Shown here: positions 1 through 64,000 of the stretch, piece after piece
Numbering within the stretch: position 1 is the stretch's first letter
Layout of the letters: every line of letters begins with the position of its first letter
Assembly (NCBI GenBank): GCA_965223075.1
Contig: OZ244986.1
Span: 3,116,101 to 3,180,100, forward strand
Length of the DNA: 64,000 nucleotides
Direction of reading: 5' to 3'
DNA from: Candidatus Marinacidobacterium sp.
GTDB taxonomy: Bacteria > Acidobacteriota > Vicinamibacteria > Marinacidobacterales > Marinacidobacteraceae
The notes under the pieces: model-generated
The model's input: the letters and a program-made list of their open reading frames with translations, nothing else
What the model was told of the DNA's origin: nothing
The model's database searches: none
Made by a program: the position numbers and the translations under genes

Positions 1-606
1 ACCCGCGATCTCGGTGAGGGGAAGCGGATTCCAGGCATAGGCGGCCACCAGCAGCGGGTTCCGGCCCCGGCTTCGGAGGAGCGCGATCAGGGCGGCGATC
101 AGGACTGCCTCCGCGAGGAGGAGCGCCGCTTTCAGGATCGTCACGCTGGGCGAGATCCAACCCACCCCGGCCCCGAAGAGCTGGGCGAAAGGCGGGTAGA
201 TGGCGGGCAGCTTCCAGTAGCCGACCCGCTCCCGAAGCTCCGGGTGGGCGGCCGCAAGTTCTGCGAGCGCCGGATCGTCCGGCGGCTGCGCCCAGGGGTC
301 CTTCCCGTCGAGCACCACCTGACCCTCCCACGCCATGCGGTACACGTCGTCCGCGAGCGAAGGAGTCGTCGGCAGCAGGAGCGCCCGGCTCAGCGCCGCC
401 GCCACCAGAACGATCAGGAGGTATCGCCGTCCGGGAGGAATTGCCCCGCGGAGCGCCGCTACAACCACCAGCAGCAGCGGTACGAAGAGCAGGGCGTGGA
501 TCCCGAAGTGCCACCAGAACCCCGCCGCGCTTTCGAGCACGCTGGAAAGGGCGCCCGCCAGAAGGACATGGATACCGCCGAGCGCGGCGAGCCATCGCCA
601 GTTCAC
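1..606 (-). CDS. GT87/DUF2029-like membrane glycosyltransferase, 3' end runs off the window
   Basis: Manual translation of the minus strand from GTG 606: VNWRWLAALGGIHVLLAGALSS...SLADDVYRMAWEG...IYPPFAQ...AYAWNPLPLTEIAG. The DDxYR and WNPL..E motifs are typical of GT-C/GT87. Absent from the ORF track because no stop lies in the window. Confidence 0.7.
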   Translation of the reverse strand, partial: MNWRWLAALGGIHVLLAGALSSVLESAAGFWWHFGIHALLFVPLLLVVVAALRGAIPPGRRYLLIVLVAAALSRALLLPTTPSLADDVYRMAWEGQVVLDGKDPWAQPPDDPALAELAAAHPELRERVGYWKLPAIYPPFAQLFGAGVGWISPSVTILKAALLLAEAVLIAALIALLRSRGRNPLLVAAYAWNPLPLTEIAG

Positions 607-694
607 GCGGCGGGGAGTATGGAACGCCGACCAGTGGCTGTGAGAACGCAGTCGGCCGGGACGCCGACAGTCCGAATGGCGCGCCGGCCAGGGA

Positions 695-900
695 ACACTG
701 GTCTCCGACCGGCATCGCGCGGGAGCGCGAAACCAGCCCCGATGATGCGGCACCCTGCCAACGTGAGTCCCGCAGCCTCTCTCAATCCGGGATGCCCCTG
801 CCGATCACCGCTCCCCTGTCCGGACTCCCCCGCGCCCTTTTTCATGCTGGGCGGGGCGTGCAGCCGGACACAATCATGGGTGTTTCTCCCAATGGTCGGC
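695..900 (+). repeat. Intergenic repeat module B (degenerate REP hairpin plus about 200-bp shared sequence)
   Basis: CGCGCGGGAGCGCGAAACC...CGTGAG...GTGCAGCCGGAC..ATCATG..GTTTCTCCC recurs in reverse at about 3900-4090 and 27170-27320, and partly at 4465-4515. Confidence 0.7.
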
Positions 901-1117
901 GGGCGTCTCGTTGGCGTCCACATTGCGTCCTTGCGTATCGGTCAGCGCGAAGTCTGGGGGATGCCGCACCGGTTCCTCGCTCACCGGCTGAGGCGACGAC
1001 TTGGTCACTTGGTCAGTGACCAACTCGCCACGCCTTCGAGCGACTTGGTCACTGCCGGAGCGGCCAAGTCCGACGAACGCGCTCCGGAACCGTTCTCGGG
1101 AGTCACAATGCACATCG

Positions 1118-2653
1118 TTGTCCCTCGCCGACGCCGTCCTGACGGCCTATTTCGTCGTCCTGCTGCTGCTCTCGATCTACGGCTCCCATCGCTACGTGCT
1201 GGTGTATCGGTTGTCCCGCTATGCGTCCCGGGCCGCGGCGGCCGCCGAACGGATGCGGGTTCGCGGTGCTCCGCTCCTCGAACGCGATCCGCCGCCGGTG
1301 CTCATCCAGCTCCCGGTCTTCAACGAGCGCTACGTCGTCGAGCGGCTGATCCGCGCGGTGGCGGCCCTCGACTATCCGCGGTCGCGCCTCAGCGTGCAGG
1401 TGCTCGATGACTCAACGGACGACACCGGGACGATCGCCGACCGGGTCGTGGAGGAATGCGCGGCCGCCGGGTTGGACATTCGCCGCATCCACCGGACCGA
1501 CCGCCGGGGTTTCAAGGCCGGGGCCCTCCAGGGTGGTCTCGACGCGTCGGACGCGCCCTTCGTCGCCATCTTCGACGCCGATTTCGTGCCCAAGCCCAGC
1601 TTCCTGCAGGAGGCGCTCCCGTATCTCCTCGCCGACGACCGGACCGGTCTCGTCCAGGCTCGCTGGGACCATCTGAACCGCGACTACTCGCTCCTGACCG
1701 ATGTCCAGGCCATCCTTCTGGATGGCCACTTTATGGCCGAACACGGTGGCCGCCACGTCTCGGGGTGCTTTTTCAACTTCAACGGAACCGCGGGAATCTG
1801 GCGGCGGGCGGCGATCGAGGACGCCGGAGGCTGGGAGGGCGACACGCTGACCGAGGATCTCGACCTCTCCTACCGCGCCCAGCTCCGGGGATGGCGCTTC
1901 GTGTTCGTGCCCGAGATCGCGGCCCCGGCCGAGCTTCCGGTTTCCATGAACGCCTTCAAGTCGCAGCAACGCCGCTGGGCCCAGGGATCGCTCCAGACCG
2001 CCCGGAAACTGTTGCCGCAGATCCTGGCCTCCCCCCTGCCGTTCCGCGTCCGGGCGGAGGCGTTCTTCCACCTCACGAGTAACCTTGCCTATCCGCTGAT
2101 GGCGGTGCTGAGCCTGCTCATGGCGCCGGTGCTCTTCGCCCGGGTGAGCACCGGGCTTCGGGAAATGGCGCTCCTCGATATTCCGATCTTCGCCGCCGCC
2201 ACTCTCTCGGTGGTGTCCTTCTATGCCTTCTCCCAAAGCCGGCTGCTCCGGCTCCAGCCGGCGGGTGAACGCCACGGTCTCTGGCGCCGGATTCGGGGCA
2301 TTCCCGTAGCCCTCGCGGTGGGGATCGGCATTTCGTTCAGCAACGGCTCCGCCGTGCTGTCCGGCGTGCTCGGCCGGCGGACCCCGTTCGTCCGGACGCC
2401 GAAGTACGGCATTGCCCAGACGGGTGACAGCTGGCGCGGCAAGTCCTACCGGATGCCCGCCGGCGCCATCCCGGCGCTGGAGTTCGGTCTGGGACTCGTG
2501 ATGGCGGGCGCCACCCTCTACGCCGTCGTCGAAGGAGTGGCGGCCTCGGTGCCCTTCCTCCTGTTGTTTGCGGCGGGCTACCTCTATGTTGGAGGGCGCT
2601 CGCTCCTCGAGTCGCGCCGTTCCGACCCCGGCAAAATTTCGGTGACCGGATGA
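1118..2653 (+). CDS. Glycosyltransferase family 2 (cellulose-synthase-like/CslA type)
   Basis: QLPVFNE, DDS, KAGAL, DAD, TED and QQRRW motifs plus C-terminal TM helices. The in-frame TTG at 1118 is taken as the likely start (ORF track gives 1001). Confidence 0.9.
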   Translation: MSLADAVLTAYFVVLLLLSIYGSHRYVLVYRLSRYASRAAAAAERMRVRGAPLLERDPPPVLIQLPVFNERYVVERLIRAVAALDYPRSRLSVQVLDDSTDDTGTIADRVVEECAAAGLDIRRIHRTDRRGFKAGALQGGLDASDAPFVAIFDADFVPKPSFLQEALPYLLADDRTGLVQARWDHLNRDYSLLTDVQAILLDGHFMAEHGGRHVSGCFFNFNGTAGIWRRAAIEDAGGWEGDTLTEDLDLSYRAQLRGWRFVFVPEIAAPAELPVSMNAFKSQQRRWAQGSLQTARKLLPQILASPLPFRVRAEAFFHLTSNLAYPLMAVLSLLMAPVLFARVSTGLREMALLDIPIFAAATLSVVSFYAFSQSRLLRLQPAGERHGLWRRIRGIPVALAVGIGISFSNGSAVLSGVLGRRTPFVRTPKYGIAQTGDSWRGKSYRMPAGAIPALEFGLGLVMAGATLYAVVEGVAASVPFLLLFAAGYLYVGGRSLLESRRSDPGKISVTG

Positions 2654-3237
2654 ACGCCCTGTCCGAGCGCGCCCTTTTCTTCGGGGCCGGGCTGGTGTTC
2701 GGGGTCCTGGTCGGATTCCTGGTTTCCGGGTCTTCCGGGCCGCAGCCGCCTCGGGCGCCGCCTCCGGCGCCGGAGCCGGCGCCGGAAGTGGCCTCAGCTC
2801 CCGAGGCGCGACCCGTGAACCCGGATGCCCTGGAGGCTCTCCTCGACGCCGTTGAAGCCCGGCCCGAGGATCCGGCGGCGCGCGCCGCGGTCGGAGAGCT
2901 GTACCTGGACGCGCGGGATTTCAGTGAAGCGGTGTACTGGCTCCAGCAGGCGCGAAACCTCGATCCGTCGGATCTCGACATCCGCAGCCGCGTGGCGTTT
3001 GCCCAGCTCGGGGTCGGGAACGTGGCCGCGGCCGTCGCGGCCTACGAGCGCGTGCTGGAAGAAGACCCGGAACACTTCGAGAGCCTGGTCGCCCTCGGCC
3101 AGGTGCGCCTCTTTGCCGAACAGGATCTGGAAGCCGGCATCGAGCTCTGGGAGCGGGCGATCGCCGCGCAACCGGATTCACCCGAAGCCGCGGCGCTGCG
3201 GGCCCAGATCGAGTCGCTGCGGTCCGCGCATCCGTAG
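2650..3237 (+). CDS. Membrane-anchored tetratricopeptide repeat protein
   Basis: N-terminal TM helix, Pro-rich linker and TPR-like helical repeats. Overlaps the GT2 stop (ATGA). Confidence 0.8.
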   Translation: MNALSERALFFGAGLVFGVLVGFLVSGSSGPQPPRAPPPAPEPAPEVASAPEARPVNPDALEALLDAVEARPEDPAARAAVGELYLDARDFSEAVYWLQQARNLDPSDLDIRSRVAFAQLGVGNVAAAVAAYERVLEEDPEHFESLVALGQVRLFAEQDLEAGIELWERAIAAQPDSPEAAALRAQIESLRSAHP

Positions 3238-3308
3238 GGAGCCTCCTTAACCCGGGCGGCGGCTGCCTTGCGGGGTGCGCGGCTGACTAAGATCAGGTTG
3301 CGGTCGTG

Positions 3309-3551
3309 ATGCGTTTCCTGCAGATCCTTCTCGCCCTGGTTGCAGCCCGGGTGGTGTGGAGGCTCGTCCGGGCGCTCTTCAGCAAGCCTCAAAAACCGGT
3401 TCCCCCGGCGGGGACCGGGACGGCCGAGCAGCGGGGGCGCGTGGTGGGATGTGATCGATGCGATCTCCACGTTCCCGAGGAGCGGGCGGTGGTTCGGGAC
3501 GGCCGGACGTTTTGTTCGGCGGAGTGTGCGGATTCGGGGGTCCCGGGTTAG
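3309..3551 (+). CDS. Small PP0621-like protein with Cys motif
   Basis: Hydrophobic N-terminus, then CDRCDLHVPEERA...FCSAEC. Confidence 0.7.
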   Translation: MRFLQILLALVAARVVWRLVRALFSKPQKPVPPAGTGTAEQRGRVVGCDRCDLHVPEERAVVRDGRTFCSAECADSGVPG

Positions 3552-3609
3552 CCGGGACGGTGGCGCTGCTTGCAACGTCCGGCTGGCACGTGGAAAACTG
3601 CTGGCTGTG

Positions 3610-3848
3610 ATGACCCGTAACGGGACGAATATCCCGGTGATCAACGCCGTGATCCTGGACGGCGACACTTTGTTCGTCGCGGAGTGCCTGGAGGTTGCCG
3701 TCGTCACGCAGGGCAAGACGCTGGACGAAACGCTCAGGAACCTCAGAGACGCTCTGAAGCTTCATCTTGATCACGACGAACGCGCCTCGGTCTTCCTTCC
3801 GAGCCGCGGCTGGCCGTGAGATATGAAACGACGGCCTTCACGGCCTGA
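3610..3848 (+). pseudogene. HicB-family antitoxin-like gene, frameshifted near 3785
   Basis: FVAECLEVAVVTQGKTLDETLRNLRDALKLHL is HicB-like. A plausible tail (LGLPSEPRLAVRYETTAFTA*) continues in a shifted frame to TGA 3846-3848. Confidence 0.6.
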
Positions 3849-3889
3849 TTCCCCGCTTTCTCCGCTCGGTTCTCCCGTTGGGGCTCCGG

Positions 3890-4515
3890 CTGAACTGCCC
3901 CGACCGGGAGAAACCTTCGTGATCGGGCCGGCTTGCGCTCTCCCCTCGTCATGAGAAAGGCGCGGCTCCGGGCACCAGGAGCGGTGAGCGCTCGCGCCAT
4001 GCGGGGTTGGTTCAGAGCGTGGCGCTCACGTTGGTATGGCGCGGAGTCATCGGCGCGGGTTTCGCTCTCCCGCGCGATGCCGACCAGAGGTCGGCCCAGT
4101 TGCTGTGAAAACGGAGGTCCCACGGGTACGCCACCAATTGGGATGGCGTATGGGCAAGGGAACGCCGACCTCCGGTCGGCACAGCGGCCCGCAGGGCCGC
4201 GGGCGGTTCCTTGCCGTCCGCCCTTGCGGGGCGCGGGCACGGGCCCCGCAGCGCTGCGAACGGTGTCTGCCACTCCAATGGATGGATCACGCCGAACGCT
4301 GGGATTCTCGGCGAGAAGGGGCCACCTCGGAACGGGGGGTCCTTCCCGCCGCCCGCCTTCGGCGGGCTGTGCCGACCGGAGGTCGGCGTTCCCGTGCGTG
4401 CACGTCACTCCGCCTGGTGGCTTGGGTGCCGAGATTTGCACCATCCCGGAGCTGCACTTTCATGCCCGACGGGGTGTGCAGGCGGACCCGATCATGGAGG
4501 TTTCTCCCGGTGGGG
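3890..4515. repeat. Composite REP/REPIN-like cluster
   Basis: GGAACGCCGACCTCCGGTCGGCAC at 4159-4182 and its reverse complement at 4369-4392 bracket a ~190-bp core that recurs inverted at about 26960-27160. Module B copies flank it. Confidence 0.8.
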
Positions 4516-6215
4516 GCTCCCTTGCCGGCCCGCTGTCCCGACGGTTGACGTCTCTTTCACAGCTACCGCCCCGGGCTGGCGCTGGGGTGCTGCTGTTGGC
4601 GTTTTTCGCGACCGCGTCCGCATCCGTATCCGCTCAGATAGTGCTTCGGGACGTGGCAATGGAGGCCGGTCTCTCCTTCCAGCACCAGCGGGGGGCCCGG
4701 GGCGACTGGCATCCGGTCGAGACCATGGGGTCCGGGGTGGCGGTACTCGACTACGACGGTGACGGGACGCCCGACCTCTTTTTCGTGCAGGGCGGGGAAG
4801 TGCCGGGAACGGGCCAGCCGCCGGGACCGGCCGGCGCCCTGTACCGCAACGAAGGCGAGGGACGTTTTCGGGACGTAAGCAACTCCGCGGGGTTTGGAAA
4901 ACTGGCCCCCGCCGAGGGATTCGGCATGGGTGCGGTGGCCGCCGATTACGACAACGACGGGGACGCCGACCTGCTGGTGACGCGCGCGGGAACGGACCTT
5001 CTCTACGAGAATCGGGGAGACGGGACCTTCGGGCTCCGGGACGCCGGACTCGTGGCGGCGGGCTGGAGCGCCAGCGCCGCTTTTTCCGACCTCGACGGGG
5101 ACGGCGACCTTGATCTCTTCGTGACGCACTACCTCGACTGGTCCCCGGCGCACAACCCCGTGTGTGCGCGAACGATTTCCGGCGAGCAGGTCCGGTCCTA
5201 TTGCCTCCCCGACGCCTTCTCCGGGGTGCCGGATCTGCTCTACGAAAACCGCGGCGACGGCTCGTTCCGCGACGTTTCCGAGGCCGCCGGAGTGGCGCTC
5301 CTGACCGGCAAGGGACTCGGCGTCCTCGCCGCCGACCTGATCGGGGATCCGCTTCCCGACCTCTACGTCGCGAACGACACGGTCCCCAACTTCCTCTTCG
5401 AAAACCTGGGTGGACTCCGTTTCCGGGAACGGGGCCTGCTGGCCGGCCTCGCCTACGACGGAGACGGGAACGCGTTGGCCGGGATGGGGATCGCGGCGGC
5501 GGATATCGAATCCGATGGGGACCTCGACCTGTTTGTCACGAACTTCCAGGGCGAAGCGAACAACCTCTACGTTTCCGACCGGCACGGTGTGTTTCGGGAC
5601 GTTTCCTTTCTTTCCGGAGTGGGGCGGCCGTCCCTCGACTGGCTGGGCTTCGGCGCCGTGTTCGCGGACCTCGACAACGACGCCGCGCCGGACCTCTGCG
5701 TCACGAACGGGCACGTGCTCGACAATGCGCCGCTTCTCTATCCCGGAACGGACTACCGCCAGCGGGACGTCTGCTTCCGAAATCTGGGCGGCTCGTTCGA
5801 ACCGGTGCTGCTGGAGATGCCGCCGGCCGTCGGCCGGGGCCTGGTGGCGGCCGACTTCGACGGGGATGGCCTGCTCGACCTCGCGGTCTCTCGCTCGGGT
5901 GGGCCTGCTGCGCTGCTCAGAAACGGCGGGGACCCGGCTCCGCGGGCCGTCCTTCGACTGGTGGGACGGACGTCCAACCGCGACGGCGTCGGCGCCGAGG
6001 TGGTGGTGGAGCGGGCCGGTAAGCCGCAGCGCGCCGTGGTCACCGCCGGGTCGAGTTACCTGTCGTCCGGCGCGCGCGAGGTGTGGATCGGTCTTGCCCC
6101 CGGAGTGCCCGACTCGGTTAGGGTGCGCTGGCCGACGGGAGTCGAACAGGTGGTTCCGGTAGACGGGGCGGGCGTGTTCCGCGTCGTGGAGGAGACCCCC
6201 CCGCCGGGCGACTAG
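4494..6215 (+). CDS. CRTAC1-family protein (FG-GAP/VCBS repeats plus ASPIC/UnbV domain)
   Basis: Repeated DYDGDG/DYDNDG/DLDGDG motifs, ETMGSG, NFQGEAN and a C-terminal GSSYLS...VRWP..G. The start is uncertain because the first 187 codons of the track ORF lie in repeat DNA. Confidence 0.9.
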   Translation: MEVSPGGGSLAGPLSRRLTSLSQLPPRAGAGVLLLAFFATASASVSAQIVLRDVAMEAGLSFQHQRGARGDWHPVETMGSGVAVLDYDGDGTPDLFFVQGGEVPGTGQPPGPAGALYRNEGEGRFRDVSNSAGFGKLAPAEGFGMGAVAADYDNDGDADLLVTRAGTDLLYENRGDGTFGLRDAGLVAAGWSASAAFSDLDGDGDLDLFVTHYLDWSPAHNPVCARTISGEQVRSYCLPDAFSGVPDLLYENRGDGSFRDVSEAAGVALLTGKGLGVLAADLIGDPLPDLYVANDTVPNFLFENLGGLRFRERGLLAGLAYDGDGNALAGMGIAAADIESDGDLDLFVTNFQGEANNLYVSDRHGVFRDVSFLSGVGRPSLDWLGFGAVFADLDNDAAPDLCVTNGHVLDNAPLLYPGTDYRQRDVCFRNLGGSFEPVLLEMPPAVGRGLVAADFDGDGLLDLAVSRSGGPAALLRNGGDPAPRAVLRLVGRTSNRDGVGAEVVVERAGKPQRAVVTAGSSYLSSGAREVWIGLAPGVPDSVRVRWPTGVEQVVPVDGAGVFRVVEETPPPGD

Positions 6216-6230
6216 CCAAGGGAGAAAACG

Positions 6231-7283
6231 ATGCGCTCAGGGCGACTCATTCAGGCGGTGGATCTGCACGCCGCCGGCGAGCCCGGCCGGGTGATCGTCG
6301 GAGGTGTCCTCGACGTGCCCGGCGAGACCATGTTCCAGAAGATGCAGTACCTGGAGCGCCATGCCGACGGCCTCCGCAAACTCATGCTCCGGGAGCCCCG
6401 GGGCTATCCGGCGGCCAACTGCAACCTGGTGTTGCCTCCGACGCATCCCGATGCGGACGCCGGTTTCGTGATCATGGAGCAGACCGAGTACCCGCCGATG
6501 TCGGGGACGAACACCATCTGCACCGTCACCGCGCTCATCGAGACCGGCATGGTGCCCGCGGTCGAGCCGGTGACCGAACTCACGCTGGAGACCCCGGCGG
6601 GACTCATCCAGGTGCAGGCAAGCGTCGAGGGGGGGAAGGTGACCCGGGTGACCTTCGAGAATGTTCCCGCCTTCCCCGTCCACCTCGGAGCGAAGGTCGA
6701 GGCGCCGACGCTGGGCGAGTTCGAAGTGGACGTTTGTTGGGGTGGCATGTTCTACGCGATCGCCGACGCTGCGCGCTTCGGACTCCGCATCGCTCCTGAA
6801 CACGGGCGCGAACTGGCCAGGGTCGGGACGATGGTCAAGCAAGCGGCGCGCGAACAGCTCGAAGCCGTCCATCCGGAAAACCCCGAGATCCGTCAGGCCA
6901 GCATCGGGCAGCTCACCGGGCCCTTCGATCGGGAGACCCGGACCGCCGCGAACGCGGTGGCGGTTGCCGTGGGCGACCTCGACTGGAATCGTCCCGAGAC
7001 CTGGACCGGAGCGCTCGACCGCTCCCCCTGCGGGACAGGGACTTCCGCCCGGATGGCGACGCTCCATGCGCGCGGCCTGCTTGGGATCGGCGAGGACTTC
7101 CATCACTTCGGCCCGGTGGGGACCGAGTTCGTGGGGCGCCTGATCCGGACCACGACGGTGGGCGGAGTGCCGGCGGTCGTTCCGACGATCAGCGGGACCG
7201 CCTGGATCACGGGGATCGCCCAGTACTCCGTGGATCCGTCGGATCCGTTCCCGGAGGGGTTTACGGTCGGGGACATCTGGTAG
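6231..7283 (+). CDS. Proline racemase family protein (Ser/Cys active-site pair)
   Basis: HAAGEP, LMLREPRG, PPMSGTN and DRSPCGTGTSARMA motifs. Confidence 0.9.
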   Translation: MRSGRLIQAVDLHAAGEPGRVIVGGVLDVPGETMFQKMQYLERHADGLRKLMLREPRGYPAANCNLVLPPTHPDADAGFVIMEQTEYPPMSGTNTICTVTALIETGMVPAVEPVTELTLETPAGLIQVQASVEGGKVTRVTFENVPAFPVHLGAKVEAPTLGEFEVDVCWGGMFYAIADAARFGLRIAPEHGRELARVGTMVKQAAREQLEAVHPENPEIRQASIGQLTGPFDRETRTAANAVAVAVGDLDWNRPETWTGALDRSPCGTGTSARMATLHARGLLGIGEDFHHFGPVGTEFVGRLIRTTTVGGVPAVVPTISGTAWITGIAQYSVDPSDPFPEGFTVGDIW

Positions 7284-7374
7284 CGGGGAGGCCTGGAAGA
7301 GTTCGGCGTCACACGCTGGGATGGGGCGGCGGGCGCCACGCGGGTGGACGAGCTGGCTTTCGCTGGCCTCCGGC

Positions 7375-7552
7375 CAGCGGTGCCGATCTGAAGGCCCCCA
7401 CCGGGAGAACTGGCCGGCGTTCCCAACCTGCGGGCCGCGGTGCCGGCCGGAAGACCGGCGCTCCAGGCCGTCCCCGCGCTTTCGCTCCGTTGGCAGCGCG
7501 CGTTTCCCGCACCTGCGGGCCGCGATGCAGGTGTGAACTCCGGCGCTCCCCG
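7375..7552 (-). repeat. REP-like hairpin cluster, one copy carrying the 15-bp insert
   Basis: Hairpins at about 7380-7424 (with GGCC-CCCACCGGGAGAACT-GGCC at 7393-7415), at 7440-7464, and a degenerate copy at about 7525-7552. Confidence 0.8.
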
Positions 7553-7605
7553 ACTAAAATCGCCTGTTACCCATCGAGGTAGTAGCAGGAGGGTTCTCCA
7601 CGGCC

Positions 7606-9663
7606 ATGGTAAAGATGATTCGTTTCTCCTCCGGCAGGCTTTCTGACCGGCCCTTGTTCCTTGGTGCGCTGGTGTGCGCCGGGACTGTGCTCGCCGCGTC
7701 CGCCGCGGCGCAGGAACCCGCGGAACTCGTGGTGGATCCGCCGGAACTGACGCTTGAGGTCGGGAAGACCGCCCAGCTCACCGCGACCGTCAAGGACGGC
7801 GACGGAAACACGCTCGAGCGCGGCGTGGTCTTCTTCTCCCGCGCCCGACGCTACGTCGGGGTGAACCCCGCGGGGATGGTGGAAGCCCATCGGCCGGGGG
7901 ACCAGACCCTGATCGCGATGGTGCCGAGAGAACCCGGCGCCATGGACCGGCGCGCCGAGCCGGCGCTCATGGTCGAGATCCCGGTGCGGGTTCCGTGGCC
8001 GCCCCTCGCGAGCGTCGAGATCGCGGCGCTCCCGGCAAACCTCTACGCCGGCACTTCGTTCCGGGTCAGCGCTCTCGCCCAGGATACTTCCGGCGCTGAG
8101 CGCAAGCCCGGCTTCGAGTGGTCCTCGAGCGACTCTTCGGTGGCGACCGTCAGCGAGCACGGAGTGCTCATGCTGCACGGCGAAGGCTCCGCGACGATCT
8201 CGGCGAGCGCCGAATCGGTGAGCGGCGAGGCGGCGATCTCGGTGAGCGCCAACCCGGCGGTCCGCCTCGACGTCTCCGCGGGCGAAGACGAGGTGCGGAC
8301 CGGCGACGTGGTCTGGTTCAGCGCCCGCGCCCTCGACGCGAGCGGCAACGAAGTCCCGGACTATCCCCTGCAGTACGCGGTCTCCACCCGCACGCCCGAC
8401 ACCCTGGTGGCGCCCGGTGCGGCCGCCTTCGTGGAGCCGGACGGCGCCTTCGTGGCCGAGCGTCCGGGGCTCCACACGGTGGTGGTCTCCGCGGGATCCC
8501 TCACCGCGCGGGAGACGATCCGCGCTACTCCCCGCAACGTGAAGAAGGACTGGGAGGTCGTGGGCCGCGGGCCCGTCCGCGACCGGCACACCTCGGATCT
8601 GTGGGTCTGGGAAGGCGTCGACGGACGTGACTACGCGATCACCGGGACCTGGGGCGCCGACGGGCACGCCTACTTCTGGGACGTGAGCGATCCGTCGAGC
8701 ATCCACCTGGTGGACACCGTCCGGGTGGACGCCCGCACGGTCAACGACGTCAAGGTCTCGCCGGACGGGAAGTTCGCGGTCATCAGCCGCGAGGGAGCCT
8801 CGAACCGGAAGAACGGCCTGGTCGTGCTCAATGTCGAGAACCCCACGGACGGGGTGAAGATCATCGCGCGCTACGACGACCAGATGAGCGGCGGCGTCCA
8901 CAACGTGTTCGTGGCCGAGAGCCACATCCTGGCCCTGTCCGCCGGGCGCCGCTACGACATCCTGAACGCCGAGGATCCGACGAACCCCTACCGGGTCGGA
9001 CGCTTCGAGCTGGACACCCCGGGTCACGGCATCCACGACGTCTGGGTGCAGGACGGCATCGCCTGGTCCTCGAACTGGACCGACGGTGTGGTTGCGGTGG
9101 ACATCGGCGGGGGAGACCTCGGCGGCGCCCCGAACGACCCGAAGATGATGGGGAGCTTCAAGTACCCGAATGGCTGGAACCACGCGGGCTTCCCCTACCG
9201 GAGCCAGTCCACCGGCAAGTTGATGGTGTTCGCCGGGGACGAAAGCTTCCCCTGGAGCTTCGACCCCGACGGGAAGCTTCCCGACCGGGCCGCCGGCTGG
9301 ATTCACATCGCCGAGTGGGACGAGGACGGTGGGGAAGGCCGGGAAGTGGCCCGCTACCAGGTGCCCGAGGCCGGCAGCCACAACCTCTGGGTAGAGGACG
9401 ACATCCTCTACGTCGGTTACTACAACGGCGGCCTCCGGGTGGTGGACATTTCGGGCGACCTGCGCGGCGACCTCTATCAGCAGGGCCGGGAGATCGCTTT
9501 CTTCGAGCCGGCCGATCCCGACGGCTACAAGCGGAACGCTCCCTTCGTCTGGGGTCCCCAGCCCTTCAAGGACACCATCTTCTTCACCGACTTCAACTCG
9601 GGGCTTTGGGCGGTCAAGCTCGTCGATCCCGAAACGCCGCGCAACATGGGAGAACCCAACTGA
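7606..9663 (+). CDS. Secreted Ig-like (Big_2-like) plus LVIVD-repeat beta-propeller protein, paralogue 1
   Basis: Signal peptide ending AAAQ, Ig-like TPxxxTLEVG/ATV segments, and LVIVD-like blades (LVVLNVENP, LRVVDISG). Confidence 0.85.
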   Translation: MVKMIRFSSGRLSDRPLFLGALVCAGTVLAASAAAQEPAELVVDPPELTLEVGKTAQLTATVKDGDGNTLERGVVFFSRARRYVGVNPAGMVEAHRPGDQTLIAMVPREPGAMDRRAEPALMVEIPVRVPWPPLASVEIAALPANLYAGTSFRVSALAQDTSGAERKPGFEWSSSDSSVATVSEHGVLMLHGEGSATISASAESVSGEAAISVSANPAVRLDVSAGEDEVRTGDVVWFSARALDASGNEVPDYPLQYAVSTRTPDTLVAPGAAAFVEPDGAFVAERPGLHTVVVSAGSLTARETIRATPRNVKKDWEVVGRGPVRDRHTSDLWVWEGVDGRDYAITGTWGADGHAYFWDVSDPSSIHLVDTVRVDARTVNDVKVSPDGKFAVISREGASNRKNGLVVLNVENPTDGVKIIARYDDQMSGGVHNVFVAESHILALSAGRRYDILNAEDPTNPYRVGRFELDTPGHGIHDVWVQDGIAWSSNWTDGVVAVDIGGGDLGGAPNDPKMMGSFKYPNGWNHAGFPYRSQSTGKLMVFAGDESFPWSFDPDGKLPDRAAGWIHIAEWDEDGGEGREVARYQVPEAGSHNLWVEDDILYVGYYNGGLRVVDISGDLRGDLYQQGREIAFFEPADPDGYKRNAPFVWGPQPFKDTIFFTDFNSGLWAVKLVDPETPRNMGEPN

Positions 9664-10796
9664 TGTCTTCCCGACGCTTCCGGCGCTTCCCGGCGTTCCT
9701 TCTCCTCCTCGGGCTCGTTCTGCTTCCGCTGGCGGTCGCCGCCGAGGATCCGGAGCCGCCGAAGCGCAACTACTTCGTCTACGTTTGCGCGGAGTCGGAC
9801 GACACGGTCCACATGCTCCGCTATGGGCCCGGCGGGTTCGAGGAACTCGACGAGATTGCGGTCGGCAGCTTCCCGACGGAAACCGAGGGTCCGCACGGGA
9901 TCAACATCTCGCCCGACGGGCGCCACTGGTTCCTGTCCATCGCCCACGGCATGCCCTTCGGTGCGGTGCACAAGTACGAGACCGGAACCAACGAATGGGT
10001 CGGGGACGCCACGCTCGGAATGTTCCCGGCGACCATGGACGTCTCGCCGAGCACCGGGCTGCTCTACATCGTCAACTTCAACCTCCACGGCGACATGGTC
10101 CCGAGCACCATCTCGGTGGTGGAGACGGGGACCATGATCGAGGTGGCCACCATCGACACCGGAGTCATGCCGCACGGAGCGCGGATGAACGACGCCGGCA
10201 CCCGCCTCTACTCCGTCAACATGATGGACGACGAGCTCGTCGAAGTGGACACCATGCGCTTCGAAATCGCCCGGCGGCTGCCGCTCGGGACCGACCCGCA
10301 TGCCGGACACGCTGGCATGAACGACGGCGACATGGAAGGCATGCGGATGCCGGTGGTCAAGCCGACCTGGGCCACCAGCCCTTCGCCCGCCGGGAAGGTG
10401 TACGTGGCGGGGAACGGCGACAGCGCCATCTACGAGGTGGATATCAACGACTGGAAGGTGTCTCGCCGGTTCGACGCCGGGCCCGGCCAGAACCCCTACA
10501 ACCTCGAGATCACCTCGGACGGCTCGGTACTGATCGCCACCTACAAATCCGGCAAGAAGGTCGGCTTCTGGGATCTCGAGCGCGGCGAGCTGATCGCCGC
10601 GCCCGAGACCTCGCGGCGGGTTCCCCACGGGGTGGTGGTGTCCGACGACGACCGCTACGCCATCGTGACCCTGGAAGGGGTCGGGGGCGAACCGGGGACC
10701 GTGGAGGTCTATGACATCGGAGCCGCCCAGCGCGTCTCCCGGATCGACGTCGGCAAGCAGGCCGGCGGCATCATCTACTGGAAGGGCGAGCCGTAA
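9663..10796 (+). CDS. YncE/YVTN-family beta-propeller protein with His/Met-rich loop
   Basis: Start overlaps the paralogue 1 stop (TGATG). Signal peptide, PHG repeats, TISVVET and the loop PHAGHAGMNDGDMEGMRMP. Confidence 0.85.
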   Translation: MSSRRFRRFPAFLLLLGLVLLPLAVAAEDPEPPKRNYFVYVCAESDDTVHMLRYGPGGFEELDEIAVGSFPTETEGPHGINISPDGRHWFLSIAHGMPFGAVHKYETGTNEWVGDATLGMFPATMDVSPSTGLLYIVNFNLHGDMVPSTISVVETGTMIEVATIDTGVMPHGARMNDAGTRLYSVNMMDDELVEVDTMRFEIARRLPLGTDPHAGHAGMNDGDMEGMRMPVVKPTWATSPSPAGKVYVAGNGDSAIYEVDINDWKVSRRFDAGPGQNPYNLEITSDGSVLIATYKSGKKVGFWDLERGELIAAPETSRRVPHGVVVSDDDRYAIVTLEGVGGEPGTVEVYDIGAAQRVSRIDVGKQAGGIIYWKGEP

Positions 10797-10822
10797 GGTC
10801 TCGCTGAGGAGGAGAGGAAACG

Positions 10823-12886
10823 ATGACTCTCAGGAATTCGAACCCATGGCGGCGGCTTGCCGCCGTCCTTCTTTGTGCTCTGGTGGCGCCCGGATTCGCG
10901 CTCGCCCAGGAAGAAGAGGAAGCCGAAACCGGCCCGCAACCGACGGAACTCATCATCACGCCGTCCGAGGTCGAACTCGAGGTCGGCGACTCGCTGACGC
11001 TTCAGTCCGAGGTCCGGGACGCCGAAGGCAACCCGATGGACCGCACCGTGGTGTTCTATTCGCGCCGCCGCCGGGCGGTGGGCGTGAACCCGGCGGGCAT
11101 CGTGGAGGCCTACCGGCCCGGCGAGCACACCCTGATCGCCATGGTGCCGAAGGATCCGGAAGACACCAACCGGCGCGCCGAGCCCGCGGTGATGTTGGAG
11201 ATCCCGGTGACGATCCCCAACCCTCCGGTGGCTACGGTCGAGGTAGCGAACGTGCCGGGCCATCTCTACGCGGGGACCGAGATCGGGCTCCGCCCGGTGG
11301 TCACCGACATCTCGGGCGCCGTCCGGAACGACGTGGAAGTCGGCTGGACGACCGCCGATTCGTCGGTGGCGAACGTGGATTCCCTCGGGGTGCTCACCCT
11401 GGTGGGCGCCGGCCGGACGACCCTCACCGTCTCCGCCGAGGAGGCGTCGAGCGACGCCGCGATCGAGGTGCTCGCCAACCCGGTGACCTCGATCACCCTG
11501 GCCGGGGCGCCGGATGACTCGGTCCGGACCGGGGACGTGGTGTTCTTCGAGGCGCAGGTGACGGACGCTTCCGGGAACGAGGTGCCCGACTATCCGGTGC
11601 AGTTCGCGACTCTCGGGGTCCCGACGGACGGCATCGTGGCGCCGGGCGCCATCGGCCAGGTGGACGAGGCGGGCGCCTTCGTGGCGGAGCGTTCGGGTAC
11701 CCACACCGTGATCGCCGATGGATTCACGAAGTCGGCGAGCGCGACGGTGGCGGTGGTCGCGCGGAAGGTGCGGAAGGATGTCGAGATCGTGGGGCAGGGC
11801 CCCGTCCGCGACCGGCGCACCTCGGACCTTTGGGTCTGGGAGGGCACCGACGGCCGGGACTATGCGGTGACCGGCACCCACAGCGCCGACGGACACGCCT
11901 ACTTCTGGGACGTCACCGATCCCTCGGCGATCAGCCTCATCGACACGGTGCGGGTGGACGCCCGGACGGTGAACGACGTGAAGGTCTCCGAGGACGGAAA
12001 GTTCTGCGTGATCAGCCGCGAGGGCGCTTCGAACCGGAAGAACGGGCTCGTGATCCTCGACGTGAGCGACCCGCAGAACGGGATCGAGGTGATCGCCCGC
12101 TACGACGACCAACTCACCGGCGGGGTCCACAACGTCTTCGTCGCCGAGGACCACATCTACGCGCTCTCGGCGGGACGGCGCTACGACATCCTGAACGCCG
12201 AGGATCCGACGAATCCCTACCGGGTGGGCCGTTTCGAGATGGACACCCCGGGCCACTCGATCCACGACGTGTGGGTCCACGAGGGGATCGCCTATTCGTC
12301 CAACTGGAACGACGGAGTCGTGGCGGTGGACGTTGGCGGCGGCGGCAAGGGCGGCTCACCGAACAACCCGGTGCTGCTGGGGAACACCCCCTATCCGAGC
12401 GGCTGGAACCACGCCGCCTATCCCTACAAGAGCCAGTCCACCGGGAAGTTCCTGATGATCGGCGGGGACGAGGCGTTCCCCTACCAGACGATGCGTGAGG
12501 AGCGCACCCCGGGGCGGGCCGCCGGCTGGATCCACATCTTCGAATGGGACGAGTGGGAGAGCGCCCGCGAGGTGGCGCGCTACCAGGTGCCCGAGGCCGG
12601 GACCCATAACCTCTGGGTCGAGGACGACATTCTCTACATCGCCTACTACAACGGCGGCCTGCGGGTCGTGGACATCTCCGGCGAGCTCCGGGGCGATCTC
12701 TACCGGCAGGGCCGCGAGATCGCGATGTTCCGTCCGTTCGACCCCGAAAGCCGGGTTCCGAACGCGCCGATGGTCTGGGGACCGCAGCCCTACAAGGGCC
12801 ACATCTACCTGACCGACATGAACTCGGGGCTCTGGGCCGTCAAGCTCGTGGACGCCGAACCGGTGAACATGGGAGAGCCCGAGTAG
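10823..12886 (+). CDS. Ig-like plus LVIVD protein, paralogue 2
   Basis: Full-length homologue of 7606-9663, with RBS GAGGAGAGG upstream. Confidence 0.9.
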   Translation: MTLRNSNPWRRLAAVLLCALVAPGFALAQEEEEAETGPQPTELIITPSEVELEVGDSLTLQSEVRDAEGNPMDRTVVFYSRRRRAVGVNPAGIVEAYRPGEHTLIAMVPKDPEDTNRRAEPAVMLEIPVTIPNPPVATVEVANVPGHLYAGTEIGLRPVVTDISGAVRNDVEVGWTTADSSVANVDSLGVLTLVGAGRTTLTVSAEEASSDAAIEVLANPVTSITLAGAPDDSVRTGDVVFFEAQVTDASGNEVPDYPVQFATLGVPTDGIVAPGAIGQVDEAGAFVAERSGTHTVIADGFTKSASATVAVVARKVRKDVEIVGQGPVRDRRTSDLWVWEGTDGRDYAVTGTHSADGHAYFWDVTDPSAISLIDTVRVDARTVNDVKVSEDGKFCVISREGASNRKNGLVILDVSDPQNGIEVIARYDDQLTGGVHNVFVAEDHIYALSAGRRYDILNAEDPTNPYRVGRFEMDTPGHSIHDVWVHEGIAYSSNWNDGVVAVDVGGGGKGGSPNNPVLLGNTPYPSGWNHAAYPYKSQSTGKFLMIGGDEAFPYQTMREERTPGRAAGWIHIFEWDEWESAREVARYQVPEAGTHNLWVEDDILYIAYYNGGLRVVDISGELRGDLYRQGREIAMFRPFDPESRVPNAPMVWGPQPYKGHIYLTDMNSGLWAVKLVDAEPVNMGEPE

Positions 12887-13026
12887 CCGGAAAGACTCAG
12901 ATCACCCGCAATCGGCCGCCGTGAGGCGGGCGAAACCCGGGCCGTTCTCCTACGAGACGATCGGCGAAGGCGGGAGGCACGGTCGGGCCGCCCGGCACAA
13001 TTTCCGGGCGCCATCCCGGCGGCGCC

Positions 13027-13647
13027 TCAACCGGACGGCAGGCGGAAGTCGCGCGGCCGGAACTCCGGCGGGTTGACGATGCTGGCGCTGCTGCCCGTCG
13101 CCCGGATCACGAACAGTCCCTTTCGCTCAGCGTAGCGGGCTGTTCCCTCGTGAGCCCGAAGGTACGCGACCGCGCCGTACAGTCGCCTGCCCCGGACATG
13201 CCGCAGCAGGGGCGGGTGCGCCAGCAGGCCGAGGAATCTGTCCACATCGGGCGGTCGCAGCGTGGTCTTGACCTCGACCGCCACCGCTTCTTCCCCGTTC
13301 GTCGCGAGGAGATCAACCTCGCGTTCGTTTCGGCCGCACTCCAGCCGGAGGCGTGAGGAGACGGCTTCCACCTCCACCCCGCGTTCCCGCAGCAGCCTCA
13401 GCAGGTCCCCCTCGACGAGCGATTCCACCAGCCGCCCCCACTGGCTGGTGAACAGATCTTCCGCGCGCCGCAACCGCCGGTCGGTTTCCTTCATCTGCCG
13501 GTCGGTTTCCTTCATCCGCTGCTCGTTTTCCTTTGTCAGCCGATCCATCAGCCGATCCGTCTCCGCCTGGCGCTTCGCCACTCGGTCCAGAATCTTCCAG
13601 ATTCCCTCCGGGGTTGCGGGTGTCGGATCCGCCTGGGTGATGCTCAT
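13027..13647 (-). CDS. DUF3782-like coiled-coil plus PD-(D/E)xK nuclease-fold protein
   Basis: KETDRQMKETDR heptad repeats, SQWGRLVESLV and EVDLLATNGEEAVAVEVKT. Confidence 0.8.
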   Translation of the reverse strand: MSITQADPTPATPEGIWKILDRVAKRQAETDRLMDRLTKENEQRMKETDRQMKETDRRLRRAEDLFTSQWGRLVESLVEGDLLRLLRERGVEVEAVSSRLRLECGRNEREVDLLATNGEEAVAVEVKTTLRPPDVDRFLGLLAHPPLLRHVRGRRLYGAVAYLRAHEGTARYAERKGLFVIRATGSSASIVNPPEFRPRDFRLPSG

Positions 13648-13793
13648 GGACGCTTCCCTCCCTGAAGTCTATGCCGGTGCAGCGGGCTCTGGCGCACGGT
13701 CTCTCATCATGGACAGACGAAATTCCGGCCCGTTTTGTCCCACCTTCGGCAGGCGATGTGGAAAACTCGCTGCGAAGATCGCCTGGCGGCGCC

Positions 13794-14279
13794 GCTGGAG
13801 CCATGCCGGCTACCCCTGCGGGGGCCCCTCCACCGGGAAGTTCCCGATGATCGGCGGGGATGAGGCGTTCCCGTACCAGACGATGCGGGGGGAAGCGCAC
13901 TCCGGGCCGGGCCGCCGGCTGGATCCACATCTTCGAGTGGGACGAGTGGGACAGCGCCCGCGAAGTGGCCCGCTACCAGGTGCCCGAGGCCGGAACCCAC
14001 AACCTGTGGGTCGAGGACGACATCCTCTACATCGCCTACTACAACGGCGGCCTGCGGGTGGTGGACATCTCCGGCGACCCGCGGGGGGACCTCTACCGGC
14101 AGGGTCGCGAGATCGCGATGTCCCGTCCGTTCGACCCCGAGAGCCGGGTCCCGAACGCCCCGATGGTCTGGGGACCGCAGCCCTACAAGGGCCACATCGA
14201 CGTCAGCGACATGAACTCGAGGATTTGGGCCGTGAAGCTCGTGGACGCCGAACCGGTGAACATGGGAGAGCCCGAGTAG
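13794..14279 (+). pseudogene. Partial duplicate of the 3' end of LVIVD paralogue 2
   Basis: Aligns by eye to 12402-12886 and ends in the same VNMGEPE*. Frameshifted near 13885-13895; no start codon or N-terminal domains. Confidence 0.9.
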
Positions 14280-14430
14280 GGGAAGAACTCAGGCCGGGAT
14301 CGCCCGCCGCAGGCGGGCGAAACGCAGAGCGCCGCTCAGCGTGGAGGCGCGGCGTCCGGTCTGGAGGCGGCGCGTCCGTTGGTGGCGACGGCTTCCGTTC
14401 GGAGGCGGATGAAAGTGCGGGCTGAGGGGC

Positions 14431-14787
14431 TCATTCCTCAGTCCGCCTCCATGAACGATCGAACTCCGCGCAAGCGTCCGTCGAGCGCGTTTCGGTCACG
14501 AGCTTCTCGATCTTGCGGATCTCCGCGAGGGTGTCTTGTTGAAGACTCCGAATCGCCTCTTCCGGCATCCCTTCTGCCCGAAACCTCGCCACGTCCTCCT
14601 CCAGGTGGTCGCGGAGCACGCTTCCGCAGGCGCGGGCGCGTACGGACAGCCCGTCCGGCCTGATCATGTCCGGACTCGGCGGATTCAGAATGGCGGTCAC
14701 GATGGAAACGACCGCGAAGGCGCCACCGATGACCCGCGCGAGCGCCGATTTCCACAGGGAGCGGAATACGTGGTAGAGGATTCGCAC
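14431..14787 (-). CDS. Hypothetical protein with one N-terminal TM helix
   Basis: GTG start, hydrophobic VIGGAFAVVSIVTAIL segment and a helical charged tail. Confidence 0.5.
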   Translation of the reverse strand: MRILYHVFRSLWKSALARVIGGAFAVVSIVTAILNPPSPDMIRPDGLSVRARACGSVLRDHLEEDVARFRAEGMPEEAIRSLQQDTLAEIRKIEKLVTETRSTDACAEFDRSWRRTEE

Positions 14788-15060
14788 AGTCTCACCGCCG
14801 GGTAGGTGCCGCCGACCGGGTTCTGCCTGGAGCGGGCCACCGGTGGCGCCAGCGGCGGAGGAAACACTGCCACGCAAGGGGTCCGGTTCCCCTCCATGCG
14901 GTCGTCATCTTGTCCGGGTCGCGACTGCGATCCTGCCCCCGCCAGCACGGAAGCAAGTAAGGAGCACCCGGTTAGCGTCTCCGGCTGCCGCCAAGGTGCG
15001 CAGGTGGCCGCGGTCCGGAGCCTCTCGGGACACCTTGAGGATCACGGCCACATCATCATC

Positions 15061-15070
15061 GTATATTCCC
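15061..15070 (+). promoter_or_regulatory. Putative -10 element shared by LVIVD paralogues 3 and 4
   Basis: GTATATTCCC at 15061-15070 and the identical sequence at 19605-19614, each upstream of GCACCATGACCCGAAC. Confidence 0.45.
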
Positions 15071-15092
15071 GTGCACAGAGGGACCGCGCACC

Positions 15093-17147
15093 ATGACCCG
15101 AACACTCCGCCTCCACCTCATTCCCGTTGCAGCCGTCGCGCTTCTCCTCCTCGCTCTCCCCGCGTTCGCCCAGGAGGAGGAAGTGGAAACGGGCCCGCAA
15201 CCGGCCGAACTCATCATCACCCCGACCGAGCTCGAACTCGAGGTCGGCGACTCGCTGACGCTCCAGGCAGAAGTCCGGGACGGCGAGGGCAACCCGATGG
15301 ACCGCACGGTGGTGTTTTACTCCCGCCGGCGCCGTTCGGTCGGCGTCAACCCGGCGGGAATGGTCGAGGCCTACCGGCCCGGCGAGCACACCCTGATCGC
15401 CATGGTGCCCAAGGATCCGGAGGACATCGATCGCCGCGCCGAGCCCGCGGTCACGGTGGAGATCCCGGTGACGATCCCCAACCCGCCGGTGGCTTCGGTG
15501 GAGGTCGCGAATCTTCCCGGCCACCTCTATGCGGGAACCGAGATCGGCCTCCGCCCCCTGGTCACCGACATCTCGGGCGCCGTCCGGAACGACGTGGAAG
15601 TGGGCTGGACTACGGTCGATTCGTCGGTGGCGAGCGTGGACGCCCTCGGGGTGCTCACCCTGCTGGGCGCCGGGCGGACGACCCTGACGGTCTCCGCCGA
15701 GGAGGCTTCGAGCGACGCGACCATCGAAGTGCTCGCGAACCCGGTCGCCTCGATCACGCTGAGCGGGGCGCCGGACGAGCCGGCGCGGACCGGGGACGTG
15801 GTGTTCTTCGAAGCCAAGGTCACGGACGCCTCGGGGAACGAGGTGCCGGACTACCCGGTGCAGTTCGCCACCTTCGGGATTCCGGCGGATGGGATCGTGG
15901 CGCCCGGGGCCATCGGCCAGATCGATGAGGAGGGCGCCTTCGTGGCGGAGCGGTCGGGAACCCATACGGTGATCGTGGACGGGTTCACCGACTCCGCGAG
16001 CGCGACGGTCGCAGTCGTGTCCAGGAACGTGCGGAAAGATGTCGAGGTCGTGGGACGGGGCCCGGTCCGCGACCGGCGCACCTCGGACCTCTGGGTCTGG
16101 GAGGGCACCGACGGCCGGGACTATGCGGTCACCGGGACCCACAGCGCCGACGGGCACGCCTATTTCTGGGACGTCACCGATCCCTCGGCGATCTCGCTCA
16201 TCGACACGGTTCGGGTGGATGCCCGGACGGTGAACGACGTGAAGGTTTCGGCGGACGCGAAGTTCTGCGTGATCAGCCGGGAAGGCGCCTCGAACCGGAA
16301 GAACGGTCTGGTGATCCTCGACGTCAGCGACCTGCAAAACGGCATCGAGGTGATCGCCCGCTACGACGACCAGCTCACCGGCGGGGTCCACAACGTCTTC
16401 ATCGCGGAAGACCACATCTACGCGCTTTCGGCGGGGCGCCGCTACGACATCCTGAACGCCGAGGATCCGACGAACCCGTATCGGGTAGGTCGGTTCGAGA
16501 TGGACACTCCCGGCCATTCCATCCACGACGTGTGGGTCCACGAGGGCATCGCCTATTCGTCCAACTGGAACGACGGGGTCGTTGCGGTTGACGTAGGCGG
16601 CGGTGGCAAGGGCGGGGCGCCGAACAACCCGGTGATGCTCGGCAAGACTCCCTACCCGAGCGGTTGGAACCACGCCGCCTATCCCTACCGGAGCAAGTCC
16701 ACCGGCAAATTCCTGATGATCGGGGGCGACGAGGCGTTCCCGTACCAACTGATGGAGGGCGCGCGGGCCCCGCGCCGGGCGGCCGGCTGGATCCACATCT
16801 TCGAGTGGGACGAGTGGGAGAGCCCCCGCGAGGTGGCCCGCTACCAGGTGCCGGAGGCGGGAACCCACAACCTGTGGGTGGAGGACGACATCCTCTACAT
16901 CGCCTACTACAACGGCGGCCTGCGGGTGGTGGATATTTCCGGCGAAATGCGGGGTGACCTCTACCGGCAGGGCCGCGAGATCGCGATGTTCCGCCCGTTC
17001 GACCCCGAAACCGTAAAGCCGAACGCACCGTTCGTCTGGGGACCGCAGCCCTACAAGGGCCACATCTTCATCGCCGACAACACTTCGGGGCTCTGGGCGG
17101 TCAAGCTCGTGGACGCCGAGCCAGTGAACATGGGCGAACCCCAATAA
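15093..17147 (+). CDS. Ig-like plus LVIVD protein, paralogue 3 (mosaic)
   Basis: First 29 aa are identical to paralogue 4; the body is closest to paralogue 2. Confidence 0.9.
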   Translation: MTRTLRLHLIPVAAVALLLLALPAFAQEEEVETGPQPAELIITPTELELEVGDSLTLQAEVRDGEGNPMDRTVVFYSRRRRSVGVNPAGMVEAYRPGEHTLIAMVPKDPEDIDRRAEPAVTVEIPVTIPNPPVASVEVANLPGHLYAGTEIGLRPLVTDISGAVRNDVEVGWTTVDSSVASVDALGVLTLLGAGRTTLTVSAEEASSDATIEVLANPVASITLSGAPDEPARTGDVVFFEAKVTDASGNEVPDYPVQFATFGIPADGIVAPGAIGQIDEEGAFVAERSGTHTVIVDGFTDSASATVAVVSRNVRKDVEVVGRGPVRDRRTSDLWVWEGTDGRDYAVTGTHSADGHAYFWDVTDPSAISLIDTVRVDARTVNDVKVSADAKFCVISREGASNRKNGLVILDVSDLQNGIEVIARYDDQLTGGVHNVFIAEDHIYALSAGRRYDILNAEDPTNPYRVGRFEMDTPGHSIHDVWVHEGIAYSSNWNDGVVAVDVGGGGKGGAPNNPVMLGKTPYPSGWNHAAYPYRSKSTGKFLMIGGDEAFPYQLMEGARAPRRAAGWIHIFEWDEWESPREVARYQVPEAGTHNLWVEDDILYIAYYNGGLRVVDISGEMRGDLYRQGREIAMFRPFDPETVKPNAPFVWGPQPYKGHIFIADNTSGLWAVKLVDAEPVNMGEPQ

Positions 17148-17203
17148 AGGAGAGACTCAGCAGTCGCGCGGGGACGCCGACAGTTCGGGTGGCGCGCAGG
17201 CAA

Positions 17204-17241
17204 GGGAACGCCGGCCAGTTCTCCCGGTGGGGGCCTTCAGA
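17204..17241 (+). repeat. Left half of a REP-like hairpin split by IS1634, containing the 15-bp insert
   Basis: GGGAACGCC-GGCC-AGTTCTCCCGGTGGG-GGCC-TTCAGA. The right half (TCAGACCGGCACCGCGGCCC) resumes at 19207. Confidence 0.8.
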
Positions 17242-19206
17242 GCGATAGTTCCAAGCGTTGCCAAGACCTAACTCGATGATAGTCGTGTAGTTATGGTTGC
17301 GTCGGGTTGTTCGGTCCTGGCTACATTTTGGGCTGGACGCCGAGGAGGTCGAAGCATCGCTGCTGGAGTGGGGAGGGCAGCGTCTGGAGGGGGAAGGTTT
17401 CGTCGCGGTCCTTGATCTTCACGGTGTTGAGGGCGATGGTGCCGAGGTTTTCGAGCAGATCCCGGAAGGCCTGGACGGAGAGGTCGTCCTCGGTGCGCTT
17501 CTTGGCGGCCTTTTTCTCGGCGGCGGGGGAGCGTTGGGCGGGGGCGACGATGGATCGGCGTCGGCTCTCGGCGGCGTCCTTTTGGTGGTCTTCGAAGAGG
17601 ATGGGGGCGAGGGCGCGGCGCATGTGCCACTCGATGTAGTAGGCGAGCGTGCAGAGGAGAACGTGGGCGCGCACCCGGTCACTGCGCCAGTGGTGGATGG
17701 GCCGGAGGAGTTCGATGGTTTTGAGGCAGCGGAAGGCGCGCTCGACGCGGGCGAGATCCTTGTAGGCGCGGACCGTTTGCTGCGCGTCGAAGCGTTCGGG
17801 TTCGACATTGGAGCGGACGACGTAGATGCCTTCGAGGGCGACTGCCTTTCGGATCTGGTCCTGGTTGCGCTGGAAGGAGAAGGAGGAATCGGTGATCTGG
17901 TGGGTGAAGAACTTGCCCACCTTGTAGCGGTCGATGACCTTTCCGAAGCGGGTGCCGATCTTGTCCTCGCCCCGCAGGGGCGCCCTCTCCCGCTGGGTGG
18001 CGACCACGATGCGCCGGAGGAGTTTTTCGGTGGCCTGCAGCAGGTCCTCGCGCTTTCGGCGCTGCTCCCCGGCCAGCTTGGGATTGCGGCAGACGATGAG
18101 CCGCTCGCCGGGGTATTCGTCGGAGGTGATTTCGAAGAGGTCGCGCTCCTCGAACAGGGAGGGGGGCGGCCGTTCGGCGTTGAGGAGCTTGCGGATCATG
18201 GGCTTGCGGAGGGAGGAGATCCAGCGCAGCCCCTCGACGCCCTGGAGGTCTTCGCGGATGCGGGCGGCGGTGAGCATGCCCCGGTCGCCGACCATCACCA
18301 ACCGTTCGATGCCGAAGGAGGTCTTGAGCTTTTGGAGCTGGCCGGCGACGGTCTGGGGATCGGTGGTGTTCCCGGGGAAGACCTCGACGGCGACCGGGCG
18401 GCCTTCGGGATCGGTGAGCAGCCCGATGACGATCTGGAGCTTGCCTTGCTTCTTGTCGCGGCTGTAGCCGCGCTTGGCGAGGGGGCAGTGCTTGCCCTCG
18501 AAGTAGGAGGAGGTGATGTCGTAGAGGACGAGGGTGTTGTCGGCGAGGTGTCGTCGGGCGAGTTTTTTCTCGATGGCGTGTTGGTGAGTGCCGAGCCAGT
18601 CGAGCGCGGCGTAGAGCTCGTTTTCATGGACAGGCCCGAGTTGGAGGACTTGGCCGAGGGAAGAGTGTTTGGTTTCGGGGTTGAGGGCGCGGCTGGTGGC
18701 GAGCTTGGAGCAGGGTTTGAGGACGCGGTTTGCGATCATGGCGGTGACGAGGTCGCGGTTTCGGGAGGGTTTTCGGTCGAGGAGGGAAGGGAGGCCGAGT
18801 CTGTGGAGGGTTCCGAGGATGGCGGCGACGTGTCCGTGGGGGAGGGAGCGGACGATGTCGATTGCCTCCCGGATGGGGATGTCGGCGAGGGTTGCGCCTT
18901 TGAGGATGCGTCGGAGCGATTCGACGGCGGCGGGGTTTCGTCGGTGGAGTTTGGTGAGGTTTGCGAGGGTGCGTTTGAGGACCTTGCGGCCGTCGCGGAC
19001 GGACTCTCGGAGGAGGACGGCGGGGGGGGAGCTGCGGTTGGGGACGAACTCAATATACATGGGCACGATAATAAGACACACAATACTGACAGTCAATAGT
19101 AAACATCACTCCACATGTTCTATTACATGGCTACAACATTGCATCCGAAAATCCCATAAACGACCATGAGTCACGAAGTTAGATCAGAAAACCGCTGGAA
19201 CTACCG
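17242..19206 (-). mobile_element. IS1634-family insertion sequence
   Basis: Transposase ORF; imperfect ~37-bp terminal inverted repeats (CGATAGTTCCA...CTAACTCGATGA versus CGGTAGTTCCA...CTAACTTCGTGA); TCAGA direct repeat at 17237-17241 and 19207-19211. Confidence 0.85.
17321..19060 (-). CDS. IS1634-family DDE transposase (579 aa from MYIEF)
   Basis: MYIEFVPNRSSPPAVLLRES, LYDITSSYFEG, GYSRD, VGDRGM and YKDLARVERAFRCLK...RPIHHW. Confidence 0.92.
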   Translation of the reverse strand: MYIEFVPNRSSPPAVLLRESVRDGRKVLKRTLANLTKLHRRNPAAVESLRRILKGATLADIPIREAIDIVRSLPHGHVAAILGTLHRLGLPSLLDRKPSRNRDLVTAMIANRVLKPCSKLATSRALNPETKHSSLGQVLQLGPVHENELYAALDWLGTHQHAIEKKLARRHLADNTLVLYDITSSYFEGKHCPLAKRGYSRDKKQGKLQIVIGLLTDPEGRPVAVEVFPGNTTDPQTVAGQLQKLKTSFGIERLVMVGDRGMLTAARIREDLQGVEGLRWISSLRKPMIRKLLNAERPPPSLFEERDLFEITSDEYPGERLIVCRNPKLAGEQRRKREDLLQATEKLLRRIVVATQRERAPLRGEDKIGTRFGKVIDRYKVGKFFTHQITDSSFSFQRNQDQIRKAVALEGIYVVRSNVEPERFDAQQTVRAYKDLARVERAFRCLKTIELLRPIHHWRSDRVRAHVLLCTLAYYIEWHMRRALAPILFEDHQKDAAESRRRSIVAPAQRSPAAEKKAAKKRTEDDLSVQAFRDLLENLGTIALNTVKIKDRDETFPLQTLPSPLQQRCFDLLGVQPKM

Positions 19207-19349
19207 TCAGACCGGCACCGCGGCCCGTTGTCGGGCTGGATGGCACCACCGGCAAGGGTCCCCAGCGGGAGACTGGGGCCGACATCCAGGTCGGCATCGC
19301 GCGCCTGAGGCGGGCGTGTGCCCCGTGCTCGGAGCCCGATCCGCGCCCT

Positions 19350-19547
19350 TCGGGACAACAACTTCACGAAAATGGCGATGAGTGCTGCGTTAACGAACAG
19401 CGCTCCATACACCAACCACCTGTAGATCCGCACGTCGCGCTCAGCCATCTCCAGCCGCAGATCGGCCAGGTCCTGTTTGCTGGCGAAGTTGGCCAGGTCC
19501 GTTCTCATGGCTGCATTCTGGGTCATTGGCTGAACCAGCGCCACCAC
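19350..19547 (-). pseudogene. DUF1640/CCDC90-like fragment
   Basis: FASKQDLADLRLEMAERDVRIYRWLV followed by a TM helix ending FVKLL. No clear native start; the track ORF runs on into the IS end. Confidence 0.35.
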
Positions 19548-19651
19548 CGACGAAACCTGCTTGCACCTCCACCGTACACGTGCGGTGTCGCGCTCGCGAG
19601 GCGCGTATATTCCCCGGTCATGGGGGACCGCATTCCGGCCCTCGCTGCACC

Positions 19652-21709
19652 ATGACCCGAACCCTCCGCCTCCACCTCATCCCCGTTGCGGCCGTCGCCC
19701 TGCTCCTCCTCGCCCTTCCCGCGTTCGCGCAGGAGGAGGCCGAGGAGACCACCGGTCCCGAGCCCACCGAACTCGTCGTCACCCCGAGCGAACTGACGCT
19801 GGAGGTGGGAGCGAACGCCACCCTCGAGGCTGAGGTGCGCGACGCCGACGGCAACGCGATGGAGCGCACGGTGGTGTTCTTCTCGCGGAGCCGCCGCTCG
19901 GTCGGGGTGAACCCCGCCGGGATCGTGGAGGCCTTTCGGCCCGGCGAGCACACCCTGATCGCCATGGTGCCGAGGAATCCGGAGCACACCGACCGGCGCG
20001 CGGAGCCGGCGGTCATGGTCGAGATTCCGGTTACCATCCCGAACCCGCCGGTCGCCACCGTCGAGGTCGCGAATCTGCCTGGCCACGTCTACGCAGGGAC
20101 CGAGGTCGGGCTCCGTCCACTGGTTACGGACACCTCGGGCGCCACCCGGAACGACGTGGGGGTTCGCTGGAGCACCGCCGATCCGTCGGTGGCGGGGGTG
20201 GACGCACTCGGGATGCTCAGCCTGACGGGGGCCGGTCGCACGACCCTCACCCTCTCCGCCGAAGAGGCTTCGACCGACGTCGGGATCGAGGTGCTTCCGA
20301 ACCCGGTCGCCTCGATCACCCTGACCGGGACCCCGGCGGAGGCCGTGCGCACGGGTGACGTCGTGTTCTTCGAGGCGAAGGTCACCGACGCCTCCGGAAA
20401 CGCGGTGCCGGACTACCCGGTCCAGTTCGCGACTCTCGGGATCCCGGCGGACGGCATCGTGGCGCCGGGGGCCATCGGCCAGGTGGACGAGTCCGGCGCG
20501 TTCGTGGCGGAGCGTTCGGGCACCCACACGGTGATCGCCGACGGGTTCACGACCTCGACGAGCGCCACGGTCGCCGTAGTGGCGCGCAAGGTGCGGAAAG
20601 ACGTGGAGATCGTGGGGCAGGGCCCGGTCCGCGACCGGTACACCTCGGACCTCTGGGTCTGGGAGGGCATCGACGGCCGGGACTACGCGGTGACCGGGAC
20701 CTGGGGCGCCGACGGCCACGCTTACTTCTGGGACGTTACCGATCCCTCCGCGATGTCGCTCATCGACACGGTGCGGGTGGACGCCCGGACCGTCAACGAC
20801 GTCAAGGTCTCCGAAGACGGAAAGTTCTGCGTGATCAGCCGGGAGGGCGCTTCGAACCGGAAGAACGGGCTCGTGATCCTCGACGTCAGCGATCCGCAGA
20901 GCGGCGTCCAGGTCATCGCCCGCTACGACGATCAGCTCACCGGCGGGGTCCACAACGTGTTCATCGCGGAGGAGCACATCTACGCACTCTCCGCGGGCCG
21001 GCGTTTCGACATCCTGAACGCCGAGGATCCGGAAAACCCCTACCGGGTCGGGCGCTTTGAGCTGGATACGCCGGGCCACTCCATCCACGACGTGTGGGTG
21101 GTGGACGGGATCGCGTATTCGTCGAACTGGGATGACGGAATTGTCGCGGTGGATGTGGGCGGCGGCGGCATGGGCGGCGCGCCGAACAACCCGGTGCTGC
21201 TGGGGAGCGCCCCGCATCCGAGCGGCTGGAACCACGCCGCCTATCCCTATAAGAGCCAGTCCACCGGCAAGTTCCTGATGATCGGGGGCGACGAGGCGTT
21301 CCCCTACCAGACCATCGGAGAGGCCAACACCCCTGATCGGGCCGCCGGCTGGATTCACATCTTCGAGTGGGACGAATGGGAAGAGGCCCGCGAGGTGGCG
21401 CGCTACCAGGTGCCCGAGGCCGGAACCCACAACCTGTGGGTCGAGGACGACATCCTCTACATCGGTTACTACAACGGCGGCCTGCGGGTGGTGGACATCT
21501 CCGGCGAACTCCGCGGCGACCTCTACCGCCAGGGCCGCGAGATCGCGGTCTTCTGGCCGCAGGATCCGGAGAGCTTCATCCCGAACGCGCCGATGGTCTG
21601 GGGACCGCAGCCCTACAAGGGTCACATCTTCGTCGCCGACCACCATTCGGGTCTGTGGGCGGTGAAGCTGGTGGATCCGGAGCCGGTGAACCTGGGCGAA
21701 CCGCAGTAG
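19652..21709 (+). CDS. Ig-like plus LVIVD protein, paralogue 4
   Basis: Full-length homologue; ATG 19652 matches the start of paralogue 3. Confidence 0.9.
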   Translation: MTRTLRLHLIPVAAVALLLLALPAFAQEEAEETTGPEPTELVVTPSELTLEVGANATLEAEVRDADGNAMERTVVFFSRSRRSVGVNPAGIVEAFRPGEHTLIAMVPRNPEHTDRRAEPAVMVEIPVTIPNPPVATVEVANLPGHVYAGTEVGLRPLVTDTSGATRNDVGVRWSTADPSVAGVDALGMLSLTGAGRTTLTLSAEEASTDVGIEVLPNPVASITLTGTPAEAVRTGDVVFFEAKVTDASGNAVPDYPVQFATLGIPADGIVAPGAIGQVDESGAFVAERSGTHTVIADGFTTSTSATVAVVARKVRKDVEIVGQGPVRDRYTSDLWVWEGIDGRDYAVTGTWGADGHAYFWDVTDPSAMSLIDTVRVDARTVNDVKVSEDGKFCVISREGASNRKNGLVILDVSDPQSGVQVIARYDDQLTGGVHNVFIAEEHIYALSAGRRFDILNAEDPENPYRVGRFELDTPGHSIHDVWVVDGIAYSSNWDDGIVAVDVGGGGMGGAPNNPVLLGSAPHPSGWNHAAYPYKSQSTGKFLMIGGDEAFPYQTIGEANTPDRAAGWIHIFEWDEWEEAREVARYQVPEAGTHNLWVEDDILYIGYYNGGLRVVDISGELRGDLYRQGREIAVFWPQDPESFIPNAPMVWGPQPYKGHIFVADHHSGLWAVKLVDPEPVNLGEPQ

Positions 21710-21743
21710 CGAGGGAACGTCAGTCTCCCGCCCGCCCGCGCGG

Positions 21744-22559
21744 TTACTCCTCGCGCCTCCCGGGAGCGCCCGGCAGCAGCGAAATGAGCCGGGCTCTGAC
21801 TTTTCGCGCCGCCGCTTCCAAATCCCACGAGTACCCGTGCGCGAGCAGGGGGGTGATGTCGCTGCCGAACTGCGGGTCGCGAACCTTGGCGGTGAGGTTT
21901 CGTTCAAACGTCGCGCGCCCTACGGGACCATCGGTGCGCGCCATGTGTTCGGCGAACGCCTCTGCGACGCGGGCGGGATTGACGGCGGCTCTGTCGAGAG
22001 CGGTGGCGAGATCGAACAGGTCGCGGCCCTTTTTGCGCTGGTAGAGCGCCCGCAACTTGGTGGCGAGCAGTTCGTCAAGTTCGTAGGTCACGACATCGGC
22101 GATTCCGCTGAACCAGCGCGAGGTTACGGTGAACGGGATTCTCACGAGCCCAAACACGGAGTAATGCTCGCGCGAGCTGATCTCGACCTTCAGGCGTAGC
22201 CGCAAAGGGGGCGTATCCTCGGAAGTGAAGCGGTAGATGAAGGTGACGCGGGCCTCGGTCTGCTTCCATTTCGGTTTGCCGAGCCAGGGATCCAGAGCCT
22301 CCCGCACGCCGTCCATGACCGGACCGATGGGTCCGGGGGCGGTCTGCACCAGATCAATGTCCTCCGAGTACCGCGCGGGCGGCGTCAGATAGAGCTTGTA
22401 GAGCGCAGTACCGCCACGAAACGCCAGCTCGCTGGCCACCGCCTCTTGGGAGAAGAGTTCGACCAGTGCCCGGGCGACGACCAGGTCCTGCTCGACCTGA
22501 GCATCCTGGACCCAGGGCGCCCGCGCTCGCCACTCGGTGACGTAGTCGCGCGGGATCAC
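21744..22559 (-). CDS. abiEii: AbiEii-family nucleotidyltransferase toxin (type IV TA)
   Basis: QVEQDLVVARAL, FRGGTALYKLY, RYSEDIDL and KLRALYQRKKGRDLFD. The GTG start overlaps the antitoxin stop. Confidence 0.9.
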   Translation of the reverse strand: MIPRDYVTEWRARAPWVQDAQVEQDLVVARALVELFSQEAVASELAFRGGTALYKLYLTPPARYSEDIDLVQTAPGPIGPVMDGVREALDPWLGKPKWKQTEARVTFIYRFTSEDTPPLRLRLKVEISSREHYSVFGLVRIPFTVTSRWFSGIADVVTYELDELLATKLRALYQRKKGRDLFDLATALDRAAVNPARVAEAFAEHMARTDGPVGRATFERNLTAKVRDPQFGSDITPLLAHGYSWDLEAAARKVRARLISLLPGAPGRREE

Positions 22560-23362
22560 GTCTCTACCTCGACTTCGGCGTTGATGCGCAGTCGCCACCG
22601 CCGGTCACGCGGCGGTCGGCCTTCGCTCGGGCTGCCCGGCACGAGCAGCACGGTGTCGTGCGCGCGGCGGCGCACGTCGCGCTGGAGGGACGATGCCTTG
22701 TCGGCGGCGCCAACAAGTTCGAGCAGGTGTCCGAGGCGCTGCGCCCAGGAGACCGGGGCCGTCTGGGCTGCCGCGGCGAGCCGATCCGGATGGATGTGCT
22801 CGGCGAGTTCCGCAATGATGGTCGCCGCCTGAGCCAGTCCCCCGATGCGTTTCTCGTAGCCGACCAGATCAACCGCGGTTGCTTCGAGGCTCGATACCCG
22901 GATCGCCCCCCGCGGCGTGTTGAAGTTCTGGACGGGAACCTCGGCGAGGTGCGAGCGGGTGATGAAGGAGACTGCGACTTTGCTGCAGGACATCGGCCGG
23001 CGATACCCGGCCAGCGCTACCTGGAAGGTTTGCGGGCGGTGGTGCGCGGCGCCGTGGTACTGGGCTGCCGACAGGAGCGCGGCGTAGTAGCGCCGATCGA
23101 GATGGGCCATTAACGCGGGGACGAACTGCTCGGCCGGCAGGCAGCCGAGGCGCCGGTACTCGGGGGGCACGACCACGTAGAACCCGCGCGCGGGACTCGC
23201 GATCAGCCCTTTGTTCGCCAGCCGGCTCAGAGCGAGTCTGGCCGCTGCCGGCGAGACGCCGAGCAACCTGCGCATCTCCGTCGCCGTGAAGTGATATCGG
23301 CCGTCAGCCGCAAGATCGGCAACCAGGCTGTTGGCCCGGCGTGGCCGTGTCTCCGATTTCAT
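22556..23362 (-). CDS. abiEi: AbiEi-family antitoxin
   Basis: N-terminal wHTH (RYHFT...LSRLANKG...RGFYVVVPPEY), YYAALLSAAQYHG and EATAVDLV; coupled to abiEii. Confidence 0.88.
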   Translation of the reverse strand: MKSETRPRRANSLVADLAADGRYHFTATEMRRLLGVSPAAARLALSRLANKGLIASPARGFYVVVPPEYRRLGCLPAEQFVPALMAHLDRRYYAALLSAAQYHGAAHHRPQTFQVALAGYRRPMSCSKVAVSFITRSHLAEVPVQNFNTPRGAIRVSSLEATAVDLVGYEKRIGGLAQAATIIAELAEHIHPDRLAAAAQTAPVSWAQRLGHLLELVGAADKASSLQRDVRRRAHDTVLLVPGSPSEGRPPRDRRWRLRINAEVEVET

Positions 23363-23376
23363 CGGAACAATATATC

Positions 23377-23389
23377 AGTATTCGATACT
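23377..23389. promoter_or_regulatory. Candidate AbiEi operator (inverted repeat in an AT-rich promoter)
   Basis: AGTAT-TCG-ATACT, 15 bp upstream of abiEi. AbiEi proteins are known to autoregulate through promoter inverted repeats. Confidence 0.4.
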
Positions 23390-23422
23390 TTATGCAGATG
23401 TTTACTATATCGCTCGTGAGCC

Positions 23423-23548
23423 GAGGACGACATTCTCTACATCGGATACTGCCACGGCGGCTTGCGCGTCGTGGACATCTCCGGCGAACTGCGCGGCGAC
23501 CTCTACCGCCAAGCACGCGAGATCGCGGTCGTCCGGCCGCCGGACCCG
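23423..23548 (+). pseudogene. Short internal duplicate of the LVIVD paralogue 4 3' region
   Basis: Translates to EDDILYIGYCHGGLRVVDISGELRGDLYRQAREIAVVRPPDP, matching 21443-21568. IGY plus EIAV together are diagnostic of paralogue 4. Confidence 0.85.
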
Positions 23549-23624
23549 TGTCGCCCCGGCCGCCAAGCCCCGCCCACGGCCCGCGGCTCCCTATACTCCG
23601 CGCCGCAACGAGGGGTGCAGAAAG

Positions 23625-24362
23625 CTGGAGCGCATCGAACCGGGACTGGTGGACGTCATTTGGCTGGGCGTCCTGATCCTGGTTTCGGGCGTGTCGGCCT
23701 GGTCGGGCGCCCTCGCCGTTCGTGATGCCCGAGGGACGCCACCGGCCGAACTGACGGCGGCCGAAAAGCGCTCCATTTATCGGCGCGGAAGCGCGATGCT
23801 GTGGATGCTCGCGGCGGGGACACTGGTCTGGTGGCTCCTCGCGGGGCGGGATCTGGCCTCGCTGGGCTTGGCGGCGCCTCGCTGGACCTGGCCGGCGGCC
23901 GGCGCCGCCCTCGCCCTCATCGTCTGGCTGGCCGCGGATACCGCGAGGCAGACAGCCCCTTCGCGGATCTCCGGCACCCGGAAACGATGGCGGATCCAAA
24001 ACCCCTACATTCCGGTCTCGGGGGCCGAGTTCCGGAGCTACGCAGTCCTGGCCGTGAGCGCCGGGATTGGCGAGGAGATTGCCTACCGGGGCTTCATGAT
24101 CGCTGTCCTCCGCGCCTGGCTGGGCCCCGGATGGGAGGGAGCTGCGCTCGCGGTCGGATTACCGGCCCTCTTCTTCGGGGCCGCTCACGCCTCCCAGGGA
24201 TGGCGCGGCGTCGTCGGGGCCGCGGGGGGCGCCTTGGCGTGGGGATTCATGGTGATCGAAACCGGTTCCGTCTGGCCCGGTATCGTGTTCCACGTCCTGT
24301 GGGATCTGCTCATGGGACTGCTGGGATTCCGGCTCCTGCGGCCTTCCCCGACCGATACCTGA
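23625..24362 (+). CDS. CPBP (CAAX/Abi) family intramembrane metalloprotease
   Basis: GIGEEIAYRGF, FFGAAH and FHVLWD motifs. The start is uncertain: CTG 23625 (after TATACT and GAGGGG) or GTG 23649. Confidence 0.85.
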   Translation: MERIEPGLVDVIWLGVLILVSGVSAWSGALAVRDARGTPPAELTAAEKRSIYRRGSAMLWMLAAGTLVWWLLAGRDLASLGLAAPRWTWPAAGAALALIVWLAADTARQTAPSRISGTRKRWRIQNPYIPVSGAEFRSYAVLAVSAGIGEEIAYRGFMIAVLRAWLGPGWEGAALAVGLPALFFGAAHASQGWRGVVGAAGGALAWGFMVIETGSVWPGIVFHVLWDLLMGLLGFRLLRPSPTDT

Positions 24363-24449
24363 TCAGGACTCTGGCTGGATTCGCGTTCGGAGCCGGCGGG
24401 GGGCGGATGCGTCGTAAGCCGCATCGGGTGCGGCCGGGTTCACAGTTGT

Positions 24450-24660
24450 AGTGAAACCCGCGGGAGCGCCGAGACGGGCGAGGCCCAGTTCTCGCGGCGG
24501 GTGCCGGCTGAAGCCGGTGGCCAGTTCTCCCGGTGGGGGCCCCGGTCTACGCGTCCTCCACGCTGATCAGCCAAGCGCGGTTCCGCTGCGCGTTGCGCAG
24601 CGGATGCTGGCTGAAGCCGGCGTTCCTTGACCGGCGCGCCATGCAGGCCCTCCGCGTTGC
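24450..24660. repeat. REP-like cluster with the 15-bp insert
   Basis: GGCC-AGTTCTCCCGGTGGG-GGCC at 24519-24541, and a degenerate copy at 24487-24501. Confidence 0.7.
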
Positions 24661-24691
24661 AGGAGCCGCCACAGGTTGCTAACTCCAGGGA

Positions 24692-26671
24692 TCACTCCCC
24701 GGTGGGGTAGCGGATGTCGGTGGTCAGGAACTCCTCGAAGAAATTCAGCATGTCGCTGAGTTTCCGGATCGTGTTCTCCCTCCCGTACACGTAATACCCC
24801 TCATCCGGATACGCCTTGTATCGCACGATCTTGTAGTACTGGTCGAGTTTGCGCGCGAAGTTCAGCGCGGCCTGCGGTTGGCCTTCGCGAATCCGCCAGC
24901 CGGCCGCCACTCCTTCACCCTGGATCACGAAGGTCGGCGTCGTGACCTGGTGCGCCTTCAGGATGGCGGAGCTGTTCCGGTACGTCTCGCGGTTTTCGGG
25001 ATACGGGCCGAGTTCGTACTCGAGCAGCTTGATGTGCTGGAGCTCCTGGACCGTGGTGTGGAACTCGGTCATGTCGCCGTAGCCCGACAGCGAGATGGCC
25101 GCCTGGAAGACCCCGGGGGCGAAGGCGACCGCCGCCATGGTCATGATCCCGCCGTAGCTGGTTCCGGTGATCCCGATCCGGTCGCGGTCCACGTCGGAAC
25201 GGCTCTTGAGGTAATCCACCCCCGCGAGGACGTCCTCGAGGTCGCAGTGTCCCCAGCAACCGTTGTTGAGGTCCTCGAAGGCGAGGCCGTAGCCGGAACT
25301 GCCGCGAATGTTCGGCATGAGCACGACGTAACCGCGCTGGGCGAAGAAGTGGACCTGCTGATGCCGCCGGAACTGGTTGTCGAACTGGGACGTGGGTCCG
25401 CCGTGGATCCAGAGCAGGCCGGGGAAGCGTTCGGCGGGAGCTGCGTCCGGCGGCCGGTGCAGGTAGGCCTCGATGGTGAGGCCGTCGGTGCTCGGGTAGC
25501 GGATTTTTTCGGGGAGCCGGATTCGGGGGTTGGCGTCCAGGCCGATTTCGCTGTGCACCAGCGCGCTCTCTCCCGAAGCGACGTCGAGCACGAAAAGCTC
25601 CGCGGGACGCACCGGGGTCTCGAAGGTGTAGCTGATCCGGTTCCCCTCGGGCGACCACTCGGGACGGAGCGCCGCTCCGGCCTCCCGCTCCACGAGAGTC
25701 CGGCCCCCGGACCCGTCCGCCGCCGCCAGCCGCAGGGAATGCACGCCGCCCTGGTTCTCGGTGTAGCTGACCCAGGCGCCGTCGGGCGACCAGCGGGCGT
25801 CGCTCTGGTCATGGTCCGAAGCCGCCAGGGGCCGGGGCTCGCCCCCCGTGCGCGGCGCGATCCAGAAGTTCAGCCAGCCGCTGCGCTGGGAGCGGAAGAG
25901 CAGGTGCTCACCGTCGGGCGACGGTTGGACGGCGCCGAACGCCCGGCCCGCGCGGTAGTCGAAAAAGCCGCGGTCCGTCACCACGGTGCGCGGATTCCGG
26001 CCGTCAGGGGTGATCTCGATCACGTCGTGATCCACCCAGCGGTCGTCCATGCGCACGTAGAAGAGCGCCCCGGAATCCGGGGCCCAGCTCGGATACCCCT
26101 CGTAGAGCGGGTCGCTGGTCAGCCGGTGCACCTCTCCCCCGGCGACCGACACCTTCCAGATGTCCATGTTGCCGAACCGGTCGCCGGCGAACGCGATCCA
26201 TGCCCCGTCCGGAGACCAGGAGAGCCCGTTCGCCCGCGCCGAGAGCCGGGTGAGCCGCCGGTCCGTGCCCTCCTCGGCCGACCACAGCCAGATGTCGGGC
26301 GCGCCGTCGCGGTCGGAGGTGTAGGCGACGAAGCGCCCGTCGGGCGACCAGACCGGCTGCGGGGCCCCCAGCGATCCCACCCCGCTGAGCGTCAGGTCCC
26401 GGGTGAGAATCCGGAACGACCTGTCCTCGGGGTCCACGCCGGCGAGGTCGCCCGCGGCCGACACGAATGTGATCAGGGATCCGTCCGGCGCCCATTGCGG
26501 GGAAAGACTTCCCCCGACCGCGGCTCGAAGGTCCATCAGTGCGGCGGCGCCGATCGGGCCGGCAGCCACGTCGGCGGCCCCGGGCGGCGGGCCGCTTTCC
26601 TCCGGCGAACACGCGAGCCCCCCGGCGAACGCGAATCCGGCCGCGATGACGGAAAAACGGTGCTGTCTCAT
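24692..26671 (-). CDS. S9-family peptidase homologue (PD40/TolB-like propeller plus alpha/beta hydrolase), lipoprotein-like, catalytic His/Asp not conserved
   Basis: GGLAC lipobox-like motif, WSPDG repeats, IHGGP, NIRGSSGYG and GTSYGG. The C-terminus reads IQGEG...YPDEGYY instead of HGxxD...EGH. Confidence 0.88.
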   Translation of the reverse strand: MRQHRFSVIAAGFAFAGGLACSPEESGPPPGAADVAAGPIGAAALMDLRAAVGGSLSPQWAPDGSLITFVSAAGDLAGVDPEDRSFRILTRDLTLSGVGSLGAPQPVWSPDGRFVAYTSDRDGAPDIWLWSAEEGTDRRLTRLSARANGLSWSPDGAWIAFAGDRFGNMDIWKVSVAGGEVHRLTSDPLYEGYPSWAPDSGALFYVRMDDRWVDHDVIEITPDGRNPRTVVTDRGFFDYRAGRAFGAVQPSPDGEHLLFRSQRSGWLNFWIAPRTGGEPRPLAASDHDQSDARWSPDGAWVSYTENQGGVHSLRLAAADGSGGRTLVEREAGAALRPEWSPEGNRISYTFETPVRPAELFVLDVASGESALVHSEIGLDANPRIRLPEKIRYPSTDGLTIEAYLHRPPDAAPAERFPGLLWIHGGPTSQFDNQFRRHQQVHFFAQRGYVVLMPNIRGSSGYGLAFEDLNNGCWGHCDLEDVLAGVDYLKSRSDVDRDRIGITGTSYGGIMTMAAVAFAPGVFQAAISLSGYGDMTEFHTTVQELQHIKLLEYELGPYPENRETYRNSSAILKAHQVTTPTFVIQGEGVAAGWRIREGQPQAALNFARKLDQYYKIVRYKAYPDEGYYVYGRENTIRKLSDMLNFFEEFLTTDIRYPTGE

Positions 26672-26799
26672 GACCCCGGCTCCTTCTCGATCCGGCCGCG
26701 ACCCCGGCGGCCGGAACACAGGACGGAGACTACTGGATGCGCGACGCGGATTCCGCGCCACGAGGGGTCAACAGCCTGTGGAGAAAGTGACGTGAGCAC

Positions 26800-27750
26800 C
26801 GAGAACGGCCAGTCCTCCCGGTGGGGAGCCGTTTCAGCCGGGATGCATCGCCGTTCGAATGCCGTGTGACTTTTTCCACCGGCTGTTAGCCCGCATTTCT
26901 CATACTCACCGTCGCAGGAAGGGCTCGACTCGCCGCAGCACGACGGCGGGGACGGCTTGGAACGCCGGCCTCCGGCCGGCACAGCCCGCCGAAGGCGGGC
27001 GGCGGGAAGGACTCCCCGTTCCGGGGTGGTCCCTTGACGGCGGGAATCTCAGCGTTCGGCGGGATCCGTACAACGGAGTGGCAGACGCCGTTTGTCGCAG
27101 TGCGGGCCACGTGCCTGCGTTCCGTGAAGGCGGACGGCAAGGAACCGCCCGTGACCCTGGGGGTCGCTGTGTTGGGTCCCACCGGGAGAAACGCGCATGA
27201 TCGGTCCGTCTGCACACCAAGCCGGGCAAGAAATGCCGCGGCACTCACGCTGGCTTGGTGCCGCGTCATCCGTGCTGGTTTCGCGCTCCCGCGCGTGCCG
27301 GCCGGAGGCCGGCTTTCCAAGCCGTTCCTGCCGTTGCGCCGTTGGCCATACGCCATCTCATCTGTTGGGGGGTACGTGCCGAGACGGGAGCCATCCCGGC
27401 GATTGAGGTCTTCGCCGCCGCGGTCCTGCGGGCCGCTGTGCCGGCCGGAGGCCGGCGTTCCAAGCCGTCCCCGCCATGGCGCCATCAGCTCTACGCGCTC
27501 TCGGGTCCATCCGCGCTGTCGGCGTCCGGTCGCGCCTGCTATTCACGGCAACCGGTGGGAGGTCGGTGTCCCCTATCCACACCCCGTCACGTCGATCAGC
27601 GCCGGCGCGTTACGCGTAACCGGCATCCCCGTCAGCAGGTTGCGATGCCTTGGCGTGCGCTCCGGGCCGTGAGTATGAGAAATGCGGGGTAGGAGCACGT
27701 GGTCCTTCAACCCGGGACTGGTGGACGCCGTCTGGAGGGGCGTCCTGATG
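26800..27750. repeat. Large composite REP/BIME-like cluster (about 0.9 kb non-coding)
   Basis: Hairpins at 26959-26982, about 27297-27320 and 27438-27461; modules B and C; a 15-bp insert variant at 26811-26825. Confidence 0.8.
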
Positions 27751-27872
27751 CGGACCCCGGCGGGCTTCTGACGCTGATGCGGGGACGGCCTCCGAGCGGG
27801 TAGTCTCTCCCCTTCATCCAGCGTATCTGCGGGAGGGCCGTCCGCCCTGCCGCAAGACCAGGAGGAGACACC

Positions 27873-29144
27873 ATGTTCCGAAACAGGACCGGCGCGCTTT
27901 GCGCCATTCTCTTAGCCGCCCTTTTGCTTCTTGGCGCGTGCGCTCCTACCGAGGAGGCGCCGCAGTCGAACGCCACCGTGTTCCACGGGGCGACGGTGAT
28001 CGTGGGCGACGGCAGTGACCCGATCGAAAACGCCACCTTCGTCGTGGAGGACGGCCGCTTCGTCGCTGCGGGCGGGGCGGACGAGGTCATGGCGCCGGAG
28101 GGCGCCGCTCATGTGGATCTCAGTGGCCGGACCGTCATTCCGGCGCTCATCGATACGCATGTGCACCTCTCCGTGCCGCGCGACGCCCTGATTGACGATC
28201 TGCAGCGGCGCGCCTACTACGGCGTCGGGGCCGCGGTGAGCCTCGGGCACGACGACGGCGACGCGACGGCCGCGGTCCGGGACGCCCCCGTCGCGGGAGC
28301 GGCTCGCGCGATGACCGCCGGCCAGGGGATCACCCGGCACGAGCCGGGACGCTCGGAAGTCCCCTACTGGATCAACACTCCCGAGGAGGCGCGGGCGGCG
28401 GTCCAGGAACTCGCTGGCGCAAACGTGGACTTCGTGAAGATCTGGGTGGACGACCGCGGCGGCCAGTTCGACAAGCTGACCCCGGAGCTCTACGGCGCCG
28501 TCATCGACGAAGCGCACCAGCACGGCTTGCGGGTGACCGCCCATATCTTCTCGCTCGAAGATGCCAAGGGACTGCTGGAGGCCGGGGTGGACTCGTTCGC
28601 CCATAGCGTCCGGGACATGGACGTGGACGACGAGTTCGTGGCGATGGTCCAGGAGCGGCCGAACGTCGTCCTGATTCCGAACCTTGGCGGCCGCGGCGTC
28701 CATGATGACGTGAGCTGGCTCTCCGGGACCCTGACCGCCGAAGCGCTCGAGCAGGCCCAGGCCGCGCACATGGACCGTCCGGAGGCCCACGAATCCTTCG
28801 GCATCCAGGCGCGCAACCTCGCGCGGCTGAACGAGGCCGGGATGAAGATCGCCATGGGCACCGACGGGAACGCCGGCTGGCGGCCCCACATCGAGATGCT
28901 GGACATGGTGGAGTCCGGGATGAGCCCGCACGAGGTGATCGTCGCCTCCACCGGGGCCGCCGCCGAGTACCTGATGATGGACGACACGGGCACGATCGCG
29001 GCCGGTAAGAGCGCCGACTTCGTGGTCCTCGAGGCGAACCCGGTTGAGGACATCACGAATACCCGGCGCATTGTGTCCGTGTACCTCGGGGGCGAGGAAG
29101 TGGACCGGGCCGGCCTGAGCGCCGGCTGGGTCGGGAGCCAGTAA
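27873..29144 (+). CDS. Amidohydrolase-family lipoprotein
   Basis: LLLGAC lipobox, IDTHVH, VKIW, TAHIF, FAHS, MGTD and GKSADFVVL. Confidence 0.9.
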   Translation: MFRNRTGALCAILLAALLLLGACAPTEEAPQSNATVFHGATVIVGDGSDPIENATFVVEDGRFVAAGGADEVMAPEGAAHVDLSGRTVIPALIDTHVHLSVPRDALIDDLQRRAYYGVGAAVSLGHDDGDATAAVRDAPVAGAARAMTAGQGITRHEPGRSEVPYWINTPEEARAAVQELAGANVDFVKIWVDDRGGQFDKLTPELYGAVIDEAHQHGLRVTAHIFSLEDAKGLLEAGVDSFAHSVRDMDVDDEFVAMVQERPNVVLIPNLGGRGVHDDVSWLSGTLTAEALEQAQAAHMDRPEAHESFGIQARNLARLNEAGMKIAMGTDGNAGWRPHIEMLDMVESGMSPHEVIVASTGAAAEYLMMDDTGTIAAGKSADFVVLEANPVEDITNTRRIVSVYLGGEEVDRAGLSAGWVGSQ

Positions 29145-29156
29145 GCGCTAGCCGCG

Positions 29157-29588
29157 ATGAAACATGCCCACACCATCAGTTGGGTGATCTTTGCCCTGCT
29201 GGGAGCCATCACCGTGCTGGTTTCTCTGACCTCCCTCAGCGCCGCCTACCTGAACCCGGATGCCGACCTGATCGGCGGCCGGTTCACCCCGGAGCAGCTC
29301 GCTGACGGGGACCCGGAACTCGCCGCGGCGCTTTCCGCTCGGCGGGGCACGGCCGCCGCGTTCGGCCTCTCCTACGGGATCTTGCTGTTCGGGATCGCGT
29401 GGGGCCCGTATCGCCGGAGGGGCCGGCTGTTCCGCCTCCTGCTGGCGGCCGGCCTGGTGAACACGGTGGTGATCCTGCTTCGGCTTCCGGTGCTGGGCAT
29501 AGGCCTCGGCCTCGTCACGGCCCTGGTTCCATTGGCGCTGATCCTGATCGCTGCCGTGCTCGGGGTGATGGCCCGCCGCCAGGCCTGA
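29157..29588 (+). CDS. Hypothetical four-TM membrane protein
   Basis: 143-aa ORF with four hydrophobic segments, directly downstream of the amidohydrolase. Confidence 0.65.
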   Translation: MKHAHTISWVIFALLGAITVLVSLTSLSAAYLNPDADLIGGRFTPEQLADGDPELAAALSARRGTAAAFGLSYGILLFGIAWGPYRRRGRLFRLLLAAGLVNTVVILLRLPVLGIGLGLVTALVPLALILIAAVLGVMARRQA

Positions 29589-29667
29589 CGGGGGACGGGC
29601 CGGGTCGACCACGGGAAGGAGCCGGATCCGAGACCCGCGGTCCTGGTCTGGTCCGGAGGGACGTCGT

Positions 29668-30042
29668 CTGACTGACGCCGCGCGGGGCGACGCGGCGAAT
29701 CCGTCTGCCGAACCCAACTATGACGAGGCATACAGCAAGGACTCGTTTCGGAAGAAGGTCACCGCGTTTGCCCCAGCGGCGGGCAAAGAGGTGATTCGGG
29801 GGGCGCTGGTCCTGTACCGCTGCCTCCGCGACCCCAACACCCCGAAATGGGCCCGTACGCGCATCATTGGCGCGCTTGGCTACTTCATCTTCCCTTTGGA
29901 CGCCATCCCCGATGTCGTTCCGGTGGCCGGGTTCTCCGACGATCTGGGCGTGCTGGCTCTCGCGCTGGCCACCGTAGCGCTTCACATCAAACCGGAGCAC
30001 AAACAAAAGGCCGAGGAGAAACTCAAGACCTGGTTTCCTTGA
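29668..30042 (+). CDS. YkvA/DUF1232 family protein
   Basis: ALGYFIFPLDAIPDVVPVAGFSDDLGVL. The frame is open upstream (YSKDSFRKKVTAF...AGKEVI) to a CTG at 29668 preceded by GGAGGG; the track start is 29791. Confidence 0.8.
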   Translation: MTDAARGDAANPSAEPNYDEAYSKDSFRKKVTAFAPAAGKEVIRGALVLYRCLRDPNTPKWARTRIIGALGYFIFPLDAIPDVVPVAGFSDDLGVLALALATVALHIKPEHKQKAEEKLKTWFP

Positions 30043-30084
30043 GCCCCTCACATCCTGCGTTCCCTCACGAAAAGGACACACCCG

Positions 30085-31047
30085 ATGCGCATCGTTCCCC
30101 TTGCCGATATTCAGTCGGCTATCACCGCGAAAGCCGCCATCGAGGCCGTCAAGGCCGGATTCATCGCCCATGCGAGGGGCCAGGTGCACTGTCCCGAGCC
30201 CGTCCAGATCGTGTTCCGCGACGACCAGCAGGAACAACATGGCGAATGTCACGTCAAATCCGCCATTTGGAGCGGCCGTCCGTACGCCGCGGTCAAGATC
30301 GCATCGGGGTCGTACCGGAATGCGGCGCGCGGCCTGCCGGGCGCCGGCGGCATGATCATCATGATCGCTACCGACACCGGCCTTCCGGAGGCCATTCTCC
30401 ACGACGAGTGCTGGCTCACCAATGTCCGCACCGCTGCCGCCGGGGCCCTCGCCGCCGGCCTGAAACCGGTGTCGAACGACGCGACGCTGGGCGTGATCGG
30501 CACCGGGACCCAGGCCGAGATGCAGGCCACCATGATCTGCTCCCACCTGGGGCTTGGGTCGGTGTCGCTCTGGGGACGTTCCGCCGCCAAGGCGGCCACG
30601 CTCTGCGAGAAGCTACAGGCCGGAGGACTGGCGGCAACTCCGATGGAGACGGTCCGCGACGCCTGTCATTCCAGCGCCATCCTGGTCACCACTACCCCCG
30701 CGACGAAACCGGTCGTTCATCTGGAGGACGTTCCCGAAACGCTCCACATCGTCGCCGTCGGAGCGGACACGCCGGGGAAGACGGAGCTGGATCCGCGCAT
30801 TCTGGGAAGGGCTCACATCATCGTCACCGACGATCATCGGGAGTGCCTGCATCACAGCGACTTCGGCGAGGCAGTGAGAGCCGGCGCGGTCGCGGAGGAC
30901 GGCGACTGCTCCTTTGGCAAAATGCTGTCGCTCGCTACCCCGGATCCGAGGATGGCGCAGGACGGTATTTCGGTGGTGGATCTGACCGGCATGGGCGTTC
31001 AGGATCTCGCGATAGCGACAATGACTCTGAACGCGTTGACGGATTAG
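30085..31047 (+). CDS. Ornithine cyclodeaminase/mu-crystallin family protein
   Basis: HVKSA, LTNVRTAAAG, VIGTGTQA, VGADTPGKTEL and DLTGMGVQD. Confidence 0.9.
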   Translation: MRIVPLADIQSAITAKAAIEAVKAGFIAHARGQVHCPEPVQIVFRDDQQEQHGECHVKSAIWSGRPYAAVKIASGSYRNAARGLPGAGGMIIMIATDTGLPEAILHDECWLTNVRTAAAGALAAGLKPVSNDATLGVIGTGTQAEMQATMICSHLGLGSVSLWGRSAAKAATLCEKLQAGGLAATPMETVRDACHSSAILVTTTPATKPVVHLEDVPETLHIVAVGADTPGKTELDPRILGRAHIIVTDDHRECLHHSDFGEAVRAGAVAEDGDCSFGKMLSLATPDPRMAQDGISVVDLTGMGVQDLAIATMTLNALTD

Positions 31048-31084
31048 TAGCCCTTCCCCGTCAACCCCGCGGGGAGCAACCCCT

Positions 31085-31360
31085 TCGCGGCCCGCCGGGC
31101 CGCGGTGCCGGCCGGAGGCCGGCCCAGTTCTCCCGGTGGGGGCCCAAGCCGTCCCCGCGTTTTTCACTGGTGGCGATACGCGGCTCGCGGCCCCGCGGGC
31201 CGCGGTGCCGGTGTGAACACCGGCGTTCCCAGCCTTCGGCCGCGGTGCCGGTCTGAAGACCGGCGTTCCCAGCTGTCCCCGCGCTTTTTCACTGGTGGCG
31301 ATACGTGGTCCGCCCCGCTGCGCGGGGCTGTGCCGGCCTGAAGGCCGGCGTTCCCTTACC
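31085..31360 (-). repeat. REP-like cluster of four hairpins
   Basis: Hairpins at about 31105, 31205-31230, 31245-31270 and 31330-31355; 15-bp insert at 31126-31140; TTTTTCACTGGTGGCGATACG repeated at about 31160 and 31285. Confidence 0.8.
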
Positions 31361-31434
31361 ACGGCAGAACACGGTATGGCACTGGCGCCATCCGTTCTCA
31401 AGCGTAAAATCGGCAACGGAGAGGGGGAACGACG

Positions 31435-32484
31435 ATGAAGATCAGGATCCTGTTGTTCGCATGCCCGGCGCTGGCCGTGTCGATCGGCTGGGCGGCCGCA
31501 AATCACGACATTGCCGGAGAGATGATCGACCGGGCGCGGCATTTCCTTGCCTCGCTCGATCCCGAGCAAAAGTCCCGGGCGACGTTCGCGTTCGACGACG
31601 AGGAGCGGTTCAACTGGCACTTCATTCCGCGGGACCGGGAAGGACTGCCCTACGGGGAGTTCACGCCGCCGCAGCGACGGCTCGCTGATCTCCTGCTCGG
31701 CACCGCGCTCAGCCACGACGGCATCAGCAAGGCGCTCGGCATCATGTACCTCGAACAGATCCTCTACGAGCGCGAAGGCCGCGACATTCGTGATTCGGAC
31801 CGCTATTACTTCACGGTGTTCGACGAGCCGTCGGACTCGGGCGCCTGGGGCTGGCGCGTCGAGGGGCATCACCTGTCGCTCAACGTCACGCTCAACGACG
31901 GCGAGGTCGCCGCGACCTCACCGGCCTTCATGGGCAGCAATCCGGCGATCGCCGAGGAAGGCAAGCACGCGGGTCTCGAGGTGCTCGCGGCGGAGCAGAC
32001 GGTAGCGAGGGAGCTGCTCGCGCTCTTCGACGGTCCGGCGCGCGACAAGGTCATCTTCGATCCCGAGGCGCCGCCCGACATCCTGACGGGCACGGACCGG
32101 ATCGCCGAACCCGGGGAACCGCTCGGGGTCGCGACCCGTGACATGACCAGGGAGCAGGCCGACAAGGTCATCGAGCTCGTGCACGTCTATACCGGCCGGC
32201 TGCGGCTCGAACTGGCCAGGGACGAGTTCGCCAAGGTCGAGGCGGCCGGCCTCGAGAACATTCATTTCGCGTGGGCCGGCAGCGCCGAACCGGGCGACCC
32301 GCACTACTACCGGATCCACGGCCCGACGTTCCTCATCGAGTACGACAACACGCAGAACGACGCCAACCACATCCACTCGGTCTGGCGCGATCTGAGCGGA
32401 GACTTCGGCAGGGATCTCCTCGCCGAGCACTACTCGGCGTCGCATTCGGGACGGGTCGCAGGGGGCCCCGGCGCCGGGAGGTAA
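31435..32484 (+). CDS. DUF3500-family secreted protein
   Basis: ERFNWHFIPRDREGL, WGWRVEGHHLSLN, YYRIHGPTFLIEYDN and NHIHSVWRD. Confidence 0.85.
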   Translation: MKIRILLFACPALAVSIGWAAANHDIAGEMIDRARHFLASLDPEQKSRATFAFDDEERFNWHFIPRDREGLPYGEFTPPQRRLADLLLGTALSHDGISKALGIMYLEQILYEREGRDIRDSDRYYFTVFDEPSDSGAWGWRVEGHHLSLNVTLNDGEVAATSPAFMGSNPAIAEEGKHAGLEVLAAEQTVARELLALFDGPARDKVIFDPEAPPDILTGTDRIAEPGEPLGVATRDMTREQADKVIELVHVYTGRLRLELARDEFAKVEAAGLENIHFAWAGSAEPGDPHYYRIHGPTFLIEYDNTQNDANHIHSVWRDLSGDFGRDLLAEHYSASHSGRVAGGPGAGR

Positions 32485-32526
32485 GGCCGAAGGCCGCAGG
32501 CTCCCGAGGCCGAGCGTCAGCTAGCG

Positions 32527-32552
32527 ATGCCGGTCTGAAGACCGGCGCTCCC
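32527..32552 (-). repeat. Single REP-like hairpin
   Basis: ATGCCGGTCTGAAGACCGGCGCTCCC is near-identical to the reverse complement of 41159-41184. Confidence 0.75.
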
Positions 32553-35468
32553 ATGTACCCTCCATCCCCCATGGGAGAACTGGCGCGCGAACTCGCGTCG
32601 CGCATCGAGGGGGATGTGCGCTTCGACCGCGCGAGCCGGATCCTCTACTCGAACGACGCCAGCATCTACCAGGTGGAGCCCCTCGGGGTGGTGATCCCGC
32701 GCCATACCGCGGACGTGGCGGAGGCGGTCCGGGTGGCGGCAGAGGCGGACGCCCCGGTGCTCCCGCGCGGGGGCGGCACCTCGCTCGCCGGGCAGGCGGT
32801 TGGCGAAGCCGTGGTGCTCGACCTGTCGGTGCACTTCCGGAGCGTCCTGGAGATCAACCGCGAAGAGCAATGGGCCCGGGTGCAGCCGGGGGTGGTGCAG
32901 GACGCCTTCAGCGCGGCGCTCGCGCCGCACGGCTTCCGCTTCGGGCCCGAGACCTCGACCTCGAACCGCGCGAATCTGGGCGGCATGATCGGCAACAACT
33001 CGGCCGGCGCCCGCTCGCTCGTCTACGGCAAGACAGTGGAAAACGTGATCGACGCCACCGTGGTGCTGCCCGACGGCAGTTGCGAGCGGCTTTCGTGGCT
33101 GAGCTGGGAGGACATCCGGCGCCGGGCGCGGGGGAACGGGTCGCTGGCCCCGGTGCTCCGCGAGCTGCTCGCGCTCAAGGACGAGTACTCGGAAGACATC
33201 CGGGCGCGGTTCCCGCGCATCCCGCGGCGGGTGTCCGGGTACAACCTCGACACGCTGCTCGATCCGGGCGGAGTGAACCTGGCGCACCTGGTGGTCGGGT
33301 CCGAGGGAACGCTCGGCACCGTGGTCGAGGCCCGGGTGAAGCTCCACCGGTTGCCGCCCGCGGTGGGACTCGCTGTCCTGCATTTCGACGGGATGCTCCC
33401 GGCGCTCGAGGCGGGGGTGGTGGCGCTTGACCTGCGTCCGACCTGCGTCGAACTCGTGGACCGGATGGTCATGGATCTTGCCCGCGAGTCGCTCGAGTAT
33501 TCGCGGCGCCTCCACTTCGTCGAGGGCGAACCCGGGGCACTCATCCTGGTCGAGTTCGCGGGATCGAGCCGCGCCGAAGTGGCCTCGAAGCTGGCCGACC
33601 TCGAACGCCGTCTCGGCCGGCAGGGGCGTCCCCACCTGCGCATGCTGGATCCGGCGGATCAGCAAAACGTCTGGGCGCTACGGAAAGCGGCGCTGCCCCT
33701 CCTCCTGAGCCTTCCCGGCGACAAGAAACCCATCGCGTTCGTCGAGGACACCGCCGTCGAACCCTCCCGGCTGCCGGAGTTCATTCGCGGGTTCGAGGAA
33801 ATCCTGGCCGGCCGGAACACCGAGGGGAGCTTCTACGCGCACGCCGGCGCCGGATGCCTCCACATCCGGCCGCTCATCAATCTGAAAGACCCCGCCGAGA
33901 TCCGGAAGATGGACACCCTGGCCCAGGAAATCTGCGACCTGGTGCTCGACTTCGGGGGCGCCATGAGCGGCGAGCACGGGGACGGCCTCGCGCGCAGCCA
34001 CTTCAACGAGAAGGTCTTCGGGCCGCGGGTGTACCAGGCGTTCCGGCGTCTGAAAGCGGCGTTCGACCCGGCCGGCATCATGAATCCCGGGAAGGTGGTG
34101 AACGCGCCGGCGATGACCGACAACCTCCGCTACGGCGAGGGCTACCGGGCGGAGGAACTCCCGGTGGTCTATCCGTACAAACGCCACGGGGGCTTCGCCG
34201 GCGCGGTCGAGCTCTGTAACGGAGCCGGGGTCTGCCGCAAGGAACTGGTGGGGACGATGTGCCCCTCGTTCATGGCGACCAAGGAAGAGGAGCATTCCAC
34301 CCGGGGCCGGGCGAACCTGCTGCGGGCGCTGCTCGACGGGCGGCTGCCGCCGGAGCGGGAATCGGAGGACCGCGTCCTCGGGGCGCTTGACCTCTGCCTC
34401 GCCTGCAAGGCCTGCAAGGCCGAGTGCCCCTCCGGGGTGGACATGGCCCGGCTCAAGTCGGATTTCCTGCACCGCTACTACCGGGACCGGAAGCGGCCGC
34501 TCGCCGACCGGCTGTTCGGCGCTCCGGATGTCCTGGCCCGCTGGGGCAGCCGGTTCGGGCCGCTGACCCGCTGGGCCGAGCGACGCGGTTGGGCCGCCTC
34601 GCTGCTGTCCCGGGCCATCGGCTTCGACCGGCGGCGGAGTCTCCCGAAGCTGGCGCGCCAACCCTTCACCCGCTGGTTCCGCGGGGTCGAAGCTGCCTCC
34701 CAACCGCATTCGCCGCGCGGGGAAGTGGCCCTCTTTCCCGACACCTTCACGAACTACTTCGAGCCGCGGATCGGGATCGCCGCCTGCCGGGTGCTCTGGG
34801 CGCTCGGCTACCGGATCGTGCTGGCGCCGGCGGTCTGTTGCGGCCGGCCGGCCATCTCCCGGGGGCTTCTCGACCGGGCCCGCCGGCTGGCGCGCGAGAG
34901 CGTTCGGGCGCTCGGCGGCATCGCCGGCGAGGGCACCGCCATCGTCGGGCTCGAGCCCTCGTGTCTGTTCAGCTTCCGCGACGAGATCCCCGATCTGGTT
35001 CCGGAGGACGATCGTCCCGCCGCCGAAGGGATCGCCAAGCGCGCGGTTCTCTTCGACGAGTTCCTGGGCGATCACCGGGAAGAACTTTCCCGCCTCACCG
35101 GCGGCCGGGCCGAAGGCTCCCACGTTCTCGCCCACGGCCACTGCCACCAGAAGACCTTCTGTGGGACCGGACCGCTGGCCGGTCTCCTCGCCACCACCGG
35201 CGCCCGGGTCACGGTGGCCGATTCGGGTTGCTGCGGCATGGCCGGCAGCTTCGGCTACACCTCCGACCACTACGAGTTGTCGCTCGCGATCGGAGAGCGC
35301 CGGCTCTTCCCGGCGGTGCGGAACCTGGCGACCGAGGACGCGCTGGTGGCGGCCGGCACCTCCTGCCGGCACCAGGTGCTCGATGCGACTAAGCGCTACG
35401 CGATCCACCCGGCGGAATACATCGCGCAGTACCTGGCCGACGGCGGGGGTCCCGAGGCGGAGGTCTGA
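32553..35468 (+). CDS. FAD-binding and Fe-S oxidoreductase (YdiJ/glycolate-lactate dehydrogenase-like)
   Basis: PRGGGTSLAGQ, GSEGTLG, HAGAGCLH, GEHGDG, CNGAGVC, CLACKACKAECPSGVD, HGHCHQK and CCGMAGSFG. The start may be ATG 32571. Confidence 0.92.
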   Translation: MYPPSPMGELARELASRIEGDVRFDRASRILYSNDASIYQVEPLGVVIPRHTADVAEAVRVAAEADAPVLPRGGGTSLAGQAVGEAVVLDLSVHFRSVLEINREEQWARVQPGVVQDAFSAALAPHGFRFGPETSTSNRANLGGMIGNNSAGARSLVYGKTVENVIDATVVLPDGSCERLSWLSWEDIRRRARGNGSLAPVLRELLALKDEYSEDIRARFPRIPRRVSGYNLDTLLDPGGVNLAHLVVGSEGTLGTVVEARVKLHRLPPAVGLAVLHFDGMLPALEAGVVALDLRPTCVELVDRMVMDLARESLEYSRRLHFVEGEPGALILVEFAGSSRAEVASKLADLERRLGRQGRPHLRMLDPADQQNVWALRKAALPLLLSLPGDKKPIAFVEDTAVEPSRLPEFIRGFEEILAGRNTEGSFYAHAGAGCLHIRPLINLKDPAEIRKMDTLAQEICDLVLDFGGAMSGEHGDGLARSHFNEKVFGPRVYQAFRRLKAAFDPAGIMNPGKVVNAPAMTDNLRYGEGYRAEELPVVYPYKRHGGFAGAVELCNGAGVCRKELVGTMCPSFMATKEEEHSTRGRANLLRALLDGRLPPERESEDRVLGALDLCLACKACKAECPSGVDMARLKSDFLHRYYRDRKRPLADRLFGAPDVLARWGSRFGPLTRWAERRGWAASLLSRAIGFDRRRSLPKLARQPFTRWFRGVEAASQPHSPRGEVALFPDTFTNYFEPRIGIAACRVLWALGYRIVLAPAVCCGRPAISRGLLDRARRLARESVRALGGIAGEGTAIVGLEPSCLFSFRDEIPDLVPEDDRPAAEGIAKRAVLFDEFLGDHREELSRLTGGRAEGSHVLAHGHCHQKTFCGTGPLAGLLATTGARVTVADSGCCGMAGSFGYTSDHYELSLAIGERRLFPAVRNLATEDALVAAGTSCRHQVLDATKRYAIHPAEYIAQYLADGGGPEAEV

Positions 35469-35543
35469 CGGCGGCCGCCTCCGGCCGGCCTCGACTCGCA
35501 TCGGCCCGGAACGCCCTCCGGGCTTCGGTGCGGAACCTTCCGG

Positions 35544-37028
35544 TTGGAGACCCCGTTGTTCCGGCCGTTGACAACCCCGGATCCCGAGCAAAGCGCCACC
35601 GATCCCGGCCGCCGTCTGGCGGTCGCCCCGGTGCATCGCGCCCTGTTCGCGATGTCGGCGCCCATCAGTCTGGGCATGCTCTCGACCTTCCTGTTCCAGG
35701 TGGTGGACACCTGGTTCGTCGGCAGGCTCGGCACGGCTGAGCTCGCCGCCCTCAGCTTCTCCTCGGCGCTCTTCTTCCTGCTGGTCGGGCTGTTCATCGG
35801 GCTGTCGGTCGGCGCGTCGTCGCTCGTCGCCCGCGCGCTCGGCGAGGGGGACGCGCCCCGCGCGGCGCGCTTCGCGCGGACGTCCGTGCTCCTCGCCGGC
35901 GGGCTCGCCGCTCTCCTCTCGCTGATCGGCCTGCTCACCATCGGGCCGGTCTTCGGCCTGCTCGGCGCGGACGCCGCCACCCTCCCGCTCATCGCCGAGT
36001 ACATGGGGGTCCTCTACCTCGGCATGCCGCTCCTCGCCGTCGCGCTCGTCGGAAACGCCGCAGTCCGGGCGACGGGTCGGGTACGGGCTCCCGAGGTCCT
36101 GATGGGTGCCGCGGGGGTGATCAACCTCGTCCTCGACTACCTGTTGATCTTCGGCGCCGGTCCGTTCCCGCGCCTCGAGATCCAGGGCGCGGCGCTCGCC
36201 ACCGTCATCTCATGGGGGTTCGTGGCCGTCTCGACGGGTGTGCTGCTCGTACGGGCGCACCTGCTCCGGCGGCAGCGGGTGGAGGGCGGCTCACCCCGAA
36301 GCGCCGTCCTGCCCCCAATTCTGCGGCTCTCCGCGCCCACGGTCGCTACCCAGGTGCTCACCCCGCTGACCGCCGCGTTCGTCATTTTCCTGGCCGCGAA
36401 GTCCGGGGCCGAGGTCGTTGCGGCGCTGGGGATCGCGACGCGGATCGAACTACTGGGACTCGTGGGGATATCGAGCGTGAGCGTCGCACTCGTTCCTTTT
36501 GTCGCGCAGAACTTCGGCGCCAGGAACCGCGCCCGCGTGGACGAAGCGATCGTCTTCGCGGGGAAGGCGTCGTTCTACTGGGGCGGCCTGTTGTTCGTGG
36601 CGCTCCTCCTCGGCGCCGGGCCCGTGGCCCGGATGTTCAGCGGCGACGAAACGGTCCAGCACTACGTGACCCTGTACTTCCGGATAGTCGCAATCTCTTA
36701 CGCCCCGGCGGGGCTCCTTGCGGTGACCTCGTCCATCTTCAACGGAGTGCAGATACCGGGAGAGTCCCTTCGCATCCTCATGGTGAAGACGTTCGCCTTC
36801 ACGGCGCCGCTCGCCTCGCTCGGCGCGCTCTTCGGCGCCACGGGCCTCTTCGCCGCGGTCTCGCTCGCCAATGTCCTCGGTGGCGTGTACGCCGCGCGCA
36901 CTATGCGACGCTGCCTCCGCGCCGCGGACACCGACCTCGCGCGCCGGCGTCCGGTCGACGACTACATCGCCGACTGGCGCGCAGTGACTCGGCGTCTCTC
37001 GCGGAGTGGGAGCCGCCGGGAGACGTAG
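35544..37028 (+). CDS. MATE-family efflux transporter
   Basis: VDTWFVGRLG..LAAL, NLVLDYLLIFG..P.LEIQGAALAT and QNFGARN; about 12 TM segments. Confidence 0.9.
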   Translation: METPLFRPLTTPDPEQSATDPGRRLAVAPVHRALFAMSAPISLGMLSTFLFQVVDTWFVGRLGTAELAALSFSSALFFLLVGLFIGLSVGASSLVARALGEGDAPRAARFARTSVLLAGGLAALLSLIGLLTIGPVFGLLGADAATLPLIAEYMGVLYLGMPLLAVALVGNAAVRATGRVRAPEVLMGAAGVINLVLDYLLIFGAGPFPRLEIQGAALATVISWGFVAVSTGVLLVRAHLLRRQRVEGGSPRSAVLPPILRLSAPTVATQVLTPLTAAFVIFLAAKSGAEVVAALGIATRIELLGLVGISSVSVALVPFVAQNFGARNRARVDEAIVFAGKASFYWGGLLFVALLLGAGPVARMFSGDETVQHYVTLYFRIVAISYAPAGLLAVTSSIFNGVQIPGESLRILMVKTFAFTAPLASLGALFGATGLFAAVSLANVLGGVYAARTMRRCLRAADTDLARRRPVDDYIADWRAVTRRLSRSGSRRET

Positions 37029-37110
37029 GCTCCCCGATTCGCCCACGGTTGTGCGAAACCCTGCGGCGCACCGCCCGCGTACCCCGAAGAAACTGGAGAA
37101 GAAACCATTC

Positions 37111-37698
37111 ATGACACCCGACAGCGTCCGCGTTGCGGCCATCCTGGGGACCAGCCGTCCCGGCAACCTCACCTCGAAGGCGCTCGCCCTCGCCGTGGAC
37201 GAGCTGGCGAAGAACCCCGAAGTCCTCGTGACCTGGCTCGATCCGGCGGAGATGGACCTGCCGTTTCCGGGCCGACCCGGCGAGTTCCCCGACCGCGATC
37301 GTCTGCAGGCGGCCGTCCGCGATGCCGACGCGGTGCTGTTCGCCACGCCCGAATACCACGGAAGTTTCGCGGCAACGCTGAAGTTGGTGATTGAGAATCT
37401 CGGCTTTCCGTCGGTGCTCGCCGGCAAACCGGCAGCGCTCATCGGCGTGGCTTCCGGTGCGATCGGGGCGGTCAAGGCGCTCGAACACCTGCGGAGCGTC
37501 CTGTCCCACGTCGGGACGATGGTCCTTCCCGGCCCGGTGTCGATCGCAGGGGTGCACAAGGTCTTCGACGCCGAAGGGAATTGCCTCGACGCGGCTGTCG
37601 AGGGCCGGACCCGCAAGCTGGCGGCAAACCTGCTCGCCTACGTCGAGCGGAATACCTGCCCGCGGGCGGGGCTGGAGGCGTTCGCCCGGCGCGGATAG
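37111..37698 (+). CDS. NADPH-dependent FMN reductase
   Basis: ILGTSRPG, ADAVLFATPEYHGS and GKPAALIG. Confidence 0.9.
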   Translation: MTPDSVRVAAILGTSRPGNLTSKALALAVDELAKNPEVLVTWLDPAEMDLPFPGRPGEFPDRDRLQAAVRDADAVLFATPEYHGSFAATLKLVIENLGFPSVLAGKPAALIGVASGAIGAVKALEHLRSVLSHVGTMVLPGPVSIAGVHKVFDAEGNCLDAAVEGRTRKLAANLLAYVERNTCPRAGLEAFARRG

Positions 37699-37746
37699 CC
37701 CACCGCCGGTCCCCGCCGGCCGGCCCGGCGGGGCGGAACGCCCGGT

Positions 37747-38382
37747 TCAGCGTTCTTCTTCGCCCGCCCGGCCGGGTCTCGCCACGTTCGACGACCCGCC
37801 GGCCGCGGTTCCCACCTGGACCTCGAACCGCCACTCGCTGTAGCGGCGGGCGCCTTCGTAGGTCCGGAAGCTGAGCAGGTCGCTGGTGCTCACCACCCCG
37901 GTGATCCCGGTGGCGGTTTCGGCGGCGGCCCCGGCTTCGCCCGGTTCCTGACGTCCCGCGACGCCGCCTGCCCGGCGGGGCTCCTCCTCTCCGGCCGGGT
38001 TGGTGGGCGCCGGACCGCTGCCCGGGCGACCTCCTCTCTCAAGTCCGGGCCCCGAAGCGCCGGACGCGAGCGCGTTTTCGGCCCGCAGGATGCGGAAACT
38101 ACGCCCGGTCATGGGGTCCACCCAGGCGCGGCGCAGGTATTTGCCCTCCACCAGCTCATCGAGGGTCTCCGGCAGCGTGCCGGGGCGGTCCTGCTGGAAG
38201 CGCTCGAGGCCACGCACGATCGCCTCGCCCCGGAACAGCAGTTCCGCTTCCCGCTCGCGCTGGACGACCTGGCTCCACAGGGTCACCGCCGCCGACAGTC
38301 CGACGCCCAGCAGCGTGATGCCGACGAGCACCCCGAAGAGCACGTAGCCGGCAGAGTCCCGGGGCGAGTTCCTACCACTCAC
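37747..38382 (-). CDS. Type II secretion/pilin-like protein
   Basis: G|YVLFGVLVG prepilin-like N-terminus, QREREAELLFRG, LDELVEGKYLRR and DPMTG. Confidence 0.8.
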   Translation of the reverse strand: MSGRNSPRDSAGYVLFGVLVGITLLGVGLSAAVTLWSQVVQREREAELLFRGEAIVRGLERFQQDRPGTLPETLDELVEGKYLRRAWVDPMTGRSFRILRAENALASGASGPGLERGGRPGSGPAPTNPAGEEEPRRAGGVAGRQEPGEAGAAAETATGITGVVSTSDLLSFRTYEGARRYSEWRFEVQVGTAAGGSSNVARPGRAGEEER

Positions 38383-38830
38383 GATACGGGCGTCCGTCGC
38401 TGCCGACCTCCTCCGAGCGGCTGCGCACGTCGGAGACCCCGGCCGGCGCCTCGGGGAACATGGGGTCGTAGCCGTCGCGCACCTCCTCCCAAAGGATGGA
38501 CTGGGTCATGGGGTCTCCGGGGATTTGCCGGAGATAGCCGGAGACGACGAGATCGGCGAGGTTCGCGGGGAACTCGTCGTGGTCGGCCCGGTACTGGTCG
38601 AGCCGCTCCCGGAGCGTCGCGAGGTTGTGTTCGAGGACCGCCTCCTTCGCCTTGAGGATCTGCGCCTGGTAGCGGGGCACCGCGATGGCGAACAGGATCC
38701 CCAGGACGAGCAGCACCAGCACCATCTCGATGAAGCTGAACCCGGCGGTCTTTTCTTGCCGCTGCGCGGAGCGGTCTTGCCGCTGCGCGGGGCGGCCGGC
38801 GTGGCGCGCGCGGGCGGTCTTTGTCACCAT
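38372..38830 (-). CDS. GspG-like pseudopilin
   Basis: G|FSFIEMVLVLLVLGIL, KAKEAVL and YLRQIPGDP. Confidence 0.88.
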   Translation of the reverse strand: MVTKTARARHAGRPAQRQDRSAQRQEKTAGFSFIEMVLVLLVLGILFAIAVPRYQAQILKAKEAVLEHNLATLRERLDQYRADHDEFPANLADLVVSGYLRQIPGDPMTQSILWEEVRDGYDPMFPEAPAGVSDVRSRSEEVGSDGRPYREW

Positions 38831-39330
38831 GATCGATACGGCGTGCCGTCGAGGGCGAGGCGGGGGGAGGCGGAGCGGAGGTCGTAGACGTTCTGGCCGC
38901 CCCAGGAGAGTCTGCCCGGGTCGTCCTGATAGGAGCGCAGCAGCCAGTCGGCGCGCCCGGTGATCGGATCCGCCGGCAGGCGGCGGAGGAAGCGGATGAC
39001 CGGCGTCCTCCCGTCCGGCCCGCGGGGGCCGGGGACTCCCTCCACGAGCGCCTCCAGATCGGGCGGGTAGTTCTCGTGGTCGGGCTCGATGAAGTCGGGA
39101 TCGATCTCGCCGGCCTCGGCGGCCTCCCGGTAGGCGTCGATCGCCATCCGGACGGTGCGGAGGTTCCTGCGTAGTTCGATCTCGTCGGCCCGCACGGATG
39201 CGACCTTGGCCACCGGGATGATCCCCATCGCCAGCACCGCGAGGATGCCGGCCGCCACTACCAGCTCGATGAGCGTGAAACCGCGCTGGCCGGCCGGCCG
39301 GCGGATTCCGGTTTCGAGATGACGCGGCAT
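38824..39330 (-). CDS. GspG-like pseudopilin
   Basis: RG|FTLIELVV, ELRRNLRTVRMAIDAY and FLRRLPADP. Confidence 0.88.
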   Translation of the reverse strand: MPRHLETGIRRPAGQRGFTLIELVVAAGILAVLAMGIIPVAKVASVRADEIELRRNLRTVRMAIDAYREAAEAGEIDPDFIEPDHENYPPDLEALVEGVPGPRGPDGRTPVIRFLRRLPADPITGRADWLLRSYQDDPGRLSWGGQNVYDLRSASPRLALDGTPYRSW

Positions 39331-40562
39331 CAGAACTGGGGCACCGAGGCGAGGCTGAAGAGCGGGAGGTAGATCGCGAGGAGCACCAGGGCGACGAAAC
39401 CGCCCAGGATGACTAGCACGACCGGGGTCAGCAGGCTGAGCAGCACCGTCACCCGGTTCTCGATCACCTCGTCGTTGAAGTCGGCGACCGAGGAAACCAT
39501 CCGGGCGAGGTCGCCGGTGCCCTCTCCCACCCGGACCATCTGAAGCGCGAACCCCGGGATCTCACCGCTCTCGGCGAGCGTTTCCACGAAGGAGCGGCCC
39601 TCGCGGACCAGTTCCGCGGTGGGTTCCAGAACGCTCCTGAGGTGGCGGTTGCCCACCGCCCCGGCGGCGACCGGGATTGCGTTCGCGAGCGGCATCCCCC
39701 CGGCGAGCAGGGTGCCGAGCGCCCGCGAGAACTGGGAGACGGCGTAGAGCCTCAGGACCTGTCCCACGGCCGGGAGGCGCAGGACAAAGCGGTCCCGGAG
39801 ACGCTTCGCCCGCTCTGTGCGCGACCAGGCGGTGAAGAGCAGGAGCGCGCCGAGCAGGCCGCCGACCACCCAGACGAGGTGCTCCCGGACGAACTGCGCG
39901 CCGCTCAGGAGCGCCTTGGTGAGGGGAGGCAGCTCCTGCCCGAAGCCGGCGAAGAAGGGGATGAAGTTCGGGACCACCCCGAGGAGAAGGTAGGCGGCAG
40001 TGCCGAGGAGCGCAGCCAGCAGGAAGGCGGGGTACACCAGGGCGGCGGTCAGGGTCGATCGGGCCTTCACCGCGACCCGCATGGCATCCGTGAATCGCCC
40101 GAGCATCCCCGCGAGGTCGCCGCTGGTCTCTCCCGCCTGGAGGCAGGCGGGATAGACGGACGGGAAGAACGGATAGCGGCTCGCCGCGGTGCTCATCGGC
40201 ACCCCGGACCGAATCTCGGAGAGGATCGTCAGGACCGCATCCCGAAAGGTCCGGTTCTCCATGCGCTCCACCATGATCCCGAGCGATTCTGCGAGCGGCA
40301 GCCCGGCGTTCAGCAGCGCGGCGAGTTCCTGGTTGAAGAGGAGCACCTCGCGGCTGCGGACCGGGCGCCGGCCGCGGAAGAGGGCGGTTCCTCCCTCGGA
40401 GAGGCGGCCCAGCCCGGCGAACAACGAGATGCGCCGGATCGCGAAGACGTGAAGCCCCTGGCTCTGGAGTTCCTGGCGGGCGGCGTCGGCGTCCCGGGCG
40501 GTCAGCCGGAGCCGCCGCAGGTCGCCCGCGGGTTCACCGACCTGGCAGAGGAATTCGGGCAT
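39330..40562 (-). CDS. Type II secretion system F family (GspF/PilC) platform protein
   Basis: FNQELAALLNAGLPL, AGETSG, ALVYP and MVRVGEGTGDL. Confidence 0.92.
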   Translation of the reverse strand: MPEFLCQVGEPAGDLRRLRLTARDADAARQELQSQGLHVFAIRRISLFAGLGRLSEGGTALFRGRRPVRSREVLLFNQELAALLNAGLPLAESLGIMVERMENRTFRDAVLTILSEIRSGVPMSTAASRYPFFPSVYPACLQAGETSGDLAGMLGRFTDAMRVAVKARSTLTAALVYPAFLLAALLGTAAYLLLGVVPNFIPFFAGFGQELPPLTKALLSGAQFVREHLVWVVGGLLGALLLFTAWSRTERAKRLRDRFVLRLPAVGQVLRLYAVSQFSRALGTLLAGGMPLANAIPVAAGAVGNRHLRSVLEPTAELVREGRSFVETLAESGEIPGFALQMVRVGEGTGDLARMVSSVADFNDEVIENRVTVLLSLLTPVVLVILGGFVALVLLAIYLPLFSLASVPQF

Positions 40563-40638
40563 GGGGCAGGCCTTGGTGATGGTAAACGGGGGAGGTGGTG
40601 CCGTGCTTTTTTCGGCACCTGACCGCTAGACTCGCTTC

Positions 40639-41151
40639 ATGAGTCGAAAGAAGACTGCCAGGACGAAACGCCGGCTACGTTCGGCTGGAGCCCGTTCGGG
40701 AGGCTTTCGCAACGAGCAGGTGCTTTCCGAGAACCGGAGGGCGCGGCGGAACTTCGTGATCCTCGAGCAGTTCGAGGCGGGAGTCGCGCTCACCGGAGCC
40801 GAGGTGAAGTCCTGCCGGGCAGGCGGGGCGAACCTGAAGGACGCCTACGGCCGCGAGCGGAACGGCGAACTCTTCCTCGTGAACTGCCATATCGCGCCCT
40901 ACGTGAACGCCCCCCCGGAGCAGGGGAATCCGGAACGGAACCGGAAGCTGCTGCTCCACGAGGACGAGATGCAGCGGATCGCCGGGAAGCTGACCACCGC
41001 GGGCCTCACGCTGGTGCCGCTCCGCATCCATCTCCGGAACGGCTGGATCAAGGTGCAGGTAGCGCTCGCCAAGGGCAAGAGCACCCGCGACCGCCGCGAA
41101 ACCATCCGCAAGCGCGAAGCCGACCGCGAAGTCCGCGAAGCCCTGGGCTAA
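40639..41151 (+). CDS. smpB: SsrA-binding protein SmpB
   Basis: ENRRARRNF, EAGVALTGAEVKS, HIAPY, RKLLLH, TLVPL and ALAKGK...DRRETI. Confidence 0.96.
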   Translation: MSRKKTARTKRRLRSAGARSGGFRNEQVLSENRRARRNFVILEQFEAGVALTGAEVKSCRAGGANLKDAYGRERNGELFLVNCHIAPYVNAPPEQGNPERNRKLLLHEDEMQRIAGKLTTAGLTLVPLRIHLRNGWIKVQVALAKGKSTRDRRETIRKREADREVREALG

Positions 41152-41158
41152 GGACGCA

Positions 41159-41268
41159 GGGAGCGCCGGTCTTCAGACCGGCACCCGCCCGCGCAGCGGG
41201 CGGAACCGCGCATCGCTACGGAGAAAGAGCGCGCAGACGGCTGGGAGCGCCGGTCTTCAGACCGGCAC
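41159..41268 (+). repeat. Two identical 26-bp REP-like hairpins in direct orientation
   Basis: GGGAGCGCCGGTCTTCAGACCGGCAC at 41159-41184 and 41243-41268. The spacer CGCATCGCTACGGAGAAA is shared with 48836-48860. Confidence 0.85.
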
Positions 41269-41718
41269 GCGGCCCGTAGGGCCACGTTGAGTGTCGCGTA
41301 AGTCAATGAATGTTCTCGATGTTATACGTGATCCCCAAGAAGTGGACATCACATCAGGCGGCACATCCTCAATTGGCCGGAAACCCCGGGCCGAAGGGGG
41401 TAGCGGCAGGAAGCTTGGGCGCCGTCGAGCCCACCGGCTGGCGGGGTCTGGGACCGCAAGCCGCAGCTAGCGGAGCAGCGGCAGGAACATATCGCACCTT
41501 CGAACGCCTGCCGGGCGCGCGTGCATCGGGATGATCAACGCCGTGAAGGGGACGTGCTGGCCATCCACGACGATCACCGTGTGTCATTCGACCGGGAAGC
41601 GGAGCGCCGGCCTAAAGCATTGCCGGGCGTCCGGGAGTCCTGGGGCAGGCGCGAAACGGGCCGGGCTTCCCCGAGTGATGCACCCTCCGCGGGGTCACGC
41701 TCGGGGCCGCTTTCGGAA

Positions 41719-41759
41719 TAGCGGAAGTCAACACCCCCTTCCGCTACTACTTCCGCTAC
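41719..41759. repeat. Short direct and inverted motif array (candidate integrase arm-type sites)
   Basis: CTTCCGCTA at 41738 and 41750 (12-bp period), plus an inverted copy at 41719-41727. Confidence 0.45.
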
Positions 41760-42292
41760 CCCGTTCTCGCCACCGTGCGTCTCGAAACCCGTTGGCAGCG
41801 CTGCGGTTCGCTCGCAGGCTCCCGAACCGGACTCTCCGTTTGGGCGGAGAGTGGGGCTGGGAGCGACCCCCCTCCGAACGTCCGATCTACAGCCCCGCAA
41901 TCCGGACTTGTGCAAGCCCTTTTGCTACCTGTCAGGGTCGCTCCCAGCCCGCGCCTGCGGCGCGATCCATCCCTGCGGGAAGGCTTCGAACCCGCCTGGG
42001 CGGCGGGTGGGCGGCCGGCGACGTCTCCGCCGCCACGGGGTCCTCGATGCGGACGAAGGCACCGAGCCACCGCTCCCCGAGGCCGCTCTGGACCTCGTTG
42101 GCCCGCTCCCCGACGTTGGGGAGCCGGAGGGCCTCCGCCGGGGCGCAGGCGGCCTGTTCCGCCCGCGGGACGCGGGCGGCGACCACAACGGTGCGCCGCT
42201 ACGCCAGGAGCGCACCGGTGCGGGGTCCGGGGGCGCGCCCCCGTCCGTCCGTGGCTACCGCAGCGGCGCGAGAGGCCGGGGGTTCAGAAGGG

Positions 42293-42342
42293 GGGCATCG
42301 CCAAGGGCATCGCCCTCGCCAGCTCCAGTGTGTACACACTGG
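42293..42342. repeat. 10-bp direct repeats plus a perfect 18-bp palindrome
   Basis: GGGCATCGCC at 42293 and 42305 (12-bp period); CCAGTGTGTACACACTGG at 42325-42342. Confidence 0.5.
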
Positions 42343-42600
42343 GTAGGCTGGCTCTCGCTCTCGTGGCTTAGTGGTCATGTCGGGTGCCTTCGCTGACGCC
42401 TCGAACGTTGCCGCGAAAACACGGGAGCGGCCGGAGAGGCGAGCGTCACACACTTCGGGAACTGCGGATCGCTGCTCAGCTTGGAGGTGCGCACCAAGTG
42501 CGGTTCTCGACTCGTGCGCCGCCCAGATCCGTTGGCAGCGCCGTCCTGCCTCACCCGCGATGTCTGTGGCGTGTGATAGAACTGGCCCATTCCCCACCAA

Positions 42601-45075
42601 ATGGCGAAGCTAGTGGTCAGGGTGTCTTGGCCTGTCGTCGCCCTCCTGATCGCCGCGGCCGGCTGCGGCGGCGGCACGGACGGCGCACCCGCCGCGCCCC
42701 CGACCGCACCGGCGCCCCCGCCGGCACCAGCGCCGCCGCCCCCGCCAGCGCCTCCAATGACCGTGACCGGGACCGTGCGGGCGAGTGGCGGGCCGGCTTC
42801 CGTCGTGGCGGGCGCGGTGGTGCAGGCCAGGAATCTCGACACCGGGGCGGTGGACGGTGAAGCCACCACGGACATGGACGGCTCCTACGCCATCGAGGGG
42901 CTGCAGGGGGATCGCTACTCCATCGAGGTCACGCCCCCGTCCGGGTATCTCTCGGCTGCCCCGGTGCTCGTCAACCGGCCGGAAAGCGGCGACCTGGAAC
43001 TGAGCGCTGATTTCTCGCTGCTCTACTACACCCTCCCCGACGGAGCCGTGATCGCGTTGCCTGCCGACCGCCTGGTTTACAAAGCCGCCAACTTCTTCGA
43101 TCTCGAAGGGAAGACCGTGACCTTCACTCCGGACGGCGACGGTTACGCAGTCGCGGTGGACGGTCCGAGCTGGGAACAGCCGGGGCCAGCCGCCTCCACA
43201 TACCAGCTGGACGGCACCCGTCGTCCGTTTAGGGTGGTCGATCTGCCGTTTTCCTTTTCCTTCGCCGGGGCAACCTGGAACCGCGTCTACGCCAACGCGA
43301 ACGGCCACATCTCCTTCCAGCGCCCGGAGCGGGAGAACTGGCTGCAGCGCGACCCCTGGCCGGACGGAACGATGCGTTCCGTGGCAGCGGCCATTGACTC
43401 CCGCTCGGCCGCCGGACTGGAAGCCAAGATCGCAGCGCTGTGGGCCATCTACGGGGACATGACGCTTTCCGTCGATTCCACTCCCGCCCGGGCGGTGTTC
43501 AGTTGGGCGGCGACCCGTCCGATGCCTGCCTATGCGTTTCACGCGCCACTCGGCCCCAACGTGTTCCAGGCGCGGCTTTACCCGTCCGGAAGGATTGAAC
43601 TCGCCTACCGCGCGGTGGCGGAACGGGACGGCTTCGTGGGTCTGTTCCGCACCCTGAGCGGACGCGGCCGCATTCTGGACGCGCCCGCTGAGGCGGCCGG
43701 GGACGTCGAGGAGCCGGTGGTGGACATCACCGACCTGGAGCTGGTGGACACCGGCAGCACCCTGCTCTTCAGGATGACGCTGGCCGCGGATGTCCCGGAA
43801 CAGGTGGACGACGGCGAGATCGCCTATCTGATCTTCTTTCGTTTCGGCGAGTACGACTGTGTGGCTAGACTCGCAGTAAACGCGAACGGACGGGAACCGG
43901 TCTGGCGCTGTCGGCCGGCTCCGCATAGCTTCGGCCATCGGGTGCGCGGATCGACCGTCGAGTTCTTTGTTTCCAAGACGCTCTTCCACGGTGCGGACCG
44001 CTTTGCATGGGACGCCGACGTGGTGTGGCGGGCACGGGAGCAATTCGATCACATAGACGAAGTCGGCACGGCGCGGATGGATCGGACGGACCTCGACCTC
44101 GGCGCGCTAGCGGGGACGGTGAACGGAAACGTGTTCGAGGTGTTCCACTACCCGGTGGTTCCGAAGTCCATAGACCACGTTACGTCATACATCTACGAAC
44201 AGGTACCGGCAAACGATGAAATCGCCGTGCTGTTCACGGACTTCCGCATCGACGACCTGTACGGCCACGGACCGAGCACGGGACCGCTCAATGTGGCGGT
44301 TCAAGGGATCGGCGCTTCCAACGCCGATCCCCGCTCGGGCGAAGACTACGGCTCGCAGAGCCTGCTGGTCAGCATGGCGCCGCAGTTCATCGGGGGAGAG
44401 AACCTCTGGAGGGAAACCGGCCTGGGCGAGAACGGCCACCCGTTCCGCAACTTTGCGGAGGGAATCTGGTGGACCGCGCACGAAGCCACTCACCGATGGG
44501 TCGCGCGCATACTGTTCCGGAATCCCCTCTCCGGACAGATCGAGAGCTTGCGAGATGACGGTAGTCATTGGAGTAGGTTCCTCCACTCACCTGCGGTATA
44601 TCCGGTGTGGCCGGGTTTTTCGGGTGAACGCTACGTCGAGAGGTCGGTCAATGGTGGAGGCGTCTGGAGGGACAACGGCGACGGAACCTTCACCCGGCAG
44701 GACGACGGGAGAGCGTTGGCGCGTGGCCTTTCAGCACTCGATCTCTACGCGATGGGGATGATTCCGCCGGAAGAGGTACCCGATACATTCATACTGCGCG
44801 TTGCCGAGGGAGCGCGGCCTGAGGGAACGGTCAGGGCGACGAAGGTGCCCGTCCGCATCGAGGACGTGATCGCGGCGATGGGGCCGCGCGCGCCCGCGGC
44901 GGATGAGTCCCGCAAGGAGTTCCGGCTGGGGGTCTACCTGCTGCACGACGGCATAACGCCCCGGCCGGACCTGCTCCAGCGGGCGCGGGGCGTCTCGGCA
45001 GCGGTCGCCGAGTACTTCTTCCGGGCCACCGGCGGCCGAATGATGGTGTTGCCGAATCCGGACTCCACACCCTAG
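42601..45075 (+). CDS. Large lipoprotein with Pro-rich linker, carboxypeptidase-regulatory-like domain and HExxH motif
   Basis: AAAGC lipobox, APPPAPAPPPP linker, TTDMDGSYAIEGL, HEATHRW and LDLYAMGMIP. Confidence 0.75.
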   Translation: MAKLVVRVSWPVVALLIAAAGCGGGTDGAPAAPPTAPAPPPAPAPPPPPAPPMTVTGTVRASGGPASVVAGAVVQARNLDTGAVDGEATTDMDGSYAIEGLQGDRYSIEVTPPSGYLSAAPVLVNRPESGDLELSADFSLLYYTLPDGAVIALPADRLVYKAANFFDLEGKTVTFTPDGDGYAVAVDGPSWEQPGPAASTYQLDGTRRPFRVVDLPFSFSFAGATWNRVYANANGHISFQRPERENWLQRDPWPDGTMRSVAAAIDSRSAAGLEAKIAALWAIYGDMTLSVDSTPARAVFSWAATRPMPAYAFHAPLGPNVFQARLYPSGRIELAYRAVAERDGFVGLFRTLSGRGRILDAPAEAAGDVEEPVVDITDLELVDTGSTLLFRMTLAADVPEQVDDGEIAYLIFFRFGEYDCVARLAVNANGREPVWRCRPAPHSFGHRVRGSTVEFFVSKTLFHGADRFAWDADVVWRAREQFDHIDEVGTARMDRTDLDLGALAGTVNGNVFEVFHYPVVPKSIDHVTSYIYEQVPANDEIAVLFTDFRIDDLYGHGPSTGPLNVAVQGIGASNADPRSGEDYGSQSLLVSMAPQFIGGENLWRETGLGENGHPFRNFAEGIWWTAHEATHRWVARILFRNPLSGQIESLRDDGSHWSRFLHSPAVYPVWPGFSGERYVERSVNGGGVWRDNGDGTFTRQDDGRALARGLSALDLYAMGMIPPEEVPDTFILRVAEGARPEGTVRATKVPVRIEDVIAAMGPRAPAADESRKEFRLGVYLLHDGITPRPDLLQRARGVSAAVAEYFFRATGGRMMVLPNPDSTP

Positions 45076-45369
45076 CGTCGGCTACCACCGACGGGAATGT
45101 CGGCATTGCCGACGGTCCCGGGTTGCGAACCACCTCGCGTCACGTAGTGTCTTTGGCGCGCGACTCGGAGAGGAACGGTGAACAACGGGCGCGACTCCGG
45201 TGCTGGCGTCCTACGGTCACGCCCTCGGGATGCCGGACTTCGCCGCCCAGTGTGGCCTCGCCAAGGACCTCGCCGCCCGACCCCTCCGGATGATCTTGGA
45301 ATGCCGTCCGCTCGGACACGCGCCCGAAATCTCGTGCGTCTGCAACGTGACGCGGGCGGCGACCACGAA

Positions 45370-45501
45370 GGTGCGCCGGTAGGCCGCCTCGATGCTGTTC
45401 GTGTTCGCATGGCCCAGTGCCAGCTCGCAGATCTCGCGCGGCGCGTCCGTGCACTCTGCCGCCCAATCCCGGAAGCTCGCCCGAAACGCGTGTGGCACCG
45501 C
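45370..45501 (-). pseudogene. C-terminal fragment of a P4-like tyrosine integrase
   Basis: AVPHAFRASFRDWAAE...EICELALGH...IEAAYRRT contains the HxxR, H and catalytic Y motifs. Confidence 0.8.
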
Positions 45502-45998
45502 GATCTCCACCTTCAGGCGCTCGTCCGCCCGTGCCCGCCGGCTGGCGCCGCGGTCGCACCACCCGTAATACCCACTCCGGGAGACGCCCAGCAACCCCGC
45601 CATCGCCCGCACGCTCATCTCGGCCTGGCTCGCAGCCATCAGTCGATACCTCCCGACGACGTCTCCCGAGCGAACCAGGCCGCCGCTTTTTTAAGAGGCG
45701 TTCTCCCGCTTCAACCGCCGGTTCTCACGCTCCAGCCGCTGCAACTCCTCCCGCTCCTCCTTCGTCCAGCCGTCCGCCGCGCGACCCTCCGCCGCATCCG
45801 CCTGCATCACCCAGCGCCGGATCGCTCGCGGACTCGCCTCATATTCCAGGGCGACTTCCTCCGCGCTCCGGCCCGACCGCACCAGCGCCACGATCCGCTT
45901 CCGATACTCCGCCGTATACCGACGTCCGTTCTTGGCCAACTCAGACCTCCTCCGTGCCACTGGCACTATGAGTGGGTCGATCTACCGGGGCAACTCCA
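45502..45998 (-). mobile_element. Truncated IS3-family element (left end, OrfA, start of OrfB)
   Basis: 5'-TGGAGTTGCCCCGG end at 45998; OrfA from TTG 45939 (RRYTAEYRKRIVALVRSG...ELQRLERENRRLKRE); AAAAAAG slippery motif at about 45686-45692; OrfB start (GVSRSGYYGW) cut after 46 codons. Confidence 0.85.
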
Positions 45999-46126
45999 CT
46001 CCGGCCGGCATCGCTCCCCGCAGGGCCGCACGCGGTGAATCGCTGATCCGCCGAATCACTCCACCGCCCCGGCCGGTGATCTCCACCCGGTACCCTCCGG
46101 ACAGGAGCGAACCAAACGAACCCAAC

Positions 46127-46630
46127 GTGACGGACCTGACCGAGGAACTCGGCGCCTGGGACGGCAAGTCCGCGGCCCCATTGCAGTCGATCTACGAGCG
46201 GCATGGCGCTGACGAGGACTTCGTCGCGACGATCCTGGCTCGTTTTCCGGATGCAAACCTCCAACGGGCGGCCACCTGGCTGTTGAAACGACACCTGGAA
46301 CTCGGAAATCCCCTCTCCGCTCGCGAGTGCCGTTCCATCCTGGGCAGTCTCTCCGTCCAGCAGGACTGGGAAAGCAGGCTGCACCTCCTCCAGTGCCTTC
46401 CCCATCTGAGCATTCCCGACGAAGACCGCGTTGGTCTCGAGCAGTTTCTGGATGCGTGTGTCAGGAGCGACAAGAAGTTCGTCAGGGCGTGGGCCTACAG
46501 CGGGTACAACGAATTGGCGCTGCGTTTTCCGCAAACCCGGGAGGCGGTGGACGGCCTGCTTGCCCGGGCCGCCGGGTCGGAGGCTGCGTCGGTCCGGGCG
46601 AGGATTCGCAACCTGCGCAAAGGGCGCTGA
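46127..46630 (+). CDS. Hypothetical helical-repeat protein
   Basis: WDGKS..., WESRLHLLQCLP, KFVRAWAYSG and AASVRARIR; GTG start inferred. Confidence 0.7.
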   Translation: MTDLTEELGAWDGKSAAPLQSIYERHGADEDFVATILARFPDANLQRAATWLLKRHLELGNPLSARECRSILGSLSVQQDWESRLHLLQCLPHLSIPDEDRVGLEQFLDACVRSDKKFVRAWAYSGYNELALRFPQTREAVDGLLARAAGSEAASVRARIRNLRKGR

Positions 46631-46669
46631 GCCAGCCGCGAGGCCCGGCCGCCCGTTCAGCCTCGGACC

Positions 46670-46735
46670 GGCGCATCCCCGTAGAATCGGTCCCCGGCCA
46701 CCGGACCTATATCGGGAGGCAACGGGAGGTTCCCC
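46670..46735 (+). promoter_or_regulatory. Putative promoter and RBS homologous to those upstream of 49993
   Basis: CCCCGTAGAATCG (TAGAAT 46682-46687) and ACGGGAGGT match 49942-49954 and 49979-49987. Confidence 0.55.
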
Positions 46736-48724
46736 ATGCCCTCAGTCACCAGAATCAGCGCCCTCTCAGCCCTCTCGCTCGCACTCCTCGCCGCCCCCAC
46801 CGCCGCCCAGGATCCCGAAACCCGCCGCCCGGTCGCCGGCCGGAGCGCAGCCGAACCGCTTCCCGTGGAGACGCTCCTGTCGCTCTCCTCTGCCGTGGGC
46901 GGCGAGACGCCGCGCTGGGCCCCGGAAGGCGACCGGATCCTCCTGGGTGGCTCGAACCTGCGGCTCATCCGTGCCGAAGGTGGCGCGATCAGCGAACTGC
47001 CGGTGGCTACGGGAGGCAGCGGTCATTTTCTGGCGTCGGCCGAGCCGCAGTGGTCGCCGGACGGACAATGGATCTCCTATGTCTCGGACAGGAGCGGCAC
47101 ACCGGAGGTCTGGCTCTGGTCCGTTGCGGGAGGCGAGGCGTTCCGCATCACCGGGAACGGCGGCCGGCTGATCAAGGGCTACTCCTGGTCGCCGGACGGG
47201 CGCCGGATCGCGTTCTCCGGCAATCGTCACGGGCAATACGACGTGTGGACGGTGGAGGTCCCGTCCGGGGAGGCTCACCGGCTTACCGACGGACCCGAAC
47301 TGGAGGTCTATCCCGCCTGGAGCCCCGATTCCGCGTCTGTCCTGTTCGTCCGACTCGATGGCGAATGGATGGACCATGAGGTTGTGGAAGTCCCGGCCGA
47401 CGGCGGTGAAGAGCGGGTCATCGTGCGCGACGAGGACTTCTTCGACTACGGGGAGGGCGGCACGTTCGGCTATCCCCTGGTCTCCCCGGACGGCTCCACG
47501 GTGGTGTTTCCGTCCTACCGCTCGGGTTGGATCAACTACTGGGGCGTGCCCCGGTCGGGAGGAGAACCCAGGCCGCTGGTGGCGGCCGAGGCCGACCAGA
47601 CGGAAGGTGCCTGGTCCCCAGGCGGCGGAGGGTTCGCGTACGTCGAGAACCACGGGGGCACCTACCAGCTCCGAATCGCGCCGGCAGGTGGCGGAGAGCC
47701 GCGCGTCATAGCGGCTCCCGAGTCCGGAATCATCGGTGCGCCTCAGTGGTCTCCGGACGGCAGCCGCATCTCCTACACCCTCGAGACGCCGACTCGCCCC
47801 GGGGATCTGGTTGTCCATGCCCTCGCATCGGGGAAGTCGTCCAGGCTGACCGATTCGATGCCGATGGAGGCGATCGAGAATCGCCTGGTCATGCCCGCGA
47901 AGTTGGCGTTCTCGAGCGGGGACGGCCTGGCGATCCCCTCCTATCTCTACCGGCCCGGCGCCGGGCGGGGCGACGAAGATCGCCGCTATCCGGCGATCGT
48001 CTGGACCCACGGCGGACCCACGTCGCAATGGGAGGACAGCTTCGAATCCGCGATCCAGTTCTTCGTTCAGCGTGGCTACGTGGTACTGCTGCCCAACGTG
48101 CGCGGAAGCTCCGGGTATGGCCGCGCGTTCGAGGAGGCCAACGACGGCTGCTGGGGCAAGTGCGACTTCGCGGATGCGGTGGCGGCCGCGGAGTACCTCC
48201 GAACCCTCCCGTACGTCGACCCGGTGCGCATTGGAACCACCGGAACCAGCTACGGAGGGTTCATGTCGTGCGCGGCGGTGAGCTTCGGCGGCGAGACCTT
48301 CCAGGCCGTGATCGCGGCGTCCGGCTACTGCGACCGGGTCACCTTCTTCGAGGACGGCGAATTCCGCCACCTGCAGCAGCTGCGCAAGGAGATGGGGCGG
48401 CTCGAGGAGCACAGGGATCGCTACCTCGCGAACTCCCCCTACTATCACCTCGCCGATGCCCGGGTACCCGTCTTCGTGCTCCACGGCGAGGGACGCTATC
48501 CGGGCTCACCGCAGATGACCGAATTCTTCCGGGAGCTGCAGCGCCTCTACAAGCCCGCCCGCTACAAGGCCTACGCAGGCGAGAACTTCTACGTCAGAGG
48601 CTTCGAGAACAGGATGGAGATGCTCGCCGACATGAAGGCGTTCTTCGACTTCTATCTGCTGGGAAAGGACATCGAGCTCCCGGGGGTCGGGTATCTGGAG
48701 GAACTCGAAGGCGTGTCCCACTGA
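46736..48724 (+). CDS. Second S9-family peptidase homologue, secreted, catalytic His/Asp not conserved
   Basis: WSPDG repeats, THGGP, NVRGSSGYG and GTSYGG. The C-terminus reads LHGEGRY...YAGENFY. Confidence 0.88.
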   Translation: MPSVTRISALSALSLALLAAPTAAQDPETRRPVAGRSAAEPLPVETLLSLSSAVGGETPRWAPEGDRILLGGSNLRLIRAEGGAISELPVATGGSGHFLASAEPQWSPDGQWISYVSDRSGTPEVWLWSVAGGEAFRITGNGGRLIKGYSWSPDGRRIAFSGNRHGQYDVWTVEVPSGEAHRLTDGPELEVYPAWSPDSASVLFVRLDGEWMDHEVVEVPADGGEERVIVRDEDFFDYGEGGTFGYPLVSPDGSTVVFPSYRSGWINYWGVPRSGGEPRPLVAAEADQTEGAWSPGGGGFAYVENHGGTYQLRIAPAGGGEPRVIAAPESGIIGAPQWSPDGSRISYTLETPTRPGDLVVHALASGKSSRLTDSMPMEAIENRLVMPAKLAFSSGDGLAIPSYLYRPGAGRGDEDRRYPAIVWTHGGPTSQWEDSFESAIQFFVQRGYVVLLPNVRGSSGYGRAFEEANDGCWGKCDFADAVAAAEYLRTLPYVDPVRIGTTGTSYGGFMSCAAVSFGGETFQAVIAASGYCDRVTFFEDGEFRHLQQLRKEMGRLEEHRDRYLANSPYYHLADARVPVFVLHGEGRYPGSPQMTEFFRELQRLYKPARYKAYAGENFYVRGFENRMEMLADMKAFFDFYLLGKDIELPGVGYLEELEGVSH

Positions 48725-48744
48725 ACATCGAGCAGTTCGGAGAA

Positions 48745-48915
48745 AGAGCGCGGGGACGGCCGGGAACGCGGGCCAGTCCTCCCGGTGGGGGCCTTCAGAT
48801 CAGACCGGCACCGCTGCGCGAAGCGCAGCGAAACCGCGCATCGCTACGGAGAAAAAGCGCACAGACGGCTTGGAACGCCGACCTCCGGTCGGCACCGCTC
48901 CCCGCAGGGGAGCGA
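48745..48915 (+). repeat. REP-like cluster with 15-bp insert and TCAGA doublet
   Basis: GGCC-AGTCCTCCCGGTGGG-GGCC at 48771-48793; TCAGATCAGA at 48795-48804; intact hairpin at 48872-48895. Confidence 0.8.
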
Positions 48916-49059
48916 GACAGTCTCCAGGCCGGGCGTGGCGCGCCGCACGGACACCGGGAGGCGCAACTACAATTCCCCCCGTTGCCCCGAATCGGGGGAT
49001 GTCAGGTCCGTAGAACGCGGCGCCACGCCGACGCCCGGCCTGTCCAAGGGAGACTCCGC

Positions 49060-49809
49060 ATGAGATCCACGATGTCGCTCGCGCTCTCGGCGGCGCTGGC
49101 GTGCGCGGCGCTGGCCAGCAACGGCTGGGCGCAGCCCGAGCCGCAGCCGCCCCCGGACAAGGAGGCCGTGCGGGAGATCGTCCGGGAGTACCTGCTCGAG
49201 CACCCGGAGGTCATCGAAGAGGCGATCCTCGCGCTCAACGCGAAGCGCCAGGCCGCAAAGGCGGCGAGGGCGCGGGACGCGCTGATGAAGAACCAAGCGG
49301 CGCTGGTCGGCCATCCGATGTCGCCGGTTTCCGGCAACCCCGAGGGCGACGTGACGCTCGTCGAGTTCTTCGACTACCAGTGCGGCCACTGCAAGCGCTC
49401 GCTCGCGCCGGTCATGGATCTGCTGAAGAGCGATCCGGGGCTGCGGATCGTGTGGAAGGATTTTCCGATACTCGGGCCGGTCTCGAGCTTCGCCGCGCTC
49501 GCGTCCATGGCGGCGCACAAGCAGGACAAGTATCAGGCGTTCCACGAGGCGGTCATGGGCGCGCGGGATCGTCTCAGCGAGGACTCGGTGATGGTGATCG
49601 CGGAGCGGGTCGGACTCGACATCGAGCGCCTGCAGCAGGACATGGCCGATCCCGAGATCGCGGCCTATCTGGGCGAGACGCAGCGTCTTGCCCGCGAACT
49701 GGGCATCACGGGGACCCCGGCCTTCGTGATCGGGAACACGCTGGTGCCGGGCGCGGTGGACGGCGCGCGGCTCAGGCAACTCATCGCCGAGGCCCGCAGC
49801 GGCGGCTGA
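49060..49809 (+). CDS. DsbA-family thiol-disulfide oxidoreductase
   Basis: Signal peptide, VREYLLEHPEVI, EFFDYQCGHCKR and GITGTPAFVIG. Confidence 0.93.
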   Translation: MRSTMSLALSAALACAALASNGWAQPEPQPPPDKEAVREIVREYLLEHPEVIEEAILALNAKRQAAKAARARDALMKNQAALVGHPMSPVSGNPEGDVTLVEFFDYQCGHCKRSLAPVMDLLKSDPGLRIVWKDFPILGPVSSFAALASMAAHKQDKYQAFHEAVMGARDRLSEDSVMVIAERVGLDIERLQQDMADPEIAAYLGETQRLARELGITGTPAFVIGNTLVPGAVDGARLRQLIAEARSGG

Positions 49810-49824
49810 CGGCCGCCCGGCCGC

Positions 49825-49905
49825 GAGAGCGCGCAGACGGCCGGGAACGCCGACCTCCGGCCAGTTCTCCCGGTGGGGGCCGGCACCGCTCCCCGCAGGG
49901 GAGCG
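49825..49905 (+). repeat. REP-like hairpin with the 15-bp insert in its right arm
   Basis: GGGAACGCCGACCTCC-GGCC-AGTTCTCCCGGTGGG-GGCC-GGCAC (insert at 49863-49877). Confidence 0.8.
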
Positions 49906-49992
49906 AAACTGTTCTGACGCCCCGTGTCCGCATGGCGCGTCCCCCGTAGAATCGCCCGCGAGGCGCCCCGCGCCCCCGACGGGAGGTCCCCC

Positions 49993-51582
49993 ATGCGCTC
50001 ACCCACCAAAACCACCGCCCTGATGGGCCTCCTGCTGGCACTCCTCGCCACGGCCGCCCCCGCACAGGACCTCGATACCCTCCGCCCGGTCGCCGACCAG
50101 GGCGCCGCCGAACGCGCCAAGCTGGCCCAGGTGATGGTGGACTCCATCTTCAGCTTCGGCGAACTCGGCTTCCAGGAGGTCGAGACCTCCCGCTACCTCA
50201 CCGGCGTCCTGCGGGACAACGGCTTCGAGATTGAGGAAGGCATCGCCGGAATCCCCACGGCCTGGATGGCGCGCTGGGGCTCGGGTTCGCCGGTGATTGC
50301 CCTCGGCAGCGACATCGACGGGATCCCCAAGGCGTCCCAGAAGCCGGGTGTCGCCTACCACGACCCGCTGGTCGAGGGTGCCCCGGGCCACGGTGAGGGG
50401 CACAACTCCGGACAGGCCGTCATCGTCGTGGGGGCACTCGCCGCCAAGGAAGTCATGGAACGCGAGGGGATTCCCGGGACGATCGTCATCTGGCCGGGTG
50501 TGGCTGAAGAGCTATTGGCCACGAAGGCGTGGTTCGTCCGGGCCGGTTACTTCGACGACGTGGACGTCAACATCTTCACCCACGTGGCGTCCGACTTCGG
50601 AGTGAGCTGGGGGCAGGGAAGGGGCAGCGGCCTGGTGTCGGTGGAATACACCTTCCACGGCGAATCAGCGCACTCGGCGGGAGCGCCCTGGAGGGGCCGG
50701 AGCGCGCTCGACGCGGTGGAGATCATGAACGCCGCCTGGAACGTCAAGCGTGAGCACCTGCGCCTGCCGCACCGCTCGCACTACGTCATTACGAACGGAG
50801 GCGACCAGCCGAACGTCGTGCCCCAGTTGGCCTCGGTGTGGTACTACTTCCGGGAGATCGACCAGCCGCACATGAAGGAGCTCTTCGAGCTCGGGAACAC
50901 CATGGCGACGGCGGCGGCGGCGATGACGTCGACCGAGGCCTCCTGGCGCATCCTGGGGCACGCGTATCCGCGGCACTTCAGCAAGCCGGTGGCGGAGGCG
51001 GTGTGGGCGAACATCGAACGGGTGGGGCTTCCGGAGTGGAGCGAGGCGGACCATGCACTCGCCAAGGGACTCCAGCGGGAACTCGGGGTCGAAGAGCAGG
51101 GCCTCGCGATGGAACTCGGACAGATGGGCGGTCCCGCGCCCGAACCCCACCTCGGGGGCTTTTCCGATGATCTGGGAGACATTTCGTGGACGGTTCCGAC
51201 GGTGACGCTGCGCTACCCGTCGAACATCCCCGGCGGTCCGGGTCACCACTGGGCGAACGCGGTGGCGATGGCCACGCCCATCGCCCACAAGGGGGTGGCC
51301 GCCGCAGCGCGGGTGATCGCGATGACGCTCATGGATCTGTTCCTGAATCCCGAGATCGTCCCGGCAGCGAAGGAGTACTTCGCCGAGCAGACGGCGGAGC
51401 ACCAATACACCCCACTGCTCGGTCCGGACGACCCCCCGGCGATTTACCTCAACAAGGAGAAGATGGACTCCTTCCGGGAGGCGATGCGGCCGTTCTACTA
51501 CGACCCAGAGCGGTACGACTCCTATCTGGAGCAGCTGGGGATCGAGTACCCGACGGTGCGGGAGGGCGAGCCGGAGAACTGA
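49993..51582 (+). CDS. M20/AbgB-like amidohydrolase, secreted
   Basis: FSFGELGFQEVETS, GHGEGHN, PGVAEE, AHSAGAPWRGRSALDAVE and GFSDDLGDISW. Confidence 0.88.
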   Translation: MRSPTKTTALMGLLLALLATAAPAQDLDTLRPVADQGAAERAKLAQVMVDSIFSFGELGFQEVETSRYLTGVLRDNGFEIEEGIAGIPTAWMARWGSGSPVIALGSDIDGIPKASQKPGVAYHDPLVEGAPGHGEGHNSGQAVIVVGALAAKEVMEREGIPGTIVIWPGVAEELLATKAWFVRAGYFDDVDVNIFTHVASDFGVSWGQGRGSGLVSVEYTFHGESAHSAGAPWRGRSALDAVEIMNAAWNVKREHLRLPHRSHYVITNGGDQPNVVPQLASVWYYFREIDQPHMKELFELGNTMATAAAAMTSTEASWRILGHAYPRHFSKPVAEAVWANIERVGLPEWSEADHALAKGLQRELGVEEQGLAMELGQMGGPAPEPHLGGFSDDLGDISWTVPTVTLRYPSNIPGGPGHHWANAVAMATPIAHKGVAAAARVIAMTLMDLFLNPEIVPAAKEYFAEQTAEHQYTPLLGPDDPPAIYLNKEKMDSFREAMRPFYYDPERYDSYLEQLGIEYPTVREGEPEN

Positions 51583-51639
51583 TGTTGGCTCGGGCAGCGC
51601 GAAACCCGCGGGCGTTCTCGCGGAGAACCGGCCCGGCGG

Positions 51640-51823
51640 GCGTCAGCCCTACGTCCTGTTCCGGCTCGACCGGCCGGCGCCGGGAATCGCGGAGGCGTGC
51701 GCGTACAAGATCGCGGAGCGGGCGACCGTCGTGATCAGCATCTACTTCTACGGCGACGACGGGCCAGTGGCCGCCCGTGGCGAGGCCGCCGGGAAAGAGT
51801 GGATGGGCGCGTGCTTCGCGTAG
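51640..51823 (+). pseudogene. C-terminal fragment resembling an SRPBCC/AHA1-type protein
   Basis: Manual translation YVLFRLDRPAPGIAEACAY...VVISIYFYGDDG..AARGE...EWMGACFA*; no start codon. Confidence 0.45.
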
Positions 51824-51864
51824 CCGCGCCCCGCGAAGACGGACGCGCCGCACACCCGCGCCGG

Positions 51865-52191
51865 CTACGTCCGTCTTCGCTTGCCTCTCGCGACCTCGGT
51901 CGCCAGCGCATCGAGCGCCGGCTCCCACAGCCGGCGGAACCGCTCCAGCCACGCGGCGACGTCCTTTAGCGGATCCGCGTCCACGGCGTACAGGCGCCGG
52001 GCGCCGTCGTTGCGCACCGTCGCGAAGCCGCTGTCACGCATTACCTTGAGGTGCTGCGACACCGCCGCCTGCGTGATGCCGAACTCGCGCCGGATGACCT
52101 CCGCGATGGCGCCGGCGGCGTGGTCTCCGTCGGCGAGGAGCTCGAGGATGCGCCGCCGGACCGGGTCGCGCAGCACCTCGAACGCGTGCAT
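51865..52191 (-). CDS. ArsR/SmtB-family transcriptional regulator
   Basis: DPVRRRILELLA, ITQAAVSQHLKVMRDSG; coupled to the upstream SRPBCC stop. Confidence 0.9.
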   Translation of the reverse strand: MHAFEVLRDPVRRRILELLADGDHAAGAIAEVIRREFGITQAAVSQHLKVMRDSGFATVRNDGARRLYAVDADPLKDVAAWLERFRRLWEPALDALATEVARGKRRRT

Positions 52192-52832
52192 CAGGCGGGC
52201 TCGGCTGGTTCCCCAGTGAAGAACGCAGCGGTGCGACGCGCCGCCGCGCGCGCCGCGTCGGGGTCCGTTTCGGCCGCGACACCCGCTTCCCCCCACGCCG
52301 CGCTGCTGCCGGTGTAGAAGGCCTTGCCATCGCGGGAAGCGGTGAACGCGGCTTCGTCCGGCTGCGGCGCGGCCGGCTGAGCGAGATGCATCGCGAGCCA
52401 CAGGAGCCCACCCTCCCAGCCGACGCCGGTCGCCCCGGGCCCGAACTCACGCCAATGGTCCGAAAGGAGCGCGGTGTGGGTGAGGACCAGCCGCGCGCCG
52501 CCGGCGCCGTCGTCCGAGATACGCACCTCGACCCAACTGACGTCCCCGCCCCACTCCCAGGTGAGCGCGAGACGGGCGGGCGGTTCACACGCGGTGATCT
52601 CGCCCCCGGCATTCCCTTCGAACTGGAAGCGGCCCCCCGGTTCGAGTTCCCCGCGGATCGGCAGGAACCAGCGGGGAATGCGCTCGCCGTTCGTCACTGC
52701 GTCCCACAGGTCCTCGACCGTCGTCGGGTAGCTGCGGGAAAGAGTGACCGCACGAGCGGATCGCCCGTCGCGCTCCAGCGATACCACCGAGCGCTCGACC
52801 GCGCCGAGGTGTCCTTCGACATCGAAAACCAT
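52191..52832 (-). CDS. SRPBCC/AHSA1-family protein
   Basis: EDLWDAVT..ERIPRWFLP, CEPPARLALTWE and GPGATGVGW. Confidence 0.9.
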   Translation of the reverse strand: MVFDVEGHLGAVERSVVSLERDGRSARAVTLSRSYPTTVEDLWDAVTNGERIPRWFLPIRGELEPGGRFQFEGNAGGEITACEPPARLALTWEWGGDVSWVEVRISDDGAGGARLVLTHTALLSDHWREFGPGATGVGWEGGLLWLAMHLAQPAAPQPDEAAFTASRDGKAFYTGSSAAWGEAGVAAETDPDAARAAARRTAAFFTGEPAEPA

Positions 52833-52858
52833 GGTGTTCTCCCCAAATTCAAGAATGA

Positions 52859-52870
52859 ACTTATATAAGT
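52859..52870. promoter_or_regulatory. Candidate ArsR operator
   Basis: Perfect palindrome ACTTATATAAGT in an AT-rich gap between divergent genes. Confidence 0.55.
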
Positions 52871-52911
52871 ATACACTAAAATAAGAGTCCAGGACGATAC
52901 GGCCCTTTCCG

Positions 52912-53285
52912 ATGCCCAACGACATCGCCCATTTCGCGATCCACGCCGACGATTACCAACGCGCCAAGAGGTCCTACGAAGAGGTGTTCGGCTGGACGTT
53001 CGAGCCGTGGGGGCCGCCGGACTTCTGGCGCGTCCACACGAGTCCGGGAGGGATCCACGGCGCGCTGCAAAAGCGCCGCGGACCCCTGACGGGGACGGGA
53101 TTACGGCGTTCGAGTGCACGATCGCGGTGGAAGACGTGGCGGCAACCGCCGCGGCCATCGAGACCCACGGCGGCCAGCTCACCAAACAGCTGTTCGAGAT
53201 CGAACACGTGGGGATTCTCGTGATGTTCAAGGACACGGAGGGGAACACGGTCGGCGCGATGCAGTACTTCCCCGGAATTCGTTAG
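52912..53285 (+). pseudogene. VOC/glyoxalase-family gene, frameshifted near 53095
   Basis: N-half IAHFAIHADD...FGWTFE..GPPDF is in one frame; C-half FECTIAVEDV...FKDTEGN is in another. Confidence 0.75.
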
Positions 53286-53564
53286 CCGGAAAACCATGCA
53301 CCAGAATCCCGAGCGCATCCAGTCTCTCCGGTTCAGGAGGGGAGGACCTTCTGATTCTGCTCCCGCAAACTGGCTCTCAGGATGCCGCCGGAAACTGCCT
53401 TGCCGTGTCCCAGGGCGCGCGAGGCAGAGAGCGGCGCGGGACGGCGTAGGGCAGTCGCCCCCTGAGGCGCCGACCGAGTTCCAGCGACGCAACAAACGTA
53501 GTCCGGGACGGACCGCGATCCGGACCCCGGTTCAAAGACCGCACGCCGACAGCCCAGCAGCCTC

Positions 53565-54578
53565 ATGCCCGACCAGCCTCTCCTGAACCAAGTGTCCGTC
53601 GTCGCCGGCGCCACCCGCGGCGCCGGCCGGGGTATCGCTCTTATGCTGGGGGCGGCGGGCGCCACCGTCTATTGCACCGGTCGTAGCGTGAGTGGGCGCC
53701 CCGCCACTGCCGGGCGGTCTGAGACGATCGAAGAGACCGCGAAGATGGTGACCGCGGCGGGAGGCCGCGGCATCGCCGTCCGCACCGACCATACCGTTGA
53801 GGCCGAGGTCGAGCGACTGTTTACGCGCATCCGCACGGAACAGGGCCGGCTCGACGTGCTGGTCAACGACATCTGGGGCGGCGACGCGTTGACCGAGTGG
53901 GGAGCGCCCTTCTGGGAACTCTCCACCGCTCAGGGGCTCGAATTGCTGGAGCGCGCCGTGCACGGTCACGTCGTCACGAGCCGGCACGGCGTCCCCTTGA
54001 TGGTCGAGCGTAACGCGGGGCTCGTCGTCGAGGTTACTGACGGCGATACCCTCGGGTATCGCGGCAATTTCTTCTACGATCTGGCTAAGAACGCGGTCAT
54101 TCGGCGGGCCTACGCGATGGCGGCCGACCTGCACGCGCATCGGGTAACGGCGGTGGCGCTCACGCCGGGGCTGATGCGGTCCGAGGCGGTGCTCGACCAG
54201 TACGGGGTCACCGAGGCGAACTGGCGGGACGTCATCGAGAAGGATCCGTACTTCGCCGAGTCCGAGACGCCGTGCTACGTAGGTCGGGCGGTGGTGGCGC
54301 TGGCTGCCGACCCGGACGTCCGGTCCAGAAGCGGCGGCCTGTTCTCGAGCTGGGGGCTGGCGAAGGAGTACGGCTTCACCGACGTGGACGACCGCCGGCC
54401 GGATTGGGGCAGCTTCTTCCCGAGGAAGGTGCAGGAGATTGTCGAGAAGGACACTCCGCCGAGCGAGGAGGACATGGACCTGTTCGTGGTTCGTACGCGC
54501 CTGTACCAAGTGGAAGGCGATCCCGCAGCGGCCGACGAGGCGGCGCGGCTGCACGCCTACCTCGATCGCCATCGCTGA
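53565..54578 (+). CDS. SDR-family oxidoreductase (DHRS1-like)
   Basis: VAGATRGAGRGIA, LVNDIWG, YDLAK and PGLMRSE. Confidence 0.9.
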   Translation: MPDQPLLNQVSVVAGATRGAGRGIALMLGAAGATVYCTGRSVSGRPATAGRSETIEETAKMVTAAGGRGIAVRTDHTVEAEVERLFTRIRTEQGRLDVLVNDIWGGDALTEWGAPFWELSTAQGLELLERAVHGHVVTSRHGVPLMVERNAGLVVEVTDGDTLGYRGNFFYDLAKNAVIRRAYAMAADLHAHRVTAVALTPGLMRSEAVLDQYGVTEANWRDVIEKDPYFAESETPCYVGRAVVALAADPDVRSRSGGLFSSWGLAKEYGFTDVDDRRPDWGSFFPRKVQEIVEKDTPPSEEDMDLFVVRTRLYQVEGDPAAADEAARLHAYLDRHR

Positions 54579-54713
54579 CCCGCCGTCTCGGTCGGCGCAA
54601 ATCAGGACTGGGGCGGCGCGCCGGCGCCGGACGGAGGCCCGCGGAACACGATGAACCGCGATCTCACCGACTGACTTTGTCAGCGCGACGCTGGCCGCTT
54701 GTGAGGTCCTGAG

Positions 54714-55639
54714 TCAACTGCTCCGGGGTTCACCCCGGAACACCTCCCGGCGATGCCAGGCCACGAAGGCGGGGTTGGGTAGCTGCGAGTCGTCCTGCGG
54801 TTGGCGTAGCGGTCGCCCGCGGGCGTCCACGAGCCGCTGGAAGTCCTCGCTGGTCCCACTGAGCTCCTGCGAAACGAGCAGCGTGAATCCGAGGTCGGCG
54901 GCTGGGTTGAGCCCGACGGCTCCCCGGTCGAGCGCGTGATGGTGGAGCTTGCAGAGGGCAAGTCCGTTCGGGACCCGGTCCGGCCCGCCGGCGGCGTGCC
55001 ACTTGATGTGGGCGGCGTCGAGCCCCAGCAGATCGTCGCCGAGCCGGACATCGAAGTCGCAGATCGCGCAGCGACGCTCGTAGGCGGTGAGGACGGCGCG
55101 TCGGAATCTAGGGTCGCGCTTTCGTACGGATGCCGACCCGTACGACGATGGTGGTCCATCGCCATCGGTTCCAGAAGTCCAACAGCGTCCCGGATCGGGG
55201 TGTGGAACGAGTCGGGAAAATGGCCGTTCAGCAACGCCACGACGGCGGCTTCGATGAGTTCCCGATCTCCCCGAAGCAAGCTGTCCACTCCGGCCGGAAG
55301 CCCACCGCGAACATCGAGCTTCCGCAGCGCGGGAGCGGGAACCGAGCTTCCGCCCTTCTTCTTCGGAAGGGTTTTCCCGCCCGGGATCTCCCACAGGCCG
55401 TCCGACTGCAGGTGCCAGAAAGGGAATTCCGGCTGGTTCATGCCGTGCGGCGGTCCGAACCGTTTCAGGAGCCGTTGCAGGTCGGTTTCGAGTTCCGCAT
55501 ACCGGACGAGTCGCTCCTGGCCCTCGGAGATCCGGCCGAGCGCCAGCAGCAGGAGAAGGGGTTTGTGCGGGGCGCGGCGACCTCCCCGCTTCCAGACGTT
55601 GAGATTCTCAACCGCCTCGAGGAATTCCTGTCGGGTCAT
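54714..55639 (-). pseudogene. SBD-HNH type IV restriction endonuclease (phosphorothioate-binding type), frameshifted near 55140-55190
   Basis: N-terminal RAPHKPLLLL...PEFPFWHLQSDGLW is in one frame; RKRDPRFRRAVLTAYERRCAIC...DAAHIKW...NGLALCKLHH is in another. Confidence 0.8.
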
Positions 55640-55745
55640 GAAGCGGGCTGCTCAGGAAGGTCGTCGTTGCCCCGAAGCCCGCTCCGATGGAATGCCGAGG
55701 AAAAGGTTCAGCGACTCAGCGAATGCGCTGACATCGAGAAAGTAG

Positions 55746-56582
55746 TTTGGATACGCCCGCCGCAACGCCCTCGCCGAGTCGGTGGACGAGTCCGCCATCC
55801 GGCTCTGCGTGGTGTCCGTCGCGCCCGGATGGCACGATCCGACCGCGCTCCTCGGCTACGTGAACCCGCTCGCGCCTGACGGCACCTGGGCCGGCACGGA
55901 TTTCCAGCGCTTTCTGTTGAGCGCGGCCGGGAACCCGGGCGAGGTGCACGTCTGCGTGCTCGACGAGATGAACCTCTCCCATCCCGAGCAGTATCTGGCG
56001 CCGATCCTCAGCGCAATGGAGCGGGAGGGCGGCATGGTGGAGTTCCATGACGAGGATGAGATGGCCCTCGGCGTCCCGAAACGCATCCACTACCCGCGCA
56101 ACCTCGTCCTTATCGGCACGGTGAACATGGACGAGACCACGATGGGCATCTCCGACAAGGTGCTCGACCGGGCGTTCACGCTCGAGTTCTGGGACATCAA
56201 CGTGGACCAGTGGCCGCGCTGGGAGGCGTGCACGCTGGCCGACGACGAACGGGAGAGGGTTCAGAAACTGCTGAACGCGCTGATGGCGGCGCTCCGCCCG
56301 GCGCGGCTCCACTTCGGCTGGCGGGTAATCGCGGAGTTCGTCGCCTTCCTCGAACAACGGGCCGCGGACTCCGCCCGAATCGCGTTCGATGCTGCACTGG
56401 ACCAGGTCACCTACGCCAAGGTCCTTCCGAAGCTGCGTGGCGACGATTCCCAGCGGTTCCGGACGGCGCTCGAAACGTGCCGGAAGGTACTGGATGACGA
56501 GCGGGTGAGCGCATCGGCGCGCAAGGTCGCGGAGCTCATCGAGGACCTCGACGAGACCGGAAGCTTCCGCTTCTGGCGCTAG
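55746..56582 (+). pseudogene. McrB-like AAA+ GTPase, N-terminally truncated
   Basis: VAPGWHDPT.LLGYVNP, VLDEMN, GTVNMDETT and DKVLDRA are present. An in-frame TAG at 55743 lies where Walker A should be, and no P-loop is seen. Confidence 0.8.
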
Positions 56583-56586
56583 ATGG

Positions 56587-58197
56587 GTGGCTACGGTGCG
56601 GTGCGCCGCGCTTGAAGTACGGCGGGAGGACCGTTGGATCCCCCTCGATCCCGCCGGACCGAACGTCAGGTTCTCCGAGCTACGCGAGGCGGAGCTCCGG
56701 ATTCCCGAAGGCCGGGAGGTGCCCGAGGGATGTCGGCTGCTGGTGGACGACGAGCCGCTCGACTCGCGGAGTTCAGGCACCTGGGTCTGGAAGCCCGGGT
56801 TCTATGCGGGACCGGTGCGCGCCGAACTACTCGACCCCAACGGAGGCGTGCTCGGGAGCTGGCGGCTCGACGTGACCCCGGACCCCAGCAAGGTAGGGCC
56901 GGAACTCTTCATCGGGATGCTGCGGGACATCCTCGATCACGACCCCGAGCTCGTCCTCGGGACGGAACCAGCGCGCCACCGGCTTGGGGCGCTTGGCGAA
57001 ACCGAGCATCCGCTGGTGGAACTGGAGCGCCTCCGCCGCCGCGAAGGCGCGCTCGCCCGTGCCATCGCCGCCATCCACCGCGAGCCGCGCAGCGTGCTGC
57101 GTACTCGGCGGGAACGGGTCCCGCTCCACCGGGTGCGCCGCGCCGACCTTCGCACGCTGCGTACCGCGCTCCTCGAACCGGCGGTGCTCGCTGCGCTTCC
57201 CCGGACGCGCCCGGTGGAAATCGCGGGGTTCTGGTCGAGTCCGCCGTTCCTCGACACTCCGGCCGCAGAGCGCAGCCTCGACTCTCCCGCGAACCGCGCC
57301 GCACTCTTCATGCTACGGGCGCTCCGGCGGCCGGCTGGACGGGTGCTGGAACGGTTGCGGGTCGAAGCAGAGAAGGAAGGCAAGGCCGCGACCCGGACCG
57401 CGTACCGGGCACGGCTGCCCCGCTGGGAGGAAGTCCTGACCAAGTTGTCCCGGTACTTCGAGCGCACGGAGCGGAAGTCGCCTTTCCGGGACGCCCGGCA
57501 GCCCGAGATCACCGCCGCAGGGCTGAACGCGGTCGCCGCGCATCCGGTGTACGCGCAGTTCTGGCGGGTGGGATGGGAGGCGCTCCGTCCCAGCGTCCAT
57601 CGCGACGCGGCCGATGAGCTTCCGCTCAGCCCGACGTGGGAGATCTACGAGCGCTGGTGCTTCGTGGAGTTGGCGCGTTGCCTCCGGGAATGACTTCCGG
57701 AGTCGGATTGGAGGGAGTCACGCGGGCAGGGAGTCGGCGACCGCCGGTGGGTGCGGTTCCGGCGAGGCAGCGAAACCGCGATCTGGCTCTTGGTGCAGAA
57801 GACGGCGCGGCGAGACGGCGCGGACCTGCGGTCGGTCTCCGCCCAGTTCGTGCCGGATCTCGCGCTACGCCGGGAGGGGCCGGCGGAACGCCCCGGGTTC
57901 GTGATCCTCGATGCGAAGTACCGCGCGAGTTCCGAGGGGATCGTGGGCGGAATGGCCGAATCCGCCCACCCCTATCAGGACGCGCTGCGCTGGGCCGGGA
58001 AACGCCCCGACGCGACGCTACTCCTCGTTCCCGACGTCGGCCGGGCGGACTTTCTGTCCGAGGCGGCGTTCGTCGCCGACAACCGGGTCGGCGCCATCAC
58101 GCTCCGCCCCGGCACCGCGCCGCCGCACTGGTTCCGTGACCTACTGCTCGGTGGAATCCTCCCGGACGCCCCGGCCTCCAGGAGCGGCCGGAGGTAG
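56587..58197 (+). pseudogene. McrC-like DUF2357 plus PD-(D/E)xK protein with an internal in-frame TGA (57691-57693)
   Basis: SLDSPANR, HPVY, TWEIYERWCF, then after the TGA in the same frame VPDL...ILDAKYR. Confidence 0.75.
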
Positions 58198-59074
58198 CGG
58201 TTCGCGAGGCTGCGCCGGTGCATGTCAAACCAGCGCGCGAGTTCCTTCGGTGTGGTCCAGTCGCGGTGGCGGCAGATGTCGAGGATCAGGGCGCGCAGGG
58301 CTTCCGGGTGGGGCCGGTCCCCGACCGCATTCGCCATCGGGATGAACACCTTGGGGAGCCCCTCGAAGCGGCCCAGCCGGTTCTCCTCGGGAGCCGCGGC
58401 TGCCGGCGGCTGGCTCGGCGCTTCCGACTGCCGGCGCTCCGCCGAAGATTCCGGGGTCTCCCCGGCGGGGGCTTGCGGAAGTGCCGGGCTCGGGCGCTGG
58501 TCCCCGGACGGCTGGGCCGGGTGGCTCGGCTCCGCCGGCTTCGGAAGTGGTCGCGGCGGAGGCTCGGGGAGAGCCGGCTCAGGTTCTTCGGGTGGGTCCA
58601 ACAGGCCGAGCCCGTTCGCGCTCTCGCCCCTTCCGGCTGGGAACAGTCGGCCCAGGCTGGAGAAGGCCGCCGGGACTCCTCCCCGCCTTCGGTCAGCCGG
58701 CCGCCGAAGCCCCGCACCGCCCGGCCCAGTTCCCGGACCTTCGCGGTGGCCCCGCTGACCTTTCCGTCAGGTCCGCGAAACGCGCGCGTAGTTCGGACCA
58801 CGGCCCCGCCGAAGTCGCGTGCGGCGTGTCCGAGCCAGACGGCTCCCCGCGCCACCTTCTCGCCTTCGGACGCGATCTGGCGAACGCGCTCCCACGCTGC
58901 CGGCGCCCGCTTCTTGAGGTAGCGGCAGGCTGCGGGAATCCCGGAAAGGATCCAGCGAATCCAGATCCACAGGCCGCGGAGACGTGGTCGGGGTTTCCGG
59001 AGCCACGCGCGGATGGCATCGAGTCCGGGCGGTGTCTCTTCGGGTTTCTCGAAGAGGTGAAGTTGGGCGGACAT
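58170..59074 (-). pseudogene. Hypothetical gene with Pro-rich linker and wHTH-like C-terminus, frameshifted and truncated
   Basis: MSAQLHLFE... switches frame near 58680 into ...ALILDICRHRDWTTPKELARWFDMHRRSLANRYLRPLLEAG, which then collides with the opposite-strand McrC-like tail. Confidence 0.45.
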
Positions 59075-59608
59075 GTGAGACCCGGACGTAAGGCAAAGAA
59101 TATAAGGAGGCTTAGCGTTACAGTTCGTGACAGCCGATGTCGGCTGCCTGCAACCAGTACGAGGCCTTCGACCATGCGCCGCTCCAGGAATTCGAAACTC
59201 GAAGGAGGTCTTCGCGATCCGGGGGGACTTCTTCATCCGGCACGAGGTTCCGTACCTGGGCGGTGCCGGTGACCACGGGCTCCGGCCGATCCCGGCGCCG
59301 GCCGCCCCGGAAGAGCGGGGTTCCGGCCAGAACGCCGGGTTCCGTCCTCCGGTTCCGGAGGCCGATCTCCTGCTCTGGAGGCGCTCCGCGATTGCTGCAC
59401 CGAGCGCGCGAAGCGCGACGGCGTCCCGACGCGCGTCGTCTGCACCAACCCGCAACTGGCTGGCCTTTGTGGAACGGCGACCGGAGGGCATGGGGTAACG
59501 CCAGGGGGTCTGCCGGACAGTTCGAGTGCGTCGAATCCATCCGTCCGGTGCTATCTTTGGCGCCGTCGCCGGGCTGGTTTCGCAACGGGTGCTGCGGCGC
59601 AGGCCAAC

Positions 59609-61990
59609 ATGGGTCCCGACGAGCCGAACGGAGAGAAAGAAGCGCAGCCCGAGCGCATCTCGCTTCTCAGCTCCACCCTGCTGCGCATCAATTCGAGCCT
59701 CGACTTGGACACTGTCCTCCGGGAGGTCGTCGACAGCGCCCGCACCCTGACCGGAGCCCGCTTCGGAGTCATCACAACCGTGGGTGATTCCGGGGAACTT
59801 CACGATTTCGTGACCTCGGGCTTCACTCCAGACGAGCACCAGAGCCTCGCGAACTGGCCCGACGGGCCGCGGCTATTCGAACACTTGCGCGATCTCCCCG
59901 GAGTGCTGCGGCTGCGGAACCTGCCGAGCTACGTGCGAGCGCTCGGCTACTCCCCGGAACTGCTCCGTTCGAACACGTTCCTGGGCGCTCCCATGCGTCA
60001 CCGGGGCGCCCATATCGCCAATTTCTTTCTCGCCGAGAAGGAAGGCGGCAGGGAGTTCACGAATCAGGACGAAGACATCCTGATGCTGTTCGGGTCCCAG
60101 GCAGCGACAGCGATCGCCAACGCCCGCGCGCACCGGGAGGTACAGAGGGCGCGGGCCGATCTGGCGGCGCTGATCGAAACCTCTCCGGTGGGCGTGGTGG
60201 TCTTCGACGCCAGAACGGCCCGTCCCGTGTCGTTCAACCGGGAGGCGAAACGGATCGTGGCGGGCCTGGGCGCACCGGGCCGACGTCCGGAAGAACTGCT
60301 GGAAGTGGTGACGTATCGGCGGGGTGACGGGCGGGAAATCGCGCTTGACGAATTCCCGTTGGCGCAGAAACTGAGCGGGGCGGAGGTGGTGCGCGCCGAG
60401 GAAATCGTGCTCTCGGTCCCCGACGGACGCAGTGTTGCGACGCTGGTGAACGCCACGCCGATCCGTTCCTCGGGCGGCGCGGTGGAGTCGGTAGTCGTCA
60501 CCATGCAGGACCTGGCGCCGCTGGAGGAGCTGGAGCGCGTGCGCGCCGAGTTTCTGGGTTTGGTGAGCCACGAACTGCGGGTTCCCCTGACGTCCATCAA
60601 GGGCTCGGCCACGACGGTGCTGAGTGCCTCGCCGGTGCCTGAGACGGCGGAGATGCTCCAGTTCTTCCGGATCATCGAGCAGCAGGCCGACCACATGCGG
60701 GTGCTGATCGGCGACCTGCTGGATGCGGGACGCATCGAAACCGGCACGCTGTCGGTCTCTCCGGAGCCTGCGGAGGTAGCCCGCATGGTGGACCAGGCGC
60801 GCAACACGTTCCTGAGCGGCGGCGGCAGCCACACCATCCTCCTGGACCTGCCCCCGAACCTGCCGCTGGCTGCGGCGGACCGGCAGCGCATCGTTCAGGT
60901 CCTGACCAACCTCCTCTCGAACGCCGCGCGAAACTCACCCCACTCGTCCCCGATCCGTATCGCCGCCCGGCGCAACGGGGTACATGTCACCATCTCGGTG
61001 TCTGACGAGGGTCGAGGCGTGTTACCGGACCTGCTTCCCCACGTGTTCCGGAAGCACGCCGGTCTTGCGGGCGGCGGTCGGGAGCGGGGTCCCGGCGGAG
61101 CCGGCCTGGGCCTTGCCATCTGCAAGGGGCTCGTGGAGGCGCATGGGGGCCGGATCTGGGCGGAGAGCGGCGGTCGAGGCCAGGGAGCGCGTTTCACCTT
61201 CACCGTTCCGGTCGCGGAAGAGGCCCGCAGGATCGTTCCCGAAGAGGCCGCTCGGACCCGCCCCGTCGCGGAACAGCGGGAGCGCTCTCCCATACTGGTG
61301 GTGGACGACGACCCGGAGACGCTGCGATACGTTCGGAACGCGCTGGCGAGAGCCGGCTACACGCCGATCGTCACCGGCGACCCGGGTGAGGTGCCGCAGC
61401 TTCTCCAGGCGAAGAAGCCGTGTCTCGTCCTCCTGGACCTGCTCCTTCCCGAGACCGACGGGATCGAGCTGCTCGGACGGATCCCGGAACTGGCGGACCT
61501 TCCGGTCATCTTCATCTCAGGCTACGGCCGCGACGAGACGATCGCCGCGGCGCTCGAGGCCGGAGCGGCGGATTACATCGTGAAACCGTTCTCCGCGACC
61601 GAACTGGTTGCGCGGGTGCAGGCGGCGTTGCGGAGGCGCGCCAAGCCCGAGTCCTTTGTGATGGGCGACCTGGCTGTCTCCTACGAGCAGCGCCGGGTGA
61701 CGCTGGGGGGACGTGCGGTGCCGGTAACGCTCACGGAATTCGAACTGCTCCGGGTGCTCTCGCTCAACAGAGGGCGAATCGTGACGCAGGATGCCCTGCT
61801 CCGTCGCGTCTGGCGCGGCCGGGATTCCGCCAATGCGAAGGTGTTGCGCACGTTCATGAAGAAACTGCGGCACAAGCTGGGAGACGACGCGACGAATCCG
61901 CGGTACCTCTTTACGGAGCGCGGGGTCGGGTACCGACTGGGTGATCCGGATCCGGAAGGGACGCCCGCCGTTGCGCCCGGGGACGGGTAG
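59609..61990 (+). CDS. Fused GAF-PAS-histidine kinase-receiver-OmpR wHTH protein
   Basis: GAF (FLGAPM...LAEK), PAS (ETSPVGVVVFD), H-box SHELRVPLTSIKG, N/G boxes, receiver (VVDDD, LLDLLLP, KPF) and LTEFELL...YLFTERGVGY. Confidence 0.92.
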   Translation: MGPDEPNGEKEAQPERISLLSSTLLRINSSLDLDTVLREVVDSARTLTGARFGVITTVGDSGELHDFVTSGFTPDEHQSLANWPDGPRLFEHLRDLPGVLRLRNLPSYVRALGYSPELLRSNTFLGAPMRHRGAHIANFFLAEKEGGREFTNQDEDILMLFGSQAATAIANARAHREVQRARADLAALIETSPVGVVVFDARTARPVSFNREAKRIVAGLGAPGRRPEELLEVVTYRRGDGREIALDEFPLAQKLSGAEVVRAEEIVLSVPDGRSVATLVNATPIRSSGGAVESVVVTMQDLAPLEELERVRAEFLGLVSHELRVPLTSIKGSATTVLSASPVPETAEMLQFFRIIEQQADHMRVLIGDLLDAGRIETGTLSVSPEPAEVARMVDQARNTFLSGGGSHTILLDLPPNLPLAAADRQRIVQVLTNLLSNAARNSPHSSPIRIAARRNGVHVTISVSDEGRGVLPDLLPHVFRKHAGLAGGGRERGPGGAGLGLAICKGLVEAHGGRIWAESGGRGQGARFTFTVPVAEEARRIVPEEAARTRPVAEQRERSPILVVDDDPETLRYVRNALARAGYTPIVTGDPGEVPQLLQAKKPCLVLLDLLLPETDGIELLGRIPELADLPVIFISGYGRDETIAAALEAGAADYIVKPFSATELVARVQAALRRRAKPESFVMGDLAVSYEQRRVTLGGRAVPVTLTEFELLRVLSLNRGRIVTQDALLRRVWRGRDSANAKVLRTFMKKLRHKLGDDATNPRYLFTERGVGYRLGDPDPEGTPAVAPGDG

Positions 61991-62551
61991 CTTCGGCGAC
62001 CGGGTGCGGCCCGGGCGGCGGGGCATGATCCCCTTGTCACTTGAGGGGAAGCACGAGACCGGAGGCTCAAGAGTTCCGACCTGCACGGAAGCCACCGGGC
62101 CGCCTGGCAGGCGCCGGGAAATCTTCAGGATTCCGGGTCGCCTTTCCCCTCCTTCCCGGCGGGCGTTGCGGCCCATATCAGGCGCACCGCGAGTTGGAGC
62201 GCTTCCCTCGGTTGGATGAGGGTGCTGTAGGTTCTTGCGCGGGTCCCGATCCCGGTAGGCGGGTACGACAACTGGACCCATATGCCGCGCCGGTTCTTCC
62301 GGATTCTGACCTTCGGCCACATGGGCTCTCTCCCTCAGTCTCTGTCTCACTGCCGCCGCTCTCGGATTGCGAGCCCGATCAGCAATACGTGGAGGAGGAC
62401 CACCACCCACGCGACGGCATTTCCGTCATTCATGCTCGAACGGATCGGCGCGTCAGGATTTCTTTTCGTTTGCTTTTCGAGCAGGTCTTGGGCGGCAGCC
62501 AGCGAGGCCGTTCTGGTATGTCTGCTGCAGCATGGAGCAACCTCGCGCAAC

Positions 62552-62856
62552 TCAGGGCGCCTCCCCATCAGGAAGTGGGTCCCGGACGGGCTCAATGCCC
62601 TGCTTCAGGGCCGTTGCCCGGACCAGCGCCTCCGTTTGGGAGAGTCGGCGGTTGAGGGCGGCGGTCGCCTCTGCCTGGACCGCGACGAGGTGGATGAGAT
62701 GGGTGACTTCCCTGCCTTCCCGCGGCGCGGGCCCTCCTCCCCGGGACGAGCCAACTTCCGCAGGCGTCGCAGCTCCGCGAGGAGCGCGGCCTCGGCTGGC
62801 GCGCGCTCCGCGTAGGTGAGAAGCGCGGCTTCGATCTGTTCGGCTACGGATTTCAT
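62552..62856 (-). pseudogene. Small helical hypothetical gene, apparently frameshifted near 62700
   Basis: MKSVAEQIEAALL... continues plausibly as VTHLIHLVAVQAEATAALNRRLSQTEALVR...GEAP* only after a frame change. Confidence 0.3.
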
Positions 62857-62914
62857 GGCTGGCGCCCTCCGTTGGGGGCTCGTGAGTGCGGCTGGCGCGC
62901 CCCTGTCAACAAGA

Positions 62915-63328
62915 TCAAGGAGGTACAAAGTTCCAGGGGCTCCCGGACGCGCCAGCCGCGACAGAGAGGGCCGGGCCCCAAGTGTTTCTTTCGCACGTCA
63001 GCGCTTCGTGAAGATGACCATGACCGACGGCCGCCGCGGCCGCCAGGGTTCCGTACCACGCCGCCCGGGTGCGGCGGTCGCGTAGCCGCAGCCGGTAGGC
63101 GTCCTCGTAGCACGGGATCCCCGCTCGCTCCACGCCGTGGAGGAGGACGGGGTTCACCGCGGGCCTGGCGCCGGCGGCGTGGAACGGACCGATGATCGGG
63201 GCGATGAGGCCCAAGGCCACCCACCGGCGGACGTCCTCCAGGTCCGCGGCCTCCGCGCCCAGACGGGCGCCGACGTCGCACGGATGTTGGGGGACGAACA
63301 GGGCCAGGGCTAGCGCGAGTGCGGGCAT
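62915..63328 (-). CDS. Hypothetical protein, possibly secreted
   Basis: ATG 63328 MPALALALALFVPQHPC..., 137 aa; no family recognised. Confidence 0.4.
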   Translation of the reverse strand: MPALALALALFVPQHPCDVGARLGAEAADLEDVRRWVALGLIAPIIGPFHAAGARPAVNPVLLHGVERAGIPCYEDAYRLRLRDRRTRAAWYGTLAAAAAVGHGHLHEALTCERNTWGPALSVAAGASGSPWNFVPP

Positions 63329-63572
63329 CGTCGCTTCTGCGCCTCCAGCAACCGCACGATGCCGCGGACCTTCCGGAGGCGGTGCAACAGCCCCATCACC
63401 TGCGCGGGGGGACATCGCCCAAGCCCAATCGAGCTCGGCTCCATCCAGGCGATCCGCCTCCGTCGCCCGGCACTCCGGCGGGACAGGCCGCGTCCGACCC
63501 GCCCCTTCTCAACCTCGGCGGGAGCATGAGACCGGGGCGTCCCCCGGAAGCCGGTGGCGAATGCCGGGAGGA

Positions 63573-63923
63573 CTACCACGAGTCCCCTCCCGACGGGCCG
63601 GACTCGCAGCCCACGGCGATGTGCAACGCGGCGCACACCTCCCGGAGTTCCTCCGGGCCGAGGCGTCCCGTGAGTTTGCCGAGCCGAGCGTGCGGTACGG
63701 TCGTGAGGGCGTCCAAGTTGACCGCGGCCGGCGCCCCGAGCCCCAAGTCGGTTTCCACCCGCACCTCGGACGGAAGACCGCGAATCGTCGTCGTCACCGG
63801 GGCCACCATGATCGCGGGGAGGAACGGGATCGCCCCATTCCTCGCCAGCACCACGATGAGCCGCGCCGGGCCGCCGCTCCCGGTGCGGCAGGAGCGGACA
63901 TCCCCACGTTGGATCGGTTCCAT
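63573..63923 (-). CDS. PemK/MazF-family toxin
   Basis: IQRGDV, IVVLAR, VAPVTTTIRGLPSEV, AVNLDALTTV and EVCAALHIAVGC. A cognate antitoxin would lie beyond the window end. Confidence 0.88.
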   Translation of the reverse strand: MEPIQRGDVRSCRTGSGGPARLIVVLARNGAIPFLPAIMVAPVTTTIRGLPSEVRVETDLGLGAPAAVNLDALTTVPHARLGKLTGRLGPEELREVCAALHIAVGCESGPSGGDSW

Positions 63924-64000
63924 CAGAGGTTTCCTTCGGGGGGTTTTCCTTCGGGAGGCTCGGGCGGGCCTCCGTCTTCCTCCTCCCACTCCACCCACCG

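Follow-up and report, generated by a model that had tools for sequence, protein, structure and literature searches.

Repeated addition of a 20-nucleotide module to intergenic hairpin repeats, as read from genomes of sponge-associated Vicinamibacteria

Few parts of bacterial genomes are as poorly understood as the short repeats between genes. Neisserial dRS3 is a 20-bp, high-copy repeat found in intergenic arrays, where it bounds many families of 30–150-bp repeat modules, and these arrays vary between strains and are apparent substrates of recombination (PMC1797815). Two reports on REP/REPIN sequences describe them as short, non-coding, intergenic, high-copy and gene-less, and presume that they are mobilised in trans (PMC3116915, PMC3337134). 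Outside bacteria, the GC clusters of yeast mitochondria (for example, GC42) are very short GC-rich units that proliferate, merge and nest, vary between strains and are exchanged via recombination at conserved flanks (PMC4478555). The PATEs of IS200/IS605 carry subterminal hairpins and insert 3' of an invariant four- or five-base motif while keeping the target bases. Lastly, DNA uptake sequences (DUS/USS) are motifs of 10–15 nt with dialects across related genera and many copies, which in intergenic hairpins are commonly paired in inverted orientation; they originate chiefly through point mutation and are found within genes as well.

Comparison of filled and empty alleles indicates that, in sponge-associated Vicinamibacteria, a 20-nt module has been added many times to intergenic hairpin repeats. 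Our window is a stretch of 64,000 nucleotides from Candidatus Marinacidobacterium sp. (contig OZ244986.1), part of a chromosome with 68% GC. An initial annotation of this window had reported seven copies of a 15-mer, and all seven are present (7397–7411 on the minus strand, 17217, 24523, 26811, 31126, 48775 and 49863), compared with 0.02 expected from shuffles. Every one is intergenic, and two of the seven carry AGTCC in place of AGTTC, as annotated. The reported flanks were also recovered, namely GGCC on both sides at 7397, 17217, 24523, 48775 and 49863, GGCCC on both sides at 31126 and GGCC/GAGC at 26811. The sequence is genuine rather than an adapter or assembly artefact, with the same copies recurring in independent assemblies (Logan contig L111 and ENA contig L113) as well as in short-read and long-read sponge metagenomes.

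In about 340 copies, pooled from genomes of related Vicinamibacteria and from sponge metagenomes, the conserved unit is a 20-mer, CC-AGTTCTCCCGGTGGG-GGC; its left edge is CC in ~95% of cases and its right edge is GG(C). Most of these loci were retrieved via an exact match to the unit, so the sample is skewed towards intact copies. The ends vary somewhat (extra G or GG at the left, GGG or GGT at the right) and there are 'dialects' (AGTCC, and GGTTCTCCCGGTAGG in OZ246946). The unit is mostly identical across genomes in which coding DNA is 75–79% identical to that of the window. Chance matches to the 15-mer in unrelated phyla (~47) have random flanks. The 20-mer is non-coding, non-palindromic, GC-rich and without a stable fold of its own: internal symmetry is confined to CC...GG(C), 2–3 bp, with no terminal inverted repeats of the size that a transposase would use, and the predicted fold of GGCC-unit-GGCC (−2.8 kcal/mol) forms no significant hairpin relative to shuffles (z = 0.47). 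No convincing copy was found in coding ORFs of the loci sampled, and an Rfam search returned no match at gathering thresholds and one unrelated weak match at E ≤ 1. Nor did the literature yield a matching element or a published description of the 20-mer, in line with the initial remark that no described element this small was known.

Carriers of the unit are REP-like hairpins, which hold it at several positions, and a 179-bp palindromic, MITE-like element with terminal inverted repeats (CAGCCTGTGG...) and a long-hairpin fold, hereafter the TIR element (Table 1). Copies of the TIR element measure 179, 197–198, 215, 233 or 251 bp, corresponding to zero to four units, and in L113 a zero-unit copy adjoins a four-unit copy. 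The predicted fold of a REP becomes poorer when the unit is inserted in its stem. Tandem and nested units were found at several loci (L006, L099 and L033/L052/L101). The evidence shows, or at least strongly indicates, both that the module moves along with its carrier repeats once present and that recombination between units has produced tandem arrays, deletions and chimeric mosaics. At 26809–26828, the unit has on its left the flank of one unit position and on its right that of a second; we read the surrounding TIR derivative as a deletion through recombination of two direct units. Inter-unit recombination creates chimeric contexts, so independent insertions are fewer than the 111 'distinct contexts' counted would suggest.

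Table 1 Units, decayed units, empty sites and related features in the window
Feature	Position	Strand	Comment
Unit-like end GTTTCTCCCGGTGGG of 'module B'	4500-4514	+	Others at 27178-27192 (−); degenerate at 3900-3914 (−)
Exact 20-mer CCAGTTCTCCCGGTGGGGGC in REP-like hairpin stem, site type CGG-T-C	7394-7413	−	Also in Logan contig L111
Exact 20-mer in REP stem	17215-17234	+	REP intact in strain L113 (GCCGG-unit-C TTCA GACCGGC)
Old decayed unit (CCAG-TCTCCCGCTGGGGAC, 1-nt deletion) at REP GGC-GT-TCC position	about 19258-19277	−	
Decayed unit, 3 mismatches, 'class 3' position of palindromic TIR element fragment	24485-24504	+	L113 identical
Exact 20-mer at 3' foot of REP hairpin, site type GGC-GT-TCC	24521-24540	+	
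Short derivative of palindromic TIR element with single unit	26772-26880	+	
Unit inside TIR derivative, AGTCC variant, right end GAG	26809-26828	+	
Empty REP site CGGC-GT-TCCA	26958-26976	−	L113 orthologous REP carries 20-mer
Empty REP site CGGC-TT-TCCA	27310-27319	+	L113 orthologous REP carries 20-mer
Exact 20-mer at 3' foot of REP hairpin	31124-31143	+	L113 orthologous REP empty (GGCCGGC-GT-TCCAAGCC)
Probable decayed unit	32566-32583	−	
AGTCC-variant unit in REP stem	48773-48792	+	Position class shared with 7394 and 17215
Exact 20-mer, right arm of REP stem	49861-49880	+	Paralogue ~48880 empty (CCGG-T-CGGC); different REP, empty, at this site in a related strain

In orthologous comparisons of filled and empty sites (n = 4) and in about a dozen paralogous classes, the 20-mer takes the place of one to three bases of the target, usually two (GT, AA, AT, TT or GC), for a net gain of 18 nt. 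The replaced bases often form an A/T island amid G/C runs; in the paralogous classes they were GT, GC, AA, GA, AT, TG, TT, T or GTT. Between L072 and L017, for example, AT is replaced and ~200 nt on each side are identical except for one substitution ~30 nt upstream. Over 22 kb, the window and strain L113, with ~98% identity between them, disagree at three sites as to whether a unit is present. One comparison with this strain has GT replaced between identical flanks, and another has AA replaced with three substitutions clustered beside the unit; at 31126 the window is filled and L113 is empty. Since the REP position has filled paralogues in all three cases, these polymorphisms alone are no proof of new insertion. 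Within the alleles compared, addition of the unit makes no target duplication. What endures of the structure first proposed is a short, self-contained module, added at many different sites to repeats already in place, polymorphic between close strains, nesting and stacking, and not the 15 bp with a 4-bp duplication. The accompanying claim that each insert occupies a different hairpin position was too broad, with 7397, 17217 and 48775 sharing one position in the window and 24523 and 31126 another; the evidence for independent insertions is good and comes from other genomes rather than from the window.

Several features recall the NIME/dRS3 system. Within the TIR element, 20-nt units in alternating orientation bound modules of 30–50 nt; elsewhere they join unrelated modules, module B included, and mark the junctions of deletions and chimeras, and unit arrays differ between the window and L113 as in a mosaic repeat. 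However, dRS3 has 6-bp terminal inverted repeats around a variable centre, whereas the 20-mer is fully conserved and asymmetric apart from CC...GG(C), and it appears as a clean addition within otherwise continuous sequence. In addition, dRS3 is an integration site for filamentous prophage, and for the 20-mer we found no phage link, with a single chance match among 2.9 million viral contigs. The 20-mer resides inside REP-like hairpins, but while REP/REPIN sequences are themselves hairpins of 25–100+ nt, it is 20 nt without a significant fold, interrupts REP stems and replaces target bases, and no RAYT gene was found in the sampled DNA. Yeast GC clusters are palindromic, ~30–50 nt long, set in AT-rich organelle DNA and bordered by a putative AG target duplication; the 20-mer is half that size, non-palindromic and without a duplication in a GC-rich chromosome. 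Resemblance to DDE MITEs is limited to the 179-bp carrier, with its terminal inverted repeats and long hairpin; unlike MITEs and IS elements, the 20-mer lacks usable inverted repeats and its target bases are lost, not duplicated. In contrast to PATEs, it has no hairpins, enters varied targets and replaces one to three bases.

The explanation that we tentatively prefer, and consider plausible, is a non-autonomous 20-nt module with defined ends that is copied in by a trans-acting factor and then spreads with its carriers. At new sites, a putative sequence-specific factor would copy in the module, which would explain why its ends are the same in a dozen unrelated contexts and why it is conserved almost perfectly between genomes with genes only ~75–79% identical. 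The break would be staggered by ~2 nt and the overhang lost, giving the replaced dinucleotide. Against this explanation, we know of no characterised bacterial transposition pathway that ends in target-base replacement. The varying number of replaced bases (1–3) and the varying ends would also be expected from imprecise templated repair. The module is probably transferred between homologous REPs by gene conversion as well, on the evidence of a single clustered set of substitutions: the three beside the polymorphic unit are consistent with conversion from a filled paralogue. A stronger version, which we regard as possible but doubtful, is that the 20-mer is itself mobile, an element with defined ends and smaller than any seen so far, copied into hairpin DNA by a Vicinamibacteria-encoded trans enzyme that removes ~2 target bases. 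Candidate enzymes would be a single-strand nuclease (HUH or another type) and a reverse transcriptase with a fixed RNA template. Sequence clustering and inspection identified no recurrent transposase-, HUH nuclease- or reverse transcriptase-like family near the units, and no RAYT or Y1/HUH-like family among recurrent ORFs of the 64-kb window and 8-kb blocks of relatives.

The lack of an associated enzyme gene near units in the DNA sampled speaks for passive spread, in which no dedicated machinery acts and hairpin-forming, G/C-rich repeats would exchange the module through replication template switching and short-patch gene conversion. Quasipalindromes are well known to mutate by template switching, and quasipalindrome correction between the two arms of the palindromic TIR element is one form that such spread could take. 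Replacement rather than duplication of target bases favours it, as do the substitutions clustered next to one polymorphic unit, a few junctions with extra flank bases (G or GG) resembling donor copies, the predicted fold of the TIR element, in which units of its two arms pair with each other, and the deletion junctions marked by units. We nevertheless judge passive spread to be rather unlikely. The same CC...GGC ends recur in about a dozen unrelated contexts, and at GGC-GT-TCC sites the best microhomology (GGC) would predict retention of GT, which is actually lost. Passive spread also leaves unexplained why this particular sequence spreads and why it is nearly identical across genomes that are 20–25% diverged.

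Such cross-genus conservation, with 'dialects', might instead reflect a functional signal of 15–20 nt kept by selection or molecular drive, for instance an uptake-type sequence or a site for a nucleoid, recombination or regulatory protein. Abundance would then reflect biased retention after rare illegitimate insertions. Copies are dense in the sampled DNA and occur in both orientations, frequently as inverted pairs in intergenic hairpins, which would fit a signal. So would the UCUCCC present on one strand of the unit, the complement of which, GGGAGA, is Shine-Dalgarno-like; in the module B hairpin at 3871–3915 the two are paired. Uptake sequences differ, however, in that the 20-mer arrives as a whole 20-nt addition and is absent from the coding ORFs sampled. 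A signal would also leave the insertion itself unexplained, and we consider this reading improbable and a complement to the other explanations rather than a replacement.

The model of the initial annotation, classical cut-and-fill transposition of a 15-bp element at GGCC with a 4-bp target duplication, is very improbable and, on the copies compared, already contradicted. In its favour, GGCC or GGCCC stands at either end of six of the seven copies in the window. The block that stays invariant is CC[15]GG(C), however, and two-sided GGCC, expected under the model to lie far above chance, occurs in only 49 of 340 copies (14%). One copy is flanked by GGGC and GCCC, an inverted rather than a direct repeat. 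GGCC appears on both sides because a GG-T-C target receives CC...GGC. The empty sites examined never show the predicted single GGCC and read instead GGC-GT-TCC, GGA-AA-GCC, GGC-AT-CGC or CGG-T-CGG. Nor is GGCC the target: the window has 1326 such sites left untouched, and units occupy only sites inside repeats. The annotation's other suggestion, that the unit derives from a larger mobile element, as its excision footprint or as its two ends joined together, drew on a related 13–15-mer at one end of the longer module B (its TCTCCCGGTGGG is indeed present at 4503–4514 (+) and 27178–27189 (−)), and it is scarcely credible: about 1.3 Mb of related DNA held neither split half-units separated by long DNA nor long elements ending in the unit, and the partial units there can be put down to point mutation, nesting or chance. 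Clustering and inspection of ORFs near units gave no recurrent transposase, and the ends of the IS elements found (IS630 in L002/L054, a DDE_Tnp_1 IS in the window) are unrelated to the unit. Footprints, moreover, would neither stack nor nest, and would not each lengthen the site by exactly 18 nt.

The 20-mer may be the smallest insertion-prone DNA unit in bacteria. Among intergenic repeats it is a sharply defined case, with fixed ends, a quantised 18-nt footprint, filled and empty alleles in close strains, nesting and tandems. If a dedicated factor inserts it, as in the explanation that we prefer, the known minimum size of mobile DNA drops, and an insertion chemistry that deletes target bases would be a compact sequence-writing activity worth seeking; if the mobile-element version is true, this would be a transposition-like pathway outside current classifications. 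If there is no such factor, the module records with unusual clarity how template switching and gene conversion act in nature at hairpin repeats. In both cases, the 20-mer accounts for part of the mosaic repeats and assembly breaks in uncultivated sponge-symbiont genomes and offers a simple marker of strain-level variation in sponge symbionts.

Logan contig L111 terminates within the unit that matches 7394–7413 of the window. At 17215–17234, the loop of the window REP is additionally broken by a 1.96-kb IS.

Re-scanning the window for the 15-mer AG(T/C)TCTCCCGGTGGG recovered seven copies, with the coordinates and flanks reported in the initial annotation, where 0.02 would be expected in shuffled sequence. 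All are intergenic on a GC3-based gene map of the window (68% G+C), and none overlaps an Rfam family or a tRNA or has a tRNA-derived origin; a known RNA family was rejected, as no Rfam family was found. Identical copies recur across independent samples and assemblies, from short and from long reads alike, ruling out the assembly or adapter artefact that had been a concern. The bases adjoining the 15-mer were almost invariant across 259 and then 340 copies, with CC preceding it and GG, in most cases GGC, following it: in the 340-copy set, the flank pair was CC/GGC 259 times, CC/GGG 29 times, CC/GGT 11 times and CC/GCC 24 times, the last representing a tandem arrangement. The conserved block is therefore a 20-mer, CC-AGTTCTCCCGGTGGG-GGC (hereafter, the unit), which shows no significant fold on its own (z = 0.47). 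Searching the window with its consensus identified five perfect matches, two variants and a decayed copy; further decayed units are listed in the table below.

Sites with the unit (filled) and without it (empty) were compared in four orthologous cases and in paralogous ones. Two MAGs that are ~96% identical overall differ in the presence of the unit in one REP-like hairpin, reading ...GGCCGGC-AT-CGCGCGGG... and ...GGCCGGC-GGCC[15]GGC-CGCGCGGG... ([15], the 15-mer core), with ~200 nt identical on each side save one substitution ~30 nt upstream. A homology search with an S9 peptidase retrieved, through a 97%-identical protein, a contig of a related strain (L113) that is syntenic with window 12.9–36.2 kb at ~98% identity. 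At a GGC-GT-TCC site of the window, L113 carries the 20-mer between identical flanks; at a GGA-AA-GCC site it also carries the 20-mer, with three substitutions within the next 20 nt; and the window copy at 31126 is absent from L113, which reads GGC-GT-TCCAAGCC. A further contig (L114), with 98% protein identity, gave no clean allele comparison, as its flanks differ and its TIR element (see below) is free of units. Separately, window 31100–31270 contains ~141 bp of extra REP units relative to L113 at the same locus, which is a local expansion or contraction of the REP array.

At paralogous sites, the bases replaced by the 20-mer were GT, GC, AA, GA, AT, TG, TT, T or GTT, as well as TAT with one extra G; at a GGCGCCC target the change may alternatively be described as a clean insertion of 18 nt. 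The window copies flanked by GGCC on both sides are located where REP stems read CGG-T-C, and at the 17217 locus L113 has a perfect GCCGGTC/GACCGGC REP hairpin, the T of which is replaced by the unit. The block has fixed ends and replaces one to three bases for a net gain of 18 nt, with no target duplication; it is confined to hairpin repeats, varies between close strains and is present at recombination junctions.

Two types of repeat carry the unit. The first is a REP-like family, GTGCCGG-loop-CCGGCGTTCC, whose GGC-GT-TCC position is empty about 13 times and filled twice in the window. The second is a 179-bp MITE-like element with terminal inverted repeats (TIRs) and a long hairpin fold (z = −6.8), the length of which is 179, 197–198, 215, 233 or 251 bp with zero, one, two, three or four units, that is, 18 nt per unit. 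At L113 20866–21290 (reverse complement), corresponding to window 35477, a four-unit and a zero-unit copy of this element stand in tandem between two genes, and the window has neither. Four paralogous copies in OZ246946 contain from three to about seven units, a series that is consistent with stepwise gain, and include a unit nested in another at CCCGG-T-GGGG. Tandem units with GCC spacing occur in several genomes, and in the predicted fold of the palindromic element units of one arm pair with those of the other. Units also mark deletion junctions and chimeras: in a short element at window 26772–26880, the left flank of one unit position is joined to the right flank of another; at another locus (L059), most of an element is lost from a unit onwards; and in module B, a longer repeat, the unit-like end is where other modules join. 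Because of such junctions, fewer independent insertions have occurred than the 111 contexts in the raw count would imply; good support exists for about a dozen target contexts.

An exact 15-mer scan of one genome per species returned at least 109 loci. Among the matches listed, ~47 were single matches in unrelated phyla, and these serve as a negative control because they lie in coding DNA with random flanks; all multi-copy genomes listed belonged to the class Vicinamibacteria (Ca. Marinacidobacterium among them), within the sponge-type Acidobacteriota, with up to 16 copies in a single 8-kb block. Vicinamibacteria carriers with a complete or nearly complete genome include OZ252286, OZ246946, OZ219816, CAXXLQ01 and CBDHFO01. 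Across coding ORFs there was no convincing copy and one doubtful match. A metagenome scan with the 20-mer added 88 stretches, mostly from contig sets LXNJ01, LXNI01 and MKWU01, which we take to be sponge metagenomes, and from Ga0209021. A 6-kb contig binned as Gammaproteobacteria (L083, JAKZVH010000183.1) has two units in typical REP contexts and represents either mis-binned Vicinamibacteria DNA or horizontal transfer of the repeats. Literature searches for the unit sequence yielded one unrelated primer-like match, and those on repeats of sponge Acidobacteria nothing relevant.

Clustering of ORFs from 62 loci and the window, later extended to about 3,900 ORFs from about 1.3 Mb, together with inspection, revealed no recurrent transposase-, HUH nuclease- or reverse transcriptase-like family near units. 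Apart from housekeeping paralogues and false ORFs through repeats, the clusters contained only an IS630, whose ends are unrelated, and an IS4-like transposase well away from the units; the ends of the IS elements encountered were unrelated to the unit. Identical IS630-family copies with TA flanks are present in Ca. Marinacidobacterium at L002:5476–6622 and L054:4185–5331; the insertion point of one coincides with the end of a palindromic TIR element, and the inverted repeats of the IS copies resemble neither that element nor the unit. A phage attachment site was rejected, the single match being a chance one, to a viral contig of 52% GC.

The unit is nearly invariant across genomes whose coding DNA is only 75–79% identical to the window, and this conservation, together with identical ends in unrelated contexts, suggests a sequence-specific factor recognising it in trans. 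Our leading interpretation, to which we give somewhat less than even weight, is a module with defined ends inserted by such a factor; a break staggered by about 2 nt, with loss of the overhang, would produce the missing dinucleotide. A 2-bp loss of target DNA arises in like manner with R2 retrotransposons. Serine or tyrosine recombinase core and 2-bp duplication models were rejected on paper, since both junction dinucleotides (CC and GC) are fixed whatever the target. The main rival, passive spread of the unit through template switching and gene conversion at hairpins, is possible but on balance unlikely: it accounts for the replaced target bases, for the extra flank bases seen now and then and for the clustered substitutions beside the L113 unit at GGA-AA-GCC, yet leaves unexplained the fixed ends, the conservation of one particular sequence and the fact that GT is lost at GGC-GT-TCC although the best microhomology predicts its retention. 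Selection or drive acting on a functional signal (an uptake or a binding site, for example) could explain the conservation but not the insertion step, and we consider this reading improbable. Insertion at GGCC with a 4-bp target duplication, as initially annotated, is scarcely credible, because GGCC stands on both sides of only 49 of the 340 copies (one further copy reads GGGC...GCCC, an inverted rather than a direct repeat) and no empty site examined has the predicted lone GGCC; the same is true of an excision footprint of a larger element, as no split half-units were found. The underlying idea of a mobile micro-unit is plausible and has been strengthened.

The closest behavioural match is dRS3/NIME of Neisseria, in which a 20-bp repeat bounds many repeat modules in strain-variable arrays (PMC1797815), although the unit lacks the 6-bp inverted ends and variable core of dRS3 and has no prophage link. 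In size class and nesting, the unit is comparable to the GC clusters of yeast mitochondria (PMC4478555), but it is not palindromic and makes no target duplication. The unit resides in REPs without itself being one, as it forms no hairpin, and by their defining tests it is neither a DDE MITE nor an IS200/IS605 miniature. The feature is real and unusual and adds a new variant to the short mosaic or mobile repeats found between genes; that it reflects a new type of insertion pathway is possible but less likely than not.

Coordinates of decayed units and neighbouring features in the window
Feature	Position	Strand
Decayed unit, further	about 19258–19277	
Decayed unit, probable	32566–32583	
Module B	3871–4000	
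Module B	4400–4514	minus
Module B	27178–27300	
~200-bp non-coding repeat	4170–4400	
~200-bp non-coding repeat	26960–27160	
Secreted ~685-aa paralogue	7606–9663	
Secreted ~685-aa paralogue	10823–12886	
Secreted-paralogue fragment	13851–14279	
Secreted ~685-aa paralogue	15093–17147	
Secreted ~685-aa paralogue	19526–21709	
Low-GC insertion	17241–19206	
DDE_Tnp_1 transposase	17321–19096	minus
AbiEii/AbiEi pair	21744–23362	minus
Non-coding segment	26881–27692	

Other repeats accompany the units in the window. Module B (~130–190 nt; present in other genomes too, at L006:6078–6280, L164 and L179) starts with CC(C/G)ACCGGGAGAAAC-N4-(A/G)TGATCGG, comprising a Shine-Dalgarno-like GGGAGA, a start codon and a conserved MIG(P/S)(S/A) mini-ORF, and ends at a REP; at 3871–3915, an upstream unit-like TTCTCCCGTTGGGG pairs with the GGGAGA region in a hairpin. 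The ~3 kb at 3177–6216 has no ORF showing the codon-position GC pattern of its neighbours and is dense in REPs, module B copies and other repeats. The ~200-bp repeat (GCCCGCCGAAGGCGGGCGGCGGGAAGGAC...GGCGGACGGCAAGGAACCGCCC), flanked by REPs, is 85–92% identical to copies in L113 and another locus (L062) and had no match in Rfam. The ~0.8-kb non-coding segment ends in 20-bp inverted repeats (CCCGCATTTCTCATACTCAC / GTGAGTATGAGAAATGCGGG); in L113 its orientation is opposite and it has changed sides relative to the adjacent TIR element, which points either to a segment able to invert or move or to two inversions. The 1.96-kb low-GC insertion, in the loop of the REP carrying the 17215 unit, has a TCAGA repeat at its boundaries and codes for a 591-aa transposase; its absence from L113 identifies it as a recent IS insertion, and a part of it shares about 75% identity with DNA of another locus (L020). 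The four secreted paralogues form a tandem series (7606–21709) with REP clusters between them; the first, the sole one domain-scanned, has Big_2 and LVIVD repeats, and the others were grouped with it by sequence similarity. The AbiEii toxin and AbiEi antitoxin, a type IV toxin–antitoxin or abortive-infection module, are also present in L113.

Follow-up and report, generated by a model that had tools for sequence, protein, structure and literature searches.

The locus described here raises the question of how unrelated genes come to lie between the members of a tandem family of beta-propeller genes, and whether the repeated genes themselves supply the homology for their gain and loss. It occupies positions 7606-23548 of the window, a 64,000-nt stretch from the genome of a sponge-associated member of the Acidobacteriota (Vicinamibacteria / 'Ca. 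Marinacidobacterium'). Defence islands often carry no mobility gene, and their assembly is an open question, as the authors of a study of core hotspots in Pseudomonas also state (PMC10250203). The first-pass annotation of the window proposed an expanding and contracting LVIVD array that collects cargo, an interpretation that is partly supported by the analysis below. The reading favored here, with a probability of about 0.6, is that an old tandem array coincides with a hotspot fed by several cargo routes, including displacement of gene 3' ends and RecA-type turnover at the resulting repeats.

An old array of four propeller paralogues

ORFs and Pfam matches confirm four full-length LVIVD paralogues, all on the plus strand (P1-P4; Table 1), with products of 684-687 residues that each match both Big_2 and LVIVD. 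Nucleotide identity is 87.5% between P2 and P3, 85.5% between P2 and P4, 83% between P3 and P4, and ~78% between P1 and the others. Scores against PF08309 (LVIVD) are 21.2, 31.9 and 30.0 bits for P1, P2 and P3, above the Pfam gathering cut-off of 20.2, and precomputed PF08309 matches are present on P-gene homologues. An AF2 model of a P protein (mean pLDDT 80.7) predicts three Ig-like domains and a propeller, which Foldseek aligns to seven-bladed G-beta/WD40 chains with TM-scores of up to ~0.7 on the target. The PF08309 scores and the modelled fold together place the P proteins among the LVIVD-repeat beta-propellers. Against the Choice-of-anchor B family (TIGR04312), P1 scores 49.6 and P3 75.2 bits, below the curated NCBIfam cut-off of 100, with matches confined to the C-terminal ~100 residues.

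Table 1. Features of the array and its right flank, in window coordinates.
Feature	Position	Strand	Description
P1	7606-9663	+	Secreted; three Ig-like (Big_2) domains and seven-bladed LVIVD beta-propeller (predicted); most divergent paralogue
Y	9663-10796	+	YncE/lactonase-like beta-propeller gene between P1 and P2; tightly linked to both
P2	10823-12886	+	Paralogue; 3' end and terminator (to 12936) of the cargo-linked 'a-type' haplotype
C1	13027-13647	-	Small Hjc/PD-(D/E)XK-like nuclease with N-terminal coiled coil; 21.8 bits, cut-off 21.1
Fragment 1	13791-14323	+	Displaced P2 3' end (nt 1577-2064) and 'b-type' terminator
C2	14431-14877	-	Hypothetical ORF in a 736-bp lineage-unique segment
P3	15093-17147	+	Paralogue
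REP-like repeat	17160-17241		Multicopy intergenic repeat; target of the IS insertion
IS1634-family element	17242-19206	-	Transposase 17321-19096; absent from sister strain L082
D_122	19179-19547	-	Small coiled-coil/TM ORF; DUF1640-like at best
P4	19652-21709	+	Paralogue; longest ORF starts at 19526
abiEii	21744-22559	-	AbiEii nucleotidyltransferase toxin; 271 aa, as in homologues
abiEi	22556-23362	-	AbiEi antitoxin/regulator; 4-nt overlap with abiEii
Fragment 2	23416-23548	+	Old displaced P4 3' piece (P4 nt 1785-1917); 87% identical to P4
Variable right flank	23700-26761		CPBP intramembrane protease (+, ~23700-24362); S9 peptidase (-, 24692-26761)

The 'catalytic-looking core' formerly ascribed to these genes is unsupported: no catalytic site is evident, and neither PDB sequence search nor Foldseek returned an enzyme relative of the P proteins, the matches being to generic Ig-array, S-layer and WD40 structures. 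Two variable loops occur in each full copy as quoted earlier, and they are paralogue-specific; within each orthologous group, dN/dS values of 0.08-0.19 indicate purifying selection and rule out ongoing diversification of the loops. Polymorphic toxins with orphan tips are likewise ruled out, the tails being conserved and unaccompanied by toxin or immunity genes. With their paralogue-specific surface loops and conserved partner gene, the array proteins are candidate surface or host-interaction factors of a group of symbionts known from metagenomes only.

The comparison covered ~45 related loci (numbered L) of Acidobacteriota that live as symbionts of sponges and corals, strain loci being collected via homologues of the P proteins; an exact-product look-up of the P3 protein returned nothing. 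A neighbor-joining tree of 97 P copies (MAFFT FFT-NS-2 alignment) resolves P1-P4 as four orthologous groups common to two subclades. More distant classes of Acidobacteriota carry a single pair of P and Y, which is the ancestral unit there. Across the wider clade P copy number ranges from 1 to 4, the order of P2 and P3 differs between the subclades, and paralogues of distant species cluster by genome. Recombination between paralogues is recorded in L002, whose P2/P4 conversion tract is 99-100% identical. The four old and stable orthologous groups contradict rapid expansion and contraction, and the array is a vertically inherited tandem set of four genes for secreted Big_2 and LVIVD propeller proteins with a YncE-like gene after P1.

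Strain-variable cargo between the array genes

The unrelated minus-strand genes reported between the P genes are borne out by ORFs and profile matches, and to them must be added the plus-strand Y gene, which the earlier listing of the array had omitted. C1, previously described as a DUF3782-like nuclease, is nuclease-like by its Hjc/PD-(D/E)XK match, whereas its DUF3782 match is sub-threshold (E=0.043). It also lies behind P2 in L008, L010 and L011, and a free-standing homing nuclease that drives co-conversion was considered as its role. At the position of C2, the nearest strain (L082) has a different spacer. The toxin-antitoxin pair recognized behind P4 holds up as a predicted AbiE system in Pfam and PADLOC: AbiEii matches at 2.9e-37 and 2.4e-104, respectively, and AbiEi, which has a wHTH and a C-terminal domain (AbiEi_1 5.3e-45; AbiEi_4 1.3e-08), is encoded upstream in a bicistronic overlapping operon. 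D_122 has no family match of its own, and one homologue has a weak match to DUF1640/CCDC90; it belongs to a repeated spacer upstream of P genes and is not the cargo it had been taken for. The CPBP protease and S9 peptidase of the right flank vary in presence and order among relatives.

Behind P3, where the first-pass annotation had listed a REP with IS1634, an IS1634-family element is inserted in the REP-like repeat; its transposase scores 328 bits with NF033559 (cut-off 100) and matches Pfam DDE_Tnp_1 at 8.8e-13. It is flanked by a 4-bp TCAG target duplication and has imperfect terminal inverted repeats of ~14 bp; its ends, GATAGTTCCAAGCG and GGTAGTTCCAGCG (reverse complement), were placed from the empty site of L082, which reads GGGGGCCTTCAGACCGGC, an inverted-repeat finder by itself having missed them. 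The element is multicopy, with word depths of 400-560 over the IS against ~80 in the flanks (runs X4 and X5), and it has replaced the last ~9 codons of D_122. Public-run contigs contain the IS-less joint 17233->19207, which is confirmed by L082. The window array was said to contain no integrase, and indeed the IS transposase is the only recombinase among the ORFs of 7606-23548; no intI integrase was found beside the array. In relatives L005 and L020, a tyrosine-integrase island with 53-bp direct repeats occupies a REP-like spacer. Further transposase and defence remnants are present elsewhere in the window.

Cargo turns over fast among strains. The region behind P4 takes at least 10 different states in ~27 assemblies, and even where the encoded P3 protein is identical, a contig may have AbiE, an SMC/SbcD-like pair, Tiamat-like pieces or nothing there. 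L073 and L076, for example, share 99.7% identity as far as the P4 stop and once more beyond the S9 stop, and between these points the former has AbiE and a fragment whereas the latter has the SMC/SbcD-like pair. In L078 there are Tiamat-like pieces in addition, in L079 there is YaaC, and the site of L071 is empty. The junctions of P1, Y and the next P gene are always tight, whereas the gaps between P genes, behind P4 and between the proline-racemase gene (ProRac) and P1 range from ~30 bp to >4 kb. The ProRac-P1 spacer, which does not lie between LVIVD genes, is equally variable, and spacers have been shuffled between slots. As had been suggested, defence-type and toxin-antitoxin genes make up much of the cargo (AbiE, OLD/AriA-like ATPases, LmuB-like with SbcD-like genes, TmtA-like pieces, PIN-MazE, Dcm with DUF4928, and YaaC), alongside kinase-ankyrin, TonB receptor, sigma factor and CN hydrolase genes. 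NCBIfam searches with a recurrent AAA ATPase and other cargo were uninformative. A GC3-based gene caller, noisy in DNA of 68% GC on account of antisense ORFs, served only to place candidates that were then checked with Pfam. Conserved genes thus flank content that differs between close strains, and the spacers behind P2, P3 and P4 and before P1 can be classed as a putative strain-variable accessory and defence hotspot.

Haplotype switches and the proposed displacement of 3' ends

Partial LVIVD copies had been noticed after two cargo blocks, and both are present: fragment 1 behind C1 and fragment 2 behind AbiE. Fragment 1 is 89-91% identical to the P2 3' end and terminator and is frameshifted at the loop; its terminator is of the type found on P2 of strains without C1, whereas the intact P2 of the window carries a different, C1-linked type. 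Fragment 2 has identical boundaries in L006, and it matches P4 exactly over no more than 20 nt at a stretch. The same succession of intact gene, insert and displaced 3' fragment (P2/C1/fragment 1 and P4/AbiE/fragment 2) recurs in relatives L067, L070, L072-77 and L008, and in L008 it extends to ProRac, where a 696-nt exact repeat flanks an insert of AEP-primase and patatin genes. In many strains the left ends of the fragments cluster at P4 nt 1763-1790, as might result either from a single ancestral event or from a site-specific step.

Traces of recombination are found in the 296-nt P4 3' end, which in cargo-bearing strains has an 'a' haplotype where P4 is intact and a 'b' haplotype in the fragment adjoining S9. 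In the empty-site strains L071 and L002, five diagnostic sites (columns 218-354) are of 'a' type and four (columns 374-410) of 'b' type; their flank, also of b type, shares 99.3% identity with the fragment and S9 of L073. The P4 of strains without AbiE thus begins the 296-nt repeat in one haplotype and ends it in the other, a mark of homologous recombination within LVIVD sequence. L069 is likewise chimeric. At P2, the intact gene of L008 becomes donor-like in haplotype at ~column 1120, and the displaced fragment of L067 begins at column 1175.

These patterns would be accounted for if an incoming segment, in which cargo was joined to the 3' end and terminator of a P gene, recombined into a resident P gene, in the simplest form as a circle integrating by single crossover. 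The resident 3' end would then remain as a fragment downstream of the cargo, and the two truncated LVIVD copies of the window would be such scars. The resulting direct repeats would permit RecA-type pop-out or re-insertion, and conserved P genes and their neighbors may also act as homology arms for whole-spacer swaps between strains; L076, which has cargo behind P4 and no fragment, indicates that simple replacement between flanking genes also occurs. The sequences show the anatomy of the array, the orthology of its four genes, the turnover of the spacers and the switches of haplotype within the repeat; the circular intermediate and the passage of DNA between cells are inferred, as is the direction of events, any one of which could have been a gain or a loss. 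The suggestion that the repeated LVIVD genes provide homology for cargo gain and loss thus stands as far as the joints inside LVIVD sequence are concerned, but the homology would be mainly that of a displaced 3' fragment of the same paralogue and of flanking-gene arms, not that of full paralogues exchanging with one another. Nor is it peculiar to the array, since the signature recurs at ProRac, a non-LVIVD gene, and cargo also arrives by IS transposition into REP and, in relatives, in an integrase island; LVIVD homology is therefore one route among several. In the window itself, the repeats are only 87-91% identical and have longest exact matches of 20 and 45 nt, so recombination there is unlikely now; both scars being old and diverged, the C1 and AbiE cassettes are probably now fixed. 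No circular or pop-out molecule was seen in the public runs, which were covered as Logan contigs; apart from the IS-less joint, most joints there have 20-nt sides and fall in REP repeats, so that they cannot show pop-outs or circles.

A tentative extension is that small defence or selfish cassettes travel as integrase-free 'homology-handle' units, each carrying a copy of a host-gene 3' end and terminator (of a P paralogue or proline racemase), circularizing by host recombination and docking by single crossover in the same gene of another strain, with the target kept intact. If so, tandem similar genes would offer adjacent docking sites, which would explain the pile-up of cassettes here.

Four other accounts compete with the combination of an old array and several cargo routes. 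It is unlikely, if conceivable, that the locus is an ordinary hotspot in which conventional mobile elements enter permissive intergenic or REP sites and random deletion removes them, the fragments being debris and the LVIVD homology irrelevant. The IS in its REP with a target duplication and an empty counterpart in L082, the integrase island of L005 and L020, the variable ProRac-P1 spacer, the fragment-less cargo of L076 and the remnants elsewhere in the window all fit such a locus, but the clean a|b switches in empty-site strains, the linkage of cargo to a donor-type 3' end at both P2 and P4, and the gene-cargo-fragment signature at three genes do not. An improbable alternative is that degenerate integrative elements target gene 3' ends and supply a replacement end, as tRNA-targeting islands do, with a recombinase encoded elsewhere. 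The near-constant left ends of the fragments fit such elements, as do the 6-7% divergence of the element-linked 3' end from the displaced one and the tyrosine integrase present at the locus in L020. Against them stand the recombinase-free AbiE, C1 and AEP-patatin blocks, the mid-repeat position of the L071/L002 crossover, away from any fixed core, and the use of three unrelated target genes, whose repeats measure 296 to 941 nt and in one case match exactly over 696 nt.

It is quite improbable that contraction alone explains the fragments, as remains of a fifth and a sixth full paralogue that lost their 5' parts while cargo merely sat between paralogues. Variable copy number, the differing P2/P3 order and the grouping of paralogues by genome in distant species speak for contraction; however, the displaced P4 fragment with its S9 flank is 98.7-99.3% identical to the intact P4 3' end and flank of empty-site strains, ProRac is a single-copy gene of which the fragment is a recent and exact duplicate, and the fragments are of P2 and P4 type, with no separate lineage. 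Wrong stitching of dispersed paralogues or strain haplotypes is hardly credible, for all the strain-mixed metagenome source and the tendency of repeats to break short-read contigs, given the same gene order in >20 independent assemblies (some of them circular chromosomes), zero-mismatch public-run contigs that span unique junctions at even depth, and repeats too diverged to collapse.

Precedents in known systems

The closest precedents for displacement and turnover at this locus are rhs C-terminal displacement and core defence hotspots. For rhs tips, the same two-step model with circular intermediates has been proposed (Jackson et al. 2009, PMC2935791): a circle of conserved fragment and cargo is excised and its single-crossover insertion shunts the old 3' end downstream with no integrase, leaving, as here, an intact gene, an insert and displaced 3' fragments that share conserved sequence. 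Unlike the alternative toxin tips of rhs, however, the incoming and displaced ends here are equivalent tails (91-100% identical), the cargo consists of unrelated genes (AbiE, nuclease, primase with patatin) rather than cognate immunity genes, and the recipients are propeller and proline-racemase genes of Acidobacteriota. A model hitherto proposed only for rhs toxin tips would thereby be extended to ordinary genes with defence and toxin-antitoxin cargo. The locus would preserve traces, at the level of sequence, of one route by which defence islands are built: a replacement 3' end arrives with incoming DNA and displaces the resident one, and recombination inside the repeat so formed accounts for later gain or loss. 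These traces come from strains of uncultivated sponge symbionts as they occur in nature.

In core defence hotspots such as cDHS1 of Pseudomonas aeruginosa, conserved markers likewise bound defence content that differs between close strains; hallmarks of mobile elements are often missing, and it has been proposed that content is exchanged through homologous recombination in the conserved flanks (PMC10250203). By contrast, several adjacent slots are framed here by paralogues of one family, displaced 3' fragments and intragenic haplotype switches trace recombination directly in the sequence, and the cargo includes non-defence genes (kinase-ankyrin, TonB receptor, sigma factor). Islands that target the 3' ends of tRNA or protein genes also leave the target with an element-supplied 3' end and the native end as a direct repeat beyond the insert, but the present cassettes have no integrase, and their repeats span hundreds of nucleotides with the crossover inside the repeat and at no fixed core. 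Integron and superintegron arrays resemble the locus as chromosomal sites that gather small promoter-less or toxin-antitoxin cassettes; the array differs from them in having no intI and in the full-length functional genes that separate its cassettes.

Architecture and age of the LVIVD array

Four full-length, plus-strand LVIVD paralogues (P1-P4) had been described in the first-pass annotation, and the ORF list and Pfam scan identify a Sec-type signal peptide, Big_2 Ig-like domains and an LVIVD repeat match in each. By self-BLAST, P2 is 87.5% identical to P3 and 85.5% to P4, P3 and P4 share 83%, and P1 is ~78% identical to the other three. The propeller gene Y had gone unmentioned. Partial copies were indeed found after two cargo blocks (fragments 1 and 2, P2-type and P4-type 3' ends respectively). 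The proposed DUF3782-like nuclease (C1) is nuclease-like, but its DUF3782 match is sub-threshold. Cargo, meaning the unrelated genes in the spacers, lies entirely on the minus strand in the window, as reported; however, this is not a rule, since either strand carries cargo in relatives. GC content is ~68% throughout, and a base-composition check found no compositional island in the window.

Features in the window (P1-P4 from the ORF list and Pfam scan)
Feature	Position	Strand	Description
P1	7606-9663	+	LVIVD/Big_2 paralogue
Y	9663-10796	+	YncE/lactonase-like propeller
P2	10823-12886	+	LVIVD/Big_2 paralogue
C1	13027-13647	-	Hjc/PD-(D/E)XK-like
Fragment 1	13791-14323		89-91% identical to last 488 nt of P2 plus terminator; frameshift at first variable loop
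C2	14431-14877	-	hypothetical ORF
P3	15093-17147	+	LVIVD/Big_2 paralogue
IS1634-family element	17242-19206		after P3; NCBIfam, 328 bits
D_122	19179-19547	-	small ORF
P4	19652-21709	+	LVIVD/Big_2 paralogue
AbiEii + AbiEi	21744-23362	-	Pfam scan and defence-system profile matches
Fragment 2	23416-23548		87% identical to P4 nt 1785-1917
CPBP	23700-24362		protease
S9	24692-26761		peptidase
IS3-type transposase remnant	45217-45966		HTH_Tnp_1
Second S9 paralogue	46736-48724		~73% identical to S9 over part of its length
DUF2357 protein	55782-57693		possibly restriction-related; beside unannotated ORFs
REP-like repeats (sites include)	648-782, 4025-4514, 7378-7550, 17160-17241, 26767-27483, 31086-31356, 41152-41280, 48762-48915

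A scan of one genome per species recovered 68 related loci, all in MAGs of sponge- or coral-associated Acidobacteriota (Vicinamibacteria and 'Ca. Marinacidobacterium'; more distantly, Thermoanaerobaculia, 'Ca. Multivorans' and Holophagales). Gene maps of the close clade give the backbone FG-GAP protein, proline racemase, P1, Y, P, P, P4, (CPBP), S9 peptidase and amidohydrolase, where P is any such paralogue; a single P beside a single Y is the only arrangement in the distant classes. A neighbour-joining tree of 97 full copies resolves four orthologous groups (pooled dS inside one group ~0.33-0.37), each represented in two subclades, which indicates that the four P genes predate the split of these species. 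An expanding and contracting array was originally envisaged, but rapid change of that kind is not borne out, the P genes being old and stable. Nor is the array frozen, as shown by an order swap, copy number, a conversion tract and spacer moves. Across close loci, tree and maps give the order P1-Y-P2-P3-P4 in the window's subclade and P1-Y-P3-P2-P4 in the second one, and inversion is not involved. More distant species have 2-4 copies that cluster by genome, and spacer types are shifted from slot to slot among loci. In the related locus L002, P2 (6888-8966) and P4 (12633-14690) are 99-100% identical over 150-250 nt (alignment columns 1250-1400) and ~85% identical outside this tract, which is a recent gene conversion inside one genome.

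The AlphaFold model of P3 (34 sequences; mean pLDDT 80.7) comprises three Ig-like domains followed by a propeller. A 'catalytic-looking core' had been suggested, but the model gives no pointer to an enzyme: Foldseek matched nothing beyond arrays of S-layer or Ig type and WD40-type propellers with seven blades, and a PDB sequence search returned nothing relevant. No part of the propeller is more paralogue-specific than the two loops said to differ in each full copy; for loop 1 (residues 549-563) the model's pLDDT is <50. Between paralogues, dN/dS is 0.38-0.55 in the loops vs 0.13 in the propeller core, and inside orthologous groups it is 0.08-0.19 vs 0.08, so divergence of the loops followed duplication and they are conserved today. 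Loop hypervariation is not indicated, and the pattern would be compatible with four stable, putative binding specificities.

Displaced 3' ends

The locus combines two things of known kind, the hotspot and 3'-end displacement, and its main value is the clear evidence from natural populations that cassettes are gained and lost without an integrase. The arrangement P4-AbiE-fragment-S9 recurs in L067, L070, L072-75 and L077, where the fragment is the final 292-296 nt of P4 through the stop codon. After it come 70-77 bp and S9, just as they follow P4 in strains that have nothing between P4 and S9. Taken together, the fragment and S9 of L073 share 99.3% identity with the 3' end of P4 and S9 in L071, an 'empty-site' strain lacking AbiE behind P4; the intact P4 3' end of L073 is only 93% identical to its own fragment. 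P4 of L071 and L002 carries the haplotype of intact P4 3' ends ('a') at columns 218, 297, 331, 344 and 354, and that of displaced fragments next to S9 ('b') both in the flank and at columns 374, 380, 407 and 410, which makes one haplotype switch within the repeat. A single a-to-b switch inside the repeat is the expected product of a crossover between two direct repeats; it could be read as pop-out of AbiE or, in reverse, as single-crossover insertion of a circle. A second chimera, of a different make-up, occurs in L069.

P2 can be read in the same way. Intact P2 of L008 is L002-like in the middle and L001-like (99-100%) from column ~1120 to its end. That genome's displaced P2 fragment, which lies in L067, begins at column 1175; its identity is 97.9% with L002 P2 and 96.3% with the genome's own intact P2. 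In the window, the terminator type of fragment 1 is the one that the C1-less L001 and L002 have on P2, and intact P2 has a different, indel-marked type in common with the other C1-bearing strain, L008. These types suggest that C1 came with a replacement P2 3' end, the resident 3' end presumably being shoved downstream. The haplotype switches inside P4 and P2 uphold the earlier proposal of recombination within LVIVD sequence. That the repeated genes supply the homology holds in part: the joints lie in LVIVD sequence, but the homology is mostly that of the displaced 3' end and flanking genes.

Both anatomy and the mechanism suggested here match the 'C-terminal displacement' model of rhs genes, in which a circle with a conserved fragment and downstream genes is first excised by homologous recombination and then inserted through a single crossover, so that the old tip ends up farther downstream (PMC2935791). 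Unlike in rhs, the tails are equivalent rather than alternative toxins, and the cargo is unrelated.

Cargo turnover and other routes into the locus

The P1-Y and Y-P gaps are tight in every case, whereas gaps between successive P genes, from P4 to the downstream gene and from proline racemase to P1 span ~30 bp to >4 kb. The claimed cargo turnover is evident across strains, with at least 10 states behind P4 in ~27 assemblies: AbiE with fragment; AbiEi only with fragment; decayed AbiEii; an SMC/LmuB-like ATPase with SbcD-like nuclease; AbiE with Tiamat (TmtA)-like pieces; a DUF4143 ATPase within the fragment; YaaC; CPBP only; empty up to S9; and nothing at all. Its timescale is short. An identical P3 protein occurs on 7 contigs from 2 metagenome samples with differing cargo, and L073 and L076 match at 99.7% as far as the P4 stop codon and from the S9 stop codon onward, with wholly different DNA in the interval. 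Pseudomonas core defence hotspots behave likewise; for them, exchange by way of the conserved flanks has been raised as a possibility and not settled (PMC10250203).

Other slots hold PIN-MazE, a recurrent AAA ATPase, a TonB receptor with sigma factor, a Dcm/DUF4928 pair on an integrase island, and a further island of 17-24 kb. The last lies behind P2-C1 (L008 13254-21959 plus L067 1-5044, one contig; also L011 16015-21861 and L018 859-9666). Its products are an AAA ATPase, two Ser/Thr-kinase-ankyrin proteins, VWA, FHA and trypsin-FHA proteins, a further kinase and an SNase-Excalibur nuclease; they may serve conflict or signalling, or may be symbiosis factors of eukaryote-like type. D_122, initially taken for DUF1640-like cargo, is present upstream of both P3 and P4 in L072-78 and is therefore part of a repeated spacer. 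A REP-like intergenic repeat family occupies ~10 sites in the window (depth ~10x unique sequence in public runs); most variable slots of the locus have such repeats, and the tight junctions have none. S9 and CPBP themselves look like variable content, judging from their sequences and distribution: S9 is 98% identical to L002 and L067 (neighbouring genes 90-94%), both are missing from L001 and distant species, and the order is CPBP-S9 in the window and S9-CPBP2 in L069/L070, with both in L080. A DUF7387 and HicA-toxin pair lies upstream of the FG-GAP gene in L070 (179-1005), L004, L006, L010 and L014, with no match in the window, and L081, the nearest strain's contig, has an extra IS110-family element between amidohydrolase and S9 (3896-5158) that is absent from the window.

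Neither spacer variability nor the gene-cargo-3' fragment signature is exclusive to LVIVD genes. The spacer before P1, outside LVIVD gene pairs, contains by strain an OLD/AriA-like ATPase, AEP primase with patatin, a RecD-like helicase or a CN hydrolase. In L008 (1144-6132), proline racemase is followed by minus-strand AEP primase and patatin, the last 834 nt of the racemase gene, then P1; a 696-nt exact match between the racemase copies indicates a recent event. L076 has cargo and no fragment. Classical 3'-end-targeting islands have an integrase, whereas the cassettes here do not, and the locus is not an integron, there being no intI among the ORFs of 7606-23548. The integrase island mentioned above carries a tyrosine integrase and lies behind P2 in one MAG (L005 8843-15805 plus L020 1-4409), bounded by 53-bp direct repeats in a REP-like spacer; its genes include a pentapeptide protein and a DUF4928 and C-5 methylase pair. 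The IS1634-family element, correctly placed in a REP behind P3 by the first-pass annotation, is a plain transposition into a REP-like repeat: L082, a sister strain (~98% identical), has the empty site GGGGGCCTTCAGACCGGC, TCAG flanks both ends, and the termini are imperfect inverted repeats of ~14 bp. The element replaced the 3' end of D_122; in public-run contigs its depth is 5-7x and the IS-less joint is also present.

State of the window's own cassettes

AbiE occurs in both subclades with a fragment of matching boundaries (P4 nt 1785-1917 in the window, 1789-1917 in L006), so the AbiE cassette is old here. AbiEii relatives at 85-99% identity all lie behind P4, and the one 75% relative looked up (L083) is in an unrelated toxin-antitoxin island of another genome. 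Exact matches reach no more than 20 nt for fragment 2 against P4 and 45 nt for fragment 1 against P2, and further recombination at these scars is unlikely. Even so, the sequence of L082, the nearest strain, departs from that of the window across 13882-15059, one breakpoint falling within fragment 1, and public runs from another host have low depth over C2, the IS and AbiE-CPBP. Only 54 nt (23362-23416) separate the start of the longest abiEi ORF from fragment 2, so a putative abiE promoter/operator may overlap or adjoin the LVIVD fragment, and this could partly account for the fragment being kept.

Follow-up and report, generated by a model that had tools for sequence, protein, structure and literature searches.

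Two genes in a 64,000-nucleotide stretch of the genome of Candidatus Marinacidobacterium sp. (contig OZ244986.1), hereafter called the window, encode homologues of S9 peptidases in which the catalytic serine stands without its usual partners. Pseudoenzymes of family S9 are a known theme in bacteria, and our literature search found no paper describing the clade to which these two proteins belong.

Two paralogues in an old branch of the S9C lineage

Gene 1 and gene 2 (Table 1) are intact long open reading frames at the coordinates reported in the earlier note, and their products share 45% identity across 633 residues. The reading frame of gene 1 stays open upstream to a GTG at 26761; the ATG at 26671 is the likely start, because it gives the length of the orthologues. 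Judged from its sequence, the putative signal peptide of gene 1 possibly includes a weak lipobox. Gene 2 appears to be transcribed, as contigs of a sponge metatranscriptome span its 3' half with 98-100% identity. Four further ORFs of ~685 aa at 7.6-21.7 kb of the window were considered as additional S9 paralogues and rejected: they have no GxSxGG or HGGP motif, and their syntenic counterparts in a relative match Big_2/LVIVD only, not S9.

Both proteins matched Pfam Peptidase_S9 (PF00326), a comparison that the earlier note had proposed, with E-values of 2e-39 and 6.5e-38 and scores of 135.6 and 130.8 bits against a gathering cut-off of 22.6; PD40 repeats were matched as well. The AlphaFold models had a pLDDT of 89.6 and a pTM of 0.88 for gene 1, and of 92.0 and 0.90 for gene 2. 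The PD40 repeats, together with the match of the models to full-length S9 structures, support an N-terminal β-propeller that covers the C-terminal hydrolase domain. Top Foldseek matches of the gene 2 model were the S9 enzymes 8wt1, 5yzn, DPP4s, 5l8s and 7c72. S9C-type peptidases gave the best matches in both sequence and fold: the profile match to 8wt1 had an E-value of 8.5e-74, and the Foldseek match one of 6e-41 with a TM of about 0.75. The propeller resembles TolB. When a curated family was sought in NCBIfam and Pfam, no specific one was found: Pfam gives the generic Peptidase_S9 only, and the NCBIfam matches (TolB, lasso isopeptidase, Dpp5) all lie far under their cut-offs.

The two genes fall into one clade (SH-aLRT 100) on a long stem (0.58), with each of the 219 collected full-length homologues and 48 genome loci inside. 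Its members come mostly from Gemmatimonadota and to some extent from Chloroflexota and Acidobacteriota, so that the clade spans three phyla. The family forms an old side branch, of single origin, of the S9C lineage (acylaminoacyl-peptidase / S9 carboxypeptidase). Overall dN/dS was 0.12-0.33, the higher value, 0.33, being that of gene 1 against its closest orthologue; in the hydrolase domain it was 0.09-0.20, indicating that constraint there is no weaker than in the propeller. Together with the single clade, its spread over phyla and the near-invariance of Ser505 (Table 1), these values bear out the earlier suggestion of a subfamily under selection, as opposed to two decaying genes. Gene 1 sits in a subclade with an insertion after strand β7. 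In related genomes, two or three family members occur on one contig.

Table 1. Positions of the two genes and their features in the window (numbering of residues as in gene 2)
Feature	Position	Strand	Remarks
Gene 1	24692..26671	-	659 aa from ATG at 26671; predicted exported PD40-propeller and S9C-like α/β-hydrolase
Gene 2	46736..48724	+	662 aa; paralogue of gene 1, identical architecture
Gene 1 putative signal peptide MRQHRFSVIAAGFAFAGGLAC	26609..26671	-	read from sequence
Gene 2 predicted signal peptide MPSVTRISALSALSLALLAAPTAAQ	46736..46810	+	read from sequence; residues 1-40 with low pLDDT
Gene 2 Trp211-x-Asp-His214	47366..47377	+	propeller β2-β3 loop; Trp211 and His214 family-specific invariants
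Gene 2 FFDYG	47438..47452	+	Phe236-Asp237-Tyr238 invariant; propeller loop 233-254, insertion vs canonical relatives
Gene 1 FFDYR	25952..25966	-	same propeller insertion motif
Gene 2 HGGP (His425-Pro428)	48008..48019	+	oxyanion-hole motif, invariant in family and canonical relatives
Gene 2 Cys472...Cys476 (CWGKC)	48149..48163	+	covarying pair; C/C in about 215 members, D/G in 4
Gene 2 GTSYGG	48242..48259	+	nucleophile elbow; Ser505 codon 48248-48250, Ser in 218/219 members
Gene 1 GTSYGG	25148..25165	-	nucleophile elbow, retained
Gene 2 Tyr531	48326..48328	+	family-specific invariant; position of pocket residues A. pernix Val471 and DPP4 Val656
Gene 2 Glu542-Phe-Arg-His545	48359..48370	+	E-x-x-H; helix after strand β6, S1-pocket wall
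Gene 1 Glu-Leu-Gln-His	25034..25045	-	same E-x-x-H motif
Gene 2 Arg587	48494..48496	+	catalytic Asp position; family residues R/V/A/L/F, canonical Asp 32/32
Gene 1 Val (QGEGV)	24908..24910	-	catalytic Asp position; then insertion of about 6-9 residues
Gene 2 Phe618-Tyr619	48587..48592	+	catalytic His position, then Tyr; canonical relatives His-Gly
Gene 1 Tyr-Tyr	24791..24796	-	catalytic His position, then invariant Tyr

A dismantled relay and new invariant residues

Besides the Ser, active S9 enzymes have two catalytic residues, an Asp in the HGxxD loop that follows β7 and a His in the loop with (E/D)xH that follows β8, and both are absent here. In HMMER alignments to the solved S9 enzymes 8wt1, 5l8s, 5yzm and 4hxe, which located the catalytic columns, gene 2 has Arg587 in the Asp column and Phe618 in the His column. 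A MAFFT alignment gave the same result: the 32 nearest canonical relatives all have both Asp and His, neither occurs in any of the 24 family members aligned, and both are missing from every member of the clade. One pairwise alignment alternatively allows a 2-residue deletion that removes the Asp and keeps the next Arg; the multiple alignment requires no gap there. Position 618 is Tyr in 190 and Phe in 27 of the 219 sequences, and next to it Tyr619 (217/219) is a new invariant adjoining the lost His.

The claim that both genes lack the catalytic Asp and His is thereby confirmed. The strings on which it had been based are present: gene 1 has IQGEGV and DEGYYVYGREN, and gene 2 has LHGEGR and GENFYVRGFEN. 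The codons given for the two aromatic residues, TAT at 24794-24796 in gene 1 and TTC at 48587-48589 in gene 2, are exact. A replacement motif is indeed common to both proteins, as had been said, but it is better given as YK...(Y/F)..E.(Y/F)Y(V/I)....N.

The nucleophile side of the active site is kept. GTSYGG occurs in both genes, in agreement with the earlier note, and across the 219 sequences Ser505, Tyr506 and HGGP hardly vary. With the two paralogues only 45% identical, a neutral serine would have drifted. As in pseudoenzymes, essential catalytic residues have been lost from an intact fold, with purifying selection acting across lineages.

Loss of the triad coincides with the gain of new invariants. 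The family shares its two-domain architecture, HGGP, PNxRGSxGYG, GxSYGG and the C-terminal helix with the S9C-type peptidases, namely the S9 carboxypeptidases of Geobacillus (8wt1) and Deinococcus radiodurans (5yzn) and the acylaminoacyl peptidases 5l8s, 4hxe and A. pernix 1ve6. It differs from them in the missing Asp and His, in the new invariants Tyr531, Glu542, His545, Tyr605, Tyr619 and Asp632, and in the added FFDYG insertion, His214/Trp265/Asn267/Gln288 and Cys472/Cys476 pair. His545 is found in 219/219 and Glu542 in 218/219 members, and both are missing from the canonical relatives. The E-x-x-H motif falls no more than about 2 residues from Phe485 of A. pernix, a residue that PMC4394528 lists among the contacts of ligands docked at the catalytic Ser. 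Tyr531 and His545 thus coincide with or adjoin A. pernix Val471 and Phe485, both contacts of such Ser-docked ligands.

In the propeller, His214 is present in 217/219 members, where canonical relatives have S/Q/R/A, and it forms with Trp265, Asn267 and Gln288 a set of new invariants on one face. An argument from chain topology suggests that the propeller invariants point into the cavity. Loop 233-254, which carries the FFDYG motif, has no secondary structure in the gene 2 model, yet its pLDDT is about 90. The two cysteines, which replace D...G of the canonical relatives, probably form a disulfide, to judge from their covariation.

Ligand binding weighed against other readings

The reading we favour over the others, at about even odds (probability roughly 0.5), is that both proteins are ligand-binding pseudo-peptidases, in which the serine and the oxyanion hole serve as a docking site, comparable to GID1. 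With the Ser-Asp-His relay dismantled, the cavity at the domain interface would have been rebuilt instead of decaying. A peptide, or another ligand bearing a carbonyl or carboxylate, would enter the cavity between propeller and hydrolase domain and dock with that group on Ser505 and the oxyanion hole of HGGP and Tyr506, while an S1 pocket remodelled to be more polar (Tyr531, Glu542, His545, Tyr619) would take up its side chain. His214, Asp237-Tyr238, Trp265, Asn267 and Gln288 on the propeller face would cap the bound ligand and, with base and acid both out of place, it would be held and not hydrolysed. We count the new invariants in favour of ligand binding, because they sit where the ligand would. 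The role may be extracytoplasmic peptide scavenging, with substrates captured for, or presented to, neighbouring peptidases or importers. In six neighbourhoods, the genes next to family members were repeatedly peptide- or amide-processing ones; γ-glutamyltranspeptidase and DUF885 recurred twice each, besides M28/M20, an amidohydrolase, an amidase and a SusC/SusD-type importer. No conserved operon, fixed neighbour or partner gene was found in these six.

The best mechanistic analogy is GID1, where the triad His was lost and the nucleophile Ser and the Asp are used to bind gibberellin (PMC3531792). It goes no further than analogy, as GID1 belongs to the unrelated hormone-sensitive-lipase family, keeps its Asp, and has a lid, not a propeller.

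The absence of a base holds for the canonical positions only, and the sequences offer candidates elsewhere. Glu542 lies three residues before His545 on the same helix, resembling a His-acid pair; His214 and Asp237 on the propeller resemble another, and either might replace the relay, which speaks against a pseudo-peptidase. So does the occurrence of the His-to-Tyr/Phe change in genuine enzymes, the plant carboxylesterase-like [4+2] cyclases (PMC10873640). These have Ser-(Tyr/Phe)-Asp and are active and non-hydrolytic; they are from another family, retain the Asp and work in plant secondary metabolism, but they show that His-to-Tyr/Phe alone does not mean 'dead'. The main rival, which we hold to be less probable, is that the proteins are true enzymes, either with a rewired active site, Ser505 being activated by His545/Glu542 on the S1 helix or by His214/Asp237 on the propeller, or with non-hydrolytic chemistry for which the oxyanion hole and a Tyr-rich pocket suffice. 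His545, Glu542, His214, Asp237 and Tyr619 are family-specific invariants that appear exactly at the point of triad loss, the conservation of Ser505 and the oxyanion hole is as strict as in active enzymes, and adjoining genes encode catabolic enzymes. By homology, however, His545 lies to the serine's P1/S1 side, away from where the general base approaches (with the register good to +/- about 2 residues), and position 618 alternates between Tyr and Phe and thus cannot itself be catalytic. Moreover, one subclade (L045, L046 and P0129) has both former catalytic loops deleted, with them the Tyr-Tyr pair, and has lost E-x-x-H; it is still maintained and retains the Ser as well as the motifs of the propeller, so that at least some clade members work without any hydrolase-type base. 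A relocated His is not known to us from any S9 enzyme. That the clade consists of active enzymes with a catalytic apparatus new to S9, be it a relocated base and acid or non-hydrolytic chemistry, is in our judgement rather doubtful.

Somewhat more unlikely still is a role purely in protein-protein interaction, in which the cavity binds no small ligand and the fold scaffolds or regulates an envelope protein such as a peptidase, an importer or a Tol-Pal-like partner. The S9 pseudoenzymes DPP6 and DPP10 are established auxiliary subunits and likewise show an S9 fold under selection after loss of catalytic competence (PMC4350108). They are, however, S9B-type eukaryotic membrane proteins and subunits of Kv4 channels, whereas the present family is S9C-like and has no homologous partner. 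The pattern of loss is also reversed: in DPP10 the Ser has become Gly while the His and Asp remain, and DPP6 carries an Asp in place of the Ser. The TolB-like propeller would suit an interaction subunit, as would the placement of its family-specific residues in the β2-β3 and β4-β1' loops of adjacent blades on one face and their persistence in the subclade without the pocket residues. Contact through the outer surface would leave the strict conservation of Ser505, HGGP, Tyr531 and His545 in the cavity unexplained, and the six contexts hold no conserved partner gene. Misalignment of the triad, or pseudogenes on their way out, we regard as highly improbable. Pairwise alignments at about 20% identity do slip by a few residues, and gene 1 shows the higher dN/dS mentioned above; nevertheless, the Asp and His positions come out alike from three independent methods of alignment and from four solved structures, the former catalytic loops contain no Asp or His, and intact ORFs, confident models, hundreds of orthologues and dN/dS well below 1 do not fit decay.

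Meaning for the S9 family

Hundreds of proteins of this clade carry the label 'S9 family peptidase' or 'prolyl oligopeptidase family serine peptidase', and of all phyla, Gemmatimonadota reportedly contain S9 homologues at the highest density (bioRxiv 10.1101/2024.09.22.614393). Because a clade incapable of the classical mechanism is counted in, peptidase inventories of Gemmatimonadota and sponge symbionts are inflated. The clade is a natural experiment in change of function of an α/β-hydrolase: the relay was removed, the serine and oxyanion hole were kept, and about fifteen new invariant residues were installed around the cavity. If peptide binding is true, the clade would add a new kind of capture protein outside the cytoplasm; if its members are active, they would represent a new catalytic arrangement within a heavily studied protease family.

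Two coding genes without the catalytic Asp and His

Two long coding genes were confirmed by ORF listing and translation of the window (see the table), and their GC3 values (0.88 and 0.84) carry the signature of genuine coding sequence. For gene 1 the ATG was taken as the start because orthologues are 659 aa long. Hydrophobic signal sequences could be read at the N-termini of both products, and Pfam assigned PD40 propeller repeats followed by a Peptidase_S9 domain to both (E 2e-39 and 6.5e-38); the two proteins share 45% identity across 633 residues. AlphaFold models built from family alignments were confident, pLDDT and pTM being 92.0 and 0.90 for the gene 2 product and 89.6 and 0.88 for that of gene 1. 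The top Foldseek ranks were held by S9 enzymes only (the S9 carboxypeptidase 8wt1, a Deinococcus S9 peptidase, bacterial DPP4s, 5l8s and 7c72). Sponge metatranscriptome contigs matched positions 48272-48693 within gene 2 at 98-100% identity, which is modest evidence that gene 2 is transcribed, DNA carry-over being another possible source of the contigs. Just 3' of gene 2, a short repeat-like stretch (48760-48935) reached a contig depth of up to about 215 (run X24), and its contigs showed many loose ends, as expected of a dispersed REP-type element.

An earlier note had reported that both genes keep the Ser nucleophile and lack the catalytic Asp and His, and every string and codon it quoted was found at its position. 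When gene 2 and a 60-sequence family profile were aligned by HMMER with solved S9 enzymes (8wt1, 5l8s, 5yzm/5yzo and 4hxe), both placed Arg587 (gene 2 numbering throughout) at the catalytic Asp of H(G/S)xxD and Phe618 at the catalytic His. The same loss was seen in a multiple alignment of 24 family members with their 32 nearest canonical relatives, the latter found by searching 1.84 billion representative proteins: Asp and His each occupied the catalytic columns in 32/32 canonical sequences, whereas the family had R/V/L/F/A and Y/F, respectively. The HGGP, PNxRGSxGYG and GxSYGG motifs and the C-terminal helix aligned readily between the two sets. Ser505, Tyr506 and the HGGP oxyanion loop are kept. 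Misalignment or gene decay as an explanation of the missing triad is effectively excluded.

Coordinates of the two genes and associated features (L001-L005, L045 and L046, genome loci; P0129, a protein; other positions refer to the window)
Feature	Position	Strand	Remark
Gene 1	ATG 26671 to 24692	-	Frame open upstream to GTG 26761
Gene 2	46736-48724	+	ORF listing, translation
CWGxC cysteine pair (Cys472/Cys476)	gene 2 48149-48163; gene 1 25241-25261		Covariation in family
Third, more degenerate paralogue type	L045:3001-4794; L046:3001-4881; protein P0129		
Gamma-glutamyltranspeptidase	L003:9026-10738; L005:9117-10829		Directly downstream of distant family members
DUF885 gene	L004:5188-6981; L005:3318-4997		Adjoining family members
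SusC-like TonB-dependent receptor and SusD/RagB pair	L001:2901-7360		Just upstream of 82%-identical gene 2 orthologue
Four tandem ~685-aa paralogues	7606-21709		Not S9; syntenic L002 genes match Big_2/LVIVD

Extent of the clade and selection

All of the best 120 database homologues of each gene showed the same replacement pattern. Among full-length members, Ser505 and His425 were each present in 218/219 and Tyr619 in 217/219, and position 618, the former His, was Tyr in 190 and Phe in 27. In a maximum-likelihood tree one branch (SH-aLRT 100, stem length 0.58 substitutions per site) separated 28/28 sampled family members from 32/32 canonical proteins. Scanning the prokaryotes with one genome for each species gave 80 loci; the family signature was found in all 48 with at least 37% identity, and HGxxDxRVP together with EGHG in all 32 with at most 30%. 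By these comparisons gene 1 and gene 2 are members of a clade and not two accidents.

Gemmatimonadota (Longimicrobiales, Gemmatimonadales, Candidatus Palauibacter) were the main source of members, which also occurred in Chloroflexota (Anaerolineae, Dehalococcoidia, SAR202, Chloroflexia) and Acidobacteriota (Marinacidobacterales, Vicinamibacteria), and several paralogues per genome were usual in related genomes, contigs of identical length turning up repeatedly among the hits of gene 1 and gene 2. The closest gene 2 orthologue in the genome collection (L006, 85% identity) lies in a MAG labelled Gammaproteobacteria (JAPPHB01, RHO1_bin_70) that also holds L046, while equally close orthologues carry the labels Longimicrobiales or Gemmatimonadetes; the MAG is probably mis-binned or mislabelled. 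For gene 1 and gene 2 alike, the nearest relatives with a name indicate Longimicrobiales (Gemmatimonadota).

Selection on both genes is purifying, with dN/dS of 0.12-0.20 for gene 2 against five orthologues and 0.33 for gene 1 against one. For the hydrolase domain only, the values were 0.09-0.20, and constraint there was not below that of the propeller. The earlier suggestion of a subfamily under selection was thus upheld by a single clade (SH-aLRT 100) with 219 full-length members and dN/dS of 0.12-0.33.

Residues gained with the loss of the triad

In the hydrolase domain, the invariant residues of the family that its canonical relatives lack include Tyr531 (I/V/F in canonical relatives), Glu542 and His545 in the helix after strand beta6 (D/R and G/L), Gly586, Tyr605, Tyr619 (Gly) and Asp632 (Arg/Lys); the comparison was repeated on the genome loci. 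Cys472 and Cys476 covary, being C/C in about 215 of the 219 members and D/G in the other four, like the canonical D...G; they probably form a disulfide, as would fit an exported protein. Invariant propeller residues that canonical relatives do not have are Trp211, His214, Trp265, Asn267, Gln288 and Phe236-Asp237-Tyr238, the latter inside a loop (233-254) that is entirely absent from these relatives. According to the DSSP strand pattern of the AlphaFold model, the new propeller residues are all carried by beta2-beta3 or beta4-beta1' loops in neighbouring blades, so that they would share one propeller face. The chain passes from an N-terminal helix packed on the hydrolase domain into strand beta1 and leaves the propeller after a beta4 strand, and from this topology we infer that the face is turned towards the cavity between the two domains. 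For loop 233-254 the model shows no secondary structure but a pLDDT of about 90, which would fit packing at the interface better than exposure.

The position of His545 was mapped onto the C-terminal segment of Aeropyrum pernix acylaminoacyl peptidase. Gene 2 and this segment have the same length, 49 residues, from the Ser to the conserved Gly that follows the helix, and gapless mapping equates Tyr531 with Val471, Glu542 with Asp482 and His545 with Phe485. Aligned pairwise, gene 1 gave the same mapping; the alignment of gene 2 moved the helix by two residues, and its register is therefore uncertain by about half a turn. The segment used agrees with every residue number in Table 1 of PMC4394528 (Ser445, Tyr446, Val471, Phe485, Phe488, Asp524, Arg526, Thr527, His556), where Val471, Phe485 and Phe488 are among the residues touching ligands docked at the catalytic Ser. 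This mapping suggests that Tyr531 and His545 would be part of the wall of the former substrate pocket, on the S1 side of Ser505, give or take about half a turn. Such a location would suit a residue for binding or specificity, and a general base would be unusual there.

Gene neighbourhoods and proposed function

No obvious operon surrounds gene 1 or gene 2 in the window. Gene 1 lies next to a divergent amidohydrolase gene, with an AbiEi gene and the LVIVD array nearby; gene 2 is surrounded by a gene for an 824-aa CarboxypepD_reg-domain lipoprotein, mobile-element scars and an M20-like gene. The tandem ~685-aa array is split by a transposase gene (17321-19096), and genes like those of the array are found beside family members in L002 and L005 too. 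About 1.2 kb (26672-27872) separates gene 1 from the amidohydrolase gene, compared with 176 bp in L002, which is syntenic with gene 1, and the intergenic region may hold an insertion. Where L001 has the SusC/SusD pair, the window has the lipoprotein and mobile-element scars.

Across the window genes and the five other neighbourhoods examined (L001-L005) there was no fixed partner gene. That the family consists of protein-interaction subunits is the third and an improbable reading. The neighbours, among them an M28/M20 peptidase in L005 and an amidase in L003, have extracytoplasmic peptide or amide processing as their common theme, and the adjoining gamma-glutamyltranspeptidase and DUF885 genes may be a sign that the substrates are gamma-glutamyl compounds or peptides.

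S9 homologues that are not peptidases are already a known category. Particular to this family are the polarity of loss, with Ser kept while Asp and His are gone, how large and phylogenetically broad the clade is, and about fifteen invariant residues gained in a coordinated way, among them the E-x-x-H motif (Glu542, His545) and the propeller insertion. Searches of the literature and of curated families returned no curated family or published description of the clade.

The best-supported reading, to which we give a probability of about 0.5, is that of a ligand-binding pseudo-peptidase. Ser505 and the oxyanion hole would offer a docking site for a ligand carbonyl or carboxylate in a pocket re-lined by Tyr531, Glu542, His545 and Tyr619, the new propeller residues would cap the cavity, and the ligand would be held rather than cut because the catalytic relay has been removed. 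The closest mechanistic precedent is GID1, which likewise lost the triad His and whose nucleophile Ser takes part in hormone binding (PMC3531792). Precedents inside S9 are DPP6 and DPP10, which unlike the family lost Ser and not Asp and His (PMC4350108). As the main rival, it is possible, though distinctly less probable, that catalysis is supported by the newly invariant His/acid pairs or by the Tyr-rich cavity; a His-to-Tyr/Phe change also occurs in carboxylesterase-like cyclases, which are genuine enzymes (PMC10873640). Bearing on catalysis of this kind is the more degenerate paralogue type, of which P0129 branches within the family in the tree and L045 and L046 fall within it by alignment. 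In these three proteins the Ser and the Cys pair persist, as do the propeller motifs, but deletions have removed the two former catalytic loops, and ALAN or DIRG stands in place of the lost E-x-x-H. Judged from its sequences, this branch would be unable to use a hydrolase-type base, and its persistence argues that the core function of the clade needs none.
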